This document shows, one piece after another, positions 1 through 64,000 of a DNA stretch of 64,000 bases. The position numbers and the translations under genes are program-made. The stretch is from contig CM082590.2 of assembly GCA_040954595.2 (NCBI GenBank), positions 6,572,001-6,636,000 of the forward strand, read 5' to 3'. Origin of the DNA: Balanoglossus misakiensis (Eukaryota > Animalia > Hemichordata). A model generated the notes under the pieces. That model was given only the letters and a program-made list of their open reading frames with translations, was not told where the DNA came from and ran no database searches. Positions within the stretch are counted from its first letter, which is position 1; each line of letters starts with the position of its first letter.

Positions 1-1957
1 AGGTAGCGATACACCAACTGCAAATAATTTGAAGCAAATTAACTACAGAAGCTAATAAATTGATTGATCTTGTGTCTGAGAAAGGAATAGAAAGTGTGAC
101 GGTAAATGTTGTACCAAAATACTTTAGCTTTCATGAAGCAATAAGGATCAAAATATTAATTTAGAGTTGTGTTTTGAAATAACATAAGTGTTATTAGAAA
201 AATAAAGATATAACCCATCACGAGAAAAAACCTCATTCACGTACATGATTTAATAATGGCCTTTGTTACGGAAAAGCTGAGTGATGGTACCAGACCTTGT
301 TGCTTCACCAGGGCAAAGTGTGTGCTTCTGGTGGTAGGACATGACCGGGCAAGTGATCTGATTTGGCGGGCGACTTGTGCTTGTCGCTGCGCTCCTTGCC
401 TGGTCATACTGCCAGTAGCACACTATAGTGCACAGCGATGAGGTCTGGGAGTGAGACTAGATAAAAACAAAACTACCCAGCAAGAGGTTAAATGTTCTTA
501 TACTGGCTCCTATGTTAAATCAATTCAAATACTTAATTGTCAACAATAGCTGTGAAACTTGTCTTCATGAGGCTCATCAATCAGTTATAAATTCAGGATA
601 AATGACATTTTGATAACAATGTATATACACAAATAAGACAACATGATGAAAAGCACATCTGCAGCACTGGATAAAACTAAAAAAGGATGAAACTTGAATT
701 TAAAATAGATATAGCTGTTGGGAAAAGTATTTTCCAAAGGAATTGTTTCCTGTTAAATTGATCTCTGTAGCATGTCCATAATTGGAGATTTTAAAAGAAT
801 TTTTAAAGTGGGTAGTCGGGATCTGTAGCAATAGTGTGTGCATGTCGTTCAACTGCCTTATGATATAATCTGAGAAAGCTGACATCATCATTTTACATAA
901 CATGTATTTACCTTACCGCAAAATAATATTGACCACCAGATTGCTTTTGATAAGGTTACGATAAGGTAGCGATACACCAACTGCAAATAATTTGAAGCAA
1001 ATTAACTACAGAAGCTAATAAATTGATTGATCTTGTGTCTGAGAAAGGAATAGAAAGTGTGACGGTAAATGTTGTACCAAAATACTTTAGCTTTCATGAA
1101 GCAATAAGGATCAAAATATTAATTTAGAGTTGTGTTTTGAAATAACATAAGTGTTATTAGAAAAATAAAGATATAACCCGTCACGAGGAAAAACCTCATT
1201 CACGTACATGATTTAATAATGGCCTTTGTTACGGAAAAGCTGAGTGATGGTACCAGACCTTGTTGCTTCACCAGGGCAAAGTGTGTGCTTCTGGTGGTAG
1301 GACATGACCGGGCAAGTGATCTGATTTGGCGGGCGACTTGTGCTTGTCGCTGCGCTCCTTGCCTGGTCATACTGCCAGTAGCACACTATGGTGCACAGCG
1401 ATGAGGTCTGGGAGTGAGACTAGATAAAAACAAAACTACCCAGCAAGAGGTTAAATGTTCTTATACTGGCTCCTATGTTAAATCAATTCAAATACTTAAT
1501 TGTCAACAATAGCTGTGAAACTTGTCTTCATGAGGCTCATCAATCAGTTATAAATTCAGGATAAATGACATTTTGATAACAATGTATATACACAAATAAG
1601 ACAACATGATGAAAAGCACATCTGCAGCACTGGATAAAACTAAAAAAGGATGAAACTTGAATTTAAAATAGATATAGCTGTTGGGAAAAGTATTTTCCAA
1701 AGGAATTGTTTCCTGTTAAATTGATCTCTGTAGCATGTCCATAATTGGAGATTTTAAAAGAATTTTTAAAGTGGGTAGTCGGGATCTGTAGCAATAGTGT
1801 GTGCATGTCGTTCAACTGCCTTATGATATAATCTGAGAAAGCTGACATCAACATTTTACATAACATGTATTTACCTTACCGCAAAATAATATTGACCACC
1901 AGATTGCTTTTGATAAGGTTACGATAAGGTAGCGATACACCAACTGCAAATAATTTG
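1..1957 (+). repeat. 963-bp tandem repeat, last ~2 units of the array in Helentron copy 1
   Basis: ORF-track periodicity 256/1219 and 700/1663; array ends at CAAATAATTTG|TCT. Confidence 0.95.
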
Positions 1958-2209
1958 TCTAACATGTTGTGATTTAACTTTCAGAAAAAGATATAAACTC
2001 TGGGGGAGGACAGGGTAATTAAGACTAGGTTGTCTACACGCCTTAGTGAGTTGTCTGTCTGTCTGTCTGTCTGAAGATAAACTCAGGCGAAGGATTGAGT
2101 CATTTAAGACAGGCTGCCTGGCTGTCATAATGTTATATCTGTCTGTATGTCTTTGTCATGTATGCACTGGCATATGTACATTTGTAACATATGTACATGT
2201 GTATATGCA

Positions 2210-2211
2210 TG

Positions 2212-2245
<34 letters not shown>

Positions 2246-2351
2246 CATGCAGGCATGTATGTATGTATGTATGTATGTATGTATGTATGTATGTATGTAT
2301 GTATGTATGTATGTATGTATGTATGTATGTATGTATGTATGTATGTATGTA
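2210..2351. repeat. Compound (GT)n/(GTAT)n microsatellite
   Basis: Read directly; same-length copy at 50181-50322. Confidence 0.97.
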
Positions 2352-2439
2352 GTCATTTTCTATGTATATATAAAATCTATGTTAAATATAAAAAGTATTT
2401 TAGAACAATTTACATTGCTGCTTGGTATGATATAATTAC

Positions 2440-2683
2440 AATTTAACAATTTTATTGCTACACCATGGGGTATTCACTTCTGTGTGTAAATTTGTTTGTA
2501 TGATCATATGGTATGCAATATTGAGTACATGTACATAATTCACCTGCTTTTAATACTGTGTAATTTAACAATTTTATTGCTACACCATGGGGTATTCACT
2601 TCTGTGTGTACATTTGTTTGTATGATCATATGGTATGCAATATTGAGTACATGTACATAATTCACCTGCTTTTAATACTGTGT
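2440..2683. repeat. 122-bp tandem duplication (2 copies)
   Basis: AATTTAACAATTTTATTGCTACACC at 2440 and 2562; second element copy at 50411-50654. Confidence 0.92.
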
Positions 2684-5600
2684 GGTATAGCGTATATATT
2701 GCATTTTGTAAAAAGAAACATGAAATACTGTATTTTGAACAACTTATTGTACTGGATGATTTTTTATTACAGTAAAGATATTTGCCTGCATTACGAGAGT
2801 AATAGAAATAATTTAAGTTGTACTTTTTATTCTGAAATAAGTTTCTTGATGTTTGGTATTCCATGTAAATAGCCAATTTTGAGTCAAGATAGTTATTTTA
2901 TAACATGATTTGAAATTGTCATTTGTATTATCAAGAATGGTTTCAATCAAATAATTATGTATTTTCATTTTGTGTTGACTTAATATTCAAAACTGGACCT
3001 GTTGTTTGACTTATTGAAACACGGTAAACTGTATAGGGTCACATACACACCATTAAGACGGTTCTGAAGCGTCTCAGATCAGATACCATCTTAAAGAATC
3101 AGGTGTGGACAGTGTTTAGTGGTTCTGAAATTGCTTAGATTTGAGACAGCATTTGCCGGTCAGACCGGAGCCGGTGTAAAGAATTACTGTAACACCTCTC
3201 CGCAACCCATTGTCCATGGGACTAAGCCTCAGCGCCCCTACTTATGGTGGGTTCACATCTGGGCCCATGGCCGGGCAAAACGTGTCACTGATGATTGTGA
3301 CAAGACAAGCTAATCTTTAGTCCCCGTTCACATTGTGATTGGCACAGTCCTGGCCATTGGTGTCTCGCCAACCTTTCACCTTATAAAGCAGAACCATGTT
3401 GGTCCTCTAATGGTTGTTCATACGATTTTCTTCATTGTCAAATGATGGACTACACTATTATGTCAATCTGGGACCAGATTCGGACAAAACGTGTCCACAC
3501 ACACCGTAGTGGGACCAGAGTCGGACCAGAGTAGGATACAAACCAACCCATTCAACTGGGACAAAAATTGTCCGGACAAAGGTCGGCCAGACCCGTTCTG
3601 AGTATTGTGAACAGCCTAATAAACTGTGTGTGTGTGCAGCGACTTAAAGGATTAATGCTCTGTGTTTACCAGTACAGTACTGTACTGGTGAACTATGCTT
3701 GTATATCAACATACAAGATTGAACATTCACATAAATAATTTATGATGTCCACCCAGTTTTCCACTGTGTGCTAAACTTTTATCCATGTATTTGAATATAT
3801 AGCCAGTGTTGCAAACTATTTAGACCACATGGATCTTGGCATGAGATCTCAGAGTGTAGTATTCTTTCATGTATAACTGCCATGTACAATGCCATGGCAA
3901 TGTTATTTGTCAAAAGGAAACGTACTTTGGTTCAGGTATTCATTTCGTATCACACACAAAATCACAACTTTACTTACAGCAAAGGGGTATTTACTGACCC
4001 CTTTTTACGTTATGCACTGACAGCATATTGCACAGTCAGTTACTTAATGCAGGTACTCTCTGTATTCTTGAATGATATCAAAAAGGGCAAACAAAAGCTA
4101 CTTTGTACCTTTAACAAATGATCTGCAATTAAGGCTTGTACACAATCAAGTTGTCAGATTACGTTTAATGACTATTTCTGTCAATGCTATGTCCCGTTTG
4201 ATTTTCTAAAATTGTGCACAACAAGAAATGTCTTAATGGATATGCTGAACTGTATTTTAAAATTCAAGTAGACTTTTGTCAAGGTCAGATTTGCTTTGTT
4301 GTATACTAGATATGTCCTCATAATACATATATGTTCTTAAGTATTTGTCGTGTTAAATATGCACTGTATCAAATGGATGTTCAAACAATTTAGAAAGATG
4401 CTAACTTAATTTCACTAATCCTCTTTTTCAGAAATTAAATGGTGTCTGAACTTATTATTTAGTTATTATTATTAGTTATTATTATACTTGGCCATTGTCA
4501 GCTGGATATAATTGCTTAAAACTGTGAACAATTGTAATCTGTGTTTGTTTAGTTTCTTGCAATAACAAAAACCAACCTCAACTGATGTCAACCATTTGTT
4601 TTATGTGCTTCAGATAAACCTGTAAGTTGAATCATTGCTTTTTAACATAAGCCTTTTACTGTAGCCATCTCTTTATTTTACTCTACATTATAGGTCGCTG
4701 ACCACTTAAAACAAAATGTCCACGTCTCACTTTCGTGTCTCTCTGTACTCTGTACAATCTATCTGGTTTGGTAGATTTTCCGGATACCAAGATAAAGAAA
4801 ACTTGAAGGTCTAATACACAAATATTTCTCAAATAATGTTGTCACATACTAGTGGAGATCCAAAACACAAAACATGTAAGCCCTCTTATTTTTAAGGATA
4901 CTATTTGTTGTAGGCAAAATAAGGAGGTGAAGTATAAGAACGCATTAAGTGTTTCAACATATCACGATAATGAAAACTAAAAGGTCATCCCAAGGTTACC
5001 CAAAAATTTGTCAAAAATTTGGTCCCATACTGGTCCCAGCTTCCCTTCTGCCACTATTGGTCAGCGTAAAATTTAATGTGGTAAGGTGTCCGACAACATG
5101 AGTAAAGCGGTATCTGCCCTGGATGCCGAGATTTGTAAAATTAGGTCAAAGTTCACAAAAAAATTGCTCCAAAATATTTTGATGCCATACTGGTCCATGC
5201 CCAACTGAAATGGAACTGCTAGCTGTGTTGGTTAGCCTGGAATTAGGTATGTGCATAATTAATGAGGTTAAGAAGGTGTCACAGATTAACCCAAAATTTA
5301 GCTTTTCATTTTTGTCCCATCCCTAAAAAAACAAAGGATGTAACTCCTGTAAAGGTCAGGTCAGGTCACCCTAAATTTTGGCAAAAGATTGTGACCCCAT
5401 ATTGGTCCATGTTCAACAAAAACCAGACCTCTATTCCATTTGGTAGGCCTGGAATCAGGTATGCACGTAATTAATGAGTCAAGCAGGTGTCACAGGTGAC
5501 CCCAAAATTTGCCTTTTAATTTTGATCCCATCCCTCGAAAGGACAAGGCTGTAGCTACTGTTGGTGCCGAGATATGGTAAAGTAGGTTAAAAGTCACCTC

Positions 5601-7966
5601 AGTTCATCCAAAATTTGGGCAAAAACTTTTGAATTCAACAAAAACACACCTCTAGCCCTATTGGTTCGCTTGGAATTATATATGCGAATAATTAATGGGG
5701 TAAATTGTGGGATTCGGTGAGGTGTTCCATCCCTCCAAATGCTAAGCCTGTACCTGCAGTGGATGTCAAGATATGAGAAAGTAGGTAAAAGGTCACTGAG
5801 GTCACCCAAAATTCTTTGACCAAATACTGGTCCATGTCCAAAAAAAACAAAAACTCTAGATCTATTAGTTCGTCTGTAATTAGGTATGCGCATACTTAAT
5901 GAGCTAAGCAGGTGTCACAGGTGACCCAAAACTTTGGCTTTTCATTATGGCCCCATACCTCCAAACGCCAAGGCTGTATCTGCTGTAGATGTCGAGATAT
6001 GCAAAAGTAGGTCAAAGGTCACCCGAGGTCATCCAACATTTGGGCAAAATATTTTGACCCCATACTGATCCATGTCCAGAAAAAAACAAACCTCTAGGTC
6101 ATTTGGTTCATCTGTAATTAGGTATGCGCATATTTAATGAGGTCAGCAGAGGTCAAAGGGGTCATGAAAAGTAGCAAAAATTTTTGATCACATACAAAAC
6201 CACATACATCAAAAACCAAACTTATAGCCCTATTGGTTAGCCTGGAATTAGATATGCAGAAAAATGATGCGTCAAAAGTAGGTCAAAGGTCATTGCCAAA
6301 ATTACCAAAATATTTATAGCTTATTCTTGTCATATGATGATTCATATCCATAAAAAGAATTTCTGTGCTATCAATTTTTAGGCTAGAAACAGAATTTTTA
6401 CTTTTTAATCGTTGTTCACAAAATCCAATATGGCCGCCAAAATCTTCGACCAATCACAATGATCTTCGCAAACTTGATAGACATCTGTTTAATGACCACA
6501 CACACCAAATCTTGTGACTCGGTTATCGCCGGTTCTTGAGAAGAAGATTTTTGAAATTTTACTAGGGTTTTTCGAAAATCCAATATGGCCGCCATAATCT
6601 TCGATGTTTAGTGCTGATATAGTGTTAAGTATGTCAAAGGTCACCAACAATTTGGGCAGAAAATTTTGACCCATAGTGGTCCATGTCCAACAAAAACCAG
6701 ACCTCTAGCCCTTTTGGTTAGCCCGGAATTAGGTATGCACATAAATAATGAGTTAAGCAGGTGTCACAGGTGACCCAAAACTTTGGCTTTTCATTATGGC
6801 CCTATACCTCCAAACACCAAGGCTGTATCTGCTGTGGATGTCAAGATATGCCAAAGTAGGTCAAAGGTCACCCGAGGTCACCCAACATTTGGGCAAAAAA
6901 TTTTGACCCCATACTGGTCCATGTATAACAAAAACAAAACCTCTAGGTCTATTGGTTCATCATTAATTAGGTATGCGCATATTTAATGAGGTCACCAGAG
7001 GTCAAAGGGGTCATGAAAAGTAGCAAAATTTTTTGATCACATACAAATCCACATACATCAGAAACCAAACTTATAGCCCTATTGGTTAGCCTGGAATTAG
7101 ATATGCAGAAAAATGATTCGTCAAAAGTAGGTCAAAGGTCATTGCCAAAATTACCAAAATATTTATAGCTTATTCTTGTCATATGATGATTCATATCCAT
7201 AAAAAGAATTTCTGTGCTATCAATTTTTAGGCTAGAAAAGGAATTTTTACTTTTTAATCGTTTTTCACAAAATCCAATATGGCCGCCATAATCTTCGACC
7301 AATCAAATTCCCCTTCGCAAACTTGATAGACATCTGTTTAATGACCACACACACCAAATCTTGTGACTCGGTTATCGCCCGTTCTGGAGAAGAAGATTTT
7401 TGAAGTTTTACTATGGTTTTTCGAAAATCCAATATGGCCGCCATAATCTTCGACCAATCACAATGATCTTCGCAAACTTGATAGACATCTGTTAGGTGAC
7501 CACATACCCCAAACGGCGTGACTCGGTTATCGCCGGTTCTGGAGAAGAAGATTTTTGAAATTTAAGCCAGATTTCAGAAAAAAAATTGTAGCAAAAAAAC
7601 TGCAACATTGTCAGCATAATTTCCAATTACAAAAATGATGGGCAGAAGGTAGTCTACCAGCATGCCAAATTTGAAGTTGATCTGACTTGTAGTTTCTGAT
7701 TTCTGAGATTTGCATTTTTTTAGAAAATCCAAGATGGCCGCCAGGTCACGTGACTAGTTAAAAATTCACAGGTTCAATGCACGACTACTCATTGACCTTG
7801 ACCACTGTAGCAAGTTTCAGAAGTGTACCTGCAGCGGTGTCTGAGATCTAGAGCGACAAAGAATTGACACAAGAATAAAGAAAGAAAGAAAGAAGAAAGA
7901 AGGAAAGACAGAAAAACCCCAACGAAACCAATAGGGCCCAAGCGCTGGTATGCGCTTGGGCCCTAA

Positions 7967-8027
7967 AGACAGAAAAACCCCAACGAAACCAATAGGGCCC
8001 AAGCGCTGGTATGCGCTTGGGCCCTAA
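7967..8027 (-). mobile_element. Orphan palindromic terminus of a HINE-like unit whose body lies left of the window
   Basis: AGACAGAAAAACCCC...GGGCCCAAGCGC-TGGTAT-GCGCTTGGGCCCTAA stacked directly after the terminus of copy 1. Confidence 0.75.
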
Positions 8028-8037
8028 TAATAAAGAA

Positions 8038-9430
8038 TTAAAGCTGCAAGCAGCGTTGGCGGGGCACAAGCGGTTCCCATGGTGACCTGCAAATGCCACG
8101 GCTGTATCTGCTGGGGATACCAAGATATGGGAAAGTAGGTCAAAGGTCACCTGAGGTCACCCCAAATTTGGGCAAAAATATTGGACCCCATACTAGTCTA
8201 GATCCAACAAAAAACCAGACCCCTAGCCCTATTGGTTCGCCTGCAATTAGGTATGCACATAATTAATGAGGTCTTGTGTAAGACTCCATATGTGCTCCAT
8301 CGGCCCCCCAAAAGCCAGGACTCTAACTGCTGTGGATGCTGAGATATGGGAAAGTAGATCAAAGGTCATCCAAGGTCACCCAAAATTTGGGCATAAAATT
8401 TTGACCCCAGAGTGGCCCATGTCCAACTAAAACCAGACCTCTAGCCCTATTGGTTAGCCTAGAATTAGATATGCAGAAAAATGATGTTTCAGAAATAGGT
8501 CAAGGGTCATTGCCATGGGAAAGTAGATCAAAGGTCATCCAAGGTCACCCAAAATTTGGGCATAAAATTTTGAGCCCAGAGTGGGCCATGTCCAACTAAA
8601 ACCAGACCTCTAGCCCTATTGGTTAGCCTGGAATTAGATATGCAGAAAAATGATGTTTCAGAAATAGGTCAAGGGTCATTGCCAAAATTACCAAAATATT
8701 TGTGCCATGTCCTGGCAGCATTAGTACCCATGTCCACAAAATTCATGACTGTGGTGCTTTGACAAGAGGAGGTATGGGGAATATGCATATATAATTAGTT
8801 GTTTTAAAACTGGGTCAAAGGTCACGTGAAAATTGCCCCGAAAAATTGTGACAACTTCCGGTCATATGATGACTCATATCCAAAAAAAGAATTTCCGTGC
8901 TGTCAATATTTTGGCTACAAAACGGAATTTTCATTTTTCAATGGTTTTCCGAAAATCCAACATGGCCGCCATAATGATCGACCAATCACAGTGCGCTTCG
9001 CAAACTTGATAGACATAGGTTAGGTGACCATATGCCCCAAATCCCGTGACTCGGCAATCGCTGGTTCTGGAGAAGAAGATTTTTAAAGTTTTAAGTAGTT
9101 TTTCAGAAAAACAATTGTAGCAAAAAAACTTTATGTGTGACGTCATGATTTCAATAGGGTAAAATGATGGACAGAAGGTAGGCTACCTGCACACCAAATT
9201 TGAACTCGATCGGCCCAGTAGTTTTTGAGAAGGACTCGTTTAACGATTTTCAGGAAATCCAATATGGCCGCCAGGTCACGTGACTAATTAAATATTCACG
9301 AGCCACTGCATGTCTACTCATTGGCCCCTATCACCCTACCAAGTTTCAGCCCCCTAGGTGCAGCGGTTTTCCAGATCTACCTGGCCGAATTTCTCGGAAG
9401 AAGAAGAAGAAGAAGAAGAATAAAGAAGAA
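8038..9430 (-). mobile_element. Non-autonomous Helentron unit, subtype B (palindromic end displaced)
   Basis: Starts TTAAAGCTGCAAGCAGC hairpin plus subTIR GGGGCACAAGC; interrupted in the (GAA)n tract. Confidence 0.8.
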
Positions 9431-10858
9431 TTAAAGCTGCGAGCAGCATTGTCGGGCCCAAGCGCTGATCTTGAATTATATATGCACAGTATGAATGAGA
9501 AGAAACAGAATTTTCTATCGGATGTATTATCTCGTGACATAACAAGGATGTGTGTATTTTTGCTGCTGAAATAGGGTGAAGTAGGTCAAAGGTCACCTGA
9601 GGTCACCCAACATTTGGGCAATTTTTTTTACCCATACTGGTCCATGTCCAACAAAAACCAAAACTCTAGCTCTATTGGTTCGCCTGTAATTAGGTATGTG
9701 CATATTTAATGAGGTCAGCAGGTGTTACAGGTGACCCAAAAATGTGGCTTTACATTTTGGTCCCATCCTACCAAATGCCATGGCTGTATCTGCTCTGGAT
9801 GCTGAGATATGCGAAAGTAGGTCAAAGGTCACCAGAGGTCACCCAACATTTGGGCAAAAAATGGTGATCCCATACTGGTCCATGTCCAACAAAAACCAAA
9901 CCTCTAGCTCTATCGGTGCGCCTGTAATTAGCTATGCACATAATTCATGAGGTCAGCAGAGGTCAAAGGGGTCATGAAAAGTAGCAAAATATTTTGATCA
10001 CACACTAATCCACATTCATCAAAAACCAAACGTCTAGCCCTATAGGTTAGCCTGGAATTAGATATGCAGAAATAATAACGCGTGATAGGTAGGTCAAAGG
10101 TCATGTGAAAAATCGCCAAAAAATTGTAACATATTTTAGTCACATGACGATTGATATCCATAAAAAGAATTTGTATGCTATCAATTTTTAGACTAGAAAA
10201 AGGATTTTCAATTTTTCGCTGCTTTTTACAAAATCCAATATGGCCGCCATAATCTTTGACCAATCACAATGTTCTTTGCAAATATGATAGACAACAGTGT
10301 AGTGACCATACTCCCCGAATCTTGCGACTCAGTCATCGCCCGTTCTGGAGAAGAAGATTTTTGGAGTTTAACTATGGTTTTTCGAAAATCCAATATGGCC
10401 GCCATAATCTTCGACCAATCACAATGATCTTCGCAAACTTGATAGACATCAGTTAGGTGACCACATACCCTAAACCGCATGTCTCGGTTATCACCGGTTC
10501 TGGAGAAGAAGATTTTTGAAATTTAAGCCAGATTTCAGAAAAAAAATTGTAGCAAAAAAACTGCAACATTGACAGCAAAATTTCCAATTACAAAAATGAT
10601 GAGTAGAAGGTAGTCTACCTGCATGCCAAATTTGAAGTCGATCTGACTTGTAGTTTCTGAGATCTGAGATTTGCATTTTTTCAGAAAATCCAATATGGCT
10701 GCCAAGTCACGTGACTAATTAAGTATTCACAAATCACTGCACATCTACTCATTGACCTTGACCACTGTAGCAAGTTTGAGCAGTGTACCTGCAGTAGTTT
10801 CTGAGATTTAGTTGGCCGAAGAATTGACAGGAGAATAAAGAAAGAAAGAAAGAAAGAA
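9431..10858 (-). mobile_element. Non-autonomous Helentron unit, subtype C (palindromic end displaced)
   Basis: TTAAAGCTGCGAGCAGCATTGTCGGGCCCAAGCGCTGATC start; interrupted in (GAAA)n. Confidence 0.8.
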
Positions 10859-12346
10859 TTAAAGCTGCAAGCAGCATTGTCCGGGCCCAAGCTCTATTAT
10901 CTGATCTGATATTAGATATGCACATAATTAATGAGAAGAAACATAATGCTGTGTTTATCCCATGAAATATCAAGGTTATAACTATGTTTGGTGCTGATAT
11001 AGTGTTAAGTAGGTCAAAGGTCACCCAGAGGTCACCCACAATTTGGGCAGAAAATTTTGATCCATAGTGGTCCATGTCCAACAAAAACCAGACCTCTTGG
11101 CCTTTTGGTTAGCACGGAATTAGGTATGCACATAAATAATGAATTGAGCAGGGGTCACAGGTGACCCAAAACTTTGGCTTTTCATTATGGCCCCATACCT
11201 CCAAACTCCAAGGCTGTATATGCTGTGGATGTCGAGATATGCAAAAGTAGGTCAAAGGTCACCCGAGGTCACCCAACATTTGTGCAAAATATTTTGACCC
11301 CATACTGGTCCATGTATAACAAAAACCAAACCTCTAGGTCTATTTGTTCATCATTAATTAGGTATGTGCATATTTAATGAGGTCAGCAGAGGTCAAAAGG
11401 GGTCATGAAAAGTAGCAAAATTTTTTGATCACATACAAATCCACATACATCAAAAACCAAACTTATAGCCCTATTGGTTAGCCTGGAATTAGATATGCAG
11501 AAAAATGAAGCGTCAAAAGTAGGTCAAAGGTCATTGCCAAAATTACCAAAATATTTATAGCTAATTCTTGTCACATGATGATTCATATCCATAAAAAGAA
11601 TTTCTGTGCTATCAATGTTTAGGCTAGAAAGGGAATTTTTACTTTTTAATCGATTTTCACAAAATTCAATATGGCCGCCATAATCTTCGACCAATCACAT
11701 TCCCCTTCGCAAACTTGATAGACATCTGTTTAATGACCACACACACCAAATCTTGTGACTCAGTTATCGCCCGTTCTGGAGAAGAAGATTTTTGAAGTTT
11801 TACTATGGTTTTTCGAAAATCCAATATGGCCGCCATAATCTTCGACCAATCACAATGATCTTCGCAAACTTGATAGACATCAGTTAGGTGACCACATACC
11901 TCAAATGGCGTGACTCGGTTATCGCCGGTTCTGGAGAAGAAGATTTTTGAAAATTTGACCAGATTTCAGAAAAACAACTGTAGCAAAAAAACTGCAACAT
12001 TGACAGCATAATATCCAATTACAAAAATGATGGGCATAAGGTATACTAGCTGCACACCAAATTTGAAGTCAATCTGACTTGTAGTTTCTGAGATCTGAGA
12101 TTTGCATTTTTTCAGAAAATCCAATATGGCCGCCAGGTCACGTGACTAATTAAATATTCACGAGCCACTGCACATCTACTCATTGGCCCCTATCTGCCTA
12201 CCAAGTTTCAGCCTGGTTGGTGCTGCAGTTTTTGAGATTTAGGTGGCCGAAAAATGGAACCAAGAATAAAGAAGGAAAGAAAGAAAGACTGAAAAACCCC
12301 AACGAAACCAATAGGGCCCAAGTGCTGGTATGCGCTTGGGCCCTAA
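10859..12346 (-). mobile_element. Complete non-autonomous Helentron unit, subtype A
   Basis: Hairpin plus subTIR (TCCGGGCCCAAGCTCT) at left, GGGCCCAAG..CTTGGGCCCTAA palindrome at right. Confidence 0.85.
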
Positions 12347-13781
12347 TTAAAGCTGCAAGCAGCATTGTCCGGGCCCAAGCTCTATTATCTGATCTGATTA
12401 TTAGATATGCACATAATTAATGAGTAGAAACATAATGCTGTGTTTTATCCCATGAAATATCATGGTTATATCTATGTTTAGTGCTGATAAAGTGTTAAGT
12501 AGGTCAAAGGTCACCCAGAGGTCACCCATAATTTGGGCAGAAAATTTTGACCCATAGTGGTCCATGTCCAACAAAAACCAGACCTATAGCACTTTTGGTT
12601 AGCCCGGAATTAAGTATGCACATAAATAATGAGTTAAGCAGGTGTCACAGGTGACCCACAACTTTGGCTTTTCATTATGGCCCCATACCTCCAAACGCCA
12701 AGTCTGTATCTGCTGTGGATGCTGATATTTGCAAAAGTAGGTCAAAGGTCACCAGAGGTCACCCAACATTTGGGTAAAAACATTTGACCCCATACTAGTC
12801 CTGTCCAACAAAAACAAAGCCTCTAGGTCTATTGGTTCGCCTGTAATTAGCTATGCACATAATTAATGAGGTCAGCAGGGGTCAAAGGGGTCGTGAATTG
12901 TAGCAAAAAATTTTGATCACACACTTATCCACATACATCAAAAACCAAACTTATAGCCCTATTGGTTAGCCTGGAATTAGATATGCAGAAAAATGATGCG
13001 TCAAAAGTAGGTCAAAGGTCATTGCCAAAATTACCAAAATATTTATAGCATATTGTAGTCATATGATGATCCATATCCATAAAAAGAATTTCTGTGCTAT
13101 AAATTTTTAGGCTAGAAAGGGAATTTTTACTTTTTAATCGTTTTTCACAAAATCCAATATGGCCGCCATAATCTTCGACCAATCACTTTCCTCTTCGCAA
13201 ACTTGATAGACATCTGGGGAATGACCACACACACAAAATCTTGTGACTCGGTTATCACCGGTTTTCGAGAAGAAGATTTTTGAAATTTTACTAGGGTTTT
13301 TCGAAAATCCAATATGGCCGCCATAATCTTCGACCAATCACAATGATCTTCGCAAACTTGATAGACATCAGTTAGGTGACCACATACCCCAAACCCCGTG
13401 TCTCGGTTATCACCGGTTCTAGAGAAGAAGATTTTTGAAATTTAAGCCAGATTTCAGAAAAAAAATTGTAGCAAAAAAACTGCAACATTGACAGCATAAT
13501 TTCCAATTACAAAAATGTTTGACAGAAGGTAGTCTACCTGCACGCCAAATTTGAAGTCGATCTGACTTGTAGTTTCTGAGATCTGAGATTTGCATTTTTT
13601 CAGAAAATCCAAGATGGCCGCCAGGTCATGTGACTAATTAAAAATTCATGGGTTCAATGCACGACTACTCATTGACCTTGACCACTGTAGCAAGTTTGAG
13701 AACTGTACCTGCAGTGGTGTCTGAGATCTAGAGCGACAAAGAAATGACAGAAGAATAAAGAAAGAAGAAAGAAAGACAGAA
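12347..13781 (-). mobile_element. Non-autonomous Helentron unit, subtype A (palindromic end displaced)
   Basis: Same left terminus as 10859; interrupted at GACAGAA|TT. Confidence 0.8.
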
Positions 13782-15200
13782 TTAAAGCTGCGAGCAGCAT
13801 TGTCGGGCCCAAGCGCTGATCTTGAATTATATATGCACAGTATGAATGAGAAGAAACAGAATTGTTTATCGTATGTATTATCTCATGACATAATAAGGAT
13901 GTGTGTGTTTTTGCTGCTGAAATAGGGTGAAGTAGGTCAAAGGTCACCTGAGGTCACCCAACATTTGGGCAATTTTTTTTTTAACCCATACTGGTCCATG
14001 TCCAACAAAAAACAAAACTCTAGCTCTATTGGTTCGCCTGTAATTAGGTATGTGCATATTTAATGAGGTCAGCAGGTGTCACAGGTGACTCAAAAATGTG
14101 GCTTTACATTTTGGTCCCATCCTACCAAATGCCATGGCTGTATCTGCTCTGGATGCTGAGATATGCGAAAGTAGGTCAAAGGTCACCAGAGGTCACGCAA
14201 CATTTGGGCAAAAAATTTTGATCCCATACTGGTCTGTGTCCAACAAAAACCAAACCTCTAGCTCTATTGGTTCGCCTGTAATTAGCTATGCACATAATTA
14301 ATGAGGTCAGCAGAGGTCAAAGGGGTCATGAAAAGTAGCAAAATATTTTGATCACACACTAATCCACATTCATCAAAAACCAAACGTCTAGCCCTATAGG
14401 TTAGCCTGGAATTAGATATGCAGAAATAATAACGCGTGATAAGTAGGTCAAAGGTCATGTGAAAAATCGCCAAAAAATTGTAACATATTTTAGTCACATG
14501 ACGATTGATATCCATCAAAAGAATTTGTATGCTATCAATTTTTAGACTAGAAAAAGGAATTTCAATTTTTCACTGCTTTTTACAAAATCCAATATGGCCG
14601 CCATAATCTTCGACCAATCACAATGCTCTTTGCAAACTTGATAGACATCAGTGTAGTAACCATACTCCCCGAATCTTGCGACTCAGTCATCGCCCGTTCT
14701 GGAGAAGAAGATTTTTGGAGTTTAACTATGGTTTTTCGAAAATCCAATATGGCCGCCATAATCTTCGACCAATCACGATGATCTTCGCAAACTTGATAGA
14801 CATCAGTTAGGTGACCACATACCCCAAACCCCGTGTCTCGGTTATCACTGGTTCTGGAGAAGAAGATTTTTGAAATTTAAGCCAGATTTCAGAAAAAAAA
14901 TTGTAGCAAAAAAACTGCAACATTGACAGCAAAATTTCCAATTACAAAAATGATGGGTACAAGGTAGTCTACCTGCATGCCAAATTTGAAGTCGATCTGA
15001 CTTGTAGTTTCTGAGATCTGAGATTTGCATTTTTTCAGAAAATCCAATATGGCCGCCAGGTCACGTGACTAATTAAGTATTCACAAGTCACTGCACATCT
15101 ACTCATAGACCTTGACCACTGTAGCAAGTTTGAGCAGTGTACCTGCAGTAGTTTCTGAGATTTAGTTGGCCGAAGAATTGACACAAGAATAAAGAAAGAA
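13782..15200 (-). mobile_element. Non-autonomous Helentron unit, subtype C (palindromic end displaced)
   Basis: Same left terminus as 9431; interrupted at GAAAGAA|TT. Confidence 0.8.
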
Positions 15201-17488
15201 TTAAAGCTGCAAGCAGCATTGTCCGGGCCCAAGCTCTATTATCTGATCTGAAAATTTTGACTCATAGTGGTCCATGTCCAACAAAAACCAGACCTCTAGC
15301 CCTTTTGGTTAGCCCGGAATTAGGTATGCACATAAATAGTGAGTAAAGCAGGCGTCACAGGTGACCCAAAACTTTGGCTTTTCATTATGGCCCCATACCT
15401 CCAAATGCCAAGGCTGTGCCTGCTTTGGATGCTGAGATATGCAAAAGTAGGTCAAAGGTCATCTGAGGTCATCCAAAATTTGGGCAAAAAATTTTGACCC
15501 CATACTGGTCCATGTCCAACAAAAACCAAACCTCTAGCTCAATTGGTTCGCCTGTAATTAGCTATGCACATAATTAATGAGGTCAGCAGAGGTCAAAGGG
15601 GTCATGAAAAGTAGCAAAATATTTTGATCACACACTAATCCACATTCATCAAAAACCAAACGTCTAGCCCTACAGGTTAGCCTGGAATTAGATATGCAGA
15701 AATAATAACGTGTGATAAGTAGGTCAAAGGTCATGTGAAAAATCGCCAAAAATTTGTAACATATTGTAGTCATATGACGATTGATATCCATAAAAAGAAT
15801 TTGTATGCTATTAATTTTTATACTAGAAAAAGGAATTTTAATTTTTCACTGCTTTTTACAAAATCCAATATGGCCGCCATAATCTTCGACCAATCACATT
15901 CCTCTTCCCAAACTTGATAGACATCTGTTTAATGAACACACACACCAAATCTTGCGACTCGGTTATCACCGGTTCTTGAGAAGAAGATTTTTGAAATTTT
16001 ACTAGGGTTTTTCGAAAATCCAATATGGCCGCCATAATCTTCGACCAATCACAATGATCTTCGCAAACTTGATAGACATCAGTTAGGTGACCACATACCC
16101 CAAACCCCGTGTCTCGGTTATCACCGGTTCTGGAGAAGAAGATTTTTGAAATTTAAGCCAGATTTCAGAAAAAAAATTGTAGCAAAAAAACTGCAACTTT
16201 GTCAGCATAATTTCCAATTACAAAAATGATTGACAGAAGGTAGTCTACCTGCACGCCAAATTTGAAGTTGATCTGACTTGTAGTTTCTGAGATCTGAGAT
16301 TTGCATTTTTTCAGAAAATCCAAGATGGCCGCCAGGTCATGTGACTAATTAAAAATTCATGGGTTCAATGCACGACTACTCATTGACCTTGACCACTGTA
16401 GCAAGTTTGAGAACTGTACCTGCAGTGGTGTCTGAGATCTAGAGCGACAAAGAATTGACAGAAGAATAAAGAAAGAAGAAGGAAAGACAGATTAAAGCTG
16501 CAAGCAGCATTGTCCGGGCCCAAGCTCTATTATCTGATCTGATTATTAGATATGCACATAATTAATGTGTAGAAACATAATGCTGTGTTTTATCCCAAGA
16601 AATATCAAGGTTATATCTATGTTTGGTGCTGATATAGTGTTAAGTAGGGCAAAGGTCACCCAGGGGTCACCCACAATTTGGGGAGAATATTTTGACCCAT
16701 AGTGGTCCATGTCCAACAAAAACCAGACCTCTAGCCCTTTTGGTTAGCCCGGAATTAGGTATGCACATAAATAATGAGTTAAGCAGGTGTCACAGGTGAC
16801 CCAAAACTTTGGCTTTTCATTATGGCCCCATATCTCCAAATGCCAAGGCTGTACCTGCTTTGGATGCCGAGATATGCAAAAGTAGGTCAAAGGTCATCTG
16901 AGGTCACCCAAAATTTGGGCAGAAAATTTTTACCCATAGTGGTCCATGTCCAATAAAAACCAGACCTCTAGCTCTATTGGTTCGCCTGTAATTAGTTATG
17001 CACATAATTAATGAGGTCAGCAGAGGTCACAGGTGACCCAAAACTTTGGCTTTTCATAATGGCCCCATATCTCCGAATGCCAAGGCTGTACCTGCTTTGG
17101 ATGCCGAGATATTCAAAAGTAGGTCAAAGGTCACCGGAGGTCACCCAACATTTGGGCAAAATATTTTGACCCCATACTGATCCATGTCCAAAAAAACTCA
17201 AACCTTTAGGTCTATTGGTTAATCTGTAATTAGGTATGCGCATATTTAATGAGGTCAGCAGAGGTCAAAGTGGTCATGAAAAGTAGCGAAATTATTTGAT
17301 CACATACAAATCCACATACATCAAAAACCAAACTTATAGCCCTATTGGTTAGCCTGGAATTAGATATGCAGAAAAATGATGCGTCAAAAGTAGGTCAAAG
17401 GTCATTGCCAAAATTACCAAAATATTTATAGCTTATTCTTGTCATATGATGATTCATATCCATAAAAAGAATTTCTGTGCTATCAATT

Positions 17489-18130
17489 TGTAACGGCCTT
17501 GTTGATCCATTGAATTTGTATACATGTATATCTGTATGTATGTTATACCTGTATCTTATAGTAATTAGTTATTCAATTATTCATATGACGTAATAGTACT
17601 TACCTTCAATTGGTTGATCTTAATTATATGCAAACCACCTGGAAGTTTCATTTGACCAATGAACACAAGCTAATCTGGCACTATGATGTAATTGCTGATA
17701 TAAAAGGACATGGTGCATAAAATTGGTCAGTTCACCTCTGTAGCCAGACCGGCCACACACGTTGGAACTGACATGTATTTGTTCCATTTCAGGTTAGTTT
17801 CCTTGTACCTTACCTGTTGCTTGAAGCTTTGTATTTTGGTGCATTCTACCGACTCATTTCAGCACAAGTAATTGGTGTCTTTAACTTGCGTCAATTTTCC
17901 AATTGTATGTCTATATTTTTCACTTGCATGAATTTTGGTGTATTCTGTTGGAGGTGAACTCCCATACATGTGTGTAATTTAGCAGTTCACCTCTGTAGCC
18001 AGACCGGCCACACACGTTGGAACTGACATGTATTTGTTCCATTTCAGTTATTAAATGTAAGGCCTATGTCTTTGTTACCCGTAACCTGTTTGGTGTGAAT
18101 ATGTTGGAATGAACGGCGACAACCGTGACA
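17489..18130 (+). repeat. 5' LTR (642 bp)
   Basis: TGTAACGG...CCGTGACA; matches 27784-28425. Confidence 0.96.
17699..17732 (+). promoter_or_regulatory. LTR core promoter: TATA box plus initiator
   Basis: TATAAAAG at 17699, TCAGTT at 17727 (A is 30 nt after the TATA start), CCAAT just upstream. Confidence 0.65.
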
Positions 18131-18132
18131 AA

Positions 18133-18151
18133 TGGCGTAGTCGGCAGGATT
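18133..18151 (+). promoter_or_regulatory. Primer binding site complementary to the tRNA-Ser 3' end
   Basis: TGGCGTAGTCGGCAGGATT, reverse complement of ...AATCCTGCCGACTACG-CCA of metazoan tRNA-Ser; 2 nt after the LTR. Confidence 0.9.
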
Positions 18152-19215
18152 TGGCAATTCCTACGCAAGTTCTTTTTTCGGGACGGAGAGGATGATACTG
18201 ACAAGTGCCATGTTTTAACTGGTCAGAAGTGTCTGGACAACGGACAACGCCCAACCAGGTGTGTCTTTCGCTGAGCTGGACGTCCTTGGGGAGTCACCCG
18301 GACTGCAGACAGACGGGAGCCAGGTCCAAGCGTCAACGGCGAGGAAAATTCTCTGCAGAGTGCCAAGTGGTGAAGTCGCTGAACTGTTACCGGCCGGAAC
18401 TGTTTAGTGTGAAGTGTTCATCGCGGTATACAAGGTATTGTGTGTCCAGAACTTGACAGTGTTATTCCGTGCGAACTATAGACAGTGCGCATAAATTCCG
18501 TCCGTGGCGCATAGTTTCCATCTGTGATAACTTCGGACTTGAACTTGTGGACTGGGTATTTTATTGCCAACGAACTTTCTGGTTATTCGCCGTAGAACCT
18601 GGTGTAACGTAATGTTTGTAAATTTTTCTTAGAAATTTCAATATTGTCTATATAATGGAATGTGGTCAAAGTAGTTTTGACTTTGATTTAATTGTTGAAG
18701 TGGGCTCCATGTGGATATAAACCCCTGTTTTGTTGCCTTTAGCCTGCTTTAAACGAAAAAAAATATATATATAAATTTTATTTTCTTTCAACAGCATATT
18801 TTGGTTAAGTGCTGAAGTATAATTTTCTTTGTAAATTTCAGTTCATTATTTTCCAAACGACGTGGAAAAAAAAAATTGTCAGCACTTGTTGAAAAAAAAA
18901 TATTAAGTTATAAGTTAAATATTGTATATTGACTTGAGTTAGGTTATTATTGTATTAGTTATTTAGTTGTTTCATTATTATTGAGACTGTCCATGAATGG
19001 TCGTATTCATCCAAATCATACATTAGTCTCTATAGAACCTTTGGCAGTGTATGTAAGCTATTCTATGCTTATTTCATTCCCTGTTAACGTATGTGCTATG
19101 CCAGTAGATACTGATATTATTGTTAAGATTTTCCAGTGAAATAGCTTGCATTGCATCGTATTTAACGACACGTCAGAGTCCTCCCAAATTGCCTCTCATT
19201 TTATGGAAAAAAAAA

Positions 19216-20640
19216 ATGGCTGTGTCCAAAATATCAATTCAAGAGCGAAGCATTTATGTGCAACACTTGCCTTTTGAATGTACAAAGAAACATTTTAGAG
19301 AATTTATAGAGTTACAGCTTGGGTTGGCCCAGGTTGATCAAATTTATATTTCTGATAAAGATTCCGCTTTTGTCATATTTGAGAATATAGAATCAGCCAC
19401 AGCCGCTCTGCCAGTAATACATAAAAGCACTTTTGAAGAAAGCAAATTACGGGCAAGTCGTGTGACCACAGCTCGAGGGTTGGAACTGTGGCATTTAATT
19501 GAGGAAACCGAACAAAGTACTGGCCTAGATTACAATGAAACCAGTGATCCCAAGACATCCAAACCCAAAGCAGATGTACAGGAAATTATTAACATGTTGA
19601 GTTTACTGTCTGAAGCAGATAGGAAAGCGGTTGCACAGGCCATATCACCTGCTCCACTGAAACCAATCGTATCAACCCCTATGCCACAGCCGATTCCATT
19701 TCCAGCATTTCCAGTACCAACTTCAGTTGCAGGTTCTTCACCATTCATTATGTCTTCACCTGCCCAAGCAGCTGCTGCACAGCCAGCCACAGCCACTACT
19801 GCTTTTCACTCGGTGGAATTCCCAAGAATAGTCGTCTTCTCTGGCAAAGGTGATGTCACTTATGAAATGTGGCGATATGAAGTTCGAGCACTACAGAGGG
19901 AGAATGTGTTTCCGGAGACCATAATTATGCAGGCTGTTCGGAAATCCCTACGAGCGTCCGCTGCTGAAGTCCTACTACATATGGGAGAAGACATCACAGT
20001 GTCCCGATTGATGGCGAAGATGGACATGGTCTTTGGGAAAGTATTGCCACCGGAAGCAGTTTTGGAAAAATTCTATACAGCACGACAAACGAAGACAGAA
20101 AAGGTAGCAGAATGGGCCTGTCGCATCGAAGGACTTTTGGATGAACTCAGATCAGGTCAGTCCATCTCTAGTAATTCAGAAGAAACCATGCTTCGAACCA
20201 AATTCTTTTCTGGCCTGTCAGATGAGCACATTAAGAATGCAATCAGACACCGATATGATACGGGAGAAGATTATTCAGGATTGTTGGTAGCCGCAAGAAA
20301 GCTTGAAGTAAATAGGGAGACCACTACCAGGGTTCACCAAGCAACTGTTGCTGACAAGACGATGATAACCAAATTGGAGGAACTTACCAAAGGTCTGAAG
20401 AACTTAGCTGAGAAGGTTGCTGAACTAGAGAAGCGAACTTCAACATCATCAACTCCAGAGTCTACTTTTCGCCGACGTGTCAACAATGAAAATGGCCGGG
20501 ATCGGCGTGGCAACGATGGAACTCGCCAACCCAAACAAGTTTTCCCAGGCAACTGCTTCAAGTGTGGTGAACATGGACACAAAAAGACAGACTGTCCTTT
20601 AAATGGGGAGCGACCAGGCATCCGGAGGGACATGCGCTAG
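19216..20640 (+). CDS. gag: Gypsy Gag: RRM-like N-terminus, PNMA-like capsid region, CCHC zinc knuckle
   Basis: First in-frame ATG at 19216; IYVQHLP and SAFVIF RNP-like motifs; FSGK..YEMWRYEV capsid-like segment; CFKCGEHGHKKTDC. Confidence 0.9.
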   Translation: MAVSKISIQERSIYVQHLPFECTKKHFREFIELQLGLAQVDQIYISDKDSAFVIFENIESATAALPVIHKSTFEESKLRASRVTTARGLELWHLIEETEQSTGLDYNETSDPKTSKPKADVQEIINMLSLLSEADRKAVAQAISPAPLKPIVSTPMPQPIPFPAFPVPTSVAGSSPFIMSSPAQAAAAQPATATTAFHSVEFPRIVVFSGKGDVTYEMWRYEVRALQRENVFPETIIMQAVRKSLRASAAEVLLHMGEDITVSRLMAKMDMVFGKVLPPEAVLEKFYTARQTKTEKVAEWACRIEGLLDELRSGQSISSNSEETMLRTKFFSGLSDEHIKNAIRHRYDTGEDYSGLLVAARKLEVNRETTTRVHQATVADKTMITKLEELTKGLKNLAEKVAELEKRTSTSSTPESTFRRRVNNENGRDRRGNDGTRQPKQVFPGNCFKCGEHGHKKTDCPLNGERPGIRRDMR

Positions 20641-20645
20641 GTCGG
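20598..20645 (+). promoter_or_regulatory. -1 ribosomal frameshift signal between gag and pol
   Basis: T TTA AAT heptamer in gag frame; -1 frame open into pol; downstream stem CGACC..GCAT..ATGC..GGTCG. Confidence 0.75.
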
Positions 20646-23174
20646 AACGGTAACAGTCCCTCTAATGTTATTGATTCTTTAATAGGCCACGCCAATGAAA
20701 CTGAGATTGTGTTGGAAGGATCCTCGTGTATTGCGCTGATAGACACCGGGTCCATGGTATCTACTGTTGCTGACACTTTTAACAGAGAGAAGCTACAGAA
20801 ACCAATTCATGACCTGAACAACTTGGTGAAGGTAGAAGGGGCTAGTGGTACAGAAGTTCCTTACCTTGGTTATATTGAAGTTGAAGTGAAATTCCCAGAT
20901 AGCCATGGACAAGAGATGTCTAAAGATATATTATTGCTTGTTGTTGAAGACACGGAATATAATCAGATGGTTCCAGTTGTGATAGGCACAAATGTTCTCC
21001 AACATTTTGTGGATGAAGATACACAGTACAGTACAGACCTATCCTCAGTATGGAGACTAGCATACCAAGCGACTATCCACCGGCAGAGGGCCGAAGGTAG
21101 GACATTTACAGTTACCACTACTAAACCCACAACCATTGGACCATACGAACGCACAGTCATCCATGGATTTTGCAGAGTGGACCTAAGAAATTGTCAATCA
21201 GTAGTTGTGGTGGAACCAGAAAATGACAGACTTTTACCTGGTGGTTTACTTGTTACTCCAGCCGTGTTGAAGTTAGAGCCTCGTGGTAATTCGTGTCGAA
21301 TCCCAGTAATGGTGACCAACTATGGAGCACGTGCTGTCACAGTTCTCCCTAAAAGCACCCTATGTAACATGAACTTAGCATCTAATGTCTCACAGCCTTT
21401 AGATCCATATGGAGATGATATTGATACAAACTCAGATGGGACCACCTCACCAAAAGTACCCGATTGGCTGATAAAAGACCTGGGATTACAAGAGGCAGAT
21501 ACAGAATTAACAGAAATCCAGAAAGACCAAGCCTTGGCTACCATTGGTAAATGGCAAACCGTGTTCTCTACAGGTGAGAGAGATTTGGGACACACAACAT
21601 TGGTAACACATTCGATAAAGTTAACGGATGAAACCCCCTTTAAAGATAAATACCGTCGAATCCCTATGGGTATGTACGAAGAATTGCAACAGTACCTGCA
21701 AGATATGCTACAGAGTGGTGTGATTAGAGAATCAAACAGCCCGTGGTCCTCAAATGTTGTATGTGTCAGAAAACCTGATGGGAAGCTGAGGGTGTGTATT
21801 GATTATAGACGTCTCAACGCCAAAACCATTAAAGACGCTTACGCATTACCCCGGGTACTAGATACGCTTGATAACCTTAATAACGCCGAGTGGTTTTCAT
21901 CGCTTGATCTACGGTCTGGATATTACCAAGTAGAGATGGCGGAAGACGACAAAGCGAAGACAGCTTTCACGGTGGGAAACTTCGGCTTGTTTGAATTCAA
22001 CCGTATGTCTATGGGTCTGACCAACGCACCTGCAACTTTCCAGCGTCTCATGGAGAAGTGTTTTGGAGAATTGGCGTTCAGAGAATGTTGTGTGTATTTA
22101 GATGACATCATAGTATTTTCGAAGACTTTTGAAGACCACCTCAATAGATTGGAGCGGGTATTCCAGCGGCTGGCATCACATGGATTAAAGTTGAAGGCAA
22201 CGAAATGTGTTTTATTCCAGAAGAAGGTGAAATATCTTGGACACGTGGTATCAGCCGACGGAATTACAACGGACCCAGACAAGGTAGCAGCTCTGAAGGA
22301 ATGGCCAATACCCACTACTGTAACAGAACTGAGAAGATTTCTTGGATTTGCAGGGTATTACAGGAGATTTATCCAAAGCTACAGTAATATTGCCAAGCCA
22401 CTTAACGACTTGCTGTGTGGACGTCAGTCAAGGAATAAGGCGGGAAAATTTGAAAAACTCCAGTGGGGACAACAGGAACAACAAGCTTTCGACACTCTGA
22501 GGAAGAGCCTAATGTCGTCACCAATACTAGCCTTTGCTGACTACTCACTTCCATTTGAAATACATACTGATGCAAGTTCCACAGGTCTGGGAGCAGTGCT
22601 GTATCAACGCCAGAAAGGTATTCTCAGAGTAATTGCCTATGCAAGTAGAGGACTCACCAAGTCTGAAAGTAATTATCCAGCTCATAAATTAGAATTTTTG
22701 GCACTGAAATGGGCCGTCACCAAGAAGTTCAACGACTACCTGTATGGAAGCAAATTCACTGTGTTTACAGACAACAACCCTTTGACGTATGTGTTAACTT
22801 CTGCGAAACTGGATGCGGTGGGACACAGATGGTTGTCAGACTTGTCATTGTACGACTTCTCTATTGTTTACCGGAGTGGTAAGAAGAATATAGAGGCTGA
22901 CGCTTTGTCTAGGATTCCATGGAATAGAGAGAATCCAGAGACGGAAACCAATCTGGGAGCCGATGTAGTCCAGGCGCTTTGTCGAGCAACAGAAGGTCCA
23001 TACGTAACTTCATTCGGAATGGTAGCAGATGAGGACAGACCTGCAGTAGTTCAAGGTGGGGATGATGTGTTCTGGAAGACGGAGCAGTCCAAAGATTCAA
23101 CAATACGGTATGTGACTGATCAGCTTGAAAAGGACCACAAACCACTTATGAGAGATCATACAGGAGATATCAGA
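20598..23174 (+). CDS. pol: Gypsy Pol N-terminal part: aspartic protease, reverse transcriptase, RNase H
   Basis: ALIDTGS, CIDYRRLN, DLRSGYYQV, YLDDII, HTDAS, FTDNNPL motifs; truncated by the TIR insertion. Confidence 0.95.
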
Positions 23175-23714
23175 AACAGTATAGAAAACATTTTCCAATT
23201 TCCGAAAAACCTCTTTTTTACATAATTACTGCTGAAAAAGTTAGAAATTTATGAAAATATTCCTTATTCTTTGCCAATTTCTAATGAAAAAATTACATAA
23301 AGGTATTCTTAGTCTCTTTCCTGCAGCTGTACAGCAGGAAAAATGCATTTTGTCATATTTTGGCTTTAAACTCAAATTAAAATTTATCTGTGAAAAAACT
23401 GAGTCTCCATCAAAGCCACGTACATGACAGTCCTTTTGATTTTTTTCTAATGAAACTTTGTCTCCATGTTTATCATGAGTAATATTTCTATTGAAAATTT
23501 GCAAGTGTGTGAATTGTTTGTAAAATTTCGCCAGAAAAAAACAATAGCATCAAAAAGTAAATCTGAAACCCAATATTTATTACAAGAATTGTTAGATTAA
23601 TATCCGTATCACGCAAATCCGTTGGATTTCGTATGAATTTTAGGAAATAAGCACTGCTCATTGACAAATCCATATTTTGCAGCTGAAATACTTGGAAAAG
23701 AGTCAGTGGCATGT

Positions 23715-24433
23715 GAGAGCTTGGAAATTTCCAAGCACTGACAAGGGTCAGTGGTCGGAAATTTCCAGACACTCAGGGAATGTGAGAGCCTGGAAATTTC
23801 CAAGCACTGACAAGGGTCAGTGGTCGGAAATTTCCAGACACTCAGGGAATGTGAGAGCCTGGAAATTTCCAAGCACTGACAAGGGTTAGTGGTCGGAAAT
23901 TTCCAGACACTCAGGGAATGTGAGAGCTTAGAAATTTCCAAGCACTGACAAGGGTCAGTGGTCGGAAATTTCCAGACACTCAGGGAATGTGAGAGCCTGG
24001 AAATTTCCAAGCACTGACAAGGGTCAGTGGTCGGAAATTTCCAGACACTCAGGGAATGTGAGAGCTTAGAAATTTCCAAGCACTGACAAGGGTCAGTGGT
24101 CGGAAATTTCCAGACACTCAGGGAATGTGAGAGCCTGGAAATTTCCAAGCACTGACAAGGGTTAGTGGTCGGAAATTTCCAGACACTCAGGGAATGTGAG
24201 AGCTTAGAAATTTCCAAGCACTGACAAGGGTCAGTGGTCGGAAATTTCCGGACACTCAGGGAATGTGAGAGCCTTGAAATTTCCAAGCACTGACAATGGT
24301 CAGTGGTCGGAAATTTCCAGACACTCAGGGAATGTGAGAGCTTAGAAATTTCCAAGCACTGACAAGGGTCAGTGGTCGGAAATTTCCAGACACTCAGGGA
24401 ATGTGAGAGCCTTGAAATTTCCAAGCACTGACA
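23715..24433 (+). repeat. 69-bp minisatellite, ~10.5 copies
   Basis: GAGAGCCTGGAAATTTCCAAGCACTGACAAGGGTCAGTGGTCGGAAATTTCCAGACACTCAGGGAATGT unit; 23-aa periodicity in ORF track. Confidence 0.95.
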
Positions 24434-24505
24434 GGGTCGTGGTAGTCCCCCGTACAGGTATGCGTTCTCCCGGCGTTTAATACATGGCTTCCACCACATC
24501 TCTGC

Positions 24506-24899
24506 AAGGCTCCATGGACAAAACTGATTCGTCTGAGATCCGGATCCGGACAGCAGCTTTTCGGCCGAGATTCGATTTTATCGGGGGGAATCTTTCCCCC
24601 GTCTACCCACAAATGACTCCAAATATGATGTAATTAACTTCCGAGCCGCTCGCTTTCTGATTTTCTCTTGTGTTTACCTGTTGAGATCGCCATATTGAAT
24701 ACAGTGAGGTTATCTCAATGGGTAAACACAAAAGTTTCAGAAAGCGAGCGGTTCGGATGTTAGAAGAAGTCAATCGTGGAGTCGGTTATAACCGGTTAGT
24801 AGACAGGGAAAGGATATTCTCCCGATAAAATCGAATTTCGACGAAAAGCTCTGGTACGGATCTGGACCGCAGACGCAACAGGTTTGTCTAAGGAGCCTT
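24506..24899. repeat. Long imperfect inverted repeat (~390-bp hairpin)
   Basis: AAGGCTCC/GGAGCCTT, ATTCGATTTTATCGGG/CCCGATAAAATCGAAT, CCGCTCGCTTTCTGA/TCAGAAAGCGAGCGG, TTGTGTTTACC/GGTAAACACAA pairs. Confidence 0.88.
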
Positions 24900-25177
24900 A
24901 GCGTCACAATGTTCATGACAGGCTTCGCCTACCAACTCCTCTGAGTTAGCCCATACACTAGTTGTTTATTGGGAATTGGTATTGTTTATCTGACATAATT
25001 GTTCTTTCTACTCTGTATACAAAGTCACAACTTCACAACTACCAAATGCTATTGTTCTTGAATTATGCAGTGTTACCAAATGTCACAGTTCAAACCACTG
25101 TTTATAAACAAGTATTGGCCATCCCGCCCCTCTCTCTTCATTCCGAACCTATTCCCAAGTGTACGCGGTATATTTGT

Positions 25178-25350
25178 TGGTGCCGAGACCAGGATGTCGG
25201 GCATGGAGAGAGAGAGAAGAACAGCAGAAGAGGCCACCGCAGTCAAATGACCAATCTTATCCGTAGGGTTGAAGATATAAACACAGGCGCAGTTCCTCAA
25301 CAGATAGCTTTCCTAAAGGCCATAATTTGAAACATGACAGAGAAACTCAA
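25178..25350 (+). pseudogene. BEL/Pao-like LTR retroelement fragment (tRNA-His-type PBS plus degenerate gag start)
   Basis: TGGTGCCGAGACCAGGAT followed by ATG and RRGHRSQMTNLIRRVED, which resembles BEL gag N-termini; frameshifted. Confidence 0.55.
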
Positions 25351-25746
25351 GATTTCCAAGCACTGACCCTGTCAATGCTTGGAAATTTCAAGGCTCTCAC
25401 ATTCCCTGAGTGTCTGGATATTTCCGGCCACTAACCCTATCAGTGCTTGGAAATTTCTAGGCTCTCACATTCCCTGAGTGTCTGGAAATTTCCGACCACT
25501 GACCCTTGTCAGTGCTTGGAAATTTCTAAGCTCTCGCATTCCCTGAGTGTCTGGAAATTTCCGACCACTGACCCTTGTCAGTGCTTGGAAATTTCCAGGC
25601 TCTCACATTCCCTGAGTGTCTGGAAATTTCCGACCACTGACCCTTGTCAGTGCTTGGAAATTTCCAGGCTCTCACATTCCCTGAGTGTCTGGAAATTTCC
25701 GACCACTGACAAGGGTCAGAGGTCGGAAATTTCCAGACACTGACCC
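25350..25746 (-). repeat. 69-bp minisatellite, ~5 copies, inverted relative to the left array
   Basis: Same 23-aa pseudo-repeat appears on the opposite strand (ORF 25447-25743). Confidence 0.93.
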
Positions 25747-26043
25747 TTCTGGAGTGACTAGCAATTTTTGCAAATTGTACTATTAATTGAATTCATAATT
25801 TAATTATTAGTTTTTTTCAATGAAATATTCAAATCCATACAACCCAAAGATGGCTCCTTTATTATTTCTATGGAAATTTCACAGTTTATTCTTTTCTTTC
25901 TGCACACTCGCAAACATCTTGAAATTAATCATAGAAAAATATCGAAATATATTGTACTGTGAACAAAACACTAATTTCCTTGAAAAAAGTTTAAAAAACG
26001 GCTACTTTTCGGAAATTGGAAAATGTTTTCTATACTGTTCAGA

Positions 26044-27456
26044 CTACTTATACGAGATTGGAAACGCCTTGTTCTGAAGAATGGAGTCCTATACAGGAAA
26101 TGCTTCATCGATGATATACAATATTTGCAACTTGTCTTACCAGTACACCATAGAAAAGATGTCCTGGAGGAACTACATGATAAACTTGGACACTTTGGCC
26201 AAGATAAAACCCTGGATCTGGTACGACGAAGATTCTACTGGCCTAGGATGTCGATGGATGTTCAAAAGAAAGTGGAACATTGTTTACCATGCATTCGCAG
26301 GAAAAGTTCAACTTCCTTACCCAGAACTCCCTTGGTTAATATTCACACATCACAACCGATGGAAATGGTGTGCATCGACTTTCTCCATATACCAACACCA
26401 GATCAAGGATATAGCAACATATTAGTGATGACGGACCATTTCACTCGATACGCTATAGCAGTACCTACAAAGAACCAGTCTGCCAAAACAACTGCCAAAG
26501 CATTGTTTGAACATTTGATTTTGCATTATGGGTTCCCAGGACGATTACACAGTGACCAGGGGCGAAACTTTGAGTCGTCTACAATTCAGGAACTTTGCCG
26601 AATAGCAAATATTAAGAAGTCCAGGACCACTCCATACCACCCCCAGGGAAATGGAATGTGCGAACGATTTAATAAGACGTTATTACAGATGCTTGGAACT
26701 ATGAATGAAGACAACAAAACAAGATGGGCTTCACATGTCAATACGATGGTTCATGCCTATAATTCTACAAAGCATGAAAGCACCGGATATTCACCTTTCT
26801 TTTTGATGTTTGGTCGTGAACCAAGACTGCCTATAGATGTATCTGGACATGCAGACCAGACCAACCTAGAATGTGGTGGAACAGTTTCAGATTATGTGAC
26901 GAAACTTGCCGAACGGTTGGATTACGCCTATAAAGTAGCAACGGAACGGTCTGTTAAGTCTGGTGAACGGCAGAAGAAGTCATATGATAGAAAAGTGAAG
27001 GTGGCCATAATACAACCTGGTGATACTGTGTTGGTGAAGAATACAGGACCTAAAGACAATTACAAATTGGCAGAACAATGGGAAAAGGATCCATATACAG
27101 TGATTTCACAGCCCATAGAAGACATTCCAGTATACGTGGTACAAAAACAAGTTAAGGGTGGAAGGAAGCGGACACTACATAGAAATTTGCTACTCCCAAT
27201 ACCAATAATTCCGGACGAACTGGATGACGATGTTAACACCAAGATGACGCAGCGTGATGTTAAGCAGAGTGTACCGGGTGTTATCAACGATGCTACCCAG
27301 GATGCAGTGGACGAAGAGGATGACGGCATTGGTAAATTGCAATTCGTGTCAACTATCAACTTGCCAACAGAACACAATGCTCTTAATCCTACTGCTGCAG
27401 AATTCATCCCATCCAGAAGAGAAAGTTCCCTGATGGACAACCCCAAGTATGGTTAA
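26044..27456 (+). CDS. pol: Gypsy Pol C-terminal part: integrase (HHCC, DDE core)
   Basis: HDKLGH..CLPC, CIDF, HSDQGRNFES, TTPYHPQGNGMCERFN, TGYSPFFLMFGR. Confidence 0.95.
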   Translation, partial: LLIRDWKRLVLKNGVLYRKCFIDDIQYLQLVLPVHHRKDVLEELHDKLGHFGQDKTLDLVRRRFYWPRMSMDVQKKVEHCLPCIRRKSSTSLPRTPLVNIHTSQPMEMVCIDFLHIPTPDQGYSNILVMTDHFTRYAIAVPTKNQSAKTTAKALFEHLILHYGFPGRLHSDQGRNFESSTIQELCRIANIKKSRTTPYHPQGNGMCERFNKTLLQMLGTMNEDNKTRWASHVNTMVHAYNSTKHESTGYSPFFLMFGREPRLPIDVSGHADQTNLECGGTVSDYVTKLAERLDYAYKVATERSVKSGERQKKSYDRKVKVAIIQPGDTVLVKNTGPKDNYKLAEQWEKDPYTVISQPIEDIPVYVVQKQVKGGRKRTLHRNLLLPIPIIPDELDDDVNTKMTQRDVKQSVPGVINDATQDAVDEEDDGIGKLQFVSTINLPTEHNALNPTAAEFIPSRRESSLMDNPKYG

Positions 27457-27783
27457 TCCGGATGGACCTTCTCAAGTACTTACCTCAGATTTCTCGAATC
27501 ATATTTTGCAAAGTACGGATGGTTGGTCATCGAGCGATCCAGATGGTATCCCTCCTGCTACAACCAACATCAGTCCTGACTCCAGTAGTAGTACTCAACC
27601 TGAACCACGCTATCCTACACGACAGAGACGACCTCCAGATAGATATAGTCCCGAACAATGGAATCTAAAACAGTTTGCTCATACGACTTTATCTTCTATA
27701 CCATTTATTAATTGCCACTATTAATCAAATATCTTTAACTTACTTTAAATGACGAGGACGCCATTTCTCCTCGCAGGGGTGCG

Positions 27784-28425
27784 TGTAACGGCCTTGTTGA
27801 TCCATTGAATTTGTATACATGTATATCTGTATGTATGTTATACCTGTATCTTATAGTAATTAGTTATTCAATTATTCATATGACGTAATAGTACTTACCT
27901 TCAATTGGTTGATCTTAATTATATGCAAACCACCTGGAAGTTTCATTTGACCAATGAACACAAGCTAATCTGGCACTATGATGTAATTGCTGATATAAAA
28001 GGACATGGTGCATAAAATTGGTCAGTTCACCTCTGTAGCCAGACCGGCCACACACGTTGGAACTGACATGTATTTGTTCCATTTCAGGTTAGTTTCCTTG
28101 TACCTTACCTGTTGCTTGAAGCTTTGTATTTTGGTGCATTCTACCGACTCATTTCAGCACAAGTAATTGGTGTCTTTAACTTGCGTCAATTTTCCAATTG
28201 TATGTCTATATTTTTCACTTGCATGAATTTTGGTGTATTCTGTTGGAGGTGAACTCCCATACATGTGTGTAATTTAGCAGTTCACCTCTGTAGCCAGACC
28301 GGCCACACACGTTGGAACTGACATGTATTTGTTCCATTTCAGTTATTAAATGTAAGGCCTATGTCTTTGTTACCCGTAACCTGTTTGGTGTGAATATGTT
28401 GGAATGAACGGCGACAACCGTGACA
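27784..28425 (+). repeat. 3' LTR (642 bp)
   Basis: Matches the 5' LTR; preceded by a short purine-rich AGGGGTGCG. Confidence 0.96.
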
Positions 28426-29211
28426 AATTATTAGGCTAGAAAGGGAATTTTTACTTTTTAATCGTTTTTCACAAAATCCAATATGGCCGCCATAATCTTC
28501 GACCAATCACATTCATCTTCGCAAACTTGATAGACATCTGTTTAATGACCACACACACCAAATCTTGTGACTCGGTTATGGCCGGTTCTTGAGTAGAAGA
28601 TTTTTCAAATTTTACTAGGGTTTTTCGAAAATCCAATATGGCCGCCATAATCTTCGACCAATCACAATGATCTTCGCAAACTTGATAGACATCAGTTAGG
28701 TGACCACATACCCCAAACCCTGTGTCTCGGTTATCACCGGTTCTGGAGAAGAAGATTTTTGAAATTTAGGCCAGATTTCAGAAAAAAATTGTAGCAAAAA
28801 AACTGCAACTTTGTCAGCATAATTTCCAATTACAAAAATGATGGGCAAAAGGTAGTCTACGAGCATGCCAAATTTGAAGTCGATCTGACTTGTAGTTTCT
28901 GAGATCTGAGATTTGCATTTTTTCAGAAAATCCAAGATGGCCGCCATGTCACATGACTAATTAAGTATTCACAAGTCACTGCACATCTACTCATTGACCT
29001 TGACCACTGTAGCAAGTTTGAGAACTGTACCTGCAGCAGTGTTTGAGATCTAGAGCGATAAAGAATGGAACCAAGAATAAAGAAAGAAAGAAAGAAAGAC
29101 AGAAAAACCCCAGCGAAACCAATACGGGCCCAAGCCTGGCTTGGCTTGGGCCCGTAAAAAACCCCAACGAAACCAATAGGGCCCAAGCGCTGGCTTGCGC
29201 TTGGGCCCTAA

Positions 29212-30631
29212 TTAAAGCTGCAAGCAGCATTGTCCGGGCCCAAGCTCTATTATCTGATCTGATTATTAGATATGCACATAATTAATGAGTAGAAACATAA
29301 TGTTGTGTTTTATACCACGAAATATCAAGATTATATCTATGTTTAGTGCTGATATAGTGTTAAGTAGGTCAAAGGTCACCCAGAGGTCACCCACAATTTG
29401 GGCAGAAAATTTTGACCCATAGTGGTCCATGTCCAACAAAAACCAGACCTCTAGCCCTTTTGGTTAGCCCGGAATTAGGTATGCACATAAATAATGAGTT
29501 AAGCAGGTGTCACAGGTGACCCAAAACTTTGGCTTTTCATTATGGCCCCATACCTCCAAACGCCAAGGCTGTATCTGCTGTGGATGCTGAGATTTGCGAA
29601 AGTAGGTCAAAGGTCACCAGAGGTCACCCAACATTTGGGTAAAAACATTTGACCCCATACTGGTCCTGTCCAACAAAAAGAAAACCTCTAGGTCTATTGG
29701 TTCGCCTGTAATTAGCTATGCACATAATTAATGAGGTCAGCAGGGGTCAAAGGGGTCGTGAAAAGTAGCAAAATATTTTGATCACACACTAATCCACATA
29801 CATCAAAAACCAAACTTATAGCCCTATTGGTTAGCCTGGAATAAGATATGCAGAAAAATGATGCGTCAAAAGTAGGTCAAAGGTCATTGCCAAAATTACC
29901 AAAATATTTATAGCACATTGTAGTCATATGATGATTCATATCCATAAAAAGAATTTCTGTGCTATCAATTTTTAGGCTAGAAAGGGAATTTTTACTTTTT
30001 AATCGTTTTTCGCAAAATCCAATATGGCCGCCATAATCTTCGACCAATCACAATGCTCTTTGCAAACTTGATAGACATCAGTATAGTGACCATACTGCTC
30101 AAATCTTGTGACTCAATTATCGCCGGTTCTTGAGAAGAAGATTTTTGAAGTTTTACTATGGTTTTTCGAAAATCCAATATGGCCGCCATAATCTTCGACT
30201 AATCACAATGATTTTCGCAAACTTGATAGACATCAGATAGGTGACCACATACCCCAAACCCCGTGTCTCAGTTATCACCGGTTCTGGAGAAGAAGATTTT
30301 TGAAATTTAAGCCGGATTTTAGAAAAAAAATTGTAGCAAAAAAACTGCAACATTGACAGCATAATTTCCAATTACAAAAATGATGGGCAGAATGTAATCT
30401 ACCTGCACACCAAATTTGAAGTCGATCTGACTTGTAGTTTCTGAGATCTGAGATTTGCATTTTTTCAGAAAATCCAATATGGCCGCCAGGTCACGTGACT
30501 AATTAAAAATTCAAGGGTTCAATGCACAACTACTCATTGACCTTGACCACTGTAGAAAGTTTGAGAAGTGTACCTGCAGCGGTGTCTGAGATCTAGAGCG
30601 ACAAAGAATTGACACAAGAATAAAGAAAGAA
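29212..30631 (-). mobile_element. Subtype A unit interrupted by the autonomous Helentron
   Basis: Left hairpin/subTIR at 29212; interrupted at GAAAGAA|TT 30631. Confidence 0.8.
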
Positions 30632-33600
30632 TTAAAGCTGCAAGCAGCATTGTCCGGGCCCAAGCTCTATTATCTGATCTGATTATTAGATATGCACATA
30701 ATTAATGAGTAGAAACATAATGCAGTGTTTTATCCCATGAAATATCAAGGTTATATCTATGTTTGGTGCTGATATAGTGTTAAGTAGGTCAAAGGTCACC
30801 CAGGGGTCACCCACAATTTGGGCAGAATATTTTGACCCATAGTGGTCAATGTCCAACAAAAACCAGACCTCTAGCCCTTTTGGTTAACCCGGAATTAGGT
30901 ATGCACATAAATAATGCATAAAGCAGGTGTCACAGGTGACCCCACAACTTTGGCTTTTCATTATGGCCCCATACCTCCAAACGCCAAGGTTGTACCTGCT
31001 TTGGATGCTGAGATATGCAAAAGTAGGTCAAAGGTCATCTGAGGTCACCCAAAATTTGGGTAGAAAATTTTGACCCATAGTGGTCCATGTATAACAAAAA
31101 CAAAACCTCTAGGTCTATTGGTTCATCTGTAATTAGGTATGTGCATATTTAATGAGGTCAGCAGAGGTCAAAGGGGTCATGAAAAGTAGCAAAATTTGTT
31201 GATCACATACAAATCCACATACATCAAAAACCAAACTTATAGCCCTATTGGTTAGCCAGGAATTAGATATGCAGAAAAATGATGCGTCAAAAGTAGGTCA
31301 AAGGTCATTGCCAAAATTACCAAAATATTTACAGCTTATTCTTGGCATATGATGATTCATATCCATAAAAAGAATTTCTGTGCTATCAATTTTTAGGCTA
31401 GAAAGGGAATTTTTACTTTTTAATTGTTTTTCACAAAATCCAATATGGCCGCCATAATCTTCGACCAATCACATTCTCCTTCGCAAATTTGATAGACATC
31501 TGTTTAATGACCACACACACCAAATCTTGTGACTCAGTTATCGCCGGTTCTTGAGAAGAAGATTTTTGAAATTTTACTAGGGTTTTTCGAAAATCCAATA
31601 TGGCCGCCATAATCTTCGACCAATCACAATGATCTTCGCAAACTTGATAGACCTCAGTTTGGTGACCACATACCCCAAACCGCGTGACTCGGTTATTGCC
31701 GGTTCTGGAGAAGAAGATTTTTGAAATTTTGATCAGATTTCAGAAAAACAACTGTAGCAAAAAAACTGCAACATTGAAAGCAAAATATCCTATTTCAAAA
31801 ATGATGGGCAGAAGGTAAACTACCAGCACACCAAATCTGAAGTAAATCTGACTTGTAGTTTCTGAGATCTGAGATTTGCATTTTTTCAGAAAAAACAATA
31901 TGGCCGCCATGTCACGGTCAAAGGTCATTGCCAAAATTACCAAAATATTTGGGGTAGGTCCTGGCAGGGGTGATACCAATGTGCACAAAAATCAGAACTC
32001 TGGTACATTTAGAACAGGTAGAATGAGCTATATATGCATCCCTATAGGTTAGCCTGGAAATAGATATGCAGAAATAATAATGTGTGAAAAGTAGGTCAAA
32101 GGTCAGGTGAAAAATCGCCAAAAATTTGTAACATATTTTAGTCATATGACGATTGATATCCATAAAAAGAATTTGCATGCTATCAATGTTTAGACTAGAA
32201 AAAGGAATTTCAATTTTTCACTGCTTTTTACAAAATCCAATATGGCCGCCATATTTTTCGACCAATCACAATGCTCTTTGCAAACCTGATAGACATCAGT
32301 GTAATGACCATACTCCCCGAATCTTGCGACTCAGTTATCGCCAGTTCTGGAGAAGATTGTTGGAGTTTTACTATGGTTTTTCGAAAATCCAATATGGCCG
32401 CCATAATCTTCGACCAATCACATGTTCTTGGCAAACTTAGTAAAAATTGTGGCAAAAAAACTGGAACATGGACATCATAATGTCCAATTACAAAAATGAT
32501 GGGCAGAAGGTAGACTACAAAACATTATGATTACACACTAATCCACATGCATCATTACACATGCAGTAGTTGAGGGCGAAATACAAAGTTAGAATGGACA
32601 CATTATGTGATTGGTTAATTAGTCACAAGTGATGTGTGGATTGGTTGTAAATAGTTGAAAATTTTCATCTGAATCAATGAAAGTTTTGACAGAGGTATTT
32701 GTTTGGCTATAAACATATCTTTATTTAAGTGAACAGATCTGTATATTACATTCGTTAACTGTGAAGAGGATGTAGTATAGATATACCAATATATTGAGCT
32801 GTATAAACAGAGTGTTAACCCAACACGTCTATGGGGTATGAATCTGAAAGCAACTTCATCCTACGCACTTGAATCCGAAAACGAATCTGACTCCAGCAGA
32901 GGCGTTGACCTGAATCCGGTGAGTAACACGTATACAATTACATGCAGTTTTTAAATGTGGTACGAATGAGAGAATCGGTTGTTTGAACGTATTATACTTG
33001 GTGATGTTGGTTATGAAGTTGTTGTTTAACCAATGGTAGTGTGATTTTGTCTGTTTGTGAGACGATGGCAGTTTTGTAAGATGTTTTGTATTTTCGTCTC
33101 GAGCGAATTCCAATATGGCGGCTATCGTAACGTGTCGAGATTGCTTACTGTATGTAAAGAATCCATGGTACCGTAAGCATGCATGTTTTGGCAAATGTTA
33201 TATATGTTGAGATGGTGGAGTTTGCTGGATTAAATAGAACAATTAGAGGCTGGGTAAATCAGAGTTTCTAGTGCGTTCCATTCAAGTTGAAATTACGAGA
33301 TAAGCTTCTTTTTCAGTCAATGTACAAATGATTATTTAGACTGGAAAGGGTTTAGGCAAGCGAATCTCGTGACCGGAAGTGTTGAATTCGGGCGATCGGT
33401 GTGCCATGCGTATGTTACGTACAAGCGTTGGTAAAGTATTATTTCTGGGATGTGTATTTGTAAAAAATAAATAAACTGTGTGATATTTATGGATTGGCTT
33501 TTCCAAATACGTAAATACTGCATTTATTTCTGTGAATATTGTATGTTTATGTGATCAAAAGCCCAGGGGTTATCATTGTAATTTTTATCAGTTAAATCGA

Positions 33601-34097
33601 TTTGTTTTTTGATAATTGAAAGGAATTTTGCTTCAAATATTGAACAATCTGTGTGAGTACAAAACAGAAACATTGCTGGATTATTTGACGTTTTAGTTGT
33701 TTGTAAAAAAGTGGGGACAAGCGGAGAATTGGCCAAATATTTTTGGTGACCACTGTCTTTAGTGTGTATGCTTTCTGGTGGTGACAGGTGTGCCAAAACA
33801 TAGACAATGGAATCTGGCAGGAGCATGAAAAGAACAGTTGACTTGTAAACATATTTTGATGCCATGAAACTATGTTGTGGGCAAGACAAGTTATGTTATC
33901 AATCTGTGGTAACCTGTATGTGCCATTTGTATGGAAACTGTGATCAAGATATGAATTTCTGAATATCACAAGCTTGGCAGTGAATTCATTGTTAATTGTT
34001 ATCCTGTTTGTAGGCAATTGTATATTTTCATGTACTAGTTTAAATATACATTTATAGTTAATTAGTTATTAATTATTATTTATTATTTTCTTGACAG

Positions 34098-34123
34098 ATT
34101 TTGGCTACCAAAGAGTTTTCAAG
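34098..34123 (+). other. Putative 26-nt non-coding 5' UTR exon of the RepHel gene
   Basis: TTTTCTTGACAG|...TTCAAG|GTGAGT; upstream donor CCG|GTGAGT at 32918; acceptor TTTGTTCCAG directly before ATG 35771. Confidence 0.55.
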
Positions 34124-34619
34124 GTGAGTGTTGGTGCACAACAGTGCATATTATCATAGATTAACACTCAGGTGTGCATTGTGTCAAATGTGAATTAGCC
34201 TTTTAAATCATTTGCGGAGAAATTGCTTAGTTCTACTATCAGTCACACTGTGGTTTAATATCAGATAGGATGATTGTCCACTTCCATGCACCGTCTGTTA
34301 ACATGTAAAAGCACTAGCCCATTTCTTTGAATTTGTTATTCAGGGGTGATGGAACAAAAACATATTGTAATAGTTCATAGAAATGGTGTTTATTGAATAC
34401 ATCAGAAAGGAAGGGACTTGTATGTGCAGAACAATCATTGTGCTATGTGGTGTTAAGACCATTGGATAGTGCCGTTTCTTACAACAGTGGCTTCAATAAA
34501 ACATTGGTATGATGTATGTTTCTTGATATCCCTGCCTTGTTATTGAACTTGTATATTAAATTGTTAAGTGTAAATCAGGTCTATAACAATCGTTTGTGAT
34601 TCGTATGAGTGCATAATGA

Positions 34620-35495
34620 AAATGAGAAAATGTCGGGTCATTCAGGGTCAGGTCTGAAGCCTTATTTGGTTGTACATGGTGGATGTTGGGGTGTCCGTGT
34701 ATTTGTTTATGTGTGTGCAAATTCATACATGTATGCCTATCGTACTTGGACTTGATATTGCTAGTTGGTGGAAATGGTTTTGAAGTGAAATTTTATTCAG
34801 ATTTGGCTGAGTACATTGCAACGTAAATGGGAAAATGTCGGGTCATTCAGGGTCAGGTCTGAAGCCTTATTTGGTTGCACACAGTGGATGTTGGGGTGTC
34901 CGTGTATTTGTTTATGTGTGTGCAAATTCATACATGTATGCCTATCGTACTTGGACTTGATATTGCTAACTGGTAGAAATGGTTTTGAAGTGAAATTTTA
35001 TTCACATTTGTCTGAGTACATTGCAACGTAAATGGGAAAATGTCGGGTCATTCAGGGTCAGGTCTGAAGCCTTATTTGGTTGTACACGGTGGATGTTTTG
35101 GTGTCCGTGTATTTGTTTATGTGTGTGCAAATTCATACATGTATGCCTATCGTACTTGGACTTGATATTGCTAGCTGGTGGAAATGGTTTTGAAGTGAAA
35201 TTTTATTCAGATTTGGCTGAGTACATTGCAACGTAAATGGGAAAATGTCGGGTCATTCAGGGTCAGGTCTGAAGCCTTATTTGGTTGTACATGGTGGATG
35301 TTGGGGTGTCCGTGTATTTGTTTATGTCTGTGCAAATTCATACATGTATGCCTATCGTACTTGGACTTGATATTGCTAAATAGTGGAAATGATTTTTAAA
35401 GAAAATTTCACTCAGATCTGAGATTTGTCTGAGCACATTCTAATGTGAATGCCAGAATGTTAAGTCATACAGGGGTTAGGATTTAAGCCTTATCC
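34620..35495 (+). repeat. 205-bp tandem repeat, ~4 copies
   Basis: GAAAATGTCGGGTCATTCAGGGTCAGG recurs every 205 bp (ORFs 34816/35021). Confidence 0.93.
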
Positions 35496-35770
35496 TGTGT
35501 TCCAGCAGAAAAAAAGTGTGTCTGTGATACTTTGTGTGTATATGTGTCTATTTGTATACAGGCATGGGGATATGTGTGTATTATGTGTTGCTGTTGAATT
35601 ACAACCTTGTTCGGACTTAGTTTCTATAAATCACTTCTGTCTGTTAAAAGTTCCACTGCTTTTTACTGGTTATAATCACTAGTGATGTGATTTGATGAGA
35701 AGATTATCCGAAGTCTGGTGGTGAAAGGATAGTAAAAACCTAACTAGACAGTATATTTGCTTTGTTCCAG

Positions 35771-38700
35771 ATGCCACGCAGTAGATACTGGAGGAAGAAG
35801 AGGAGTCAGAAGAATGAAGATACTGTTGTGTCTGAGGATCCTGTCCTCTTGAAAAACAGGATAGCTATAGAGCACAAAGAGGGGCCTGCCCTCTCTAAAA
35901 ACAGGAATAGAAATGAATACAAAGAGGGGCCTGCCCTCTCTAAAAACAGGAATAGAAATGAATTCAAAGAGGGGCCTGCCCTCTCTAAAAACAGGAATAG
36001 AAATGAATACAAAGAGGGGCCTGCCCTCTCTAAAAACAGGAATAGAAATGAATACAAAGAGGGGCCTGCCCTCTCTAAAAACAGGAATAGAAATGAATTC
36101 AAAGAGGGGCCTGCCCTCTCTAAAAACAGGAATATGGATAAAATCAGAAAAAGTGACAGAGAAAATGAAAGTACAAAAGTCAACAATGAGATATTTGAGA
36201 CTGAAAATCAAAGTGTTGATAAGACTGAAGGAAGTAATGAAATTCTGCAAGAACATAGTCTTGACAATGATTCATCGGATGACCTATATATTGGTAGTGG
36301 AACAGGGGACAGCGTATATTCATTCTCTCCACTAACTTTTGATGTATGTGAACAGCTGTGTTGCAAATTTGACATTGTAGATAAAAATAATATTGATATT
36401 TTCAATAAACTTGGAAGTGTAACAATTGGAGACCCATGTAATTACAAGTCAATTATTGGTGATGGGAACTGTTTTTTTAGGTCCTTGTCATATTGTATAA
36501 GTGGGACTGAGCGAAATCACGGAGTTATTCGAACGGCCATTGTGAATCACTTGAAAGCCAATGAGGAAGTATATTCAGGCTGGGTACGGTTAGATGGATA
36601 TACATCAGTTGCTGATTACATTGCAAAGTCCAGAATGGATCATCTCGGAACATGGGCTACAGAAACTGAAATCCTTGCCACTACAAATCTCTTCAATGTA
36701 AATATTTTCGTGTACAGTTTCGATAGTTGGTGGAAACATTCATGTAATATAATCAATAAAAACAATGTTGATAGAGGTGTTGGTATATACCTGAACCATC
36801 GCAATAGAAACCATTATGAAGTAGTTGAGTGTGTGAAGACACCACAGTTGGAAAACTGTCATTGTACACACATTGATTGCAATGAAGTTGTCCCTATTGA
36901 AAATGTAACTGGAGAATGCATGGGTGTGACAGACAATGAGTGTTCAAAACAAATTGGTTTGAAAAAAGAGTTCCATTTGGATGACGTTTTTGCAACACAG
37001 TGTTTCGCACCAGTACGAAATAAGAAACGCGGTAGAGCCATTGGTGAACGGTTGAAAAAGAAACTCAGGCGTGAAAAGTATGAAAGTGAAAGAGGTAAAT
37101 TGAATGAATTAAATGTACCCAGTAGTCTGAAGAGCTCTAAAGCATCTAAACAATATGAACGCTATCAGACTAATTCTGAATATAGAGACAACATAAAATC
37201 GGATAGTAGAAAGAGATATCATGAAGATGTACTGTATAGAGAGAACAAAAAACGTAGACTTGCAGGAAGATATGATCATGACCTAGTATATCGTGAAGTA
37301 CAGAAAACTGTATGTGCAGAACAATGTTTGGCAAAATATGAAAAAGTTCCACTATACAGAGAGCACAAGAAGAGTGAGAGTGCAGCACAATGTGTTGACA
37401 AGTACAAAAAAGATCAGACATTCCGAGAACAAAAGAAGAGACAGAGTGCAGAACAATGTGTTGACAAGTACAAAAAAGATCAGACATTCCGAGAACAAAA
37501 GAAGAGACAGAATGCAGCACTATGTGTTGACAAGTACAAAAAAGATCAGACTTTCCGAGAACAAAAGAAGAGACAATGTGTTGACAAGTACAAAAAAGAT
37601 CAGACATTCCGAGAACAAAAGAAGAGACAGAGTGCAGCACAATGTGTTGACAAGTACAAAAAAGATCAGACATTCCGAGAACAAAAGAAGAGACAGAGTG
37701 CAGCACAATGTGTTCATAAGTACAAAAAAGATCTGGAGTTTCGAGAACAAAAGAAGAGACAGACTGCAGCAGTATTTGCTGACAAGTTCCAAAACGATCA
37801 GAAGTTCCGAGAACACAAAAAAAGTCAGAATGCAGCACAATTTCTTGACAAGTATAACAGAGATGAAGAGTTTCAAAACTGGACCAAAAAAAAATGTTTG
37901 GAACGTTACCAACAGGATCACGTTTATAAACAAACTGTACTGCAGAGAAGACGTACTGAGAGGAAAGTGACAAAGATTGAAAAGGGAAATATAGAGCGTG
38001 TTATAATTGATTTCCGGAATCAGATTTCAGTTGGGCCAAATTGTGTATGTTCAGTTTGTCACCGGCGACTTTTTAGAAAACAGGTAATTGTTTGTAAGAT
38101 GGATAACTATGTCTCTAAGGGAGGTCTCTGTGAAATGAATGCCAACAAATGCATAACACAAGAGTATGTACACAACTGTAGTGAATTATGTATTGTTGAT
38201 TGTCCCCTTAAGAGCAGTGCAGCCAGTAAATTATGGATTTGTCACACATGTCATAGCAAACTCTTGCGTGCAGAGATGCCTGTTCAAGCTGCTGCAAACA
38301 ATCTTGATGTCAAACCAATCCCTGATGAATTAAAATGTCTGAATTCTTTAGAGCAACATTTAATTGCACTGCATATTCCTTTCATGAAAATGATGGCTCT
38401 GCCAAGAGGTGGACAAAATGGTGTTCACGGACCTGTTGTGTGTGTCCCGTCTAATATAGAAAAGGCCACAAGTATTTTGCCTAGAGGTGAATTGGAGGAC
38501 CAGATGATAAAGGTGAAATTGAAGCGGAAATTAAGTTATAAAGGTTGTTATCAGTATCAATTTGTAAACAAAGGACACATTCAAAATGCACTGGAATACC
38601 TACAGAAAAATAACAAGTGGTATAATGATGTCAAATTCAATCTCACTTGGGAAAATACTCTTGAAAAGACTGAAGAAAAATCTAATGGTGAAAGTAATGA

Positions 38701-41700
38701 AAACACTGAGGAAAAATTGTTAGATACTGAAGGCAATGATGTAGCATCAGACACAGAAAATGGAAATGAGCCTGATGGAGATACTAATGGAATATTCATG
38801 GACACATGCTTTCAACCAGTTGACATTGGTCAGGATATTCTTGATTATCACTTTGATGATATCGCTTGTGTTGCTCCTGGCGAGGATAATAAACCTGTTA
38901 GAGTGTTGATGGAGAAGTTCAATGAAGCTAAGTGCTTTCCTGTGATATTCCCAACTGGATCACCAACATTTCACGATGATCGAGAGGTTAAGATAACAAT
39001 AGGACGATACCTGCAGAGTCGCCTCATGAATGCAAGTAACAGGTTTGCAAAAAGCACAGACTACATATTTTATGCACAATATCGTTCAGAACTTGACCAG
39101 GTTGTATCAAATGTTTCAATCGCTTTGAGAAAAGGAACTGCCAACGCTTGTGGCAAAAAGGTGACATCTGATGTTCTGACTGATGGGGATTCTTTGAGAG
39201 AGATATTGAAGTGTGATGAAGGCTACAAGTTTCTAAAACCAGTACGAGGAACTCCTCCTTATTGGCAAGCTACACAGAAAGATATTTTTGCAATGATCAG
39301 ACAGTTAGGTATACCGACATGGTTCTGTTCATTTTCTGCTGCTGACTTAAGATGGAAAGAAGTAATTGAGACTATCCTACGTGAAGAAGGTGATACACGT
39401 AATGCTGAGGATCTCGATTGGTGTGAGAAATGTGGTATCCTGAGACGAAATCCTGTAACAGCAGCAAGAATGTTTGATCATAGATTCCATTGTTTCTTGA
39501 ATGAGGTAATAATGTCACCAGCTAGTCCTATTGGGAAGATCAAAGATTATTTTTATCGAGTTGAGTTTCAGCAGCGTGGATCACCACACACTCACTGTTT
39601 GTTTTGGGTTGAAAATGCACCAAAAGTGGACAAAGATTCTGATGAGGATGTTGTTGAGTTTGTTGACAGATATGTAACATGTGAAATGCCTTCTATAGAG
39701 GAGGATGAGGTACTGCATGAGATTGTGAAAACAGTCCAGAAACACAGCTCAAGGCATTCAAAATCTTGCAAGAAAAAGGGTACTACATGTCGATTCAACT
39801 TCCCCCGACCTCCTTCAAACAAAACCTTTATATGCCACCCATCTGTCAGCATAGATACCGGAATAGAGGTAACAGATGACGATCAGTGTAAGGATGATCA
39901 AATGTCTACATCGCTGGAGAGTGAATTTGAAAATAGTTTGCTTGAGTTGGATGATACAGTATTGGTTCAGAAGAAGGCTAGACAAATTTTAGAACGAGTG
40001 TGGACATGCCTGTGTGATAAAGAGAAACAAATTGATACTATTGATGATTTGTTCAATGCAGTTGGCATATCTCAGGAGATGTTTGAACAAGCAAATGCAA
40101 TTTTGGCAAAGAAGACAAGTGTAGTTCTAAAACGTGAGCCAAGTGATGTTTGGGTGAACCAATATAATACCAACCTTCTCCGTTGCTGGAATGCAAACAT
40201 GGACATTCAGTTTGTGGTGGATGCTTATGCCTGTGTTGTGTACATTGTGTCATACATCTCTAAGGCCGAAAGAGAAATGGGTTTACTCTTGGAACATGCA
40301 CAGAAAGAGGCTAACAAAGAAGGAAATATGGATGCAAAGTCTGCCATGAAAGAGTTAGGTGGTGTATATCTGCACAACAGGGAAATAAGTGCCCAGGAAG
40401 CTGTTTATAGGGTATGTGGTTTGAAACTGAAACAATCATCACGAAAAGTTCAGTTTATTCCAACAGGAGAAAATCAAATTAAAATGAGTCTGCCATTAGC
40501 TGCAATTCAGAAGAAAATGAAAGGTGGTGATTTAGATGAGGAAGAGATATGGATGAATAGCATTGTAGACAGGTACAAGAACAGACCAAATGGGGTAGAT
40601 TTTGACAACATGTGTCTTGCAAAATTTTGTTCTGAATACAGAGTGGTTTCAAAATCAGAAATGAAAAATGTGAGTAATGAAAAACGCCACAGTCCAATAG
40701 TGAAGTTGAAAAATGATGTTGGTTACATGCAGAAAAGATCTATAAGTGATGGTGCTGTTGTTAGATATGCTAGATTTTCTGTTACCAAATGTCCAGAAAA
40801 GCACTATGGCAGTATATTACAACTGTTTCTCCCATATCGTACGGAATCACAACTGAAACCTAGTGGATTTGAATCGTTTGAGGATTTTTATTGTCTTGGT
40901 GCAGTGAAATGTGGCACTGCTTCTTTAGAAAAGGTTAAAATGATTGTAGATGCCAATAAAGCATTATTTGAAACAGAGGCTGATGCTATTGATGCAGCTG
41001 GACAATTTCTTGATGAGAATGGCCATCTTGAAGATGCATGGGCTCAAATATGTCCAGAAAATGAATTAGAACGATTGGAATGCATTGAAGAAGGTAAAAA
41101 GTGCTGTGATGATGATCCAGTGGATGACAGTGATATTCCGGACTTGGTAAAAAAACCTAAAGGTGATGATTGCCATGTAGAACTTTCAAATTCAATGAAG
41201 AAATATGAGGTTGAAGCAATGTGTAGATCTTTGAACAAGAAACAAGCAGAAGTGTTTTACACTGTCAGGAAGTGGTGTTTGGACAAAAGCAATGGCAAGA
41301 ATCCAGAACCCTTTTATTTGTTTGTCACTGGTGGTGCTGGTACTGGAAAAAGTCACTTAATCAAAAGCATATATCATGAAGCCAAACGAATTCTAGCTCG
41401 TGCAATGCCAGATGTTGATGGAATTTCAATTGCTTTAACTGCACCAACAGGAGTAGCAGCGTTTAATATACAAGGAACAACTCTCCATCATATATTCTCC
41501 ATAGCTGTTGACTCAAAGCTGCCATATCAGCCACTGCGTGAAGAAAAGCTCAATACTCTTCGTTGCAAGTTTGGTAACCTTCAAATTTTGATAATAGATG
41601 AGATTTCTATGGTAGACAAAAAGTTACTGTACTATGTTCATGGAAGACTGCGACAAATCAAACAGTCATCGGCTGAGTCACCATTTGGGAATGTGTGTGT

Positions 41701-43312
41701 TATTGCTGTGGGTGATTTTTATCAACTCCCGCCTGTGAAAGCAAGTCCACTGTGTATAGACCGTGAATCCGTCAATCTGTGGAATGACAATTTCAGTATG
41801 GTAGAATTAACTGAAATAATGAGACAGAAAGACTGTGCATTTGCAGAGGCATTAAATCGAGTAAGAGTTCACAAAAAGGGGGACACACTAAATGCTGGTG
41901 ATGTGGCAATGTTACAAAAGTGTGTTACTGGTGAAACATCTGAGGCAATGCATGTTTTTGCTACAAATGCAGAGGTTAATAGCTGTAATGTTGAAATGCT
42001 TCATTCTCAATGTTCTGATCCTGTGTGTATTGAAGCAGAAGATTTTAGCAGAAATCCTAAAAGTGGACGACTAGAAAAAAAGGAAGGTCACCATGTCAAA
42101 GTGTTCAGGACAACTTTGCCAAAGACTCTTACTCTAGCTGTTGGTGCACGAGTCCAATTGACGCATAACATTGATGTGGCTGATGGTTTGGTGAATGGCG
42201 TTTTTGGGACAGTATGTCACATTGCAGTAAAACCAAATGAAAAATTCCCAGCTGCCATTTATGTTGTATTTGATAATGAGAAAGTTGGCCAAGGATTGCG
42301 TAAAAAGAAGCCTATAACTATATCTGACCTTCCAGTAAACAGTACCCCTATAGAACCTCAGGAAATGTCTGTTGCAAGTAATGGTGGTATTAGGAGGCAG
42401 TTTCCTTTAAAACTAGCTTGGGCATGTACAGTGCATAAGGTACAGGGATTGACAGTTGATAAAGCTGTTGTCAGTTTAAAGAAGATGTTTGCACCAGGAC
42501 AGGCATATGTGGCATTGAGTCGGGTGACAACATTAGATGGTCTCATTATTAATGACTTTAACAAATCATCCATATATTGCAATGAAAAGGTCCAAGAAGC
42601 CCTGGAAACAATGCCAAAATTTCTCCCCAAGTGTACTCAGAAAGAACACAGTAATTATACATGCTCATTTGTATTGCATAATGTGGAGGGACTTGTCAAT
42701 CACATTAAAGATATTTGCAATGACAGTGAATATTTGGAAGCAGACTTCATTTGTTTGACGGAAACTTGGTTATCTGAAAAAGGAACACATTGTAATTTGC
42801 AATTGAGCGGATTTGAATTCAATCACCAACCACGATCTCAATCCTACAATCAATTTGATAGAAATACATCAAGTCTACAGTTGCAACAGCGGGGTGGTGT
42901 TGGAGTCTATAGCAAACTATGTAATGATTTTGAAATTTTGCATTTGGGTGTGTGTAATTTGGAATGTATTTCATTTTATGTCACTAAAATCAATGTTACA
43001 GTAGCTGTAGTTTATAGACCACCATCATACAAAGCAGAGGTATTCAAAAAAAGTTTGGTTTGTTTGGTGAAAGCAATGGAAAAATACCCAGGAGGAAAAC
43101 TGATCATGGGTGATTTCAATGAAGATATCTTGTCCCGGTCATCACTTGTAAAGTTCATGGAAGATCATGGTTTCAGACAATTTGTTAGCGAACCAACTAC
43201 AGAAGCTAATACATTGATTGATCATGTGTATGTGAAAGGAATAAAATATGTGACAGTAAATGTGGTACCAAAATACTTCAGCTTTCATGAAGCAATAAGC
43301 ATCAAAATATAA
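35771..43312 (+). CDS. Helentron RepHel transposase: OTU protease, Zn finger, HUH Rep, Pif1-family SF1B helicase, APE-like endonuclease
   Basis: GDGNCFFRS..WAT..NHYE (OTU); CSVC/CHTC; FCSFSAAD, VEFQQRGSPHTHCL, YIVSYISK (Rep); GGAGTGKS, IIDEIS, GDFYQLPPV, HKVQGLT, YVALSR (helicase); HNVEGL, LTETW, YRPP, GDFN, IDH, FHEA (APE). Uninterrupted. Confidence 0.97.
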   Translation: MPRSRYWRKKRSQKNEDTVVSEDPVLLKNRIAIEHKEGPALSKNRNRNEYKEGPALSKNRNRNEFKEGPALSKNRNRNEYKEGPALSKNRNRNEYKEGPALSKNRNRNEFKEGPALSKNRNMDKIRKSDRENESTKVNNEIFETENQSVDKTEGSNEILQEHSLDNDSSDDLYIGSGTGDSVYSFSPLTFDVCEQLCCKFDIVDKNNIDIFNKLGSVTIGDPCNYKSIIGDGNCFFRSLSYCISGTERNHGVIRTAIVNHLKANEEVYSGWVRLDGYTSVADYIAKSRMDHLGTWATETEILATTNLFNVNIFVYSFDSWWKHSCNIINKNNVDRGVGIYLNHRNRNHYEVVECVKTPQLENCHCTHIDCNEVVPIENVTGECMGVTDNECSKQIGLKKEFHLDDVFATQCFAPVRNKKRGRAIGERLKKKLRREKYESERGKLNELNVPSSLKSSKASKQYERYQTNSEYRDNIKSDSRKRYHEDVLYRENKKRRLAGRYDHDLVYREVQKTVCAEQCLAKYEKVPLYREHKKSESAAQCVDKYKKDQTFREQKKRQSAEQCVDKYKKDQTFREQKKRQNAALCVDKYKKDQTFREQKKRQCVDKYKKDQTFREQKKRQSAAQCVDKYKKDQTFREQKKRQSAAQCVHKYKKDLEFREQKKRQTAAVFADKFQNDQKFREHKKSQNAAQFLDKYNRDEEFQNWTKKKCLERYQQDHVYKQTVLQRRRTERKVTKIEKGNIERVIIDFRNQISVGPNCVCSVCHRRLFRKQVIVCKMDNYVSKGGLCEMNANKCITQEYVHNCSELCIVDCPLKSSAASKLWICHTCHSKLLRAEMPVQAAANNLDVKPIPDELKCLNSLEQHLIALHIPFMKMMALPRGGQNGVHGPVVCVPSNIEKATSILPRGELEDQMIKVKLKRKLSYKGCYQYQFVNKGHIQNALEYLQKNNKWYNDVKFNLTWENTLEKTEEKSNGESNENTEEKLLDTEGNDVASDTENGNEPDGDTNGIFMDTCFQPVDIGQDILDYHFDDIACVAPGEDNKPVRVLMEKFNEAKCFPVIFPTGSPTFHDDREVKITIGRYLQSRLMNASNRFAKSTDYIFYAQYRSELDQVVSNVSIALRKGTANACGKKVTSDVLTDGDSLREILKCDEGYKFLKPVRGTPPYWQATQKDIFAMIRQLGIPTWFCSFSAADLRWKEVIETILREEGDTRNAEDLDWCEKCGILRRNPVTAARMFDHRFHCFLNEVIMSPASPIGKIKDYFYRVEFQQRGSPHTHCLFWVENAPKVDKDSDEDVVEFVDRYVTCEMPSIEEDEVLHEIVKTVQKHSSRHSKSCKKKGTTCRFNFPRPPSNKTFICHPSVSIDTGIEVTDDDQCKDDQMSTSLESEFENSLLELDDTVLVQKKARQILERVWTCLCDKEKQIDTIDDLFNAVGISQEMFEQANAILAKKTSVVLKREPSDVWVNQYNTNLLRCWNANMDIQFVVDAYACVVYIVSYISKAEREMGLLLEHAQKEANKEGNMDAKSAMKELGGVYLHNREISAQEAVYRVCGLKLKQSSRKVQFIPTGENQIKMSLPLAAIQKKMKGGDLDEEEIWMNSIVDRYKNRPNGVDFDNMCLAKFCSEYRVVSKSEMKNVSNEKRHSPIVKLKNDVGYMQKRSISDGAVVRYARFSVTKCPEKHYGSILQLFLPYRTESQLKPSGFESFEDFYCLGAVKCGTASLEKVKMIVDANKALFETEADAIDAAGQFLDENGHLEDAWAQICPENELERLECIEEGKKCCDDDPVDDSDIPDLVKKPKGDDCHVELSNSMKKYEVEAMCRSLNKKQAEVFYTVRKWCLDKSNGKNPEPFYLFVTGGAGTGKSHLIKSIYHEAKRILARAMPDVDGISIALTAPTGVAAFNIQGTTLHHIFSIAVDSKLPYQPLREEKLNTLRCKFGNLQILIIDEISMVDKKLLYYVHGRLRQIKQSSAESPFGNVCVIAVGDFYQLPPVKASPLCIDRESVNLWNDNFSMVELTEIMRQKDCAFAEALNRVRVHKKGDTLNAGDVAMLQKCVTGETSEAMHVFATNAEVNSCNVEMLHSQCSDPVCIEAEDFSRNPKSGRLEKKEGHHVKVFRTTLPKTLTLAVGARVQLTHNIDVADGLVNGVFGTVCHIAVKPNEKFPAAIYVVFDNEKVGQGLRKKKPITISDLPVNSTPIEPQEMSVASNGGIRRQFPLKLAWACTVHKVQGLTVDKAVVSLKKMFAPGQAYVALSRVTTLDGLIINDFNKSSIYCNEKVQEALETMPKFLPKCTQKEHSNYTCSFVLHNVEGLVNHIKDICNDSEYLEADFICLTETWLSEKGTHCNLQLSGFEFNHQPRSQSYNQFDRNTSSLQLQQRGGVGVYSKLCNDFEILHLGVCNLECISFYVTKINVTVAVVYRPPSYKAEVFKKSLVCLVKAMEKYPGGKLIMGDFNEDILSRSSLVKFMEDHGFRQFVSEPTTEANTLIDHVYVKGIKYVTVNVVPKYFSFHEAISIKI
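35875..36133 (+). repeat. In-frame 45-bp coding repeat (~6 x KEGPALSKNRNRNEY/F)
   Basis: Read in DNA and protein. Confidence 0.95.
37320..37860 (+). repeat. In-frame coding repeat of mostly 69-bp units (QCVDKYKKDQTFREQKKRQSAA-like)
   Basis: Protein periodicity with one shortened unit; charged, probably helical region. Confidence 0.8.
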
Positions 43313-46300
43313 TTATTTAGACTTGTGTTTTGAAATAAAATCAGTGTGATTAGAAAAATAAAGATATAACCCACCGCGAGGAATAACCTTATTCAGGTAC
43401 ATGATTCAATAACGGCCTTTGTTACGGAAAAGCTGAGTGATGGTACCAGACCTTGTTGCTTCACCAGGGCAAAGTGTGTGCTTCTGGTGGTAGGACATGA
43501 CCGGGCAAGTGATCTGATTTGGCGGGCGACTTGTGCTTGTCGCTGCGCTCCTTGCCTGGTCATACTGCCAGTAGCACACTATAGTGCACAGCGATGAGGT
43601 CTGGGAGTGAGACTAGATAAAAACAAAACTACCCAGCAAGAGGTTAAATGTTCTTATACTGGCTCCTATGTTAAATCAATTCAAATACTTAATTGTCAAC
43701 AATAGCTGTGAAACTTGTCTTCATGAGGCTCATCAATCAGTTATAAATTCAGGATAAATGACATTTTGATAACAATGTATATACACAAATAAGACAACAT
43801 GATGAAAAGCATATCTGCAGCACTGGATAAAACTAAAAAAGGATGAAACTTGAATTTAAAATAGATATAGCTGTTGGCAAAAGTATTTTCCAAAGGAATT
43901 GTTTCCTGTTAAATTGATCTCTGTAGCATGTCCATAATTGGAGATTTTAAAAGAATTTTTAAAGTGGGTAGTCGGGATCTGTAGCAATAGTGTGTGCATG
44001 TCGTTCAACTGCCTTATGATATAATCTGAGAAAGCTGACATCATCATTTTACATAACATGTATTTACCTTACCGCAAAATAATATTGACCACCAGATTGC
44101 TTTTGATAAGGTTACGATAAGGTAGCGATACACCAACTGCAAATAATTTGAAGCAAATTAACTACAGAAGCTAATAAATTGATTGATCTTGTGTCTGAGA
44201 AAGGAATAGAAAGTGTGACGGTAAATGTTGTACCAAAATACTTTAGCTTTCATGAAGCAATAAGGATCAAAATATTAATTTAGAGTTGTGTTTTGAAATA
44301 ACATAAGTGTTATTAGAAAAATAAAGATATAACCCATCACGAGGAAAAACCTCATTCACGTACATGATTTAATAATGGCCTTTGTTACGGAAAAGCTGAG
44401 TGATGGTACCAGACCTTGTTGCTTCACCAGGGCAAAGTGTGTGCTTCTGGTGGTAGGACATGACCGGGCAAGTGATCTGATTTGGCGGGCGACTTGTGCT
44501 TGTCGCTGCGCTCCTTGCCTGGTCATACTGCCAGTAGCACACTATAGTGCACAGCGATGAGGTCTGGGAGTGAGACTAGATAAAAACAAAACTACCCAGC
44601 AAGAGGTTAAATGTTCTTATACTGGCTCCTATGTTAAATCAATTCAAATACTTAATTGTCAACAATAGCTGTGAAACTTGTCTTCATGAGGCTCATCAAT
44701 CAGTTATAAATTCAGGATAAATGACATTTTGATAACAATGTATATACACAAATAAGACAACATGATGAAAAGCACATCTGCAGCACTGGATAAAACTAAA
44801 AAAGGATGAAACTTGAATTTAAAATAGATATAGCTGTTGGGAAAAGTATTTTCCAAAGGAATTGTTTCCTGTTAAATTGATCTCTGTAGCATGTCCATAA
44901 TTGGAGATTTTAAAAGAATTTTTAAAGTGGGTAGTCGGGATCTGTAGCAATAGTGTGTGCATGTCGTTCAACTGCCTTATGATATAATCTGAGAAAGCTG
45001 ACATCATCATTTTACATAACATGTATTTACCTTACCGCAAAATAATATTGACCACCAGATTGCTTTTGATAAGGTTACGATAAGGTAGCGATACACCAAC
45101 TGCAAATAATTTGAAGCAAATTAACTACAGAAGCTAATAAATTGATTGATCTTGTGTCTGAGAAAGGAATAGAAAGTGTGACGGTAAATGTTGTACCAAA
45201 ATACTTTAGCTTTCATGAAGCAATAAGGATCAAAATATTAATTTAGAGTTGTGTTTTGAAATAACATAAGTGTTATTAGAAAAATAAAGATATAACCCAT
45301 CACGAGGAAAAACCTCATTCACGTACATGATTTAATAATGGCCTTTGTTACGGAAAAGCTGAGTGATGGTACCAGACCTTGTTGCTTCACCAGGGCAAAG
45401 TGTGTGCTTCTGGTGGTAGGACATGACCGGGCAAGTGATCTGATTTGGCGGGCGACTTGTGCTTGTCGCTGCGCTCCTTGCCTGGTCATACTGCCAGTAG
45501 CACACTATAGTGCACAGCGATGAGGTCTGGGAGTGAGACTAGATAAAAACAAAACTACCCAGCAAGAGGTTAAATGTTCTTATACTGGCTCCTATGTTAA
45601 ATCAATTCAAATACTTAATTGTCAACAATAGCTGTGAAACTTGTCTTCATGAGGCTCATCAATCAGTTATAAATTCAGGATAAATGACATTTTGATAACA
45701 ATGTATATACACAAATAAGACAACATGATGAAAAGCACATCTGCAGCACTGGATAAAACTAAAAAAGGATGAAACTTGAATTTAAAATAGATATAGCTGT
45801 TGGGAAAAGTATTTTCCAAAGGAATTGTTTCCTGTTAAATTGATCTCTGTAGCATGTCCATAATTGGAGATTTTAAAAGAATTTTTAAAGTGGGTAGTCG
45901 GGATCTGTAGCAATAGTGTGTGCATGTCGTTCAACTGCCTTATGATATAATCTGAGAAAGCTGACATCATCATTTTACATAACATGTATTTACCTTACCG
46001 CAAAATAATATTGACCACCAGATTGCTTTTGATAAGGTTACGATAAGGTAGCGATACACCAACTGCAAATAATTTGAAGCAAATTAACTACAGAAGCTAA
46101 TAAATTGATTGATCTTGTGTCTGAGAAAGGAATAGAAAGTGTGACGGTAAATGTTGTACCAAAATACTTTAGCTTTCATGAAGCAATAAGGATCAAAATA
46201 TTAATTTAGAGTTGTGTTTTGAAATAACATAAGTGTTATTAGAAAAATAAAGATATAACCCATCACGAGGAAAAACCTCATTCACGTACATGATTTAATA

Positions 46301-49300
46301 ATGGCCTTTGTTACGGAAAAGCTGAGTGATGGTACCAGACCTTGTTGCTTCACCAGGGCAAAGTGTGTGCTTCTGGTGGTAGGACATGACCGGGCAAGTG
46401 ATCTGATTTGGCGGGCGACTTGTGCTTGTCGCTGCGCTCCTTGCCTGGTCATACTGCCAGTAGCACACTATAGTGCACAGCGATGAGGTCTGGGAGTGAG
46501 ACTAGATAAAAACAAAACTACCCAGCAAGAGGTTAAATGTTCTTATACTGGCTCCTATGTTAAATCAATTCAAATACTTAATTGTCAACAATAGCTGTGA
46601 AACTTGTCTTCATGAGGCTCATCAATCAGTTATAAATTCAGGATAAATGACATTTTGATAACAATGTATATACACAAATAAGACAACATGATGAAAAGCA
46701 CATCTGCAGCACTGGATAAAACTAAAAAAGGATGAAACTTGAATTTAAAATAGATATAGCTGTTGGCAAAAGTATTTTCCAAAGGAATTGTTTCCTGTTA
46801 AATTGATCTCTGTAGCATGTCCATAATTGGAGATTTTAAAAGAATTTTTAAAGTGGGTAGTCGGGATCTGTAGCAATAGTGTGTGCATGTCGTTCAACTG
46901 CCTTATGATATAATCTGAGAAAGCTGACATCATCATTTTACATAACATGTATTTACCTTACCGCAAAATAATATTGACCACCAGATTGCTTTTGATAAGG
47001 TTACGATAAGGTAGCGATACACCAACTGCAAATAATTTGAAGCAAATTAACTACAGAAGCTAATAAATTGATTGATCTTGTGTCTGAGAAAGGAATAGAA
47101 AGTGTGACGGTAAATGTTGTACCAAAATACTTTAGCTTTCATGAAGCAATAAGGATCAAAATATTAATTTAGAGTTGTGTTTTGAAATAACATAAGTGTT
47201 ATTAGAAAAATAAAGATATAACCCATCACGAGAAAAAACCTCATTCACGTACATGATTTAATAATGGCCTTTGTTACGGAAAAGCTGAGTGATGGTACCA
47301 GACCTTGTTGCTTCACCAGGGCAAAGTGTGTGCTTCTGGTGGTAGGACATGACCGGGCAAGTGATCTGATTTGGCGGGCGACTTGTGCTTGTCGCTGCGC
47401 TCCTTGCCTGGTCATACTGCCAGTAGCACACTATAGTGCACAGCGATGAGGTCTGGGAGTGAGACTAGATAAAAACAAAACTACCCAGCAAGAGGTTAAA
47501 TGTTCTTATACTGGCTCCTATGTTAAATCAATTCAAATACTTAATTGTCAACAATAGCTGTGAAACTTGTCTTCATGAGGCTCATCAATCAGTTATAAAT
47601 TCAGGATAAATGACATTTTGATAACAATGTATATACACAAATAAGACAACATGATGAAAAGCACATCTGCAGCACTGGATAAAACTAAAAAAGGATGAAA
47701 CTTGAATTTAAAATAGATATAGCTGTTGGCAAAAGTATTTTCCAAAGGAATTGTTTCCTGTTAAATTGATCTCTGTAGCATGTCCATAATTGGAGATTTT
47801 AAAAGAATTTTTAAAGTGGGTAGTCGGGATCTGTAGCAATAGTGTGTGCATGTCGTTCAACTGCCTTATGATATAATCTGAGAAAGCTGACATCATCATT
47901 TTACATAACATGTATTTACCTTACCGCAAAATAATATTGACCACCAGATTGCTTTTGATAAGGTTACGATAAGGTAGCGATACACCAACTGCAAATAATT
48001 TGAAGCAAATTAACTACAGAAGCTAATAAATTGATTGATCTTGTGTCTGAGAAAGGAATAGAAAGTGTGACGGTAAATGTTGTACCAAAATACTTTAGCT
48101 TTCATGAAGCAATAAGGATCAAAATATTAATTTAGAGTTGTGTTTTGAAATAACATAAGTGTTATTAGAAAAATAAAGATATAACCCATCACGAGAAAAA
48201 ACCTCATTCACGTACATGATTTAATAATGGCCTTTGTTACGGAAAAGCTGAGTGATGGTACCAGACCTTGTTGCTTCACCAGGGCAAAGTGTGTGCTTCT
48301 GGTGGTAGGACATGACCGGGCAAGTGATCTGATTTGGCGGGCGACTTGTGCTTGTCGCTGCGCTCCTTGCCTGGTCATACTGCCAGTAGCACACTATAGT
48401 GCACAGCGATGAGGTCTGGGAGTGAGACTAGATAAAAACAAAACTACCCAGCAAGAGGTTAAATGTTCTTATACTGGCTCCTATGTTAAATCAATTCAAA
48501 TACTTAATTGTCAACAATAGCTGTGAAACTTGTCTTCATGAGGCTCATCAATCAGTTATAAATTCAGGATAAATGACATTTTGATAACAATGTATATACA
48601 CAAATAAGACAACATGATGAAAAGCACATCTGCAGCACTGGATAAAACTAAAAAAGGATGAAACTTGAATTTAAAATAGATATAGCTGTTGGCAAAAGTA
48701 TTTTCCAAAGGAATTGTTTCCTGTTAAATTGATCTCTGTAGCATGTCCATAATTGGAGATTTTAAAAGAATTTTTAAAGTGGGTAGTCGGGATCTGTAGC
48801 AATAGTGTGTGCATGTCGTTCAACTGCCTTATGATATAATCTGAGAAAGCTGACATCATCATTTTACATAACATGTATTTACCTTACCGCAAAATAATAT
48901 TGACCACCAGATTGCTTTTGATAAGGTTACGATAAGGTAGCGATACACCAACTGCAAATAATTTGAAGCAAATTAACTACAGAAGCTAATAAATTGATTG
49001 ATCTTGTGTCTGAGAAAGGAATAGAAAGTGTGACGGTAAATGTTGTACCAAAATACTTTAGCTTTCATGAAGCAATAAGGATCAAAATATTAATTTAGAG
49101 TTGTGTTTTGAAATAACATAAGTGTTATTAGAAAAATAAAGATATAACCCATCACGAGAAAAAACCTCATTCACGTACATGATTTAATAATGGCCTTTGT
49201 TACGGAAAAGCTGAGTGATGGTACCAGACCTTGTTGCTTCACCAGGGCAAAGTGTGTGCTTCTGGTGGTAGGACATGACCGGGCAAGTGATCTGATTTGG

Positions 49301-49928
49301 CGGGCGACTTGTGCTTGTCGCTGCGCTCCTTGCCTGGTCATACTGCCAGTAGCACACTATAGTGCACAGCGATGAGGTCTGGGAGTGAGACTAGATAAAA
49401 ACAAAACTACCCAGCAAGAGGTTAAATGTTCTTATACTGGCTCCTATGTTAAATCAATTCAAATACTTAATTGTCAACAATAGCTGTGAAACTTGTCTTC
49501 ATGAGGCTCATCAATCAGTTATAAATTCAGGATAAATGACATTTTGATAACAATGTATATACACAAATAAGACAACATGATGAAAAGCACATCTGCAGCA
49601 CTGGATAAAACTAAAAAAGGATGAAACTTGAATTTAAAATAGATATAGCTGTTGGGAAAAGTATTTTCCAAAGGAATTGTTTCCTGTTAAATTGATCTCT
49701 GTAGCATGTCCATAATTGGAGATTTTAAAAGAATTTTTAAAGTGGGTAGTCGGGATCTGTAGCAATAGTGTGTGCATGTCGTTCAACTGCCTTATGATAT
49801 AATCTGAGAAAGCTGACATCAACATTTTACATAACATGTATTTACCTTACCGCAAAATAATATTGACCACCAGATTGCTTTTGATAAGGTTACGATAAGG
49901 TAGCGATACACCAACTGCAAATAATTTG
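43175..49928 (+). repeat. 963-bp tandem repeat, 7 units, starting inside the RepHel 3' end
   Basis: ORF markers at 43856, 44819, 45782, 46745, 47708, 48671, 49634. Confidence 0.96.
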
Positions 49929-50180
49929 TCTAACATGTTGTGATTTAACTTTCAGAAAAAGATATAAACTCTGGGGGAGGACAGGGTAATTAAGACTAGG
50001 TTGTCTACACGCCTTAGTGAGTTGTCTGTCTGTCTGTCTGTCTGAAGATAAACTCAGGCGAAGGATTGAGTCATTTAAGACAGGCTGCCTGGCTGTCATA
50101 ATGTTATATCTGTCTGTATGTCTTTGTCATGTATGCACTGGCATATGTACATTTGTAACATATGTACATGTGTATATGCA

Positions 50181-50182
50181 TG

Positions 50183-50216
<34 letters not shown>

Positions 50217-50322
50217 CATGCAGGCATGTATGTATGTATGTATGTATGTATGTATGTATGTATGTATGTATGTATGTATGTATGTATGTATGTATGTATG
50301 TATGTATGTATGTATGTATGTA
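50181..50322. repeat. Compound (GT)n/(GTAT)n microsatellite
   Basis: Read directly. Confidence 0.97.
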
Positions 50323-53300
50323 GTCATTTTCTATGTATATATAAAATCTATGTTAAATATAAAAAGTATTTTAGAACAATTTACATTGCTGCTTGGTATG
50401 ATATAATTACAATTTAACAATTTTATTGCTACACCATGGGGTATTCACTTCTGTGTGTAAATTTGTTTGTATGATCATATGGTATGCAATATTGAGTACA
50501 TGTACATAATTCACCTGCTTTTAATACTGTGTAATTTAACAATTTTATTGCTACACCATGGGGTATTCACTTCTGTGTGTACATTTGTTTGTATGATCAT
50601 ATGGTATGCAATATTGAGTACATGTACATAATTCACCTGCTTTTAATACTGTGTGGTATAGCGTATATATTGCATTTTGTAAAAAGAAACATGAAATACT
50701 GTATTTTGAACAACTTATTGTACTGGATGATTTTTTATTACAGTAAAGATATTTGCCTGCATTACGAGAGTAATAGAAATAATTTAAGTTGTACTTTTTA
50801 TTCTGAAATAAGTTTCTTGATGTTTGGTATTCCATGTAAATAGCCAATTTTGAGTCAAGATAGTTATTTTATAACATGATTTGAAATTGTCATTTGTATT
50901 ATCAAGAATGGTTTCAATCAAATAATTATGTATTTTCATTTTGTGTTGACTTAATATTCAAAACTGGACCTGTTGTTTGACTTATTGAAACACGGTAAAC
51001 TGTATAGGGTCACATACACACCATTAAGACGGTTCTGAAGCGTCTCAGATCAGATACCATCTTAAAGAATCAGGTGTGGACAGTGTTTAGTGGTTCTGAA
51101 ATTGCTTAGATTTGAGACAGCATTTGCCGGTCAGACCGGAGCCGGTGTAAAGAATTACTGTAACACCTCTCCGCAACCCATTGTCCATGGGACTAAGCCT
51201 CAGCGCCCCTACTTATGGTGGGTTCACATCTGGGCCCATGGCCGGGCAAAACGTGTCACTGATGATTGTGACAAGACAAGCTAATCTTTAGTCCCCGTTC
51301 ACATTGTGATTGGCACAGTCCTGGCCATTGGTGTCTCGCCAACCTTTCACCTTATAAAGCAGAACCATGTTGGTCCTCTAATGGTTGTTCATACGATTTT
51401 CTTCATTGTCAAATGATGGACTACACTATTATGTCAATCTGGGACCAGATTCGGACAAAACGTGTCCACACACACCGTAGTGGGACCAGAGTCGGACCAG
51501 AGTAGGATACAAACCAACCCATTCAACTGGGACAAAAATTGTCCGGACAAAGGTCGGCCAGACCCGTTCTGAGTATTGTGAACAGCCTAATAAACTGTGT
51601 GTGTGTGCAGCGACTTAAAGGATTAATGCTCTGTGTTTACCAGTACAGTACTGTACTGGTGAACTATGCTTGTATATCAACATACAAGATTGAACATTCA
51701 CATAAATAATTTATGATGTCCACCCAGTTTTCCACTGTGTGCTAAACTTTTATCCATGTATTTGAATATATAGCCAGTGTTGCAAACTATTTAGACCACA
51801 TGGATCTTGGCATGAGATCTCAGAGTGTAGTATTCTTTCATGTATAACTGCCATGTACAATGCCATGGCAATGTTATTTGTCAAAAGGAAACGTACTTTG
51901 GTTCAGGTATTCATTTCGTATCACACACAAAATCACAACTTTACTTACAGCAAAGGGGTATTTACTGACCCCTTTTTACGTTATGCACTGACAGCATATT
52001 GCACAGTCAGTTACTTAATGCAGGTACTCTCTGTATTCTTGAATGATATCAAAAAGGGCAAACAAAAGCTACTTTGTACCTTTAACAAATGATCTGCAAT
52101 TAAGGCTTGTACACAATCAAGTTGTCAGATTACGTTTAATGACTATTTCTGTCAATGCTATGTCCCGTTTGATTTTCTAAAATTGTGCACAACAAGAAAT
52201 GTCTTAATGGATATGCTGAACTGTATTTTAAAATTCAAGTAGACTTTTGTCAAGGTCAGATTTGCTTTGTTGTATACTAGATATGTCCTCATAATACATA
52301 TATGTTCTTAAGTATTTGTCGTGTTAAATATGCACTGTATCAAATGGATGTTCAAACAATTTAGAAAGATGCTAACTTAATTTCACTAATCCTCTTTTTC
52401 AGAAATTAAATGGTGTCTGAACTTATTATTTAGTTATTATTATTAGTTATTATTATACTTGGCCATTGTCAGCTGGATATAATTGCTTAAAACTGTGAAC
52501 AATTGTAATCTGTGTTTGTTTAGTTTCTTGCAATAACAAAAACCAACCTCAACTGATGTCAACCATTTGTTTTATGTGCTTCAGATAAACCTGTAAGTTG
52601 AATCATTGCTTTTTAACATAAGCCTTTTACTGTAGCCATCTCTTTATTTTACTCTACATTATAGGTCGCTGACCACTTAAAACAAAATGTCCACGTCTCA
52701 CTTTCGTGTCTCTCTGTACTCTGTACAATCTATCTGGTTTGGTAGATTTTCCGGATACCAAGATAAAGAAAACTTGAAGGTCTAATACACAAATATTTCT
52801 CAAATAATGTTGTCACATACTAGTGGAGATCCAAAACACAAAACATGTAAGCCCTCTTATTTTTAAGGATACTATTTGTTGTAGGCAAAATAAGGAGGTG
52901 AAGTATAAGAACGCATTAAGTGTTTCAACATATCACGATAATGAAAACTAAAAGGTCATCCCAAGGTTACCCAAAAATTTGTCAAAAATTTGGTCCCATA
53001 CTGGTCCCAGCTTCCCTTCTGCCACTATTGGTCAGCGTAAAATTTAATGTGGTAAGGTGTCCGACAACATGAGTAAAGCGGTATCTGCCCTGGATGCCGA
53101 GATTTGTAAAATTAGGTCAAAGTTCACAAAAAAATTGCTCCAAAATATTTTGATGCCATACTGGTCCATGCCCAACTGAAATGGAACTGCTAGCTGTGTT
53201 GGTTAGCCTGGAATTAGGTATGTGCATAATTAATGAGGTTAAGAAGGTGTCACAGATTAACCCAAAATTTAGCTTTTCATTTTTGTCCCATCCCTAAAAA

Positions 53301-55937
53301 AACAAAGGATGTAACTCCTGTAAAGGTCAGGTCAGGTCACCCTAAATTTTGGCAAAAGATTGTGACCCCATATTGGTCCATGTTCAACAAAAACCAGACC
53401 TCTATTCCATTTGGTAGGCCTGGAATCAGGTATGCACGTAATTAATGAGTCAAGCAGGTGTCACAGGTGACCCCAAAATTTGCCTTTTAATTTTGATCCC
53501 ATCCCTCGAAAGGACAAGGCTGTAGCTACTGTTGGTGCCGAGATATGGTAAAGTAGGTTAAAAGTCACCTCAGTTCATCCAAAATTTGGGCAAAAACTTT
53601 TGAATTCAACAAAAACACACCTCTAGCCCTATTGGTTCGCTTGGAATTATATATGCGAATAATTAATGGGGTAAATTGTGGGATTCGGTGAGGTGTTCCA
53701 TCCCTCCAAATGCTAAGCCTGTACCTGCAGTGGATGTCAAGATATGAGAAAGTAGGTAAAAGGTCACTGAGGTCACCCAAAATTCTTTGACCAAATACTG
53801 GTCCATGTCCAAAAAAAACAAAAACTCTAGATCTATTAGTTCGTCTGTAATTAGGTATGCGCATACTTAATGAGCTAAGCAGGTGTCACAGGTGACCCAA
53901 AACTTTGGCTTTTCATTATGGCCCCATACCTCCAAACGCCAAGGCTGTATCTGCTGTAGATGTCGAGATATGCAAAAGTAGGTCAAAGGTCACCCGAGGT
54001 CATCCAACATTTGGGCAAAATATTTTGACCCCATACTGATCCATGTCCAGAAAAAAACAAACCTCTAGGTCATTTGGTTCATCTGTAATTAGGTATGCGC
54101 ATATTTAATGAGGTCAGCAGAGGTCAAAGGGGTCATGAAAAGTAGCAAAAATTTTTGATCACATACAAAACCACATACATCAAAAACCAAACTTATAGCC
54201 CTATTGGTTAGCCTGGAATTAGATATGCAGAAAAATGATGCGTCAAAAGTAGGTCAAAGGTCATTGCCAAAATTACCAAAATATTTATAGCTTATTCTTG
54301 TCATATGATGATTCATATCCATAAAAAGAATTTCTGTGCTATCAATTTTTAGGCTAGAAACAGAATTTTTACTTTTTAATCGTTGTTCACAAAATCCAAT
54401 ATGGCCGCCAAAATCTTCGACCAATCACAATGATCTTCGCAAACTTGATAGACATCTGTTTAATGACCACACACACCAAATCTTGTGACTCGGTTATCGC
54501 CGGTTCTTGAGAAGAAGATTTTTGAAATTTTACTAGGGTTTTTCGAAAATCCAATATGGCCGCCATAATCTTCGATGTTTAGTGCTGATATAGTGTTAAG
54601 TATGTCAAAGGTCACCAACAATTTGGGCAGAAAATTTTGACCCATAGTGGTCCATGTCCAACAAAAACCAGACCTCTAGCCCTTTTGGTTAGCCCGGAAT
54701 TAGGTATGCACATAAATAATGAGTTAAGCAGGTGTCACAGGTGACCCAAAACTTTGGCTTTTCATTATGGCCCTATACCTCCAAACACCAAGGCTGTATC
54801 TGCTGTGGATGTCAAGATATGCCAAAGTAGGTCAAAGGTCACCCGAGGTCACCCAACATTTGGGCAAAAAATTTTGACCCCATACTGGTCCATGTATAAC
54901 AAAAACAAAACCTCTAGGTCTATTGGTTCATCATTAATTAGGTATGCGCATATTTAATGAGGTCACCAGAGGTCAAAGGGGTCATGAAAAGTAGCAAAAT
55001 TTTTTGATCACATACAAATCCACATACATCAGAAACCAAACTTATAGCCCTATTGGTTAGCCTGGAATTAGATATGCAGAAAAATGATTCGTCAAAAGTA
55101 GGTCAAAGGTCATTGCCAAAATTACCAAAATATTTATAGCTTATTCTTGTCATATGATGATTCATATCCATAAAAAGAATTTCTGTGCTATCAATTTTTA
55201 GGCTAGAAAAGGAATTTTTACTTTTTAATCGTTTTTCACAAAATCCAATATGGCCGCCATAATCTTCGACCAATCAAATTCCCCTTCGCAAACTTGATAG
55301 ACATCTGTTTAATGACCACACACACCAAATCTTGTGACTCGGTTATCGCCCGTTCTGGAGAAGAAGATTTTTGAAGTTTTACTATGGTTTTTCGAAAATC
55401 CAATATGGCCGCCATAATCTTCGACCAATCACAATGATCTTCGCAAACTTGATAGACATCTGTTAGGTGACCACATACCCCAAACGGCGTGACTCGGTTA
55501 TCGCCGGTTCTGGAGAAGAAGATTTTTGAAATTTAAGCCAGATTTCAGAAAAAAAATTGTAGCAAAAAAACTGCAACATTGTCAGCATAATTTCCAATTA
55601 CAAAAATGATGGGCAGAAGGTAGTCTACCAGCATGCCAAATTTGAAGTTGATCTGACTTGTAGTTTCTGATATCTGAGATTTGCATTTTTTTAGAAAATC
55701 CAAGATGGCCGCCAGGTCACGTGACTAGTTAAAAATTCACAGGTTCAATGCACGACTACTCATTGACCTTGACCACTGTAGCAAGTTTCAGAAGTGTACC
55801 TGCAGCGGTGTCTGAGATCTAGAGCGACAAAGAATTGACACAAGAATAAAGAAAGAAAGAAAGAAGAAAGAAGGAAAGACAGAAAAACCCCAACGAAACC
55901 AATAGGGCCCAAGCGCTGGTATGCGCTTGGGCCCTAA

Positions 55938-57206
55938 TTAAAGCTGCAAGCAGCGTTGGCGGGGCACAAGCGGTTCCCATGGTAAGCAGCAAATGCCAAG
56001 GCTGTATCTGCTGTGGATACCAAGATATTGGAAAGTAGGTCAAAGGTCACCTGAGGTCACCCCAAATTTGGGCAAAAAAATCGGACCCCATACTTGTCTA
56101 GGTCCAACAAAAACCAGACCCCTAGCTCTATTGGTTCGCCTAGAATTAGGTATGCGCATAATTAATGAGGTATTGTGTAAGACTCCTTATGTGCTCCATC
56201 GGCCCCCCAAAAGCCAGGACTCTAACTGCTGTGGATGCTGAGATATGGGAAAGTAGATCAAAGGTCATCCAAGGTCACCCAAAATTTGGGCATAAAATTT
56301 TGACCCCAAAGTCGGCCATGTCCAACTAAAAACAGACCTCTAGCCCTATTGGTTAGCCTGGAATTAGATATGCAGAAACATGATGTTTCAGAAATAGGTC
56401 AAGGTTCATTGCCAAAATTACAAAAATATTTGTGTCATGTCCTGGCAGCATTGGTACCCATGTCCACAAAATTCATGACTGTGGTGCTTTTACAAGAGGA
56501 GGTATGGGGAATATGCATATATAATTAGTTGTTTTAAAACTGGGTCAAAGGTCATGTAAAAATTGCCCCGAAAAATTGTGACAACTTCCGGTCATATGAT
56601 GACTCATATCCAAAAAAAGAATTTCCATGCTGTCAACATTTTGGCTACAAAACGGAATTATCACTTTTCAATGGTTTTCCGAAAATCCAACATGGCCGCC
56701 ATAATGATCGACCAATCACAATGCGCTTCGCAAACTTGATAGACATAGGTTAGGTGACCACATTCCCCAAATCCCGTGACTCGGCAATCGCTGGTTCTGG
56801 AGAAGAAGATTTTTAAAGTTTTAAGTAGTTTTTCAGAAAAACAATTGTAGCAAAAAAACTTTATGTGTGACGTCATGATTTCAATGGGGTAAAATGATGG
56901 ACAGAAGGTAGGCTACCTGCACACCAAATTTGAACTCGATCGGCCCAGCAGTTTTTGAGAAGGACTCGTTTAACGATTTTCAGGAAATCCAATATGGCCG
57001 CCAGGTCACGTGACTAATTAAATATTCACGAGCCACTGCACGTCTACTCATTGGCCCCTATTACCCTACCAAGTTTCAGCCCCCTAGGTGCAGCGGTTTT
57101 CCAGATCTACCTGGCCGAATTTCTCGGAAGAAGAAGAATAATAATAAAGAAGAAATATTCCAACAATACCAATAGGGGCACAAGCCCGATAGGCTTGTGC
57201 CCCTAA
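55938..57206 (-). mobile_element. Complete non-autonomous Helentron unit, subtype B
   Basis: subTIR GGGGCACAAGC at left; palindrome TAGGGGCACAAGCC-CGATA-GGCTTGTGCCCCTAA at right. Confidence 0.87.
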
Positions 57207-60200
57207 TTAAAGCTGCAAGCAGCATTGTCGGGCCCAAGCGCTGATCCGGAATTATATATGCACAGTATGAATGACAAGAAACAGAATGCTCTATCAGGTT
57301 TTTTATCTCATGACATAACAAGGCCATGTGTTTTTTTGGTGCAGAAATAGAGTAAAGTAGGTCAAAGGTCACCTGAGGTCACCCAAATTTTGGGAAATTT
57401 TTTTGGACCCATATTCGTCCATGTCCAACAAAAACCAAAACTCTAGCTCTATTGGTTCGCCTGTAATTAGGTATGTGCATATTTAATGAGGTCAGCAGGT
57501 GTCACAGGTGACCCAAAAATGTGGCTTTACATTTTGGTCCTATCCTTCCAAATGCCAAGGCTGTATCTGCTCTGGATGCTGAGATATGCGAAAGTAGGTC
57601 AAAGGTCACCAGAGGTCATCAACATTTGGGCAAAACATGTTGACCCCATACTGGTCCATGTCCAACAAAAACCAAACAACTAGCTCTATTGGTTCGCCTG
57701 TAATTAGCTATGCACATAATTAATGAGGTCAACAGAGGTCAAAGGGGTCATGAAAAGTAGCAAAATATTTTGATCACACACTAATCCACATACATCAAAA
57801 ACTAAACGTCTAGCCCTATAGGTTAGCCTGGAATTAGATATGCAGAAATAATAACGTGCGAAAATTAGGTCAAAGGTCATGTGAAAAATCGCCAAAAATG
57901 TGTAACATATTTTAGTCATATGGCGATTGATATCCATGAAAAGAATTTGTATGCTATTAATTTTTAGACTAGGAAAAGGAATTTCAATTTTTCACTGCTT
58001 TTTACAAAATCCAATATGGCCGCCATAATCTTCGACCAATCACAATGCTCTTTGCAAACTTGATAGACATCAGTGTAGTGACCATACTCCCCGAATCTTG
58101 CGACTCAGTTATCGCCCGTTCTGGAGAAGAAGATTTTTGGAGTTTTACTATGGTTTTTCGAAAATCCAATATGGCCGCCATAATCTTCGACCAATCACAA
58201 TGCTTCTTATCAAACTTGATAGACATCTGTTAGGTGACCACATACACCAAACCCCGTGACTCGGTTATCACCGGTTCTGGAGAAGAAGATTTTTGAAATT
58301 TAAGCCAGATTTCAGAAAAAAAAATTGTAGCAAAAAAACTGCAACATTTACAGCAAAATATCCAATTACAAAAATAATGGGCATATGGTAGTCTACCTGC
58401 ATGCCAAATTTGAAGTCGATCTGACTTGTAGTTTCTGAGATCTGAGATTTGCATTTTTTCAGAAAATCCAATATGGCCACCAGGTCACGTGACTAATTAA
58501 AAATTCAAGAGTTCAATGCACGACTACCCATTGACCTTGACCACTGTAGCAAGTTTGAGAAGTGTACCTGCAGCGGTGTCTGAGATCTAGAGCGACAAAG
58601 AAATGACACAAGAATAAAGAAAGAAGAAAGAAAGACAGAATTAAAGCTGCAAGCAGCATTGTCGGGCCCAAGCGCTGATCTCGAATTATATATGCACAGT
58701 ATGAATGAGAAGAAACAGAATTTTCTATCTGGTGTATTATCTCATGACATAACAAGGACGTGTGTATTTTTGCTGCTGAAATAGGGTGAAGTAGGTCAAA
58801 GGTCACCTGAGGTCACCCAACATTTGGGCAAAATTTCTTGACCCATACTGGTCCATGTCCAACAAAAACCAAAACTCTAGCTCTATTGGTTCGCCTGTAA
58901 TTAGGTATGTGCATGTTTAATGAGGTCAGCAGGTGTCACAGGTGACCCAAAAATGTGGCTTTACATTTTGGTCCCATCCTGCAAAATGCCATGGCTGTAT
59001 CTGCTCTGGATGCTGAGATATGCGAAAGTAGGTCAAAGGTCACCCAAAATTTGGGCAACAAATTTTGACCCCATATTGGTCCATGTCCAACAAAAACCAA
59101 ACCTCTAGCTCTATTGGTTCGCCTGTAATTAGGTATGTGCATGTTTAATGAGGTCAGCAGGTGTCACAGGTGACCCAAAAATGTGGCTTTACATTTTGGT
59201 CCCATCCTGCCAAATGCCAAGGCTGTATCTGCTCTGGATGCTAAGATATGCGAAAGTAGGTCAAAGGTCACCAGAGGTCATCCAACATTTGGGCAAAAAA
59301 TTTTGACCCCATACTGGTCCATTTCCAACAAAAACCAAACCACTAGCTTTATTGGTTCGCCTGTAATTAGCTATGCACATAATTAATGAGGTCAACAGAG
59401 GTCAAAGGGGTCATGAAAAGTAGCAAAATATTTTGATCACACACTAATCCACATGCATCAAAAACCAAACGTCTAGCCCTATAGGTTAGCCTTGATATAG
59501 TTATGCAGAAATAATAACGTGTAACATATTTTAGTCATATGACGATTGATATCCATGAAAAAAATTTGTATGCTATCAATTTTTAGACTAGGAAAAGGAA
59601 TTTCAATTTTTCACTGCTTTTTACAAAATCCAATATGGCCGCCATAATCTTCGACCAATCACAATGCTCTTTGCAAACTGGATAGACATCAGTGTAGTGA
59701 CCATACTCCCCGAATCTTGCGACTCAGTTATTGCCCGTTCTGGAGAAAAAGATTTTTGCAGTTTTACTATGGTTTTTCGAAAATCCAATATGGCCGCCAT
59801 AATCTTCGACCAATCACAATGCTTCTTATCAAACTTGATAAACATCAGTTAGGTGACCACATACCCCAAATCCCGTGACTCGGTTATCGCCGGTTCTTGA
59901 GAAGAAGATTTTTGAAGTTTTAGTTAGATTTTTTGGAAATCCAATATGGCGGCCAAAGTCACGTGACCGCTCGAAATTTTATTATCAAACTTTGTAGGGC
60001 AGAGGCCATGTGTACTATGTACCAAATTTGAACTTGATTTGCCTTGTAGTTTTTGAGAAGAAGCCATTTACATTTTTTCAGAAAATCCAATATGGCCGCC
60101 AGGTCACGTGACTAATTAAGTATTCACAAGTCACTGCACATCTACTCATTGACCTTGACCACTGTAGCAAGTTTGAGCAGTGTACCTGCAGTAGTTTCAG

Positions 60201-60349
60201 AGATTTAGTTGGCCGAAGAAATGACACAAGAATAAAGAAAGAAAAATTCCAACGAAACCAATAGGGCCCAAGCGCTTGTGCGCGCTTGGGCCCTAAAAAC
60301 CCCAACGAAACCAATAGGGCCCAAGCGCTGGTATGCGCTTGGGCCCTAA
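57207..60349 (-). mobile_element. Subtype C unit split by a nested insertion (body 57207-58640, terminus 60297-60349)
   Basis: GACAGAA + AAACCCC rebuilds GACAGAAAAACCCC. Confidence 0.8.
58641..60296 (-). mobile_element. Complete subtype C unit nested in the previous unit
   Basis: Left hairpin at 58641; right palindrome GGGCCCAAGCGC-TTGTGC-GCGCTTGGGCCCTAA. Confidence 0.82.
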
Positions 60350-62477
60350 TTAAAGCTGCGAGCAGCATTGTCGGGCCCAAGCGCTGATCTTGAATTATAT
60401 ATGCACAGTATGAATGAGAAGAAACAGAATTTTCTATCGGATGTATTATCGCATGACATAACAAGGATGTGTGTATTATTGCTGCTGAAATAGGGTGAAG
60501 TAGGTCAAAGGTCACCTGAGGTCACCCAACATTTGGGCAATTTTTTTTTACCCATACTGGTCCATGTCCAACAAAAACCAAAACTCTAGCTCTATTGGTT
60601 CGCCTGTAATTAGGTATGTGCATATTTAATGAGGTCAGCAGGTGTCACAGGTGACCCAAAAATGTGGCTGTACATTTTGGCCCCATCCTGCCAAATGCCA
60701 AGGCTGTATCTGCTCTGGATGCTGAGATATGCGAAAGTGGGTCAAAGGTCACCTGAGGTCACCAAACATTTGGGCAAAAATGTTTGACCCATACTGGTCC
60801 TTGTCAAACAAAAACTAAAACTCTAGCTCCATTGGTTCGCCTGTAATTAGGTATGTGCATAGTTAATGAGGTCAGCAGGTGTCACAGGTGACCCAAAAAT
60901 GTGGCTGTACATTTTGGCCCCATCCTGCCAAATGCCAAGGCTGTATCTGCTCTGGATGCTGAGATATGCGAAAGTGGGTCAAAGGTCACCTGAGATCACC
61001 AAACATTTGGGCAAATTTTTTGACCCATACTGGTCCATGTCAAACAAAAACTAAAACTCTAGCTCTATTGGTTCGCCTGTAATTAGATATGTGCATATTT
61101 AATGAGGTCAGCAGGTGTCACAGGTGACCCAAAAATGTCGCTGTACATTTTTGCCCCATCCTGCCAAATGCCAAGGCTGTATCTGCTCTGGATGCTGAGA
61201 TATGCGAAAGTGGGTCAAAGGTCACCTGAGGTCACCAAACATTTGGGCAAAATTTTTTGACCCATACTGGTCCATGTCAAACAAAAACTAAAACTCTAGC
61301 TCTATTGGTTCGCCTGTAATTAGGTATGTGCATATTTAATGAGGTCAGCAGGTGTCACAGGTGACCCAAAAATGTGGCTGTACATTTTGGCCCCATCCTG
61401 CCAAATGCCAAGGCTCTATCTGCTCTGGATGCTGAGATATGCGAAAGTAGGTCAAAGGTCACCAGAGGTCACCCAACATTTGGGCAAAAAATTTTGTTCC
61501 CATAGTGGTCCATGTCCAACAAAAACCAAACCTCTAGCTCTATTGGTTCGCCTGTAATTAGCTATGTGCATAATTAATGAGGTCAGCAGAGGTCAAAGGG
61601 GTCATAAGAAGTAGCAAAATATTTTGATCACACACTAATCCACATGCATCAAAAACCAAACGTCTAGCCCTATAGGTTAGCCTGGAAATAGATATGCAGA
61701 AATAATAACGTGTGAAAAGTAGGTCAAAGGTCATGTGAAAAATCGCCAAAAAATTGTAACATAATTTAGTCACATGACGATTGATATCCATAAAAAGAGT
61801 TTGTATGCTATCAATTTTTAGACTAGGAAAAGGAATTTCAATTTTTCACTGCTTTTTACAAAATCCAATATGGCCGCCATAATCTTCGACCAATCACAAT
61901 GCTCTTTGCAAACTTGATAGACATCAGTGAAGTGACCAAACTCCCCGAATCTTGCGACTCAGTTATCGCCCGTTCTGGAGAAGAAGATTTTTTGAGTTTT
62001 ACTATGGTTTTTCGAAAATCCAATATGGCCGCCATAATCTTCGACCAATCACAATGATCTTCGCAAACTTGATAGACATCAGTTAGGTGACCACATACAC
62101 CAAACCCCGTGTCTCGGTTGTCACCGGTTCTGGAGAAGAAGATTTTTGAAATTTTGACCAGATTTCAGAAAAAAAATTGTAGCAAAAAAACTGCAACATT
62201 GACAGCATAATTTCCAATTACAAAAATGATGGGCAGAAGGTAGTCTACCTGCACGCCAAATTTGAAGTCGATCTGACTTGTAGTTTCTGAGATCTGAGAT
62301 TTGCATTTTTTCAGAAAATCCAAGATGGCCGCCAGGTCATGTGACTAATTAAAAATTCAAGGGTTCAATGCACGACTACTCATTGACCTTGACCACTGTA
62401 GCAAGTTTCAGAAGTGTACCTGCAGTGGTCTCTGAGATCTAGAGCGACAAAGAATTGACACAAGAATAAAGAAAGAA
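60350..62477 (-). mobile_element. Subtype C unit with an expanded ~237-bp module (palindromic end displaced)
   Basis: Left terminus at 60350; module recurs near 60630, 60868, 61104, 61341. Confidence 0.8.
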
Positions 62478-63691
62478 TTAAAGCTGCAAGCAGCGTTGGG
62501 GGGGCACAAGCGGTTCCCATGGTGACCAGCAAATGCCACGGCTGTATCTGCTGGAGATACCAAGATATGGGAAAGTAGGTCAAAGGTCACCTGAGGTCAC
62601 CCCAAATTTCGGCAAAAAAATTGGACCCCATACTAGTCTAGATCCAACAAAAAACCAGACCCCTAGCCCTATTGGTTCACCTGCAATTAGGTATGCACAT
62701 AATTAATGAGGTCTTGTGTAAGACTCCATTATGTGCTCAATACCCATAAAAGCCAGGGCTCTAACTGCTCTGGATGCTGAGATATGGGAAAGTAGATCAA
62801 AGGTCACCCAAGGTCACCCAAAATTAGGGCATCAAATTTTGACCCCAGAGTGGCCCATGTCCAACTAAAACCAGACCTCTAGCCCTATTGGTTAGCCTGG
62901 AATTAGATATGCAGAAAAATGATGTTTCAGAAATAGGTCAAGGGTCATTGCCAAAATTACAAAAATATTTGTGTCATGTCCTGGCAGCATTGGTACCCAT
63001 GTCCACAAAATTCATGACTGTGGTGCTTTTACAAGAGGAGGTATGGGGAATATGCATATATAATTAGTTGTTTTAAAACTGGGTCAAAGGTCATGTGAAA
63101 ATTGCCCCGAAAAATTGTGACAACTTCCGGTCATATGATGACTCATATCCAAAAAAAGAATTTCCGTGCTGTCAACATTTTGGCTACAAAACAGAATTTT
63201 CATTTTTCAATGGTTTTCCGAAAATCCAACATGGCCGCCATAATGATCGACCAATCACAGTGCGCTTCGCAAACTTGATAGACATAGGTTAGGTGACCAC
63301 ATACCCCGAATCCCGTGACTCGGCAATCGCTGGTTCTGGAGAAGAAGATTTTTAAAGTTTTAAGTAGTTTTTCAGAAAAACAGTTGTAGCAAAAAAAACG
63401 GTTTGTGTGACGTCATGATTTCAATTGGGTAAAATGATGGACGGAAGGTAGGCTACCTGCACACCAAATTTGAACTCGATCGGCCCAGTAGTTTTTGAGA
63501 AGGACTCGTTTAACGATTTTCAGGAAATCCAATATGGCCGCCAGGTCACGTGACTAATTAAATATTCACGAGCCACTGCACGTCTACTCATTGGCCCCTA
63601 TCACCCTATGAAGTTTCAGCCCCCTAGGTGCTGCGGTTTTCCTGATCTACCTGGCCGAATTTTGGGGAAGAAGAAGAAGAAGAAGAATAAA
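62478..63691 (-). mobile_element. Subtype B unit (palindromic end displaced)
   Basis: GCTGCAAGCAGC plus GGGGCACAAGC; interrupted after (GAA)n. Confidence 0.8.
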
Positions 63692-64000
63692 TTAAAGCTG
63701 CAAGCAGCATTGTCCGGGCCCAAGCTCTATTATCTGATCTGATTATTAGATATGCACATAATTAATGAGTAGAAACATAATGCTGTGTTTTATCACATGA
63801 AATATCAAGGTTATATCTATGTTTGGTGTTGATATAATGTTAAGTAGGTCAAAGGTCACCCAGAGGTCACCCACAATTTGAGCAGAAAATTTTGACCCAT
63901 AGTGGTCCATGTCCAACAAAAACCAGACCTCTAGCCCTTTTGGTTAGCCCGGAATTAGGTATGCACATAAATAATGAGTTAAGCAGGTGTCACAGGTGAC
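63692..64000 (-). mobile_element. Subtype A unit running off the window
   Basis: TTAAAGCTGCAAGCAGCATTGTCCGGGCCCAAGCTCT. Confidence 0.8.

Follow-up and report, generated by a model that had tools for sequence, protein, structure and literature searches.

The window, meaning the whole 64,000-nt stretch of DNA analysed here, holds a 56 kb block that is a pile of same-facing Helentrons, a kind of rolling-circle transposon, each inserted at most about 80 bases from another copy's end. In it are non-autonomous units (HINEs), which fall into three subtypes, a complete autonomous copy of 25 kb and, at a different site, the end of another autonomous copy:

1..7965, +, right part of the other autonomous Helentron, which sits in a host's pocket and shares 99.94% identity with 47972-55936
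7966..8026, +, stacked close, 61 nt left over from the end of a host that opens before the window starts
8027..8036, +, 10 nt left over from a B-type pocket with a cut on either side; agrees with the B tail at 57110-57205
8037..9429, +, HINE, B type, cut in its own pocket, unclosed in the window
9430..10857, +, HINE, C type, cut in its own pocket, unclosed in the window
10858..12345, +, complete A-type HINE of 1488 bp
12346..13780, +, A-type HINE, cut after GACAGA, unclosed in the window
13781..15199, +, HINE, C type, cut in its own pocket, unclosed in the window
15200..29210, +, A-type HINE with a short deletion inside it, made up of 15200-16490 and 29157-29210; hosts unit 16491
16491..29156, +, complete A-type HINE, lodged at G|A in 15200's pocket, with a Gypsy in its body
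17489..28425, +, Gypsy LTR retrotransposon, identical 642-bp LTRs, AATT duplication; a bystander
29211..30630, +, HINE, A type, cut in its own pocket, unclosed in the window
30631..55936, +, autonomous Helentron, 25,306 bp, A-type ends
35744..43312, +, 2522-aa open frame: OTU, DUF6570, Helitron_like_N (Rep), PIF1 helicase, Exo_endo_phos endonuclease
55830..55894, +, example of a pocket, the insertion zone: A/G-rich subterminal microsatellite (T/C-rich on the - strand)
55903..55936, -, example of a terminal palindrome (subTIR and inverted repeat) with a 14-bp stem, which the HINE convention counts as the 5' end; -18.9 kcal/mol, z -7.4
55937..57205, +, complete B-type HINE of 1269 bp with a GGGGCACAAGC subTIR at each end
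57206..60348, +, C-type HINE made up of 57206-58639 and 60296-60348; hosts unit 58640
58640..60295, +, complete HINE with a C-type start, lodged at A|A in 57206's pocket
60349..62476, +, HINE, C type, with an expanded 237-bp internal repeat, cut in its own pocket, unclosed in the window
62477..63690, +, HINE, B type, cut in its own pocket, unclosed in the window
63691..64000, +, HINE start, A type, running off the window

The Rep-helicase-endonuclease ORF of the autonomous copy is intact. It joins Rep and PIF1 in one frame (domain matches to Helitron_like_N, 2.4e-30, and PIF1, 2.4e-26), has the HxH and tyrosine motifs and a C-terminal AP-type endonuclease (Exo_endo_phos, 1.2e-07, aa 2312-2503), and matches DUF6570 (8.7e-21), a marker of HLE2 (PMC11417382). 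Short subterminal inverted repeats (subTIRs), GGGCCCAAGC or in the B type GGGGCACAAGC, stand at both ends and agree in type in 7/7 open-close pairs, a concordance whose discriminating power comes from the B pair only. The 5' inverted repeat beside the subTIR forms 14-bp stems (z -7.4 and -7.5 in 2/2 folded), and beyond the 3' subTIR a GCTGC/GCAGC repeat is kept in 15/15 but does not fold more stably than shuffled sequence (z 1.2 and 0.9). The elements share with Helentrons, HINE/DINE-1 and HLE2 the Rep-PIF1-AP endonuclease ORF with OTU and DUF6570, the subTIRs, 5' inverted repeat, microsatellite and central repeats, a putative short 3' stem-loop, and a TT target without target-site duplication (TSD) (Thomas et al. 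2014, PMC4067079; HELIANO, PMC11417382); HINEs are known for a T-rich preference, the lack of a TSD and a microsatellite at the 5' end (PMC4067079, PMC7492417). The direction of the ORF is the reverse of the HINE convention, a trait also seen in Helentron-Da-40 and HLE2-reverse (PMC4067079, PMC11417382).

The initial annotation had read the block as brackets, each unit opening on TTAAAGCTGCRAGCAGC and closing on a palindrome. All 15 of its opens are present at the positions given, 15/15 on the + strand, where the number of TTAAAGCTGCRAGCAGC copies expected by chance in the window is 1e-5; over the whole 64,000 nt we found no - strand opens and no further copies of TTAAAGCTGCRAGCAGC with up to three mismatches. 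Its seven closes also exist (the one at 29157 is a CCCGTAA variant), but it had missed those at 7966 and 8027, which bring the total to nine. Five of the 15 opens directly follow a close and the other 10 an A/G-rich pocket, largely as described, except that 8038, 9431 and 63692 adjoin a B-type (GAA)n pocket and not the GACAGAAAAACCCC one. Stack parsing within the window gives seven matched pairs, two closes belonging to units that open before the window starts, and eight unclosed units, the same eight that had been named. Opens are indeed absent from the unit bodies, the 25 kb element interior and the Gypsy. However, the Gypsy (0 differences in 642 bp between its LTRs) and the autonomous element (5 differences in 7965 bp between the two copies' ends) are very young, so that the empty Gypsy and 25 kb interior are weak controls, and we rejected them as a control for terminal targeting.

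On the + strand, a unit (ATTAAAG...CCCTA) lies between R and A; on the - strand, the insertion point is T|T in 14/15 cases and T|C in 1/15. Insertion at TT without target duplication, which the initial annotation gave as established for HLE2 elements, is borne out in both testable nests (n=2 close inside the window): when the host halves around 16492 in 15201 and around 58641 in 57207 are joined, they restore GACAG-A5-CCCC exactly, the form of 5/5 uninterrupted runs. The units were cut at several points rather than one common point, with subtypes mixed between host and insert, and one pocket position was used three times with a differing host or insert (15200, 30631, 62477). The near-identical autonomous copy stands leftmost in the chain 30631-55937-57206-60349, and is the one element on which the age order rests.

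All 15 opens in the window lie at or near a family end, while in another animal's contigs 45/51 related ends are dispersed, at A-rich sites, and 5 lie on a family end, among the matches listed. The share on a family end, among those same matches, is 4/10 in MDSP (5 with L007), likely inflated by assembly of high-copy junctions, and 1/41 in MDSQ (95% interval 0.06-13%), so that enrichment on family ends there is not established. Stacked and direct junctions were also found in contigs of other animals (L030, L101, L001, L024, L106, L107, L089); from at least 118 metagenome loci listed, we excluded 64, almost all as chance matches judged by eye and L020 as a duplicate. Two matches to the family in viral contigs both look like chance. 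The same junction types, in combinations absent from the window, occur in sequencing runs of Balanoglossus misakiensis, for which we used the best-supported rows only, with the pocket at 55780-55888 masked and depths not to be read as copy numbers; runs X1-X3 represent one sample, possibly the window's own source. Three long run contigs that start at an open with unaligned upstream letters (X1 record 1, X2 record 9, X3 record 17) are likely candidates for dispersed copies.

The main proposal of the initial annotation was that the family targets its own terminus. The strong terminal-zone bias, the nesting, the single orientation and the lack of duplication all stand, but recognition of its own terminus is indistinguishable from a preference for A/G tracts, since the pockets are the sole long purine tracts in the window (11/11 are + strand pockets). 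Pocket sites score like the relative's dispersed targets (8/10 fall between 4.4 and 6.6 bits, against a leave-one-out median of 4.7 for the dispersed ones), the low-scoring ones being 16491 at -0.7 and 8037, whose left context a close interrupts, at -0.3. The left context of the five direct junctions scores -6.4 to -8.8, and these are therefore better read as re-use of one site. A-rich models, from which 3/45 dispersed flanks not ending in A were omitted, lift the pocket share of target weight from 6-8% to 25-42% (11-41% in a second estimate), and terminal targeting still far exceeds chance under them (p about 2e-5; 12/12 conservative junctions). The target model covers only about a third of the bias and is borrowed from another animal rather than built on the window family's own dispersed sites; given the p value remaining under it, tract preference alone may not suffice.

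Based on these data, we consider the block to be probably an HLE2 nest built by separate insertions without duplication, either into the A/G-rich tract about 50-80 bases inside another palindromic end or into a re-used site. The transposase is predicted to favour T|T or T|C with a T-rich run behind it; insertions would land in copies' ends likely because every copy supplies that run itself. The apparent strand asymmetry of the tract would fix the orientation of inserts, and as a unit begins with A and the left context is kept, successive insertions would leave the target site intact. A new unit would then settle immediately to the left of the one already there, so that a close would abut an open and the leftmost unit would be the youngest; the fused AP-type endonuclease may make the cut, as hypothesized in PMC4067079. 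The 15/15 count would require either a tract preference sharper than the relative's or an added pull from the adjacent hairpin. Downstream, the remainders would be expected in the order 63691, 62477 (B), 60349, 29211, 13781, 12346, 9430, 8037 (B), with that of unit 12346 beginning AAAACCCC in this register.

Such a pull leads to a reading that is compatible with tract preference but that we find rather doubtful, in which the transposase would bind the resident palindrome or subTIR in trans and integrate at the nearest usable T|Y, so that proximity to an end, not the tract, decides. The enrichment left over after A-rich models points this way, as do the restriction of cuts to about 50-80 nt from the 14-bp hairpin, the unused high-scoring sites within unit bodies, and the similar distance in Fusarium FoHeli, whose repeated 5' ends measure 31-85 nt (PMC5148889). 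However, the relative's ends are mostly dispersed at A-rich sites, the pocket sites are already good targets, and direct junctions need no hairpin recognition if a site is re-used.

Nesting could also be mimicked if unequal crossing-over reshuffled rolling-circle concatemers with bypassed or truncated ends, or composites whose 5' ends are doubled. Helitrons joined head to tail and tandem arrays of truncated copies are on record (PMC5876387; PMC12628747, citing Xiong 2016), FoHeli composites that carry several 5' ends are mobile as units (PMC5148889), and our units look mosaic, with three junction pairs that could be identical by descent. We nevertheless judge this improbable, as neighbouring units differ in subtype or are clearly diverged and are never identical, the host's left part and its remainder join to the exact base in 2/2 nests, and the two autonomous copies have different right flanks. 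Identity between units is 72-97%, and a fresh concatemer and cis self-copying were rejected. Still less probable is that an ordinary TT preference spread insertions widely and only terminal ones persisted or amplified in a gene-poor block serving as a safe harbour, even though DINE-1-like elements gather in heterochromatin (PMC4067079) and shuffled, nested Helitron parts occur at oyster loci (PMC12628747): degraded opens are absent from all bodies and from the - strand, a pocket insertion likewise splits its host's end, and the Gypsy persists in a unit body, which argues that body insertions are tolerated. Mis-assembly of a high-copy repeat might be suspected from the very high copy of the family in the runs, where no contig spans the block among the matches listed, but with units mutually different, junctions base-exact and similar junctions in independent contigs, it is extremely unlikely.

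As a nest of separate insertions, the block illustrates how a dispersed element can give rise to long arrays on one strand without concatemers or target duplication, and such growth would account for arrays annotated as satellites or multi-ended elements. A wider reading, which we offer as speculative and on balance unlikely, is that the transposase of this Helentron clade homes in trans on a resident hairpin and, on a single strand, inserts new copies 50-80 nt inside it, so that any copy would nucleate a self-extending polar array; in several animal lineages such arrays would make up heterochromatic or centromeric blocks. If true, these arrays would be a DNA-transposon counterpart of self-targeting retroelements. 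The role of the Helentron endonuclease has so far been only a hypothesis. The base-exact repeated targets, the predicted growth polarity and the intact, very recent autonomous copy make tract preference versus terminus recognition directly testable. DIRS-1, Zepp and MITE multimers also cluster with themselves, preferring insertion into their own copies, by transposition chemistry other than that of Helentrons.

The nest in the window is a real, unusually deep variant of a known self-insertion habit. HLE2 self-insertion beside a terminus has been described in Fusarium, where FoHeli elements carry up to five repeated 5' ends of 31-85 nt, attributed to self-insertion, and one copy lies 2 bp from another's end (PMC5148889, PMC13342296). 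The window's stacked closes, with remainders of 53-61 nt, are the same end as these 5' termini, in HINE orientation. However, FoHeli are mostly composites with one 3' end, whereas the window keeps hosts and inserts in place with both site halves, in a nest at least eight deep over 56 kb, with three subtypes, in an animal (compare PMC5148889, PMC13342296). Insertion into an element's own microsatellite and deep nests are unreported in the available text of PMC4067079 and PMC11417382, and that of PMC2773423 and PMC6581046 holds no precedent for the window's nesting. Maize Helitrons likewise insert near each other, with nesting proposed as a source of multiple termini (PMC3288121, also citing Yang and Bennetzen 2009), but these are HLE1 with an A|T target, and the available text of PMC3288121 defines no pocket. 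The telomere-inserting Helitrons of Paramecium similarly target one strand of an asymmetric simple repeat, which fixes their orientation, but they belong to a third clade and their target is the host's telomeric repeat, not a part of the element (PMC13085455). Finally, in the double-insertion model a preserved target permits later head-to-tail dimers at one site, a substrate for satellites (McGurk and Barbash 2018, PMC5932611); that model needs a TSD, whereas in the window the site would be kept by the base with which the element begins, and every copy brings a further site with it.

The left-end motif that opens each Helentron (HLE2) unit, the 17-mer TTAAAGCTGCRAGCAGC, occurs 15 times in the window, on the + strand only, where 1e-5 copies are expected by chance; allowing up to three mismatches added no copy on either strand of the whole window. 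These are the 15 opens of the initial annotation, in the single orientation it described. All seven of its closing palindromes (...CCCTAA) were recovered as well, together with unlisted ends at 7966 and 8027, making nine. As had been noted, opens adjoin a close (5/15, directly) or lie in the A/G-rich subterminal pocket just inside one (10/15). The proposed bracket matching, run inside the window as stack parsing, gave seven matched pairs, two closes with opens left of the window and eight unclosed units, the same eight already named, with a nest depth of 8 at the right window edge. The type of subterminal inverted repeat (subTIR) agrees within 7/7 pairs, the B unit being the sole discriminating one. 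At the left, a close (7965 in the ATTAAAG...CCCTA register, one base left of the earlier coordinates) is followed by a remainder of 61 nt that carries another close (8026), then by 10 nt left from a B-type pocket and by an open, which packs three nest levels into 70 bases.

Features of the autonomous copies and of the Gypsy element inside the nest:
1-7965: right part of a second autonomous copy
30631-55936: autonomous Helentron, 25,306 bp
30756-31916 and 54572-55721: direct repeats of ~1.16 kb (92%) inside the two ends of the autonomous copy, each resembling the body of an A-type HINE (small non-autonomous Helentron unit)
35840-36134 and 37359-37854: tandem repeats of 45 bp and ~66 bp that lie in frame within the transposase ORF
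43179-49928: tandem array of a 963-bp sequence, about seven copies that are 98-99.9% identical, the first beginning inside the final 134 bp of the transposase ORF
19108-20640: Gypsy gag frame, whose N terminus gives a weak RRM match (4.6e-4, just under the cut-off) preceding PNMA-like and zinc-knuckle domains
23177-26037: insert of 2.9 kb, bounded by 32-bp terminal inverted repeats (CAGTATAG...) and containing a pair of inverted arrays built from a 69-bp unit; it splits Gypsy pol, with RNase H on one side and integrase on the other, yet the LTRs are identical

The 25,306-bp unit is a Helentron because its 2522-aa open frame carries OTU, DUF6570, Helitron Rep, PIF1 and endonuclease domains; it has its reversed ORF orientation in common with Helentron-Da-40 and HLE2-reverse. 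Recombination between its ~1.16 kb direct repeats would yield a full-length HINE, much as a solo LTR arises. Aligned to the 25 kb copy’s end, window 1-7965 shows five mismatches and no gaps, but the right flanks differ; the two are very recent insertions into one block. On the - strand, the small units follow the HINE plan of PMC4067079: a 5’ subTIR accompanied by an inverted repeat (stems of 14 bp, folding z below -7), then a microsatellite and central repeats of 155 and 237 bp, and lastly a 3’ subTIR and a short palindrome, which folds no better than shuffles. The close is thus the HINE 5’ end and the pocket its usual 5’ microsatellite. The units fall into three subtypes, 72-97% identical, with no two identical.

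When units are read as ATTAAAG...CCCTA, all 15 insertion points fall between R and A; the - strand target is T|T at 14/15 and T|C at one. Two nests, the sole ones with both host-site halves inside the window, allowed restoration of the empty site. Excising 16491-29156 restores GACAG|AAAAACCCC and excising 58640-60295 restores GACAGA|AAAACCCC, both in the five-A form of the 5/5 uninterrupted runs and free of duplication, which bears out the earlier claim of TT insertion without target duplication.

The insertion bias towards the unit terminus is real. In six complete units, the terminal zone (last 100 nt plus left junction) accounts for 5.6-7.8% of all sites of the R|A and T|Y kinds. Under a null model built from 42 dispersed flanks of related elements on another animal’s contigs, its share of target weight is 25-42% by position matrix and 11-41% by composition models. 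With three junction pairs of possible shared descent merged, 12/12 junctions lie in the zone, giving p ~2e-5 at best, a value that borrows its null from another animal and takes the junctions as independent. The initial proposal that the family targets its own terminus therefore stands as a terminal bias beyond chance, but recognition of the end itself is inseparable here from preference for the tract, since every long purine tract of the window (11/11) is a + strand pocket and nine pocket sites are purine-rich (23-29 purines per 30 nt vs 12-26 at dispersed sites). These same tracts weigh against active recruitment to the hairpin, which would explain the bias left over after A-rich target models and may operate alongside tract preference; we consider it rather unlikely.

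The best supported explanation, and a probable one, is a transposase preference for T|Y ahead of a T-rich run, which every copy’s own 5’ microsatellite would supply. Strand asymmetry of the tract would set orientation, the cut may be made by the fused endonuclease (hypothesized in PMC4067079), insertion sites would survive use and each new copy would contribute another pocket. Concatemers or composites fit more poorly and are improbable; survivorship, also a poorer fit, is very improbable, and mis-assembly, likewise, scarcely credible.

Under the dispersed-target model, the left contexts of the five direct close|open junctions score only -6.4 to -8.8 bits, whereas 8/10 pocket sites score 4.4-6.6 bits, like dispersed targets (median 4.7); pocket sites 16491 and 8037 score near zero. 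Direct junctions are therefore better read as re-use of one site, in which a newcomer would insert just left of the resident’s first A and leave the A-rich left context unchanged. Re-use predicts that the youngest unit of a chain lies leftmost. That position in its four-unit chain is occupied by the near-identical autonomous copy (one case only), and for the reverse age order a further six insertions would have to have followed a very recent event.

Related junctions also occur elsewhere. On metagenome contigs prefixed MDSP and MDSQ, probably fish-like, 45/51 opens among the matches listed have unrelated, A-rich flanks and 6/51 follow CCCTAA, five of these with family homology; by prefix, 1/41 MDSQ and 4/10 MDSP opens among the matches listed sit on a family end, the latter share being likely inflated by assembly. 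Their dispersed flanks (L002-L116, among the matches listed) favor C at -8 (0.40) and A at -7 (0.74), -6 (0.78) and -1 (0.85); C at -8 with A at -7/-6 could possibly form an extended target motif. Two loci (L030, L101) repeat the window’s order of close, pocket remainder, close and open, and two from other records (L107, L089) have close|open junctions, the (GAA)n pocket of L089 closely resembling B type. The L089 junction (223-326, an unrelated metagenome record) is 86% like the window’s B-type end. Three sequencing runs containing this organism represent one sample. In one, a B-pocket remainder follows an A/C-type close (depth 648.5), and in another a B pocket runs into an open (depth 600), neither joint being present in the window; three long contigs (depth 19-105) among the matches listed begin at an open with unaligned upstream letters. 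Like junctions thus exist outside the window, as dispersed copies probably also do.

Among the titles and abstract openings listed by literature searches, we found no multi-level, in-place Helentron nest in the element’s own microsatellite. Parts of the behavior have precedents. Maize Helitrons are clustered and nested (PMC3288121), head-to-tail Helitron junctions are on record (PMC5876387), double insertion at a single site is a general phenomenon (PMC5932611), and the polarity of Paramecium Helitrons derives from telomeric repeats (PMC13085455). Oyster HINEs favor T-rich sites, and their loci are shuffled and nested (PMC7492417, PMC12628747). In FoHeli HLE2 elements the 5’ end is repeated, up to five times and at lengths of 31-85 nt, and this is ascribed to self-insertion (PMC5148889, PMC13342296). 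The nest described here is real and a deep animal variant of this self-insertion habit already proposed for HLE2; it is also well formed and offers a useful test bed for target choice.

Follow-up and report, generated by a model that had tools for sequence, protein, structure and literature searches.

HINE G, a unit of 1,725 bp, very probably inserted into the five-T run of an older sibling, HINE F, and a Ty3/Gypsy element probably entered G later. The nest lies in the window, a stretch of 64,000 nucleotides of Balanoglossus misakiensis DNA, whose features are given in Table 1. The most plausible reading of the F body and the spare 5′ end 12.7 kb to its right is that they are the halves of a single element, split without a target site duplication (TSD). 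The halves are joined because the A count closes over the two junctions, the last part of F's body (its pre-end) is closer to the standard type than to G, and the loop-base test for an origin of the spare end from G was negative. A HINE within a HINE is, as a single event, ordinary. The nest is a clean natural record of a Helentron target site: the sequence that was hit is itself a further copy of a known sequence, and its state before the insertion can therefore be worked out with no need for an empty allele.

Table 1. Coordinates of the features in the window.
Feature	Position	Strand	Remarks
Second Helentron copy, right part	1..7966		5 mismatches in 7,966 bp against 47972-55937
Further spare 5′ end (61 bp) and 10-bp microsatellite fragment	7967..8037	-	no partner bodies in the window
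Outer HINE F: body, plus canonical 3′ end with subTIR and a short putative stem-loop	15201..16491	-	cut within its own five-A run
Inner HINE G, 3′ part	16492..17488	-	putative 3′ stem-loop and subTIR at 16492-16525; ends in the left AATT (4 nt) of the Gypsy duplication
Ty3/Gypsy LTR retrotransposon	17489..28425	+	10,937 bp, AATT 4-bp duplication
Gypsy LTRs	17489-18130 and 27784-28425	+	identical, 642/642
Gypsy PNMA-type gag ORF	19108-20640	+	
Gypsy RT/RNase H ORF	20571-23225	+	
TIR element in Gypsy pol, non-coding	23175..26039		2,865 bp, 34-bp perfect TIRs, CAGA 4-bp duplication
Gypsy integrase ORF	25984-27456	+	
Inner HINE G, 5′ part	28430..29157	-	155-bp repeats, (AAAG)n microsatellite, 5′ hairpin
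G 5′ hairpin	29123-29156	-	14-bp stem, distinct subfamily type, compensating indels
Spare 5′ end of outer HINE F (orphan)	29158..29211	-	standard 14-bp-stem hairpin at 29177-29210
HINE H	29212..30631	-	head-to-tail with the orphan; itself cut in its microsatellite
Autonomous Helentron (inferred)	30632..55937		same family termini; right boundary backed by second copy, left inferred
Transposase ORF, 2,522 aa, uninterrupted	35744..43312	+	OTU, DUF6570, Rep, PIF1 helicase, AP endonuclease
Second complete nest	57207..60349	-	2+3 A split
Outer J body	57207-58640	-	
Inner K	58641-60296	-	
J spare end	60297-60349	-	

Reconstruction of the outer element

The initial annotation read the left junction as GACAG-A|TTAAAGC and the right junction as CCCGTAA|AAAA-CCCC. 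Both were found, GACAGA|TTAAAGC at 16491/16492 and CCCGTAA|AAAACCCC at 29157/29158. Intact family ends carry five A's after GACAG (for example at 7907-7920), and excision of 16492-29157 (12,666 bp) in silico restored the run of five A's, as the annotation had proposed. The rejoined 154 nt were joined by script from the coordinates and then aligned to other ends. There were 148 matches, 6 mismatches, and 1 gap against the intact end at 55937 (score 261), compared to 139, 10, and 4 against the end of G itself (score 224) and 104, 19, and 2 against unit C (score 137). Over its last 145 aligned columns (the pre-end) the F body is 94.4% identical to the corresponding stretch before a standard end and 86.7% identical to that of G. 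The two junctions together hold seven A's, five from the target and two from the element, and the two element A's are likewise present at 5/5 head-to-tail junctions. These data bear out the proposal that the truncated unit and the doubled palindrome are two halves of one element. GA ends the left flank and AA ends the right, which agrees with the claimed lack of a TSD and led us to reject a TT/AA target duplication. The description of the reconstruction as base-exact is overstated. Shifting the boundary by a single base, to an element at 16491-29156 and a 0+5 split, leaves the rejoined sequence unchanged, and the 1+4 split is indistinguishable from the 0+5 split; the number of terminal T's also varies in this group (PMC4067079). 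The joint 16491-29158, which marks the empty allele, was absent among the 15 of 99 contig joints listed over 14900-30900, with the microsatellite masked; in these contigs, three runs (X1-X3) of a single sample that is possibly the window's own source, the joint would also arise from any paralogous intact unit.

Composition of the insert

The annotation described one nested insertion of 12.7 kb. The size of the gap stands, but the 12,666 bp are composite and consist of the 1,725 bp of G, a 10,937-bp Gypsy element, and 4 bp of Gypsy target duplication, and Gypsy makes up 86% of the total. A single 12.7-kb element was rejected, since G holds Gypsy and Gypsy holds a TIR element, and the boundaries of both guests are observed directly. 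LTRs, a 4-bp TSD, and the RT-RNase H-integrase order are all present in the Gypsy element. It resembles Ty3/Gypsy elements with a PNMA-type gag in its TG...CA LTRs, 4-bp TSD, and order of gag, RT, RNase H, and integrase, and differs in that the copy in the window is a passenger with its pol split by the TIR element. The integrase ORF ends 328 bp from the LTR, and an env would not fit. The TIR element contains two inverted arrays of a 69-bp repeat, and the Pfam matches of an ORF spanning the 69-bp array were dismissed as repeat artefacts (0 passing stretches). The 642/642 identity of the LTRs contrasts with the 82-97% likeness between HINE family units. The Gypsy element inside G is young.

Class of the units and their autonomous partner

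Sequence features assign the units to non-autonomous Helentrons of the HINE/DINE-1 type on the minus strand. An inverted subTIR match of 10-12 bp links the two ends in 7/7 closed units, and it co-varies by subfamily (A-type subTIRs match 11 bp with their own end and 5-9 with others). The 5′ hairpin has a 14-bp stem in 4/4 folded ends (z -5.2 to -7.4), and its stability was matched by 0/200 shuffles. A 3′ palindrome with 5-bp arms is found at 15/15 starts, three of them with one loop change; it folds no better than shuffles (z +1.27). On the plus strand the left flank is AA at 14/15 starts and GA at one, and dispersed copies in the contigs likewise have AA and A-rich flanks. The units carry the (AAAG)n microsatellite and 155-bp and 237-bp repeats, and a single ORF of ≥120 aa (147 aa, 60078-60521) lies within them. 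This matches HINE anatomy, a microsatellite plus central tandem repeats without coding capacity. A canonical Helitron (HLE1), taken as 5′ TC, 3′ CTRR after a single hairpin, an A|T target, and no TIRs, was rejected, as the units carry subTIRs and their first bases are TT whichever strand is read; of the ends taken on the ORF strand, 8/9 read CTAA and that of G reads GTAA. A MITE or CACTA element was rejected because the repeats are subterminal and asymmetric and there is no TSD. The family end motif matched neither viral contigs (0) nor metagenome contigs (0).

The HINE units share their termini with a putative autonomous Helentron, for which 30632 is the probable left boundary. Its intact Rep/helicase/endonuclease ORF begins 6.5 kb from the nest and is oriented opposite to the canonical ends. 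Pfam matches within this one ORF had E-values of 2.4e-30 (Rep, PF14214), 2.4e-26 (PIF1 helicase, PF05970), 1.2e-7 (C-terminal AP endonuclease, PF03372), and 8.7e-21 (DUF6570, PF20209). The Helitron Rep has YxxxY at residues 1500-1504, and a Helentron-type motif 2, with the (F/Y)xR and GSPH signature, is at residues 1269-1284. Unit C is 91-94% like both flanks of the ORF region. A 48-kb segmental duplication or assembly repeat was rejected, because identity between the two Helentron copies ends at the family terminus and the units that follow show 96.7% likeness with indels.

Origin of the spare 5′ end

A local tandem duplication of G's end, followed by later change or gene conversion, would also double the palindrome. 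The orphan and G have a 6-nt loop in common, alone among the nine window ends, with two bases absent from the other seven, and 7904-8027 holds an exact tandem pair of 61 bp. The initial annotation had named, as the sign of such a duplication, diagnostic SNPs that link the outer palindrome with the inner unit; the result was negative, because both loop bases that the orphan shares with G are frequent among the contigs, where the alternative allele reaches 29-33% of summed depth in X1 and X2. The orphan and G differ by one substitution and four indels, including two compensating pairs in the stem, and the orphan stem is standard. The orphan differs from the standard end by 2 substitutions, and the spare end of the second nest by 0, compared to 5 and 6 changes from their adjacent inner ends. 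Local duplication is disfavored because of the five changes and the common loop bases; it is largely refuted, and we give it the smallest chance of the alternatives considered.

A second alternative is that a chimera with a doubled 5′ end, G plus a foreign spare end, moved whole and landed behind F, with F 5′-truncated or its end further to the right. Chellapan et al. model just such chimeras (PMC5148889), and HelenXT233 carries two LTSs (PMC11417382). Doubled ends recur in the contigs, one at about five times the depth of long contigs (about 47) in X2, and seven units are open within the window. Against this, the spare end of F complements the split at just 1/10 truncated window junctions, and the second nest closes with another split, its end at 60297 being completed by 2/10. 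Among the joints listed, G-type ends meet other neighbors in at least two (29155-30630 and 29157-29209), and G's end is therefore a subfamily type. The contigs also show doubled ends at further offsets (6 rows), in keeping with nesting. We consider the chimera improbable. The A count admits exceptions, with one X2 joint having one A above the prediction of the rule. Over 600 nt, unit D shows 97.3% likeness to F, and the orphan could belong to D instead, given the gain of one A.

Array structure and proposed insertion history

The A count closes without duplication in 2/2 closed nests. The J pre-end is 93.8% like the standard type and 86.0% like K. The chance of both nests closing in a random draw is P = 0.022, and the closure is moderately beyond chance. 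Nesting is demonstrated at 2/10 truncated junctions only, and no spare ends for seven truncated units (A, B, D, E, H, L, M) were found within the window. Loose-end contigs before 29210 number 19 in X1 and 14 in X2; branching of unitigs in the flanks keeps these counts from showing what fraction of copies lies in arrays.

Rolling-circle concatemers or one-ended transposition could have built the array, with truncated units that were never interrupted and the doubled end as read-through. Head-to-tail junctions, which are expected of circles, occur at 5/15 starts, and all truncated ends stop at an A as the true end does. Frequent 5′-truncation is known from CRe-1,2,3 Helitron2 copies (PMC3627910), and terminator bypass is invoked for tandem arrays (PMC4067079). 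However, neighbors in the array differ in subfamily (about 65-97% alike) and are not copies of one circle, and complementary A counts are not predicted. As an account of the F/G nest this route is very unlikely, and it may still explain some of the seven open units.

In the favored history of F, G, and Gypsy, in that order, G likely entered by a rolling-circle route that duplicated no target bases. By analogy with Helitrons and IS91, the steps would be HUH nicking followed by single-strand transfer. The target would be F's run of five T's, which lies about 54 bp inside its 5′ end, and the insertion would have split F into its body and its 5′ hairpin. Gypsy then likely entered G and widened the gap to 12.7 kb. 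The nearby transposase, or a related one, probably acted in trans. The array would grow last-in-first-out, with bodies aligned on one side and spare ends displaced to the other, because a T-rich target lies beside each 5′ hairpin and new 5′ ends recreate TT.

The tight self-targeting, with 15/15 window starts falling within another copy's 5′ end zone, is the remaining point of interest. We tentatively suggest, as a possibility we rate below even, that the transposase is steered to resident 5′ hairpins and inserts within about 100 bp in one orientation, giving last-in-first-out stacks of subfamilies and 25-kb autonomous copies; and, as part of the same tentative reading, that the rare one-T junction at 16491 puts the two terminal T's together at the 5′ end or divides them between the ends, and argues against both at the 3′ end or a TT duplication. 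The sharing of the two terminal T's between ends is left open in the available text of PMC4067079. If true, active hairpin-directed self-targeting would explain DINE-1-like clustering, doubled 5′ ends, and chimeric subfamilies, and self-targeted stacks would be a route to satellite-like arrays, readable as a time series. The young intact transposase and several cognate subTIR types offer a means of testing HLE2 transposition. We know of no reconstituted assay for it.

Comparison with known systems

TT targeting, lack of a TSD, self-insertion, and doubled 5′ ends are already published. No paper dedicated to serial self-targeted HINE stacks was found in the open-licence literature (main texts). 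Lepidopteran helitron-like elements reportedly disrupt (GAAA)n microsatellites, to judge by the title of Coates et al. 2010; the (GAAA)n preference is alike, whereas here the microsatellite target lies inside the element.

The sections available of Thomas, Vadnagara & Pritham 2014 (PMC4067079) describe HINE/DINE-1 elements with a T-rich TT target, no target modification, a variable number of terminal T's in the Helentron group, and tandem arrays attributed to terminator bypass. The window units share the TT target without modification, the 5′ subTIR plus inverted repeat, microsatellite, central repeats, 3′ subTIR, and, as a putative feature, the short stem-loop; they also share an autonomous partner that combines Rep, helicase, and AP endonuclease and carries the F/YxR and GSPH signatures. 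The ORF is reversed in Helentron-Da-40 as in the window's Helentron. The subTIR match is 10-12 bp in the window compared to 12-15 in mite and 13 in DINE-1, and the window units differ in having the 3′ subTIR about 24-34 bp from the end. Clustering is mentioned there, in the sections available, without target analysis.

Helitron2 (Bao & Jurka 2013, PMC3627910), as described in the sections available, has a hairpin-forming 5′ ATIR 0-2 bp from the end, a 3′ ATIR 20-30 bp from the end and upstream of the hairpin, compensatory changes, insertion between TTTT and T/C without a TSD, and some reversed ORFs, all of which are alike here, with the 3′ hairpin putative. The minus-strand target TTTT|T is the rule for Helitron-1N1_CRe. 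In contrast, the window transposase has an endonuclease domain, and the variable-length TSDs of CRe-1,2,3 Helitron2 are not seen in the window family. HLE2-reverse elements (Li et al. 2024, HELIANO, PMC11417382, in part) likewise have DUF6570 and, when oriented by the ORF, a stem-loop that lies upstream of the left TIR.

Self-insertion of FoHeli also gives short duplicated 5′ termini (Chellapan et al. 2016, PMC5148889, in part). The fungal self-insertions are isolated nests, whereas the window holds a serial single-orientation stack of several subfamilies in which both halves of two hosts are recoverable.

Junctions of the nested insertion

The outer HINE F (body 15201–16491, minus strand), a non-autonomous Helentron of the DINE-1 type, is followed by the inner HINE G and, at 29158–29211, by a spare 5' hairpin end. 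The junctions read as the initial annotation had given them, GACAGA|TTAAAGC at 16491/16492 and CCCGTAA|AAAACCCC at 29157/29158. Intact family ends have GACAG and then five A's. Seven A's are found over both junctions and the element contributes two A's at 5/5 head-to-tail junctions, which leaves five for the target; excision of 16492–29157 thus restores the intact run, as claimed. For an alignment test, the final 100 nt of the left body were joined by scripted coordinates to the 54 nt of the spare end. The joined sequence fitted best to the intact end at 55937, with 148 matches, 6 mismatches, and a single gap, and the fits to G's own end (139/10/4) and to family unit C (104/19/2) were poorer. 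The proposed 1+4 split of the A's fits, but 0+5 is equally possible because shifting both boundaries by one base gives the same product. The minus-strand target is TTTT|T (1+4) or TTTTT|C (0+5), and both agree with the 'TTTT then T/C' rule for Helitron-1N1_CRe in the available text of PMC3627910. An empty allele was not found among the 15 of 99 contig joints listed.

One substitution and 4 indels separate the spare end from G's end; relative to the standard end at 55937 it has 2 substitutions, both in the loop. These two loop bases also occur in G and in 0/7 other ends of the window, the kind of link to the inner unit that the initial annotation had named as evidence against its reading. The contigs speak against such a link. 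The other allele at 29194–29195 holds only 29–31% of summed contig depth in sequencing run X1 and 32–33% in X2, so the loop of the spare end is a common family allele; summed depth does not equal copy number, the stretch compared is the spare end itself, and runs X1–X3 come from a single sample, possibly the source of the window. G-type ends in contigs adjoin other neighbours too. Over the 145 columns that precede its microsatellite, F is 94.4% identical to the standard-end unit and 86.7% identical to G. These data and the A count support two halves of one element. The nest as first described is real and correctly read.

Layers of the insert and likely order of events

The 12,666-bp insert consists of three layers, HINE G, a Ty3/Gypsy element, and a TIR element. 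The Ty3/Gypsy element encodes a PNMA-type gag with a zinc knuckle, RT, RNase H, and integrase, and only 328 bp lie between its last ORF and the LTR. Its gag and pol ORFs lie in different frames and share 70 bp, and each LTR has an internal direct repeat of ~75 bp. The TIR element contains two long inverted arrays of a 69-bp repeat separated by a 0.9-kb spacer, and contigs from three runs join across its site in pol.

Coordinates of the insert layers and of repeats in the long Helentron
Feature	Position	Length	Remarks
HINE G (minus strand)	16492–17488 + 28430–29157	1,725 bp	Split by Ty3/Gypsy element
Ty3/Gypsy	17489–28425	10,937 bp	642-bp LTRs identical (100%); AATT on both sides
TIR element within Gypsy pol	23175–26039	2,865 bp	34-bp perfect TIRs; 4-bp CAGA duplication
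Near-complete HINE pieces in long Helentron	30632–31916, 53750–54575, 54575–55937
Older diverged HINE pieces in long Helentron	31916–32518, 52951–53700
205-bp tandem array	34620–35417		Upstream of Helentron ORF
45-bp and 66-bp in-frame repeats	35840–36134, 37359–37854		N-terminal part of Helentron ORF
963-bp tandem array	43179–49928 and 1–1957		~7 copies, 98–99.8% alike

F was probably in place first. G then probably inserted, with no target duplication, into the T run that lies 54 bp from the 5' end of F; an HUH transposase would have done this by rolling-circle strand transfer, a reaction known from Helitron and IS91 work. The Ty3/Gypsy element probably entered G afterwards, since its LTRs are identical compared to 82–97% identity among units. 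Either order of the TIR and Gypsy insertions fits.

Target choice

The plus strand has 15 copies of the family start motif (8038 to 63692), excluding two minus-strand matches with two mismatches inside the Gypsy LTRs. All 15 starts have one orientation; ten lie in an earlier unit's microsatellite/A-run and five directly at a complete end. This zone comprises 6–24% of a unit's candidate sites (three site definitions, four reference units). The nominal P for 15/15 is ≤ 5e-10, with the zone set post hoc, events perhaps dependent, and the window a selected cluster. The statistics show an insertion preference and leave its cause aside. The simpler explanation is a plain liking for purine-rich A runs: copies dispersed in the contigs are flanked by A-rich sequence as well, and helitron-like insertions in (GAAA)n were reportedly described by Coates et al. 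in 2010. Steering by the hairpin of the resident copy is the bolder alternative. Folding of the 3' palindrome was not above shuffles (z +1.27).

The window units have the layout of DINE-1/HINE and Helitron2 in the available parts of PMC4067079 and PMC3627910. A second subfamily (8038–9430, 55938–57206, and 62478–63691) is ~68% like the main one, with one base altered in both subTIR copies and both hairpin arms; its 3' end and target zone are the same. The spare end at 7967–8037 has 61 bp identical to the preceding end and then a 10-bp piece like this subfamily's microsatellite, and neither follows the twin copy of the Helentron that ends at 55937. Highly similar termini and internal repeats, and members of this Gypsy family, also occur in runs X4 and X5, from a second organism.

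Second nest and open units

In a second nest, 58641–60296 lies inside 57207–60349 with a 2+3 A split, and its spare end is identical to the standard end over 53 nt. Within the window, the first spare end is completed by 1/10 truncated junctions and the second by 2/10; P = 0.022 for completing both by random draw. Doubled ends at other offsets occupy six rows in the contigs. One contig joint has one extra A, in agreement with variable terminal T's in the accessible text of PMC4067079.

A last-in-first-out parse closes 5 complete and 2 split units; A, B, D, E, H, L, and M stay open, as does N at the edge. Their missing 5' ends may be located past position 64000 or may have been lost by deletion between ends of nearly identical sequence; alternatively, these units may never have had them, by analogy with 5'-truncated CRe elements in portions of PMC3627910.

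The long Helentron

An uninterrupted ORF at 35744–43312 encodes 2,522 aa with OTU, DUF6570, Helitron Rep, PIF1 helicase, and AP endonuclease domains, the Helentron motif-2 signature, and a YxxxY motif, and matches Helraiser 7LCC (E 1.8e-20). Its product is the likely mover of the HINE units. Positions 1–7966 and 47972–55937 have 5 mismatches in 7,966 bp and their identity ends at the family terminus, so two young long-element copies carry the HINE end. The units that follow them differ at 40/1,217 aligned bases, plus indels. We infer a left boundary at 30632 from the sole upstream start motif.

Family-like pieces inside the long Helentron all have one orientation. The element (30632–55937) looks chimeric, with HINE pieces on both sides of a unique core. 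The start of the 963-bp array falls within the final 134 bp of the ORF, whose 3' end the array repeats. Read along the ORF strand, the long Helentron runs 5'-TT ... hairpin CTAA-3' (e.g., 55930–55937). Right ends on this strand are CTAA in 8/9 and GTAA in G.

Comparison with known systems

The 5' TT and 3' CTRR ends of the proto-Helentron, in the sections available of PMC4067079, are echoed by the long Helentron. Its ORF runs opposite to the canonical end orientation, likewise in Helentron-Da-40 (PMC4067079), Helitron-1_DR (PMC3627910), and FoHeli4/5 (PMC5148889), as far as the available texts extend. No study of serial self-targeted stacks was found in the open-licence main texts searched. 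The sections available describe TT targeting without a TSD, variation in the number of T's, and reversed ORFs (PMC4067079, PMC3627910), short duplications of the 5' terminus as a product of self-insertion (PMC5148889), and an autonomous copy that carries two LTSs (PMC11417382). The F/G nest is a new instance of a known sort of event.

Follow-up and report, generated by a model that had tools for sequence, protein, structure and literature searches.

The closest described relatives of the elements analysed here are the HINE and DINE-1 elements, whose published plan comprises a 5' subTIR with an inverted repeat, a microsatellite, central repeats and a 3' subTIR with a palindrome, and for which T-rich insertion between two T residues (T|T) without a target site duplication (TSD) is the published rule (Thomas et al. 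2014, PMC4067079; Yang and Barbash 2008, PMC2374699; Cg_HINE, PMC7492417). In HUH rolling-circle transposition, as set out in PMC8788227, RepHel nicks a target strand and joins a single-stranded copy to it with no duplication. Stacked short 5' ends (<200 bp) have been ascribed to self-insertion for FoHeli, HLE2 elements (Chellapan et al. 2016, PMC5148889; PMC13342296), and HelenXT233 is described with a double left end, LTS1/LTS2 (PMC11417382). Drosophila transposable elements are reported to insert twice at one site, giving tandem head-to-tail units (McGurk and Barbash 2018, PMC5932611). The present locus bears on how Helitron-type transposases choose their targets, as it gives base-exact self-insertion offsets beside an apparently intact transposase gene.

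The window, by which we mean the whole 64,000-nt stretch of DNA analysed, is animal-type DNA full of related units of 1.2-2.1 kb, all of which have the ends of an autonomous element. On the + strand the left end consists of TTAAAGC, a 5-bp palindrome and a subTIR, and the right end of an A-rich microsatellite, a 15-18 nt spacer and a 14-bp hairpin ending in CCCTAA; the canonical reading is on the - strand, and '5' end' here denotes the hairpin end. All five 5' ends that were folded formed 14-bp stems (z -4.8 to -8.9). In the 5' hairpins at 29100-29157 (folded as 29100-29160) and 57160-57206, which represent two subfamilies, paired changes preserve the 14-bp stem, and these stem changes correspond to the subTIR variants seen at the 3' ends of the C and B types. 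As in the published HINE/DINE-1 descriptions, the insert at 58641-60296 has a 5' subTIR with a nearby inverted repeat and a 3' subTIR with a short palindrome, and it is non-coding, with an autonomous partner that has the same termini and an EN domain. The units of the window likewise share the near-5' microsatellite, central tandem repeats and T|T insertion without duplication. Tandem repeats of 155 bp and 228-237 bp occur in the window, with a 4-bp repeat at 55848-55885. Insertion into the element's own 5' microsatellite, with offsets, sets the present case apart from those published descriptions.

Both junctions of the insert could be read in the sequence, and the five A's that the initial annotation had counted across them are in place. 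The host flank GACAG-AA runs up to 58640, the insert begins with TTAAAGC at 58641, and its terminus CCCTAA at 60296 is followed by AAA-CCCC from 60297, leaving 2+3 = 5 target A's and no target duplication. Since all five head-to-tail junctions of the window read CCCTAA|TTAAAGC alone, the two terminal A's are the element's own. Reading the A's as an AA TSD was rejected, as the head-to-tail junctions keep two A's without a target and 16491 has one A. Excising the insert in silico rebuilt the empty site: compared with the intact end at 55855-55937, its final 61 nt are identical, and over 68 nt there is 1 mismatch. The stub differs from the insert's own end at 5/53 positions, so it is the host's end and not a duplicate of the insert end. 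Measured from the first base of the host's 14-bp hairpin stem, the cut lies 18 nt away. The insert holds no ORF of 100 aa wholly within it, one mechanical 145-aa ORF spans its right junction, and its short 3' palindrome folds no better than shuffles (z +1.6). These observations confirm a true nested insertion of a small non-coding rolling-circle transposon in a sister copy (Table 1).

Table 1. Coordinates of the insertions and related features in the window
Feature	Position	Strand	Remarks
Insert: non-autonomous Helentron (HINE), A-type, 1656 bp	58641..60296	-	5' end 60296, 3' end 58641; ends read, empty site rebuilt
Host HINE, body and 3' end; A-type 3' end, C-type tail	57207..58640	-	Cut in T-rich tail
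Displaced host 5' stub, 53 nt: 18 nt of tail and terminal hairpin	60297..60349	-	Equals 55885-55937, no mismatch
Split five-A tract, left two A's	58639..58640	+	Right three at 60297-60299
Insert 5' subTIR and inverted repeat: 14-bp stem, 6-nt loop	60262..60295	-	-19.1 kcal/mol, z -6.5
Host 5' hairpin, 14-bp stem	60315..60348	-	Folding z -5.5
Insert 3' end	58641..58675	-	subTIR 58664-58675, 5-bp palindrome 58646-58657, terminal bases
Next HINE, head-to-tail against host stub	60350..62477	-	Own tail cut by unit at 62478
C-type HINE 16492-29157 nested in host 15201-16491 (first event), with stub 29158-29211	16492..29211	-	Split 1+4, offset -19
A-type HINE in host 12347, 2-A cut at 13781	13782..15200	-	Closing end outside window or unassignable
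Autonomous Helentron, same termini as HINE units; likely transposase source	30632..55937	-	
2516-aa ORF: OTU, DUF6570, Rep (HUH, Y2), PIF1 helicase, APE-type endonuclease	35762..43312	+	

The finding is real, well resolved and modestly new. Self-insertion near 5' ends is already described for fungal Helitron2, and as a single event the insertion is an ordinary Helentron insertion. In the published accounts of FoHeli and HelenXT233 self-insertion was inferred from end structure, whereas here the flanks, the empty site and the base-level offsets are read; unlike FoHeli, which is fungal, the Helentron here belongs to an animal, and its stubs measure 53-61 nt. In the literature passages covered, PMC13085455 among them, no offset histogram for Helentron self-insertion appeared.

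The insertion had been proposed to be independent of another nested event cut one base away, and the two inserts do belong to different subfamilies, C-type in the first event and A-type at 58641, with heads 83% identical. In the first event GACAG-A at 16491 and the stub from 29158 give the 1+4 split, with 2 mismatches in 61 nt. The 1-nt difference between the events is independent of how the terminal A's are assigned, since both closed events total seven A's, split 2/5 at 58641 and 1/6 at 16492. The same two-A cut had also been noted at 13781, where the flank indeed ends in GACAG-AA, and the independence of this junction from 58641 is probable. Within 450 nt of the junction, each flank of 13782 shares 91-96% identity with its counterpart at 58641, a level that is family background. 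We built trees of 14 heads (15201, which carries an early internal deletion, was omitted) and 14 tails. Among the heads 13782 falls together with 9431 and 60350 (support 97/91), and among the tails its host pairs with 15201 (support 100/97); neither joins the partners of 58641. From these groupings the 13782 junction as a copy of the 58641 junction appears disfavoured.

Scanning the whole window with up to 3 mismatches allowed, we found 15 element 3' ends, 10 directly after a cut tail and 5 directly after a resident 5' end; 0 of the 15 lay in a resident body, and all 15 were on one strand. Of the 322 AA/TT sites in a unit, 19 fall within its final 50 nt, or about 6% once the end junction is included, so the placing of all 15 ends in tails or at end junctions goes beyond chance. 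Thus the offsets are not uniform over the TT dinucleotides of the units, the distribution that had been named as speaking against a hotspot. Together with two cuts marked by a stub only, the ten marked by a 3' end make 12 tail cuts. Two-sided offsets from the stem were -18 (58641), -19 (16492) and -26 (stub at 7967), and the unambiguous one-sided offsets -18 (13782), -18 (9431) and -21 (8038). The unit at 63692 gave -24 (read by eye, as the script returned no exact match) and the stub at 8028, on the assumption of a B-type host, about -31; -18 is probable for 15201 and 10859, and 30632 and 62478 are cut at -33 or -45, or at -26 with a short tail. Overall the commonest cut is at -18, the nearest to the stem, and the farthest lies at about -45 nt. 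The A5 tract is surely cut in 3/12 (58641, 16492 and 13782) and probably in two more (15201 and 10859). The initial annotation had seen in this tract a hotspot with 1-nt slack; the 1-nt difference is real, but the tract is not the determinant, as 9431 is cut at -18 within a B-type tail that has no A5, and the slack amounts to tens of bases. The hotspot takes in a whole zone and is not confined to the A5 tract. A single fixed target site does not agree with this spread either, nor with the existence of dispersed copies.

The same 3' motif was sought in metagenome contigs and occurred in at least 121 distinct places (relatives L001-L121), many of these loci coming from few assemblies; viral_contigs and genome_contigs held none (0 and 0). 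A 17-nt 3' terminal motif is unchanged, among the matches listed, across HINE families of other animals' contigs with otherwise different subTIRs. Most of the relatives listed are dispersed, far from any hairpin. Among those listed, 6 of the 99 that are not head-to-tail and have enough flank come after the tail or end of an element (L046, L048, L072, L091, L103 and the inverted L055); L053 and L090, which match one other locus away from the cut, were left uncounted, and two loci were too short. For the relatives an absence of body insertions carries little weight, because element bodies are only partly covered in the contigs. Family motifs gave 29 rows of 5' hairpins in relatives, of which L045 is false and L055 inverted, so not same-strand ends. 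At L055:1045-1100 (minus strand) the relative sits in inverted orientation, 18 nt from the host stem. Dispersed copies in unique DNA also occur in the same organism, on contigs 581 and 1102 nt long, each fitting at one end only. Self-targeting is therefore not obligate, given dispersed copies both there and in most relatives listed. The contigs of the same organism come from one sample, possibly the window's source, and so give no independent support, nor does their depth give copy number; no piece listed from them has 31 letters on both sides of 60296/60297, and none counts as bridging.

The flanks of these relatives describe a target preference. Left flanks among those listed show A peaks at -1/-2, -7/-8 and -13/-14, and in the 96 non-redundant relatives that are not head-to-tail, among the matches listed, A stands at -1 in 92 and at -2 in 82. 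A/T richness extends over 16 nt of the flanks in the matches listed, which are strongly A-rich on the + strand, and right flanks of dispersed copies start W-A-A in 4/5. From 88-89 dispersed sites, with 13-14 self-associated loci left out, we derived a target profile, which was built on families of other animals, treats positions as independent and draws its right half from 5 flanks. Under the profile, the part of a unit's weight assigned to the tail rises from 6% to 20-40% one-sided and 30-82% two-sided. Its top site in the A-type tail is -18 (51%), a position that receives 1-5% in tails of the C type and 0.3% in those of the B type. Cuts at -18/-19 were expected in about 2-8% of C-type and about 1% of B-type tails and were seen in 3/6 and 1/4. 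The probability that all 9 scored hosts are tail-cut under the profile was about 8e-4, and that of 3/6 C-tail cuts at -18/-19 about 0.007 or less, both post hoc and from small samples. Across 51 kb, 186 body sites score at least as high as the median used site; none is used. The built-in T-rich tail explains most of the clustering, and the remaining excess would come either from shortcomings of the profile or from a contribution of the hairpin; the bias left over favours, post hoc, the hairpin-near edge of the tail.

On balance we favour the view that insertions go to the T-rich tail next to the 5' hairpin because, within each copy, this tail best matches the family's general T-rich preference. 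The Rep-helicase of the family's autonomous Helentron likely placed the 1656-bp copy in its sister's tail, where RepHel would nick the T-rich strand before TT (or T) and join a single-stranded copy. Self-insertions are likely so many here because each copy carries the family's favourite landing sequence. As every copy brings a new tail, clusters would grow by repeated nesting, with short 5' stubs pushed to one side, and the 2+3 and 1+4 splits may be ordinary local slack among neighbouring T|T bonds. Against this stand the leftover of the profile, the unused body sites and the one shared orientation of the 15 ends. The locus shows such elements building satellite-like clusters and double 5' ends.

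The five head-to-tail junctions may have arisen by re-use of a site, with a newcomer landing at the resident's 3' junction; this is possible because the flank of an occupied site is still T-rich. Under the profile, insertion behind the resident's 5' hairpin scores -8.7 bits and re-use of its 3' junction +8.9 to +9.6 bits. The autonomous copy that adjoins a host tail at 30631 looks very young, which would agree with re-use, if we infer the order of insertion correctly. Among the relatives listed 20/121 are head-to-tail, with 16 distinct junction strings; by a reasoned estimate this is more than re-use of dispersed sites by chance would seem to give. A concatemer origin of the window's head-to-tail junctions was ruled out, since the partners are different copies or subfamilies (autonomous/B, B/A, and A/A at 91%). 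Tandem insertions of Drosophila Helitrons were reportedly described by Dias et al. in 2016. As in the published account of Drosophila tandem elements, site preference brings different copies to one site; unlike there, where target duplication keeps the site, no duplication is found here, and re-use would depend on the surviving T-rich flank.

A possible, if unlikely, alternative is that the hairpin anchors the insertion, with RepHel binding the resident 5' subTIR/hairpin like a donor end and nicking the first T-rich stretch outside its footprint, 18-26 nt off, so that sequence only fine-tunes the bond. The mode of -18 recurs over three different tail sequences, one of them without A5, although cuts at about -31 and -26/-33/-45 exist. 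Two-sided stubs in relatives lie at -21, -22 and -24, and at -18 in the inverted L055 (4/4 among the matches listed), and contigs of the same organism hold A-type stubs at -18 and -19, in additional pairings of subfamilies; even so, the dispersed majority of the relatives listed has no hairpin near it. The excess over the sequence profile would also fit such anchoring, but the tests are post hoc and comprise at most 12 cuts. Sequence and distance are confounded, since in every family some 15-18 nt separate the stem from the start of the T-rich tract. Heringer and Kuhn speculate, in the text of PMC8788227, that RepHel first binds target DNA structures. A ruler-type self-targeting, in which RepHel recognises the resident 5' hairpin and integrates at a roughly fixed 18-26 nt beyond it, producing nested satellite-like clusters, we consider doubtful; if true, the hairpin ruler would mean that a eukaryotic rolling-circle transposon chooses its targets by a structure-guided rule. 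With donor ends, natural targets and enzyme all at hand, the locus makes a built-in landing pad and guidance by the hairpin directly testable against each other.

It is quite improbable that a few old junctions were spread by unequal exchange, conversion or two-5'-end composites, which would make the 2+3 fit partly luck. Composites with two 5' ends have been proposed for FoHeli in PMC5148889, and the window holds 15 3' ends against 9 5' ends as well as mosaic units (57207-58640 and 60350-62477) that combine an A-type 3' end with a C-type tail. In contigs of the organism richest in window words the six-A (1+4) end-plus-stub occurs in 3 and 5 contigs at high summed depth, as an amplified double-end subfamily would give. 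Yet each closed event matches its own left flank base for base (2+3 in one, 1+4 in the other), neither the inserts nor the hosts of 13782 and 58641 pair as sisters, and the near-identical hosts 12347 and 15201 (tails 98.3%) hold different inserts one base apart. That 60297-60349 is a local 53-bp tandem copy of the end of 58641-60296, the unit merely following a truncated neighbour, is hardly credible despite the 53-bp, 2-copy repeat that TRF calls at 60242-60349 (90% matches), as the second copy, with its five differences, equals the C-type end predicted by the host tail.

The RepHel gene near these self-insertions appears intact from its sequence, and its ORF runs opposite to the canonical 5'-3' direction of the element termini. 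Within the 2516-aa product we take residues 1268-1278 to be the HUH motif, 1494 the Y2 and 1857 the Walker A, from the motif patterns of these families. Its endonuclease domain (residues 2290-2516) keeps ETW and GDFN and ends with SFH as its last motif, where APE enzymes usually have SDH, which leaves endonuclease activity uncertain. The ORF matches Helraiser 7lcc (E 1.8e-20) and is like HLE2/Helentron in combining Rep and PIF1 helicase with DUF6570 and an APE-type endonuclease; the reversed orientation is also described for Helentron-Da-40. A second autonomous copy opens the window with its last 7966 bp, 99.94% identical and with its terminus at the identical base. Downstream of the ORF, inside the autonomous Helentron, lie about 7 copies of a 963-bp tandem repeat that are 98-99.9% alike (43179-49928; 1-1957). 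HINE 16492 contains a Ty3/gypsy-type LTR retrotransposon (17489-28425) with TG...CA ends and a 4-bp AATT target duplication, whose LTRs are identical over a 645-nt match and which has gag-like, RT/RNase H and integrase frames. Between its RT/RNase H and integrase frames lie two inverted blocks of a 69-bp tandem repeat (23703-25767), which are probably a separate foldback-like insertion.
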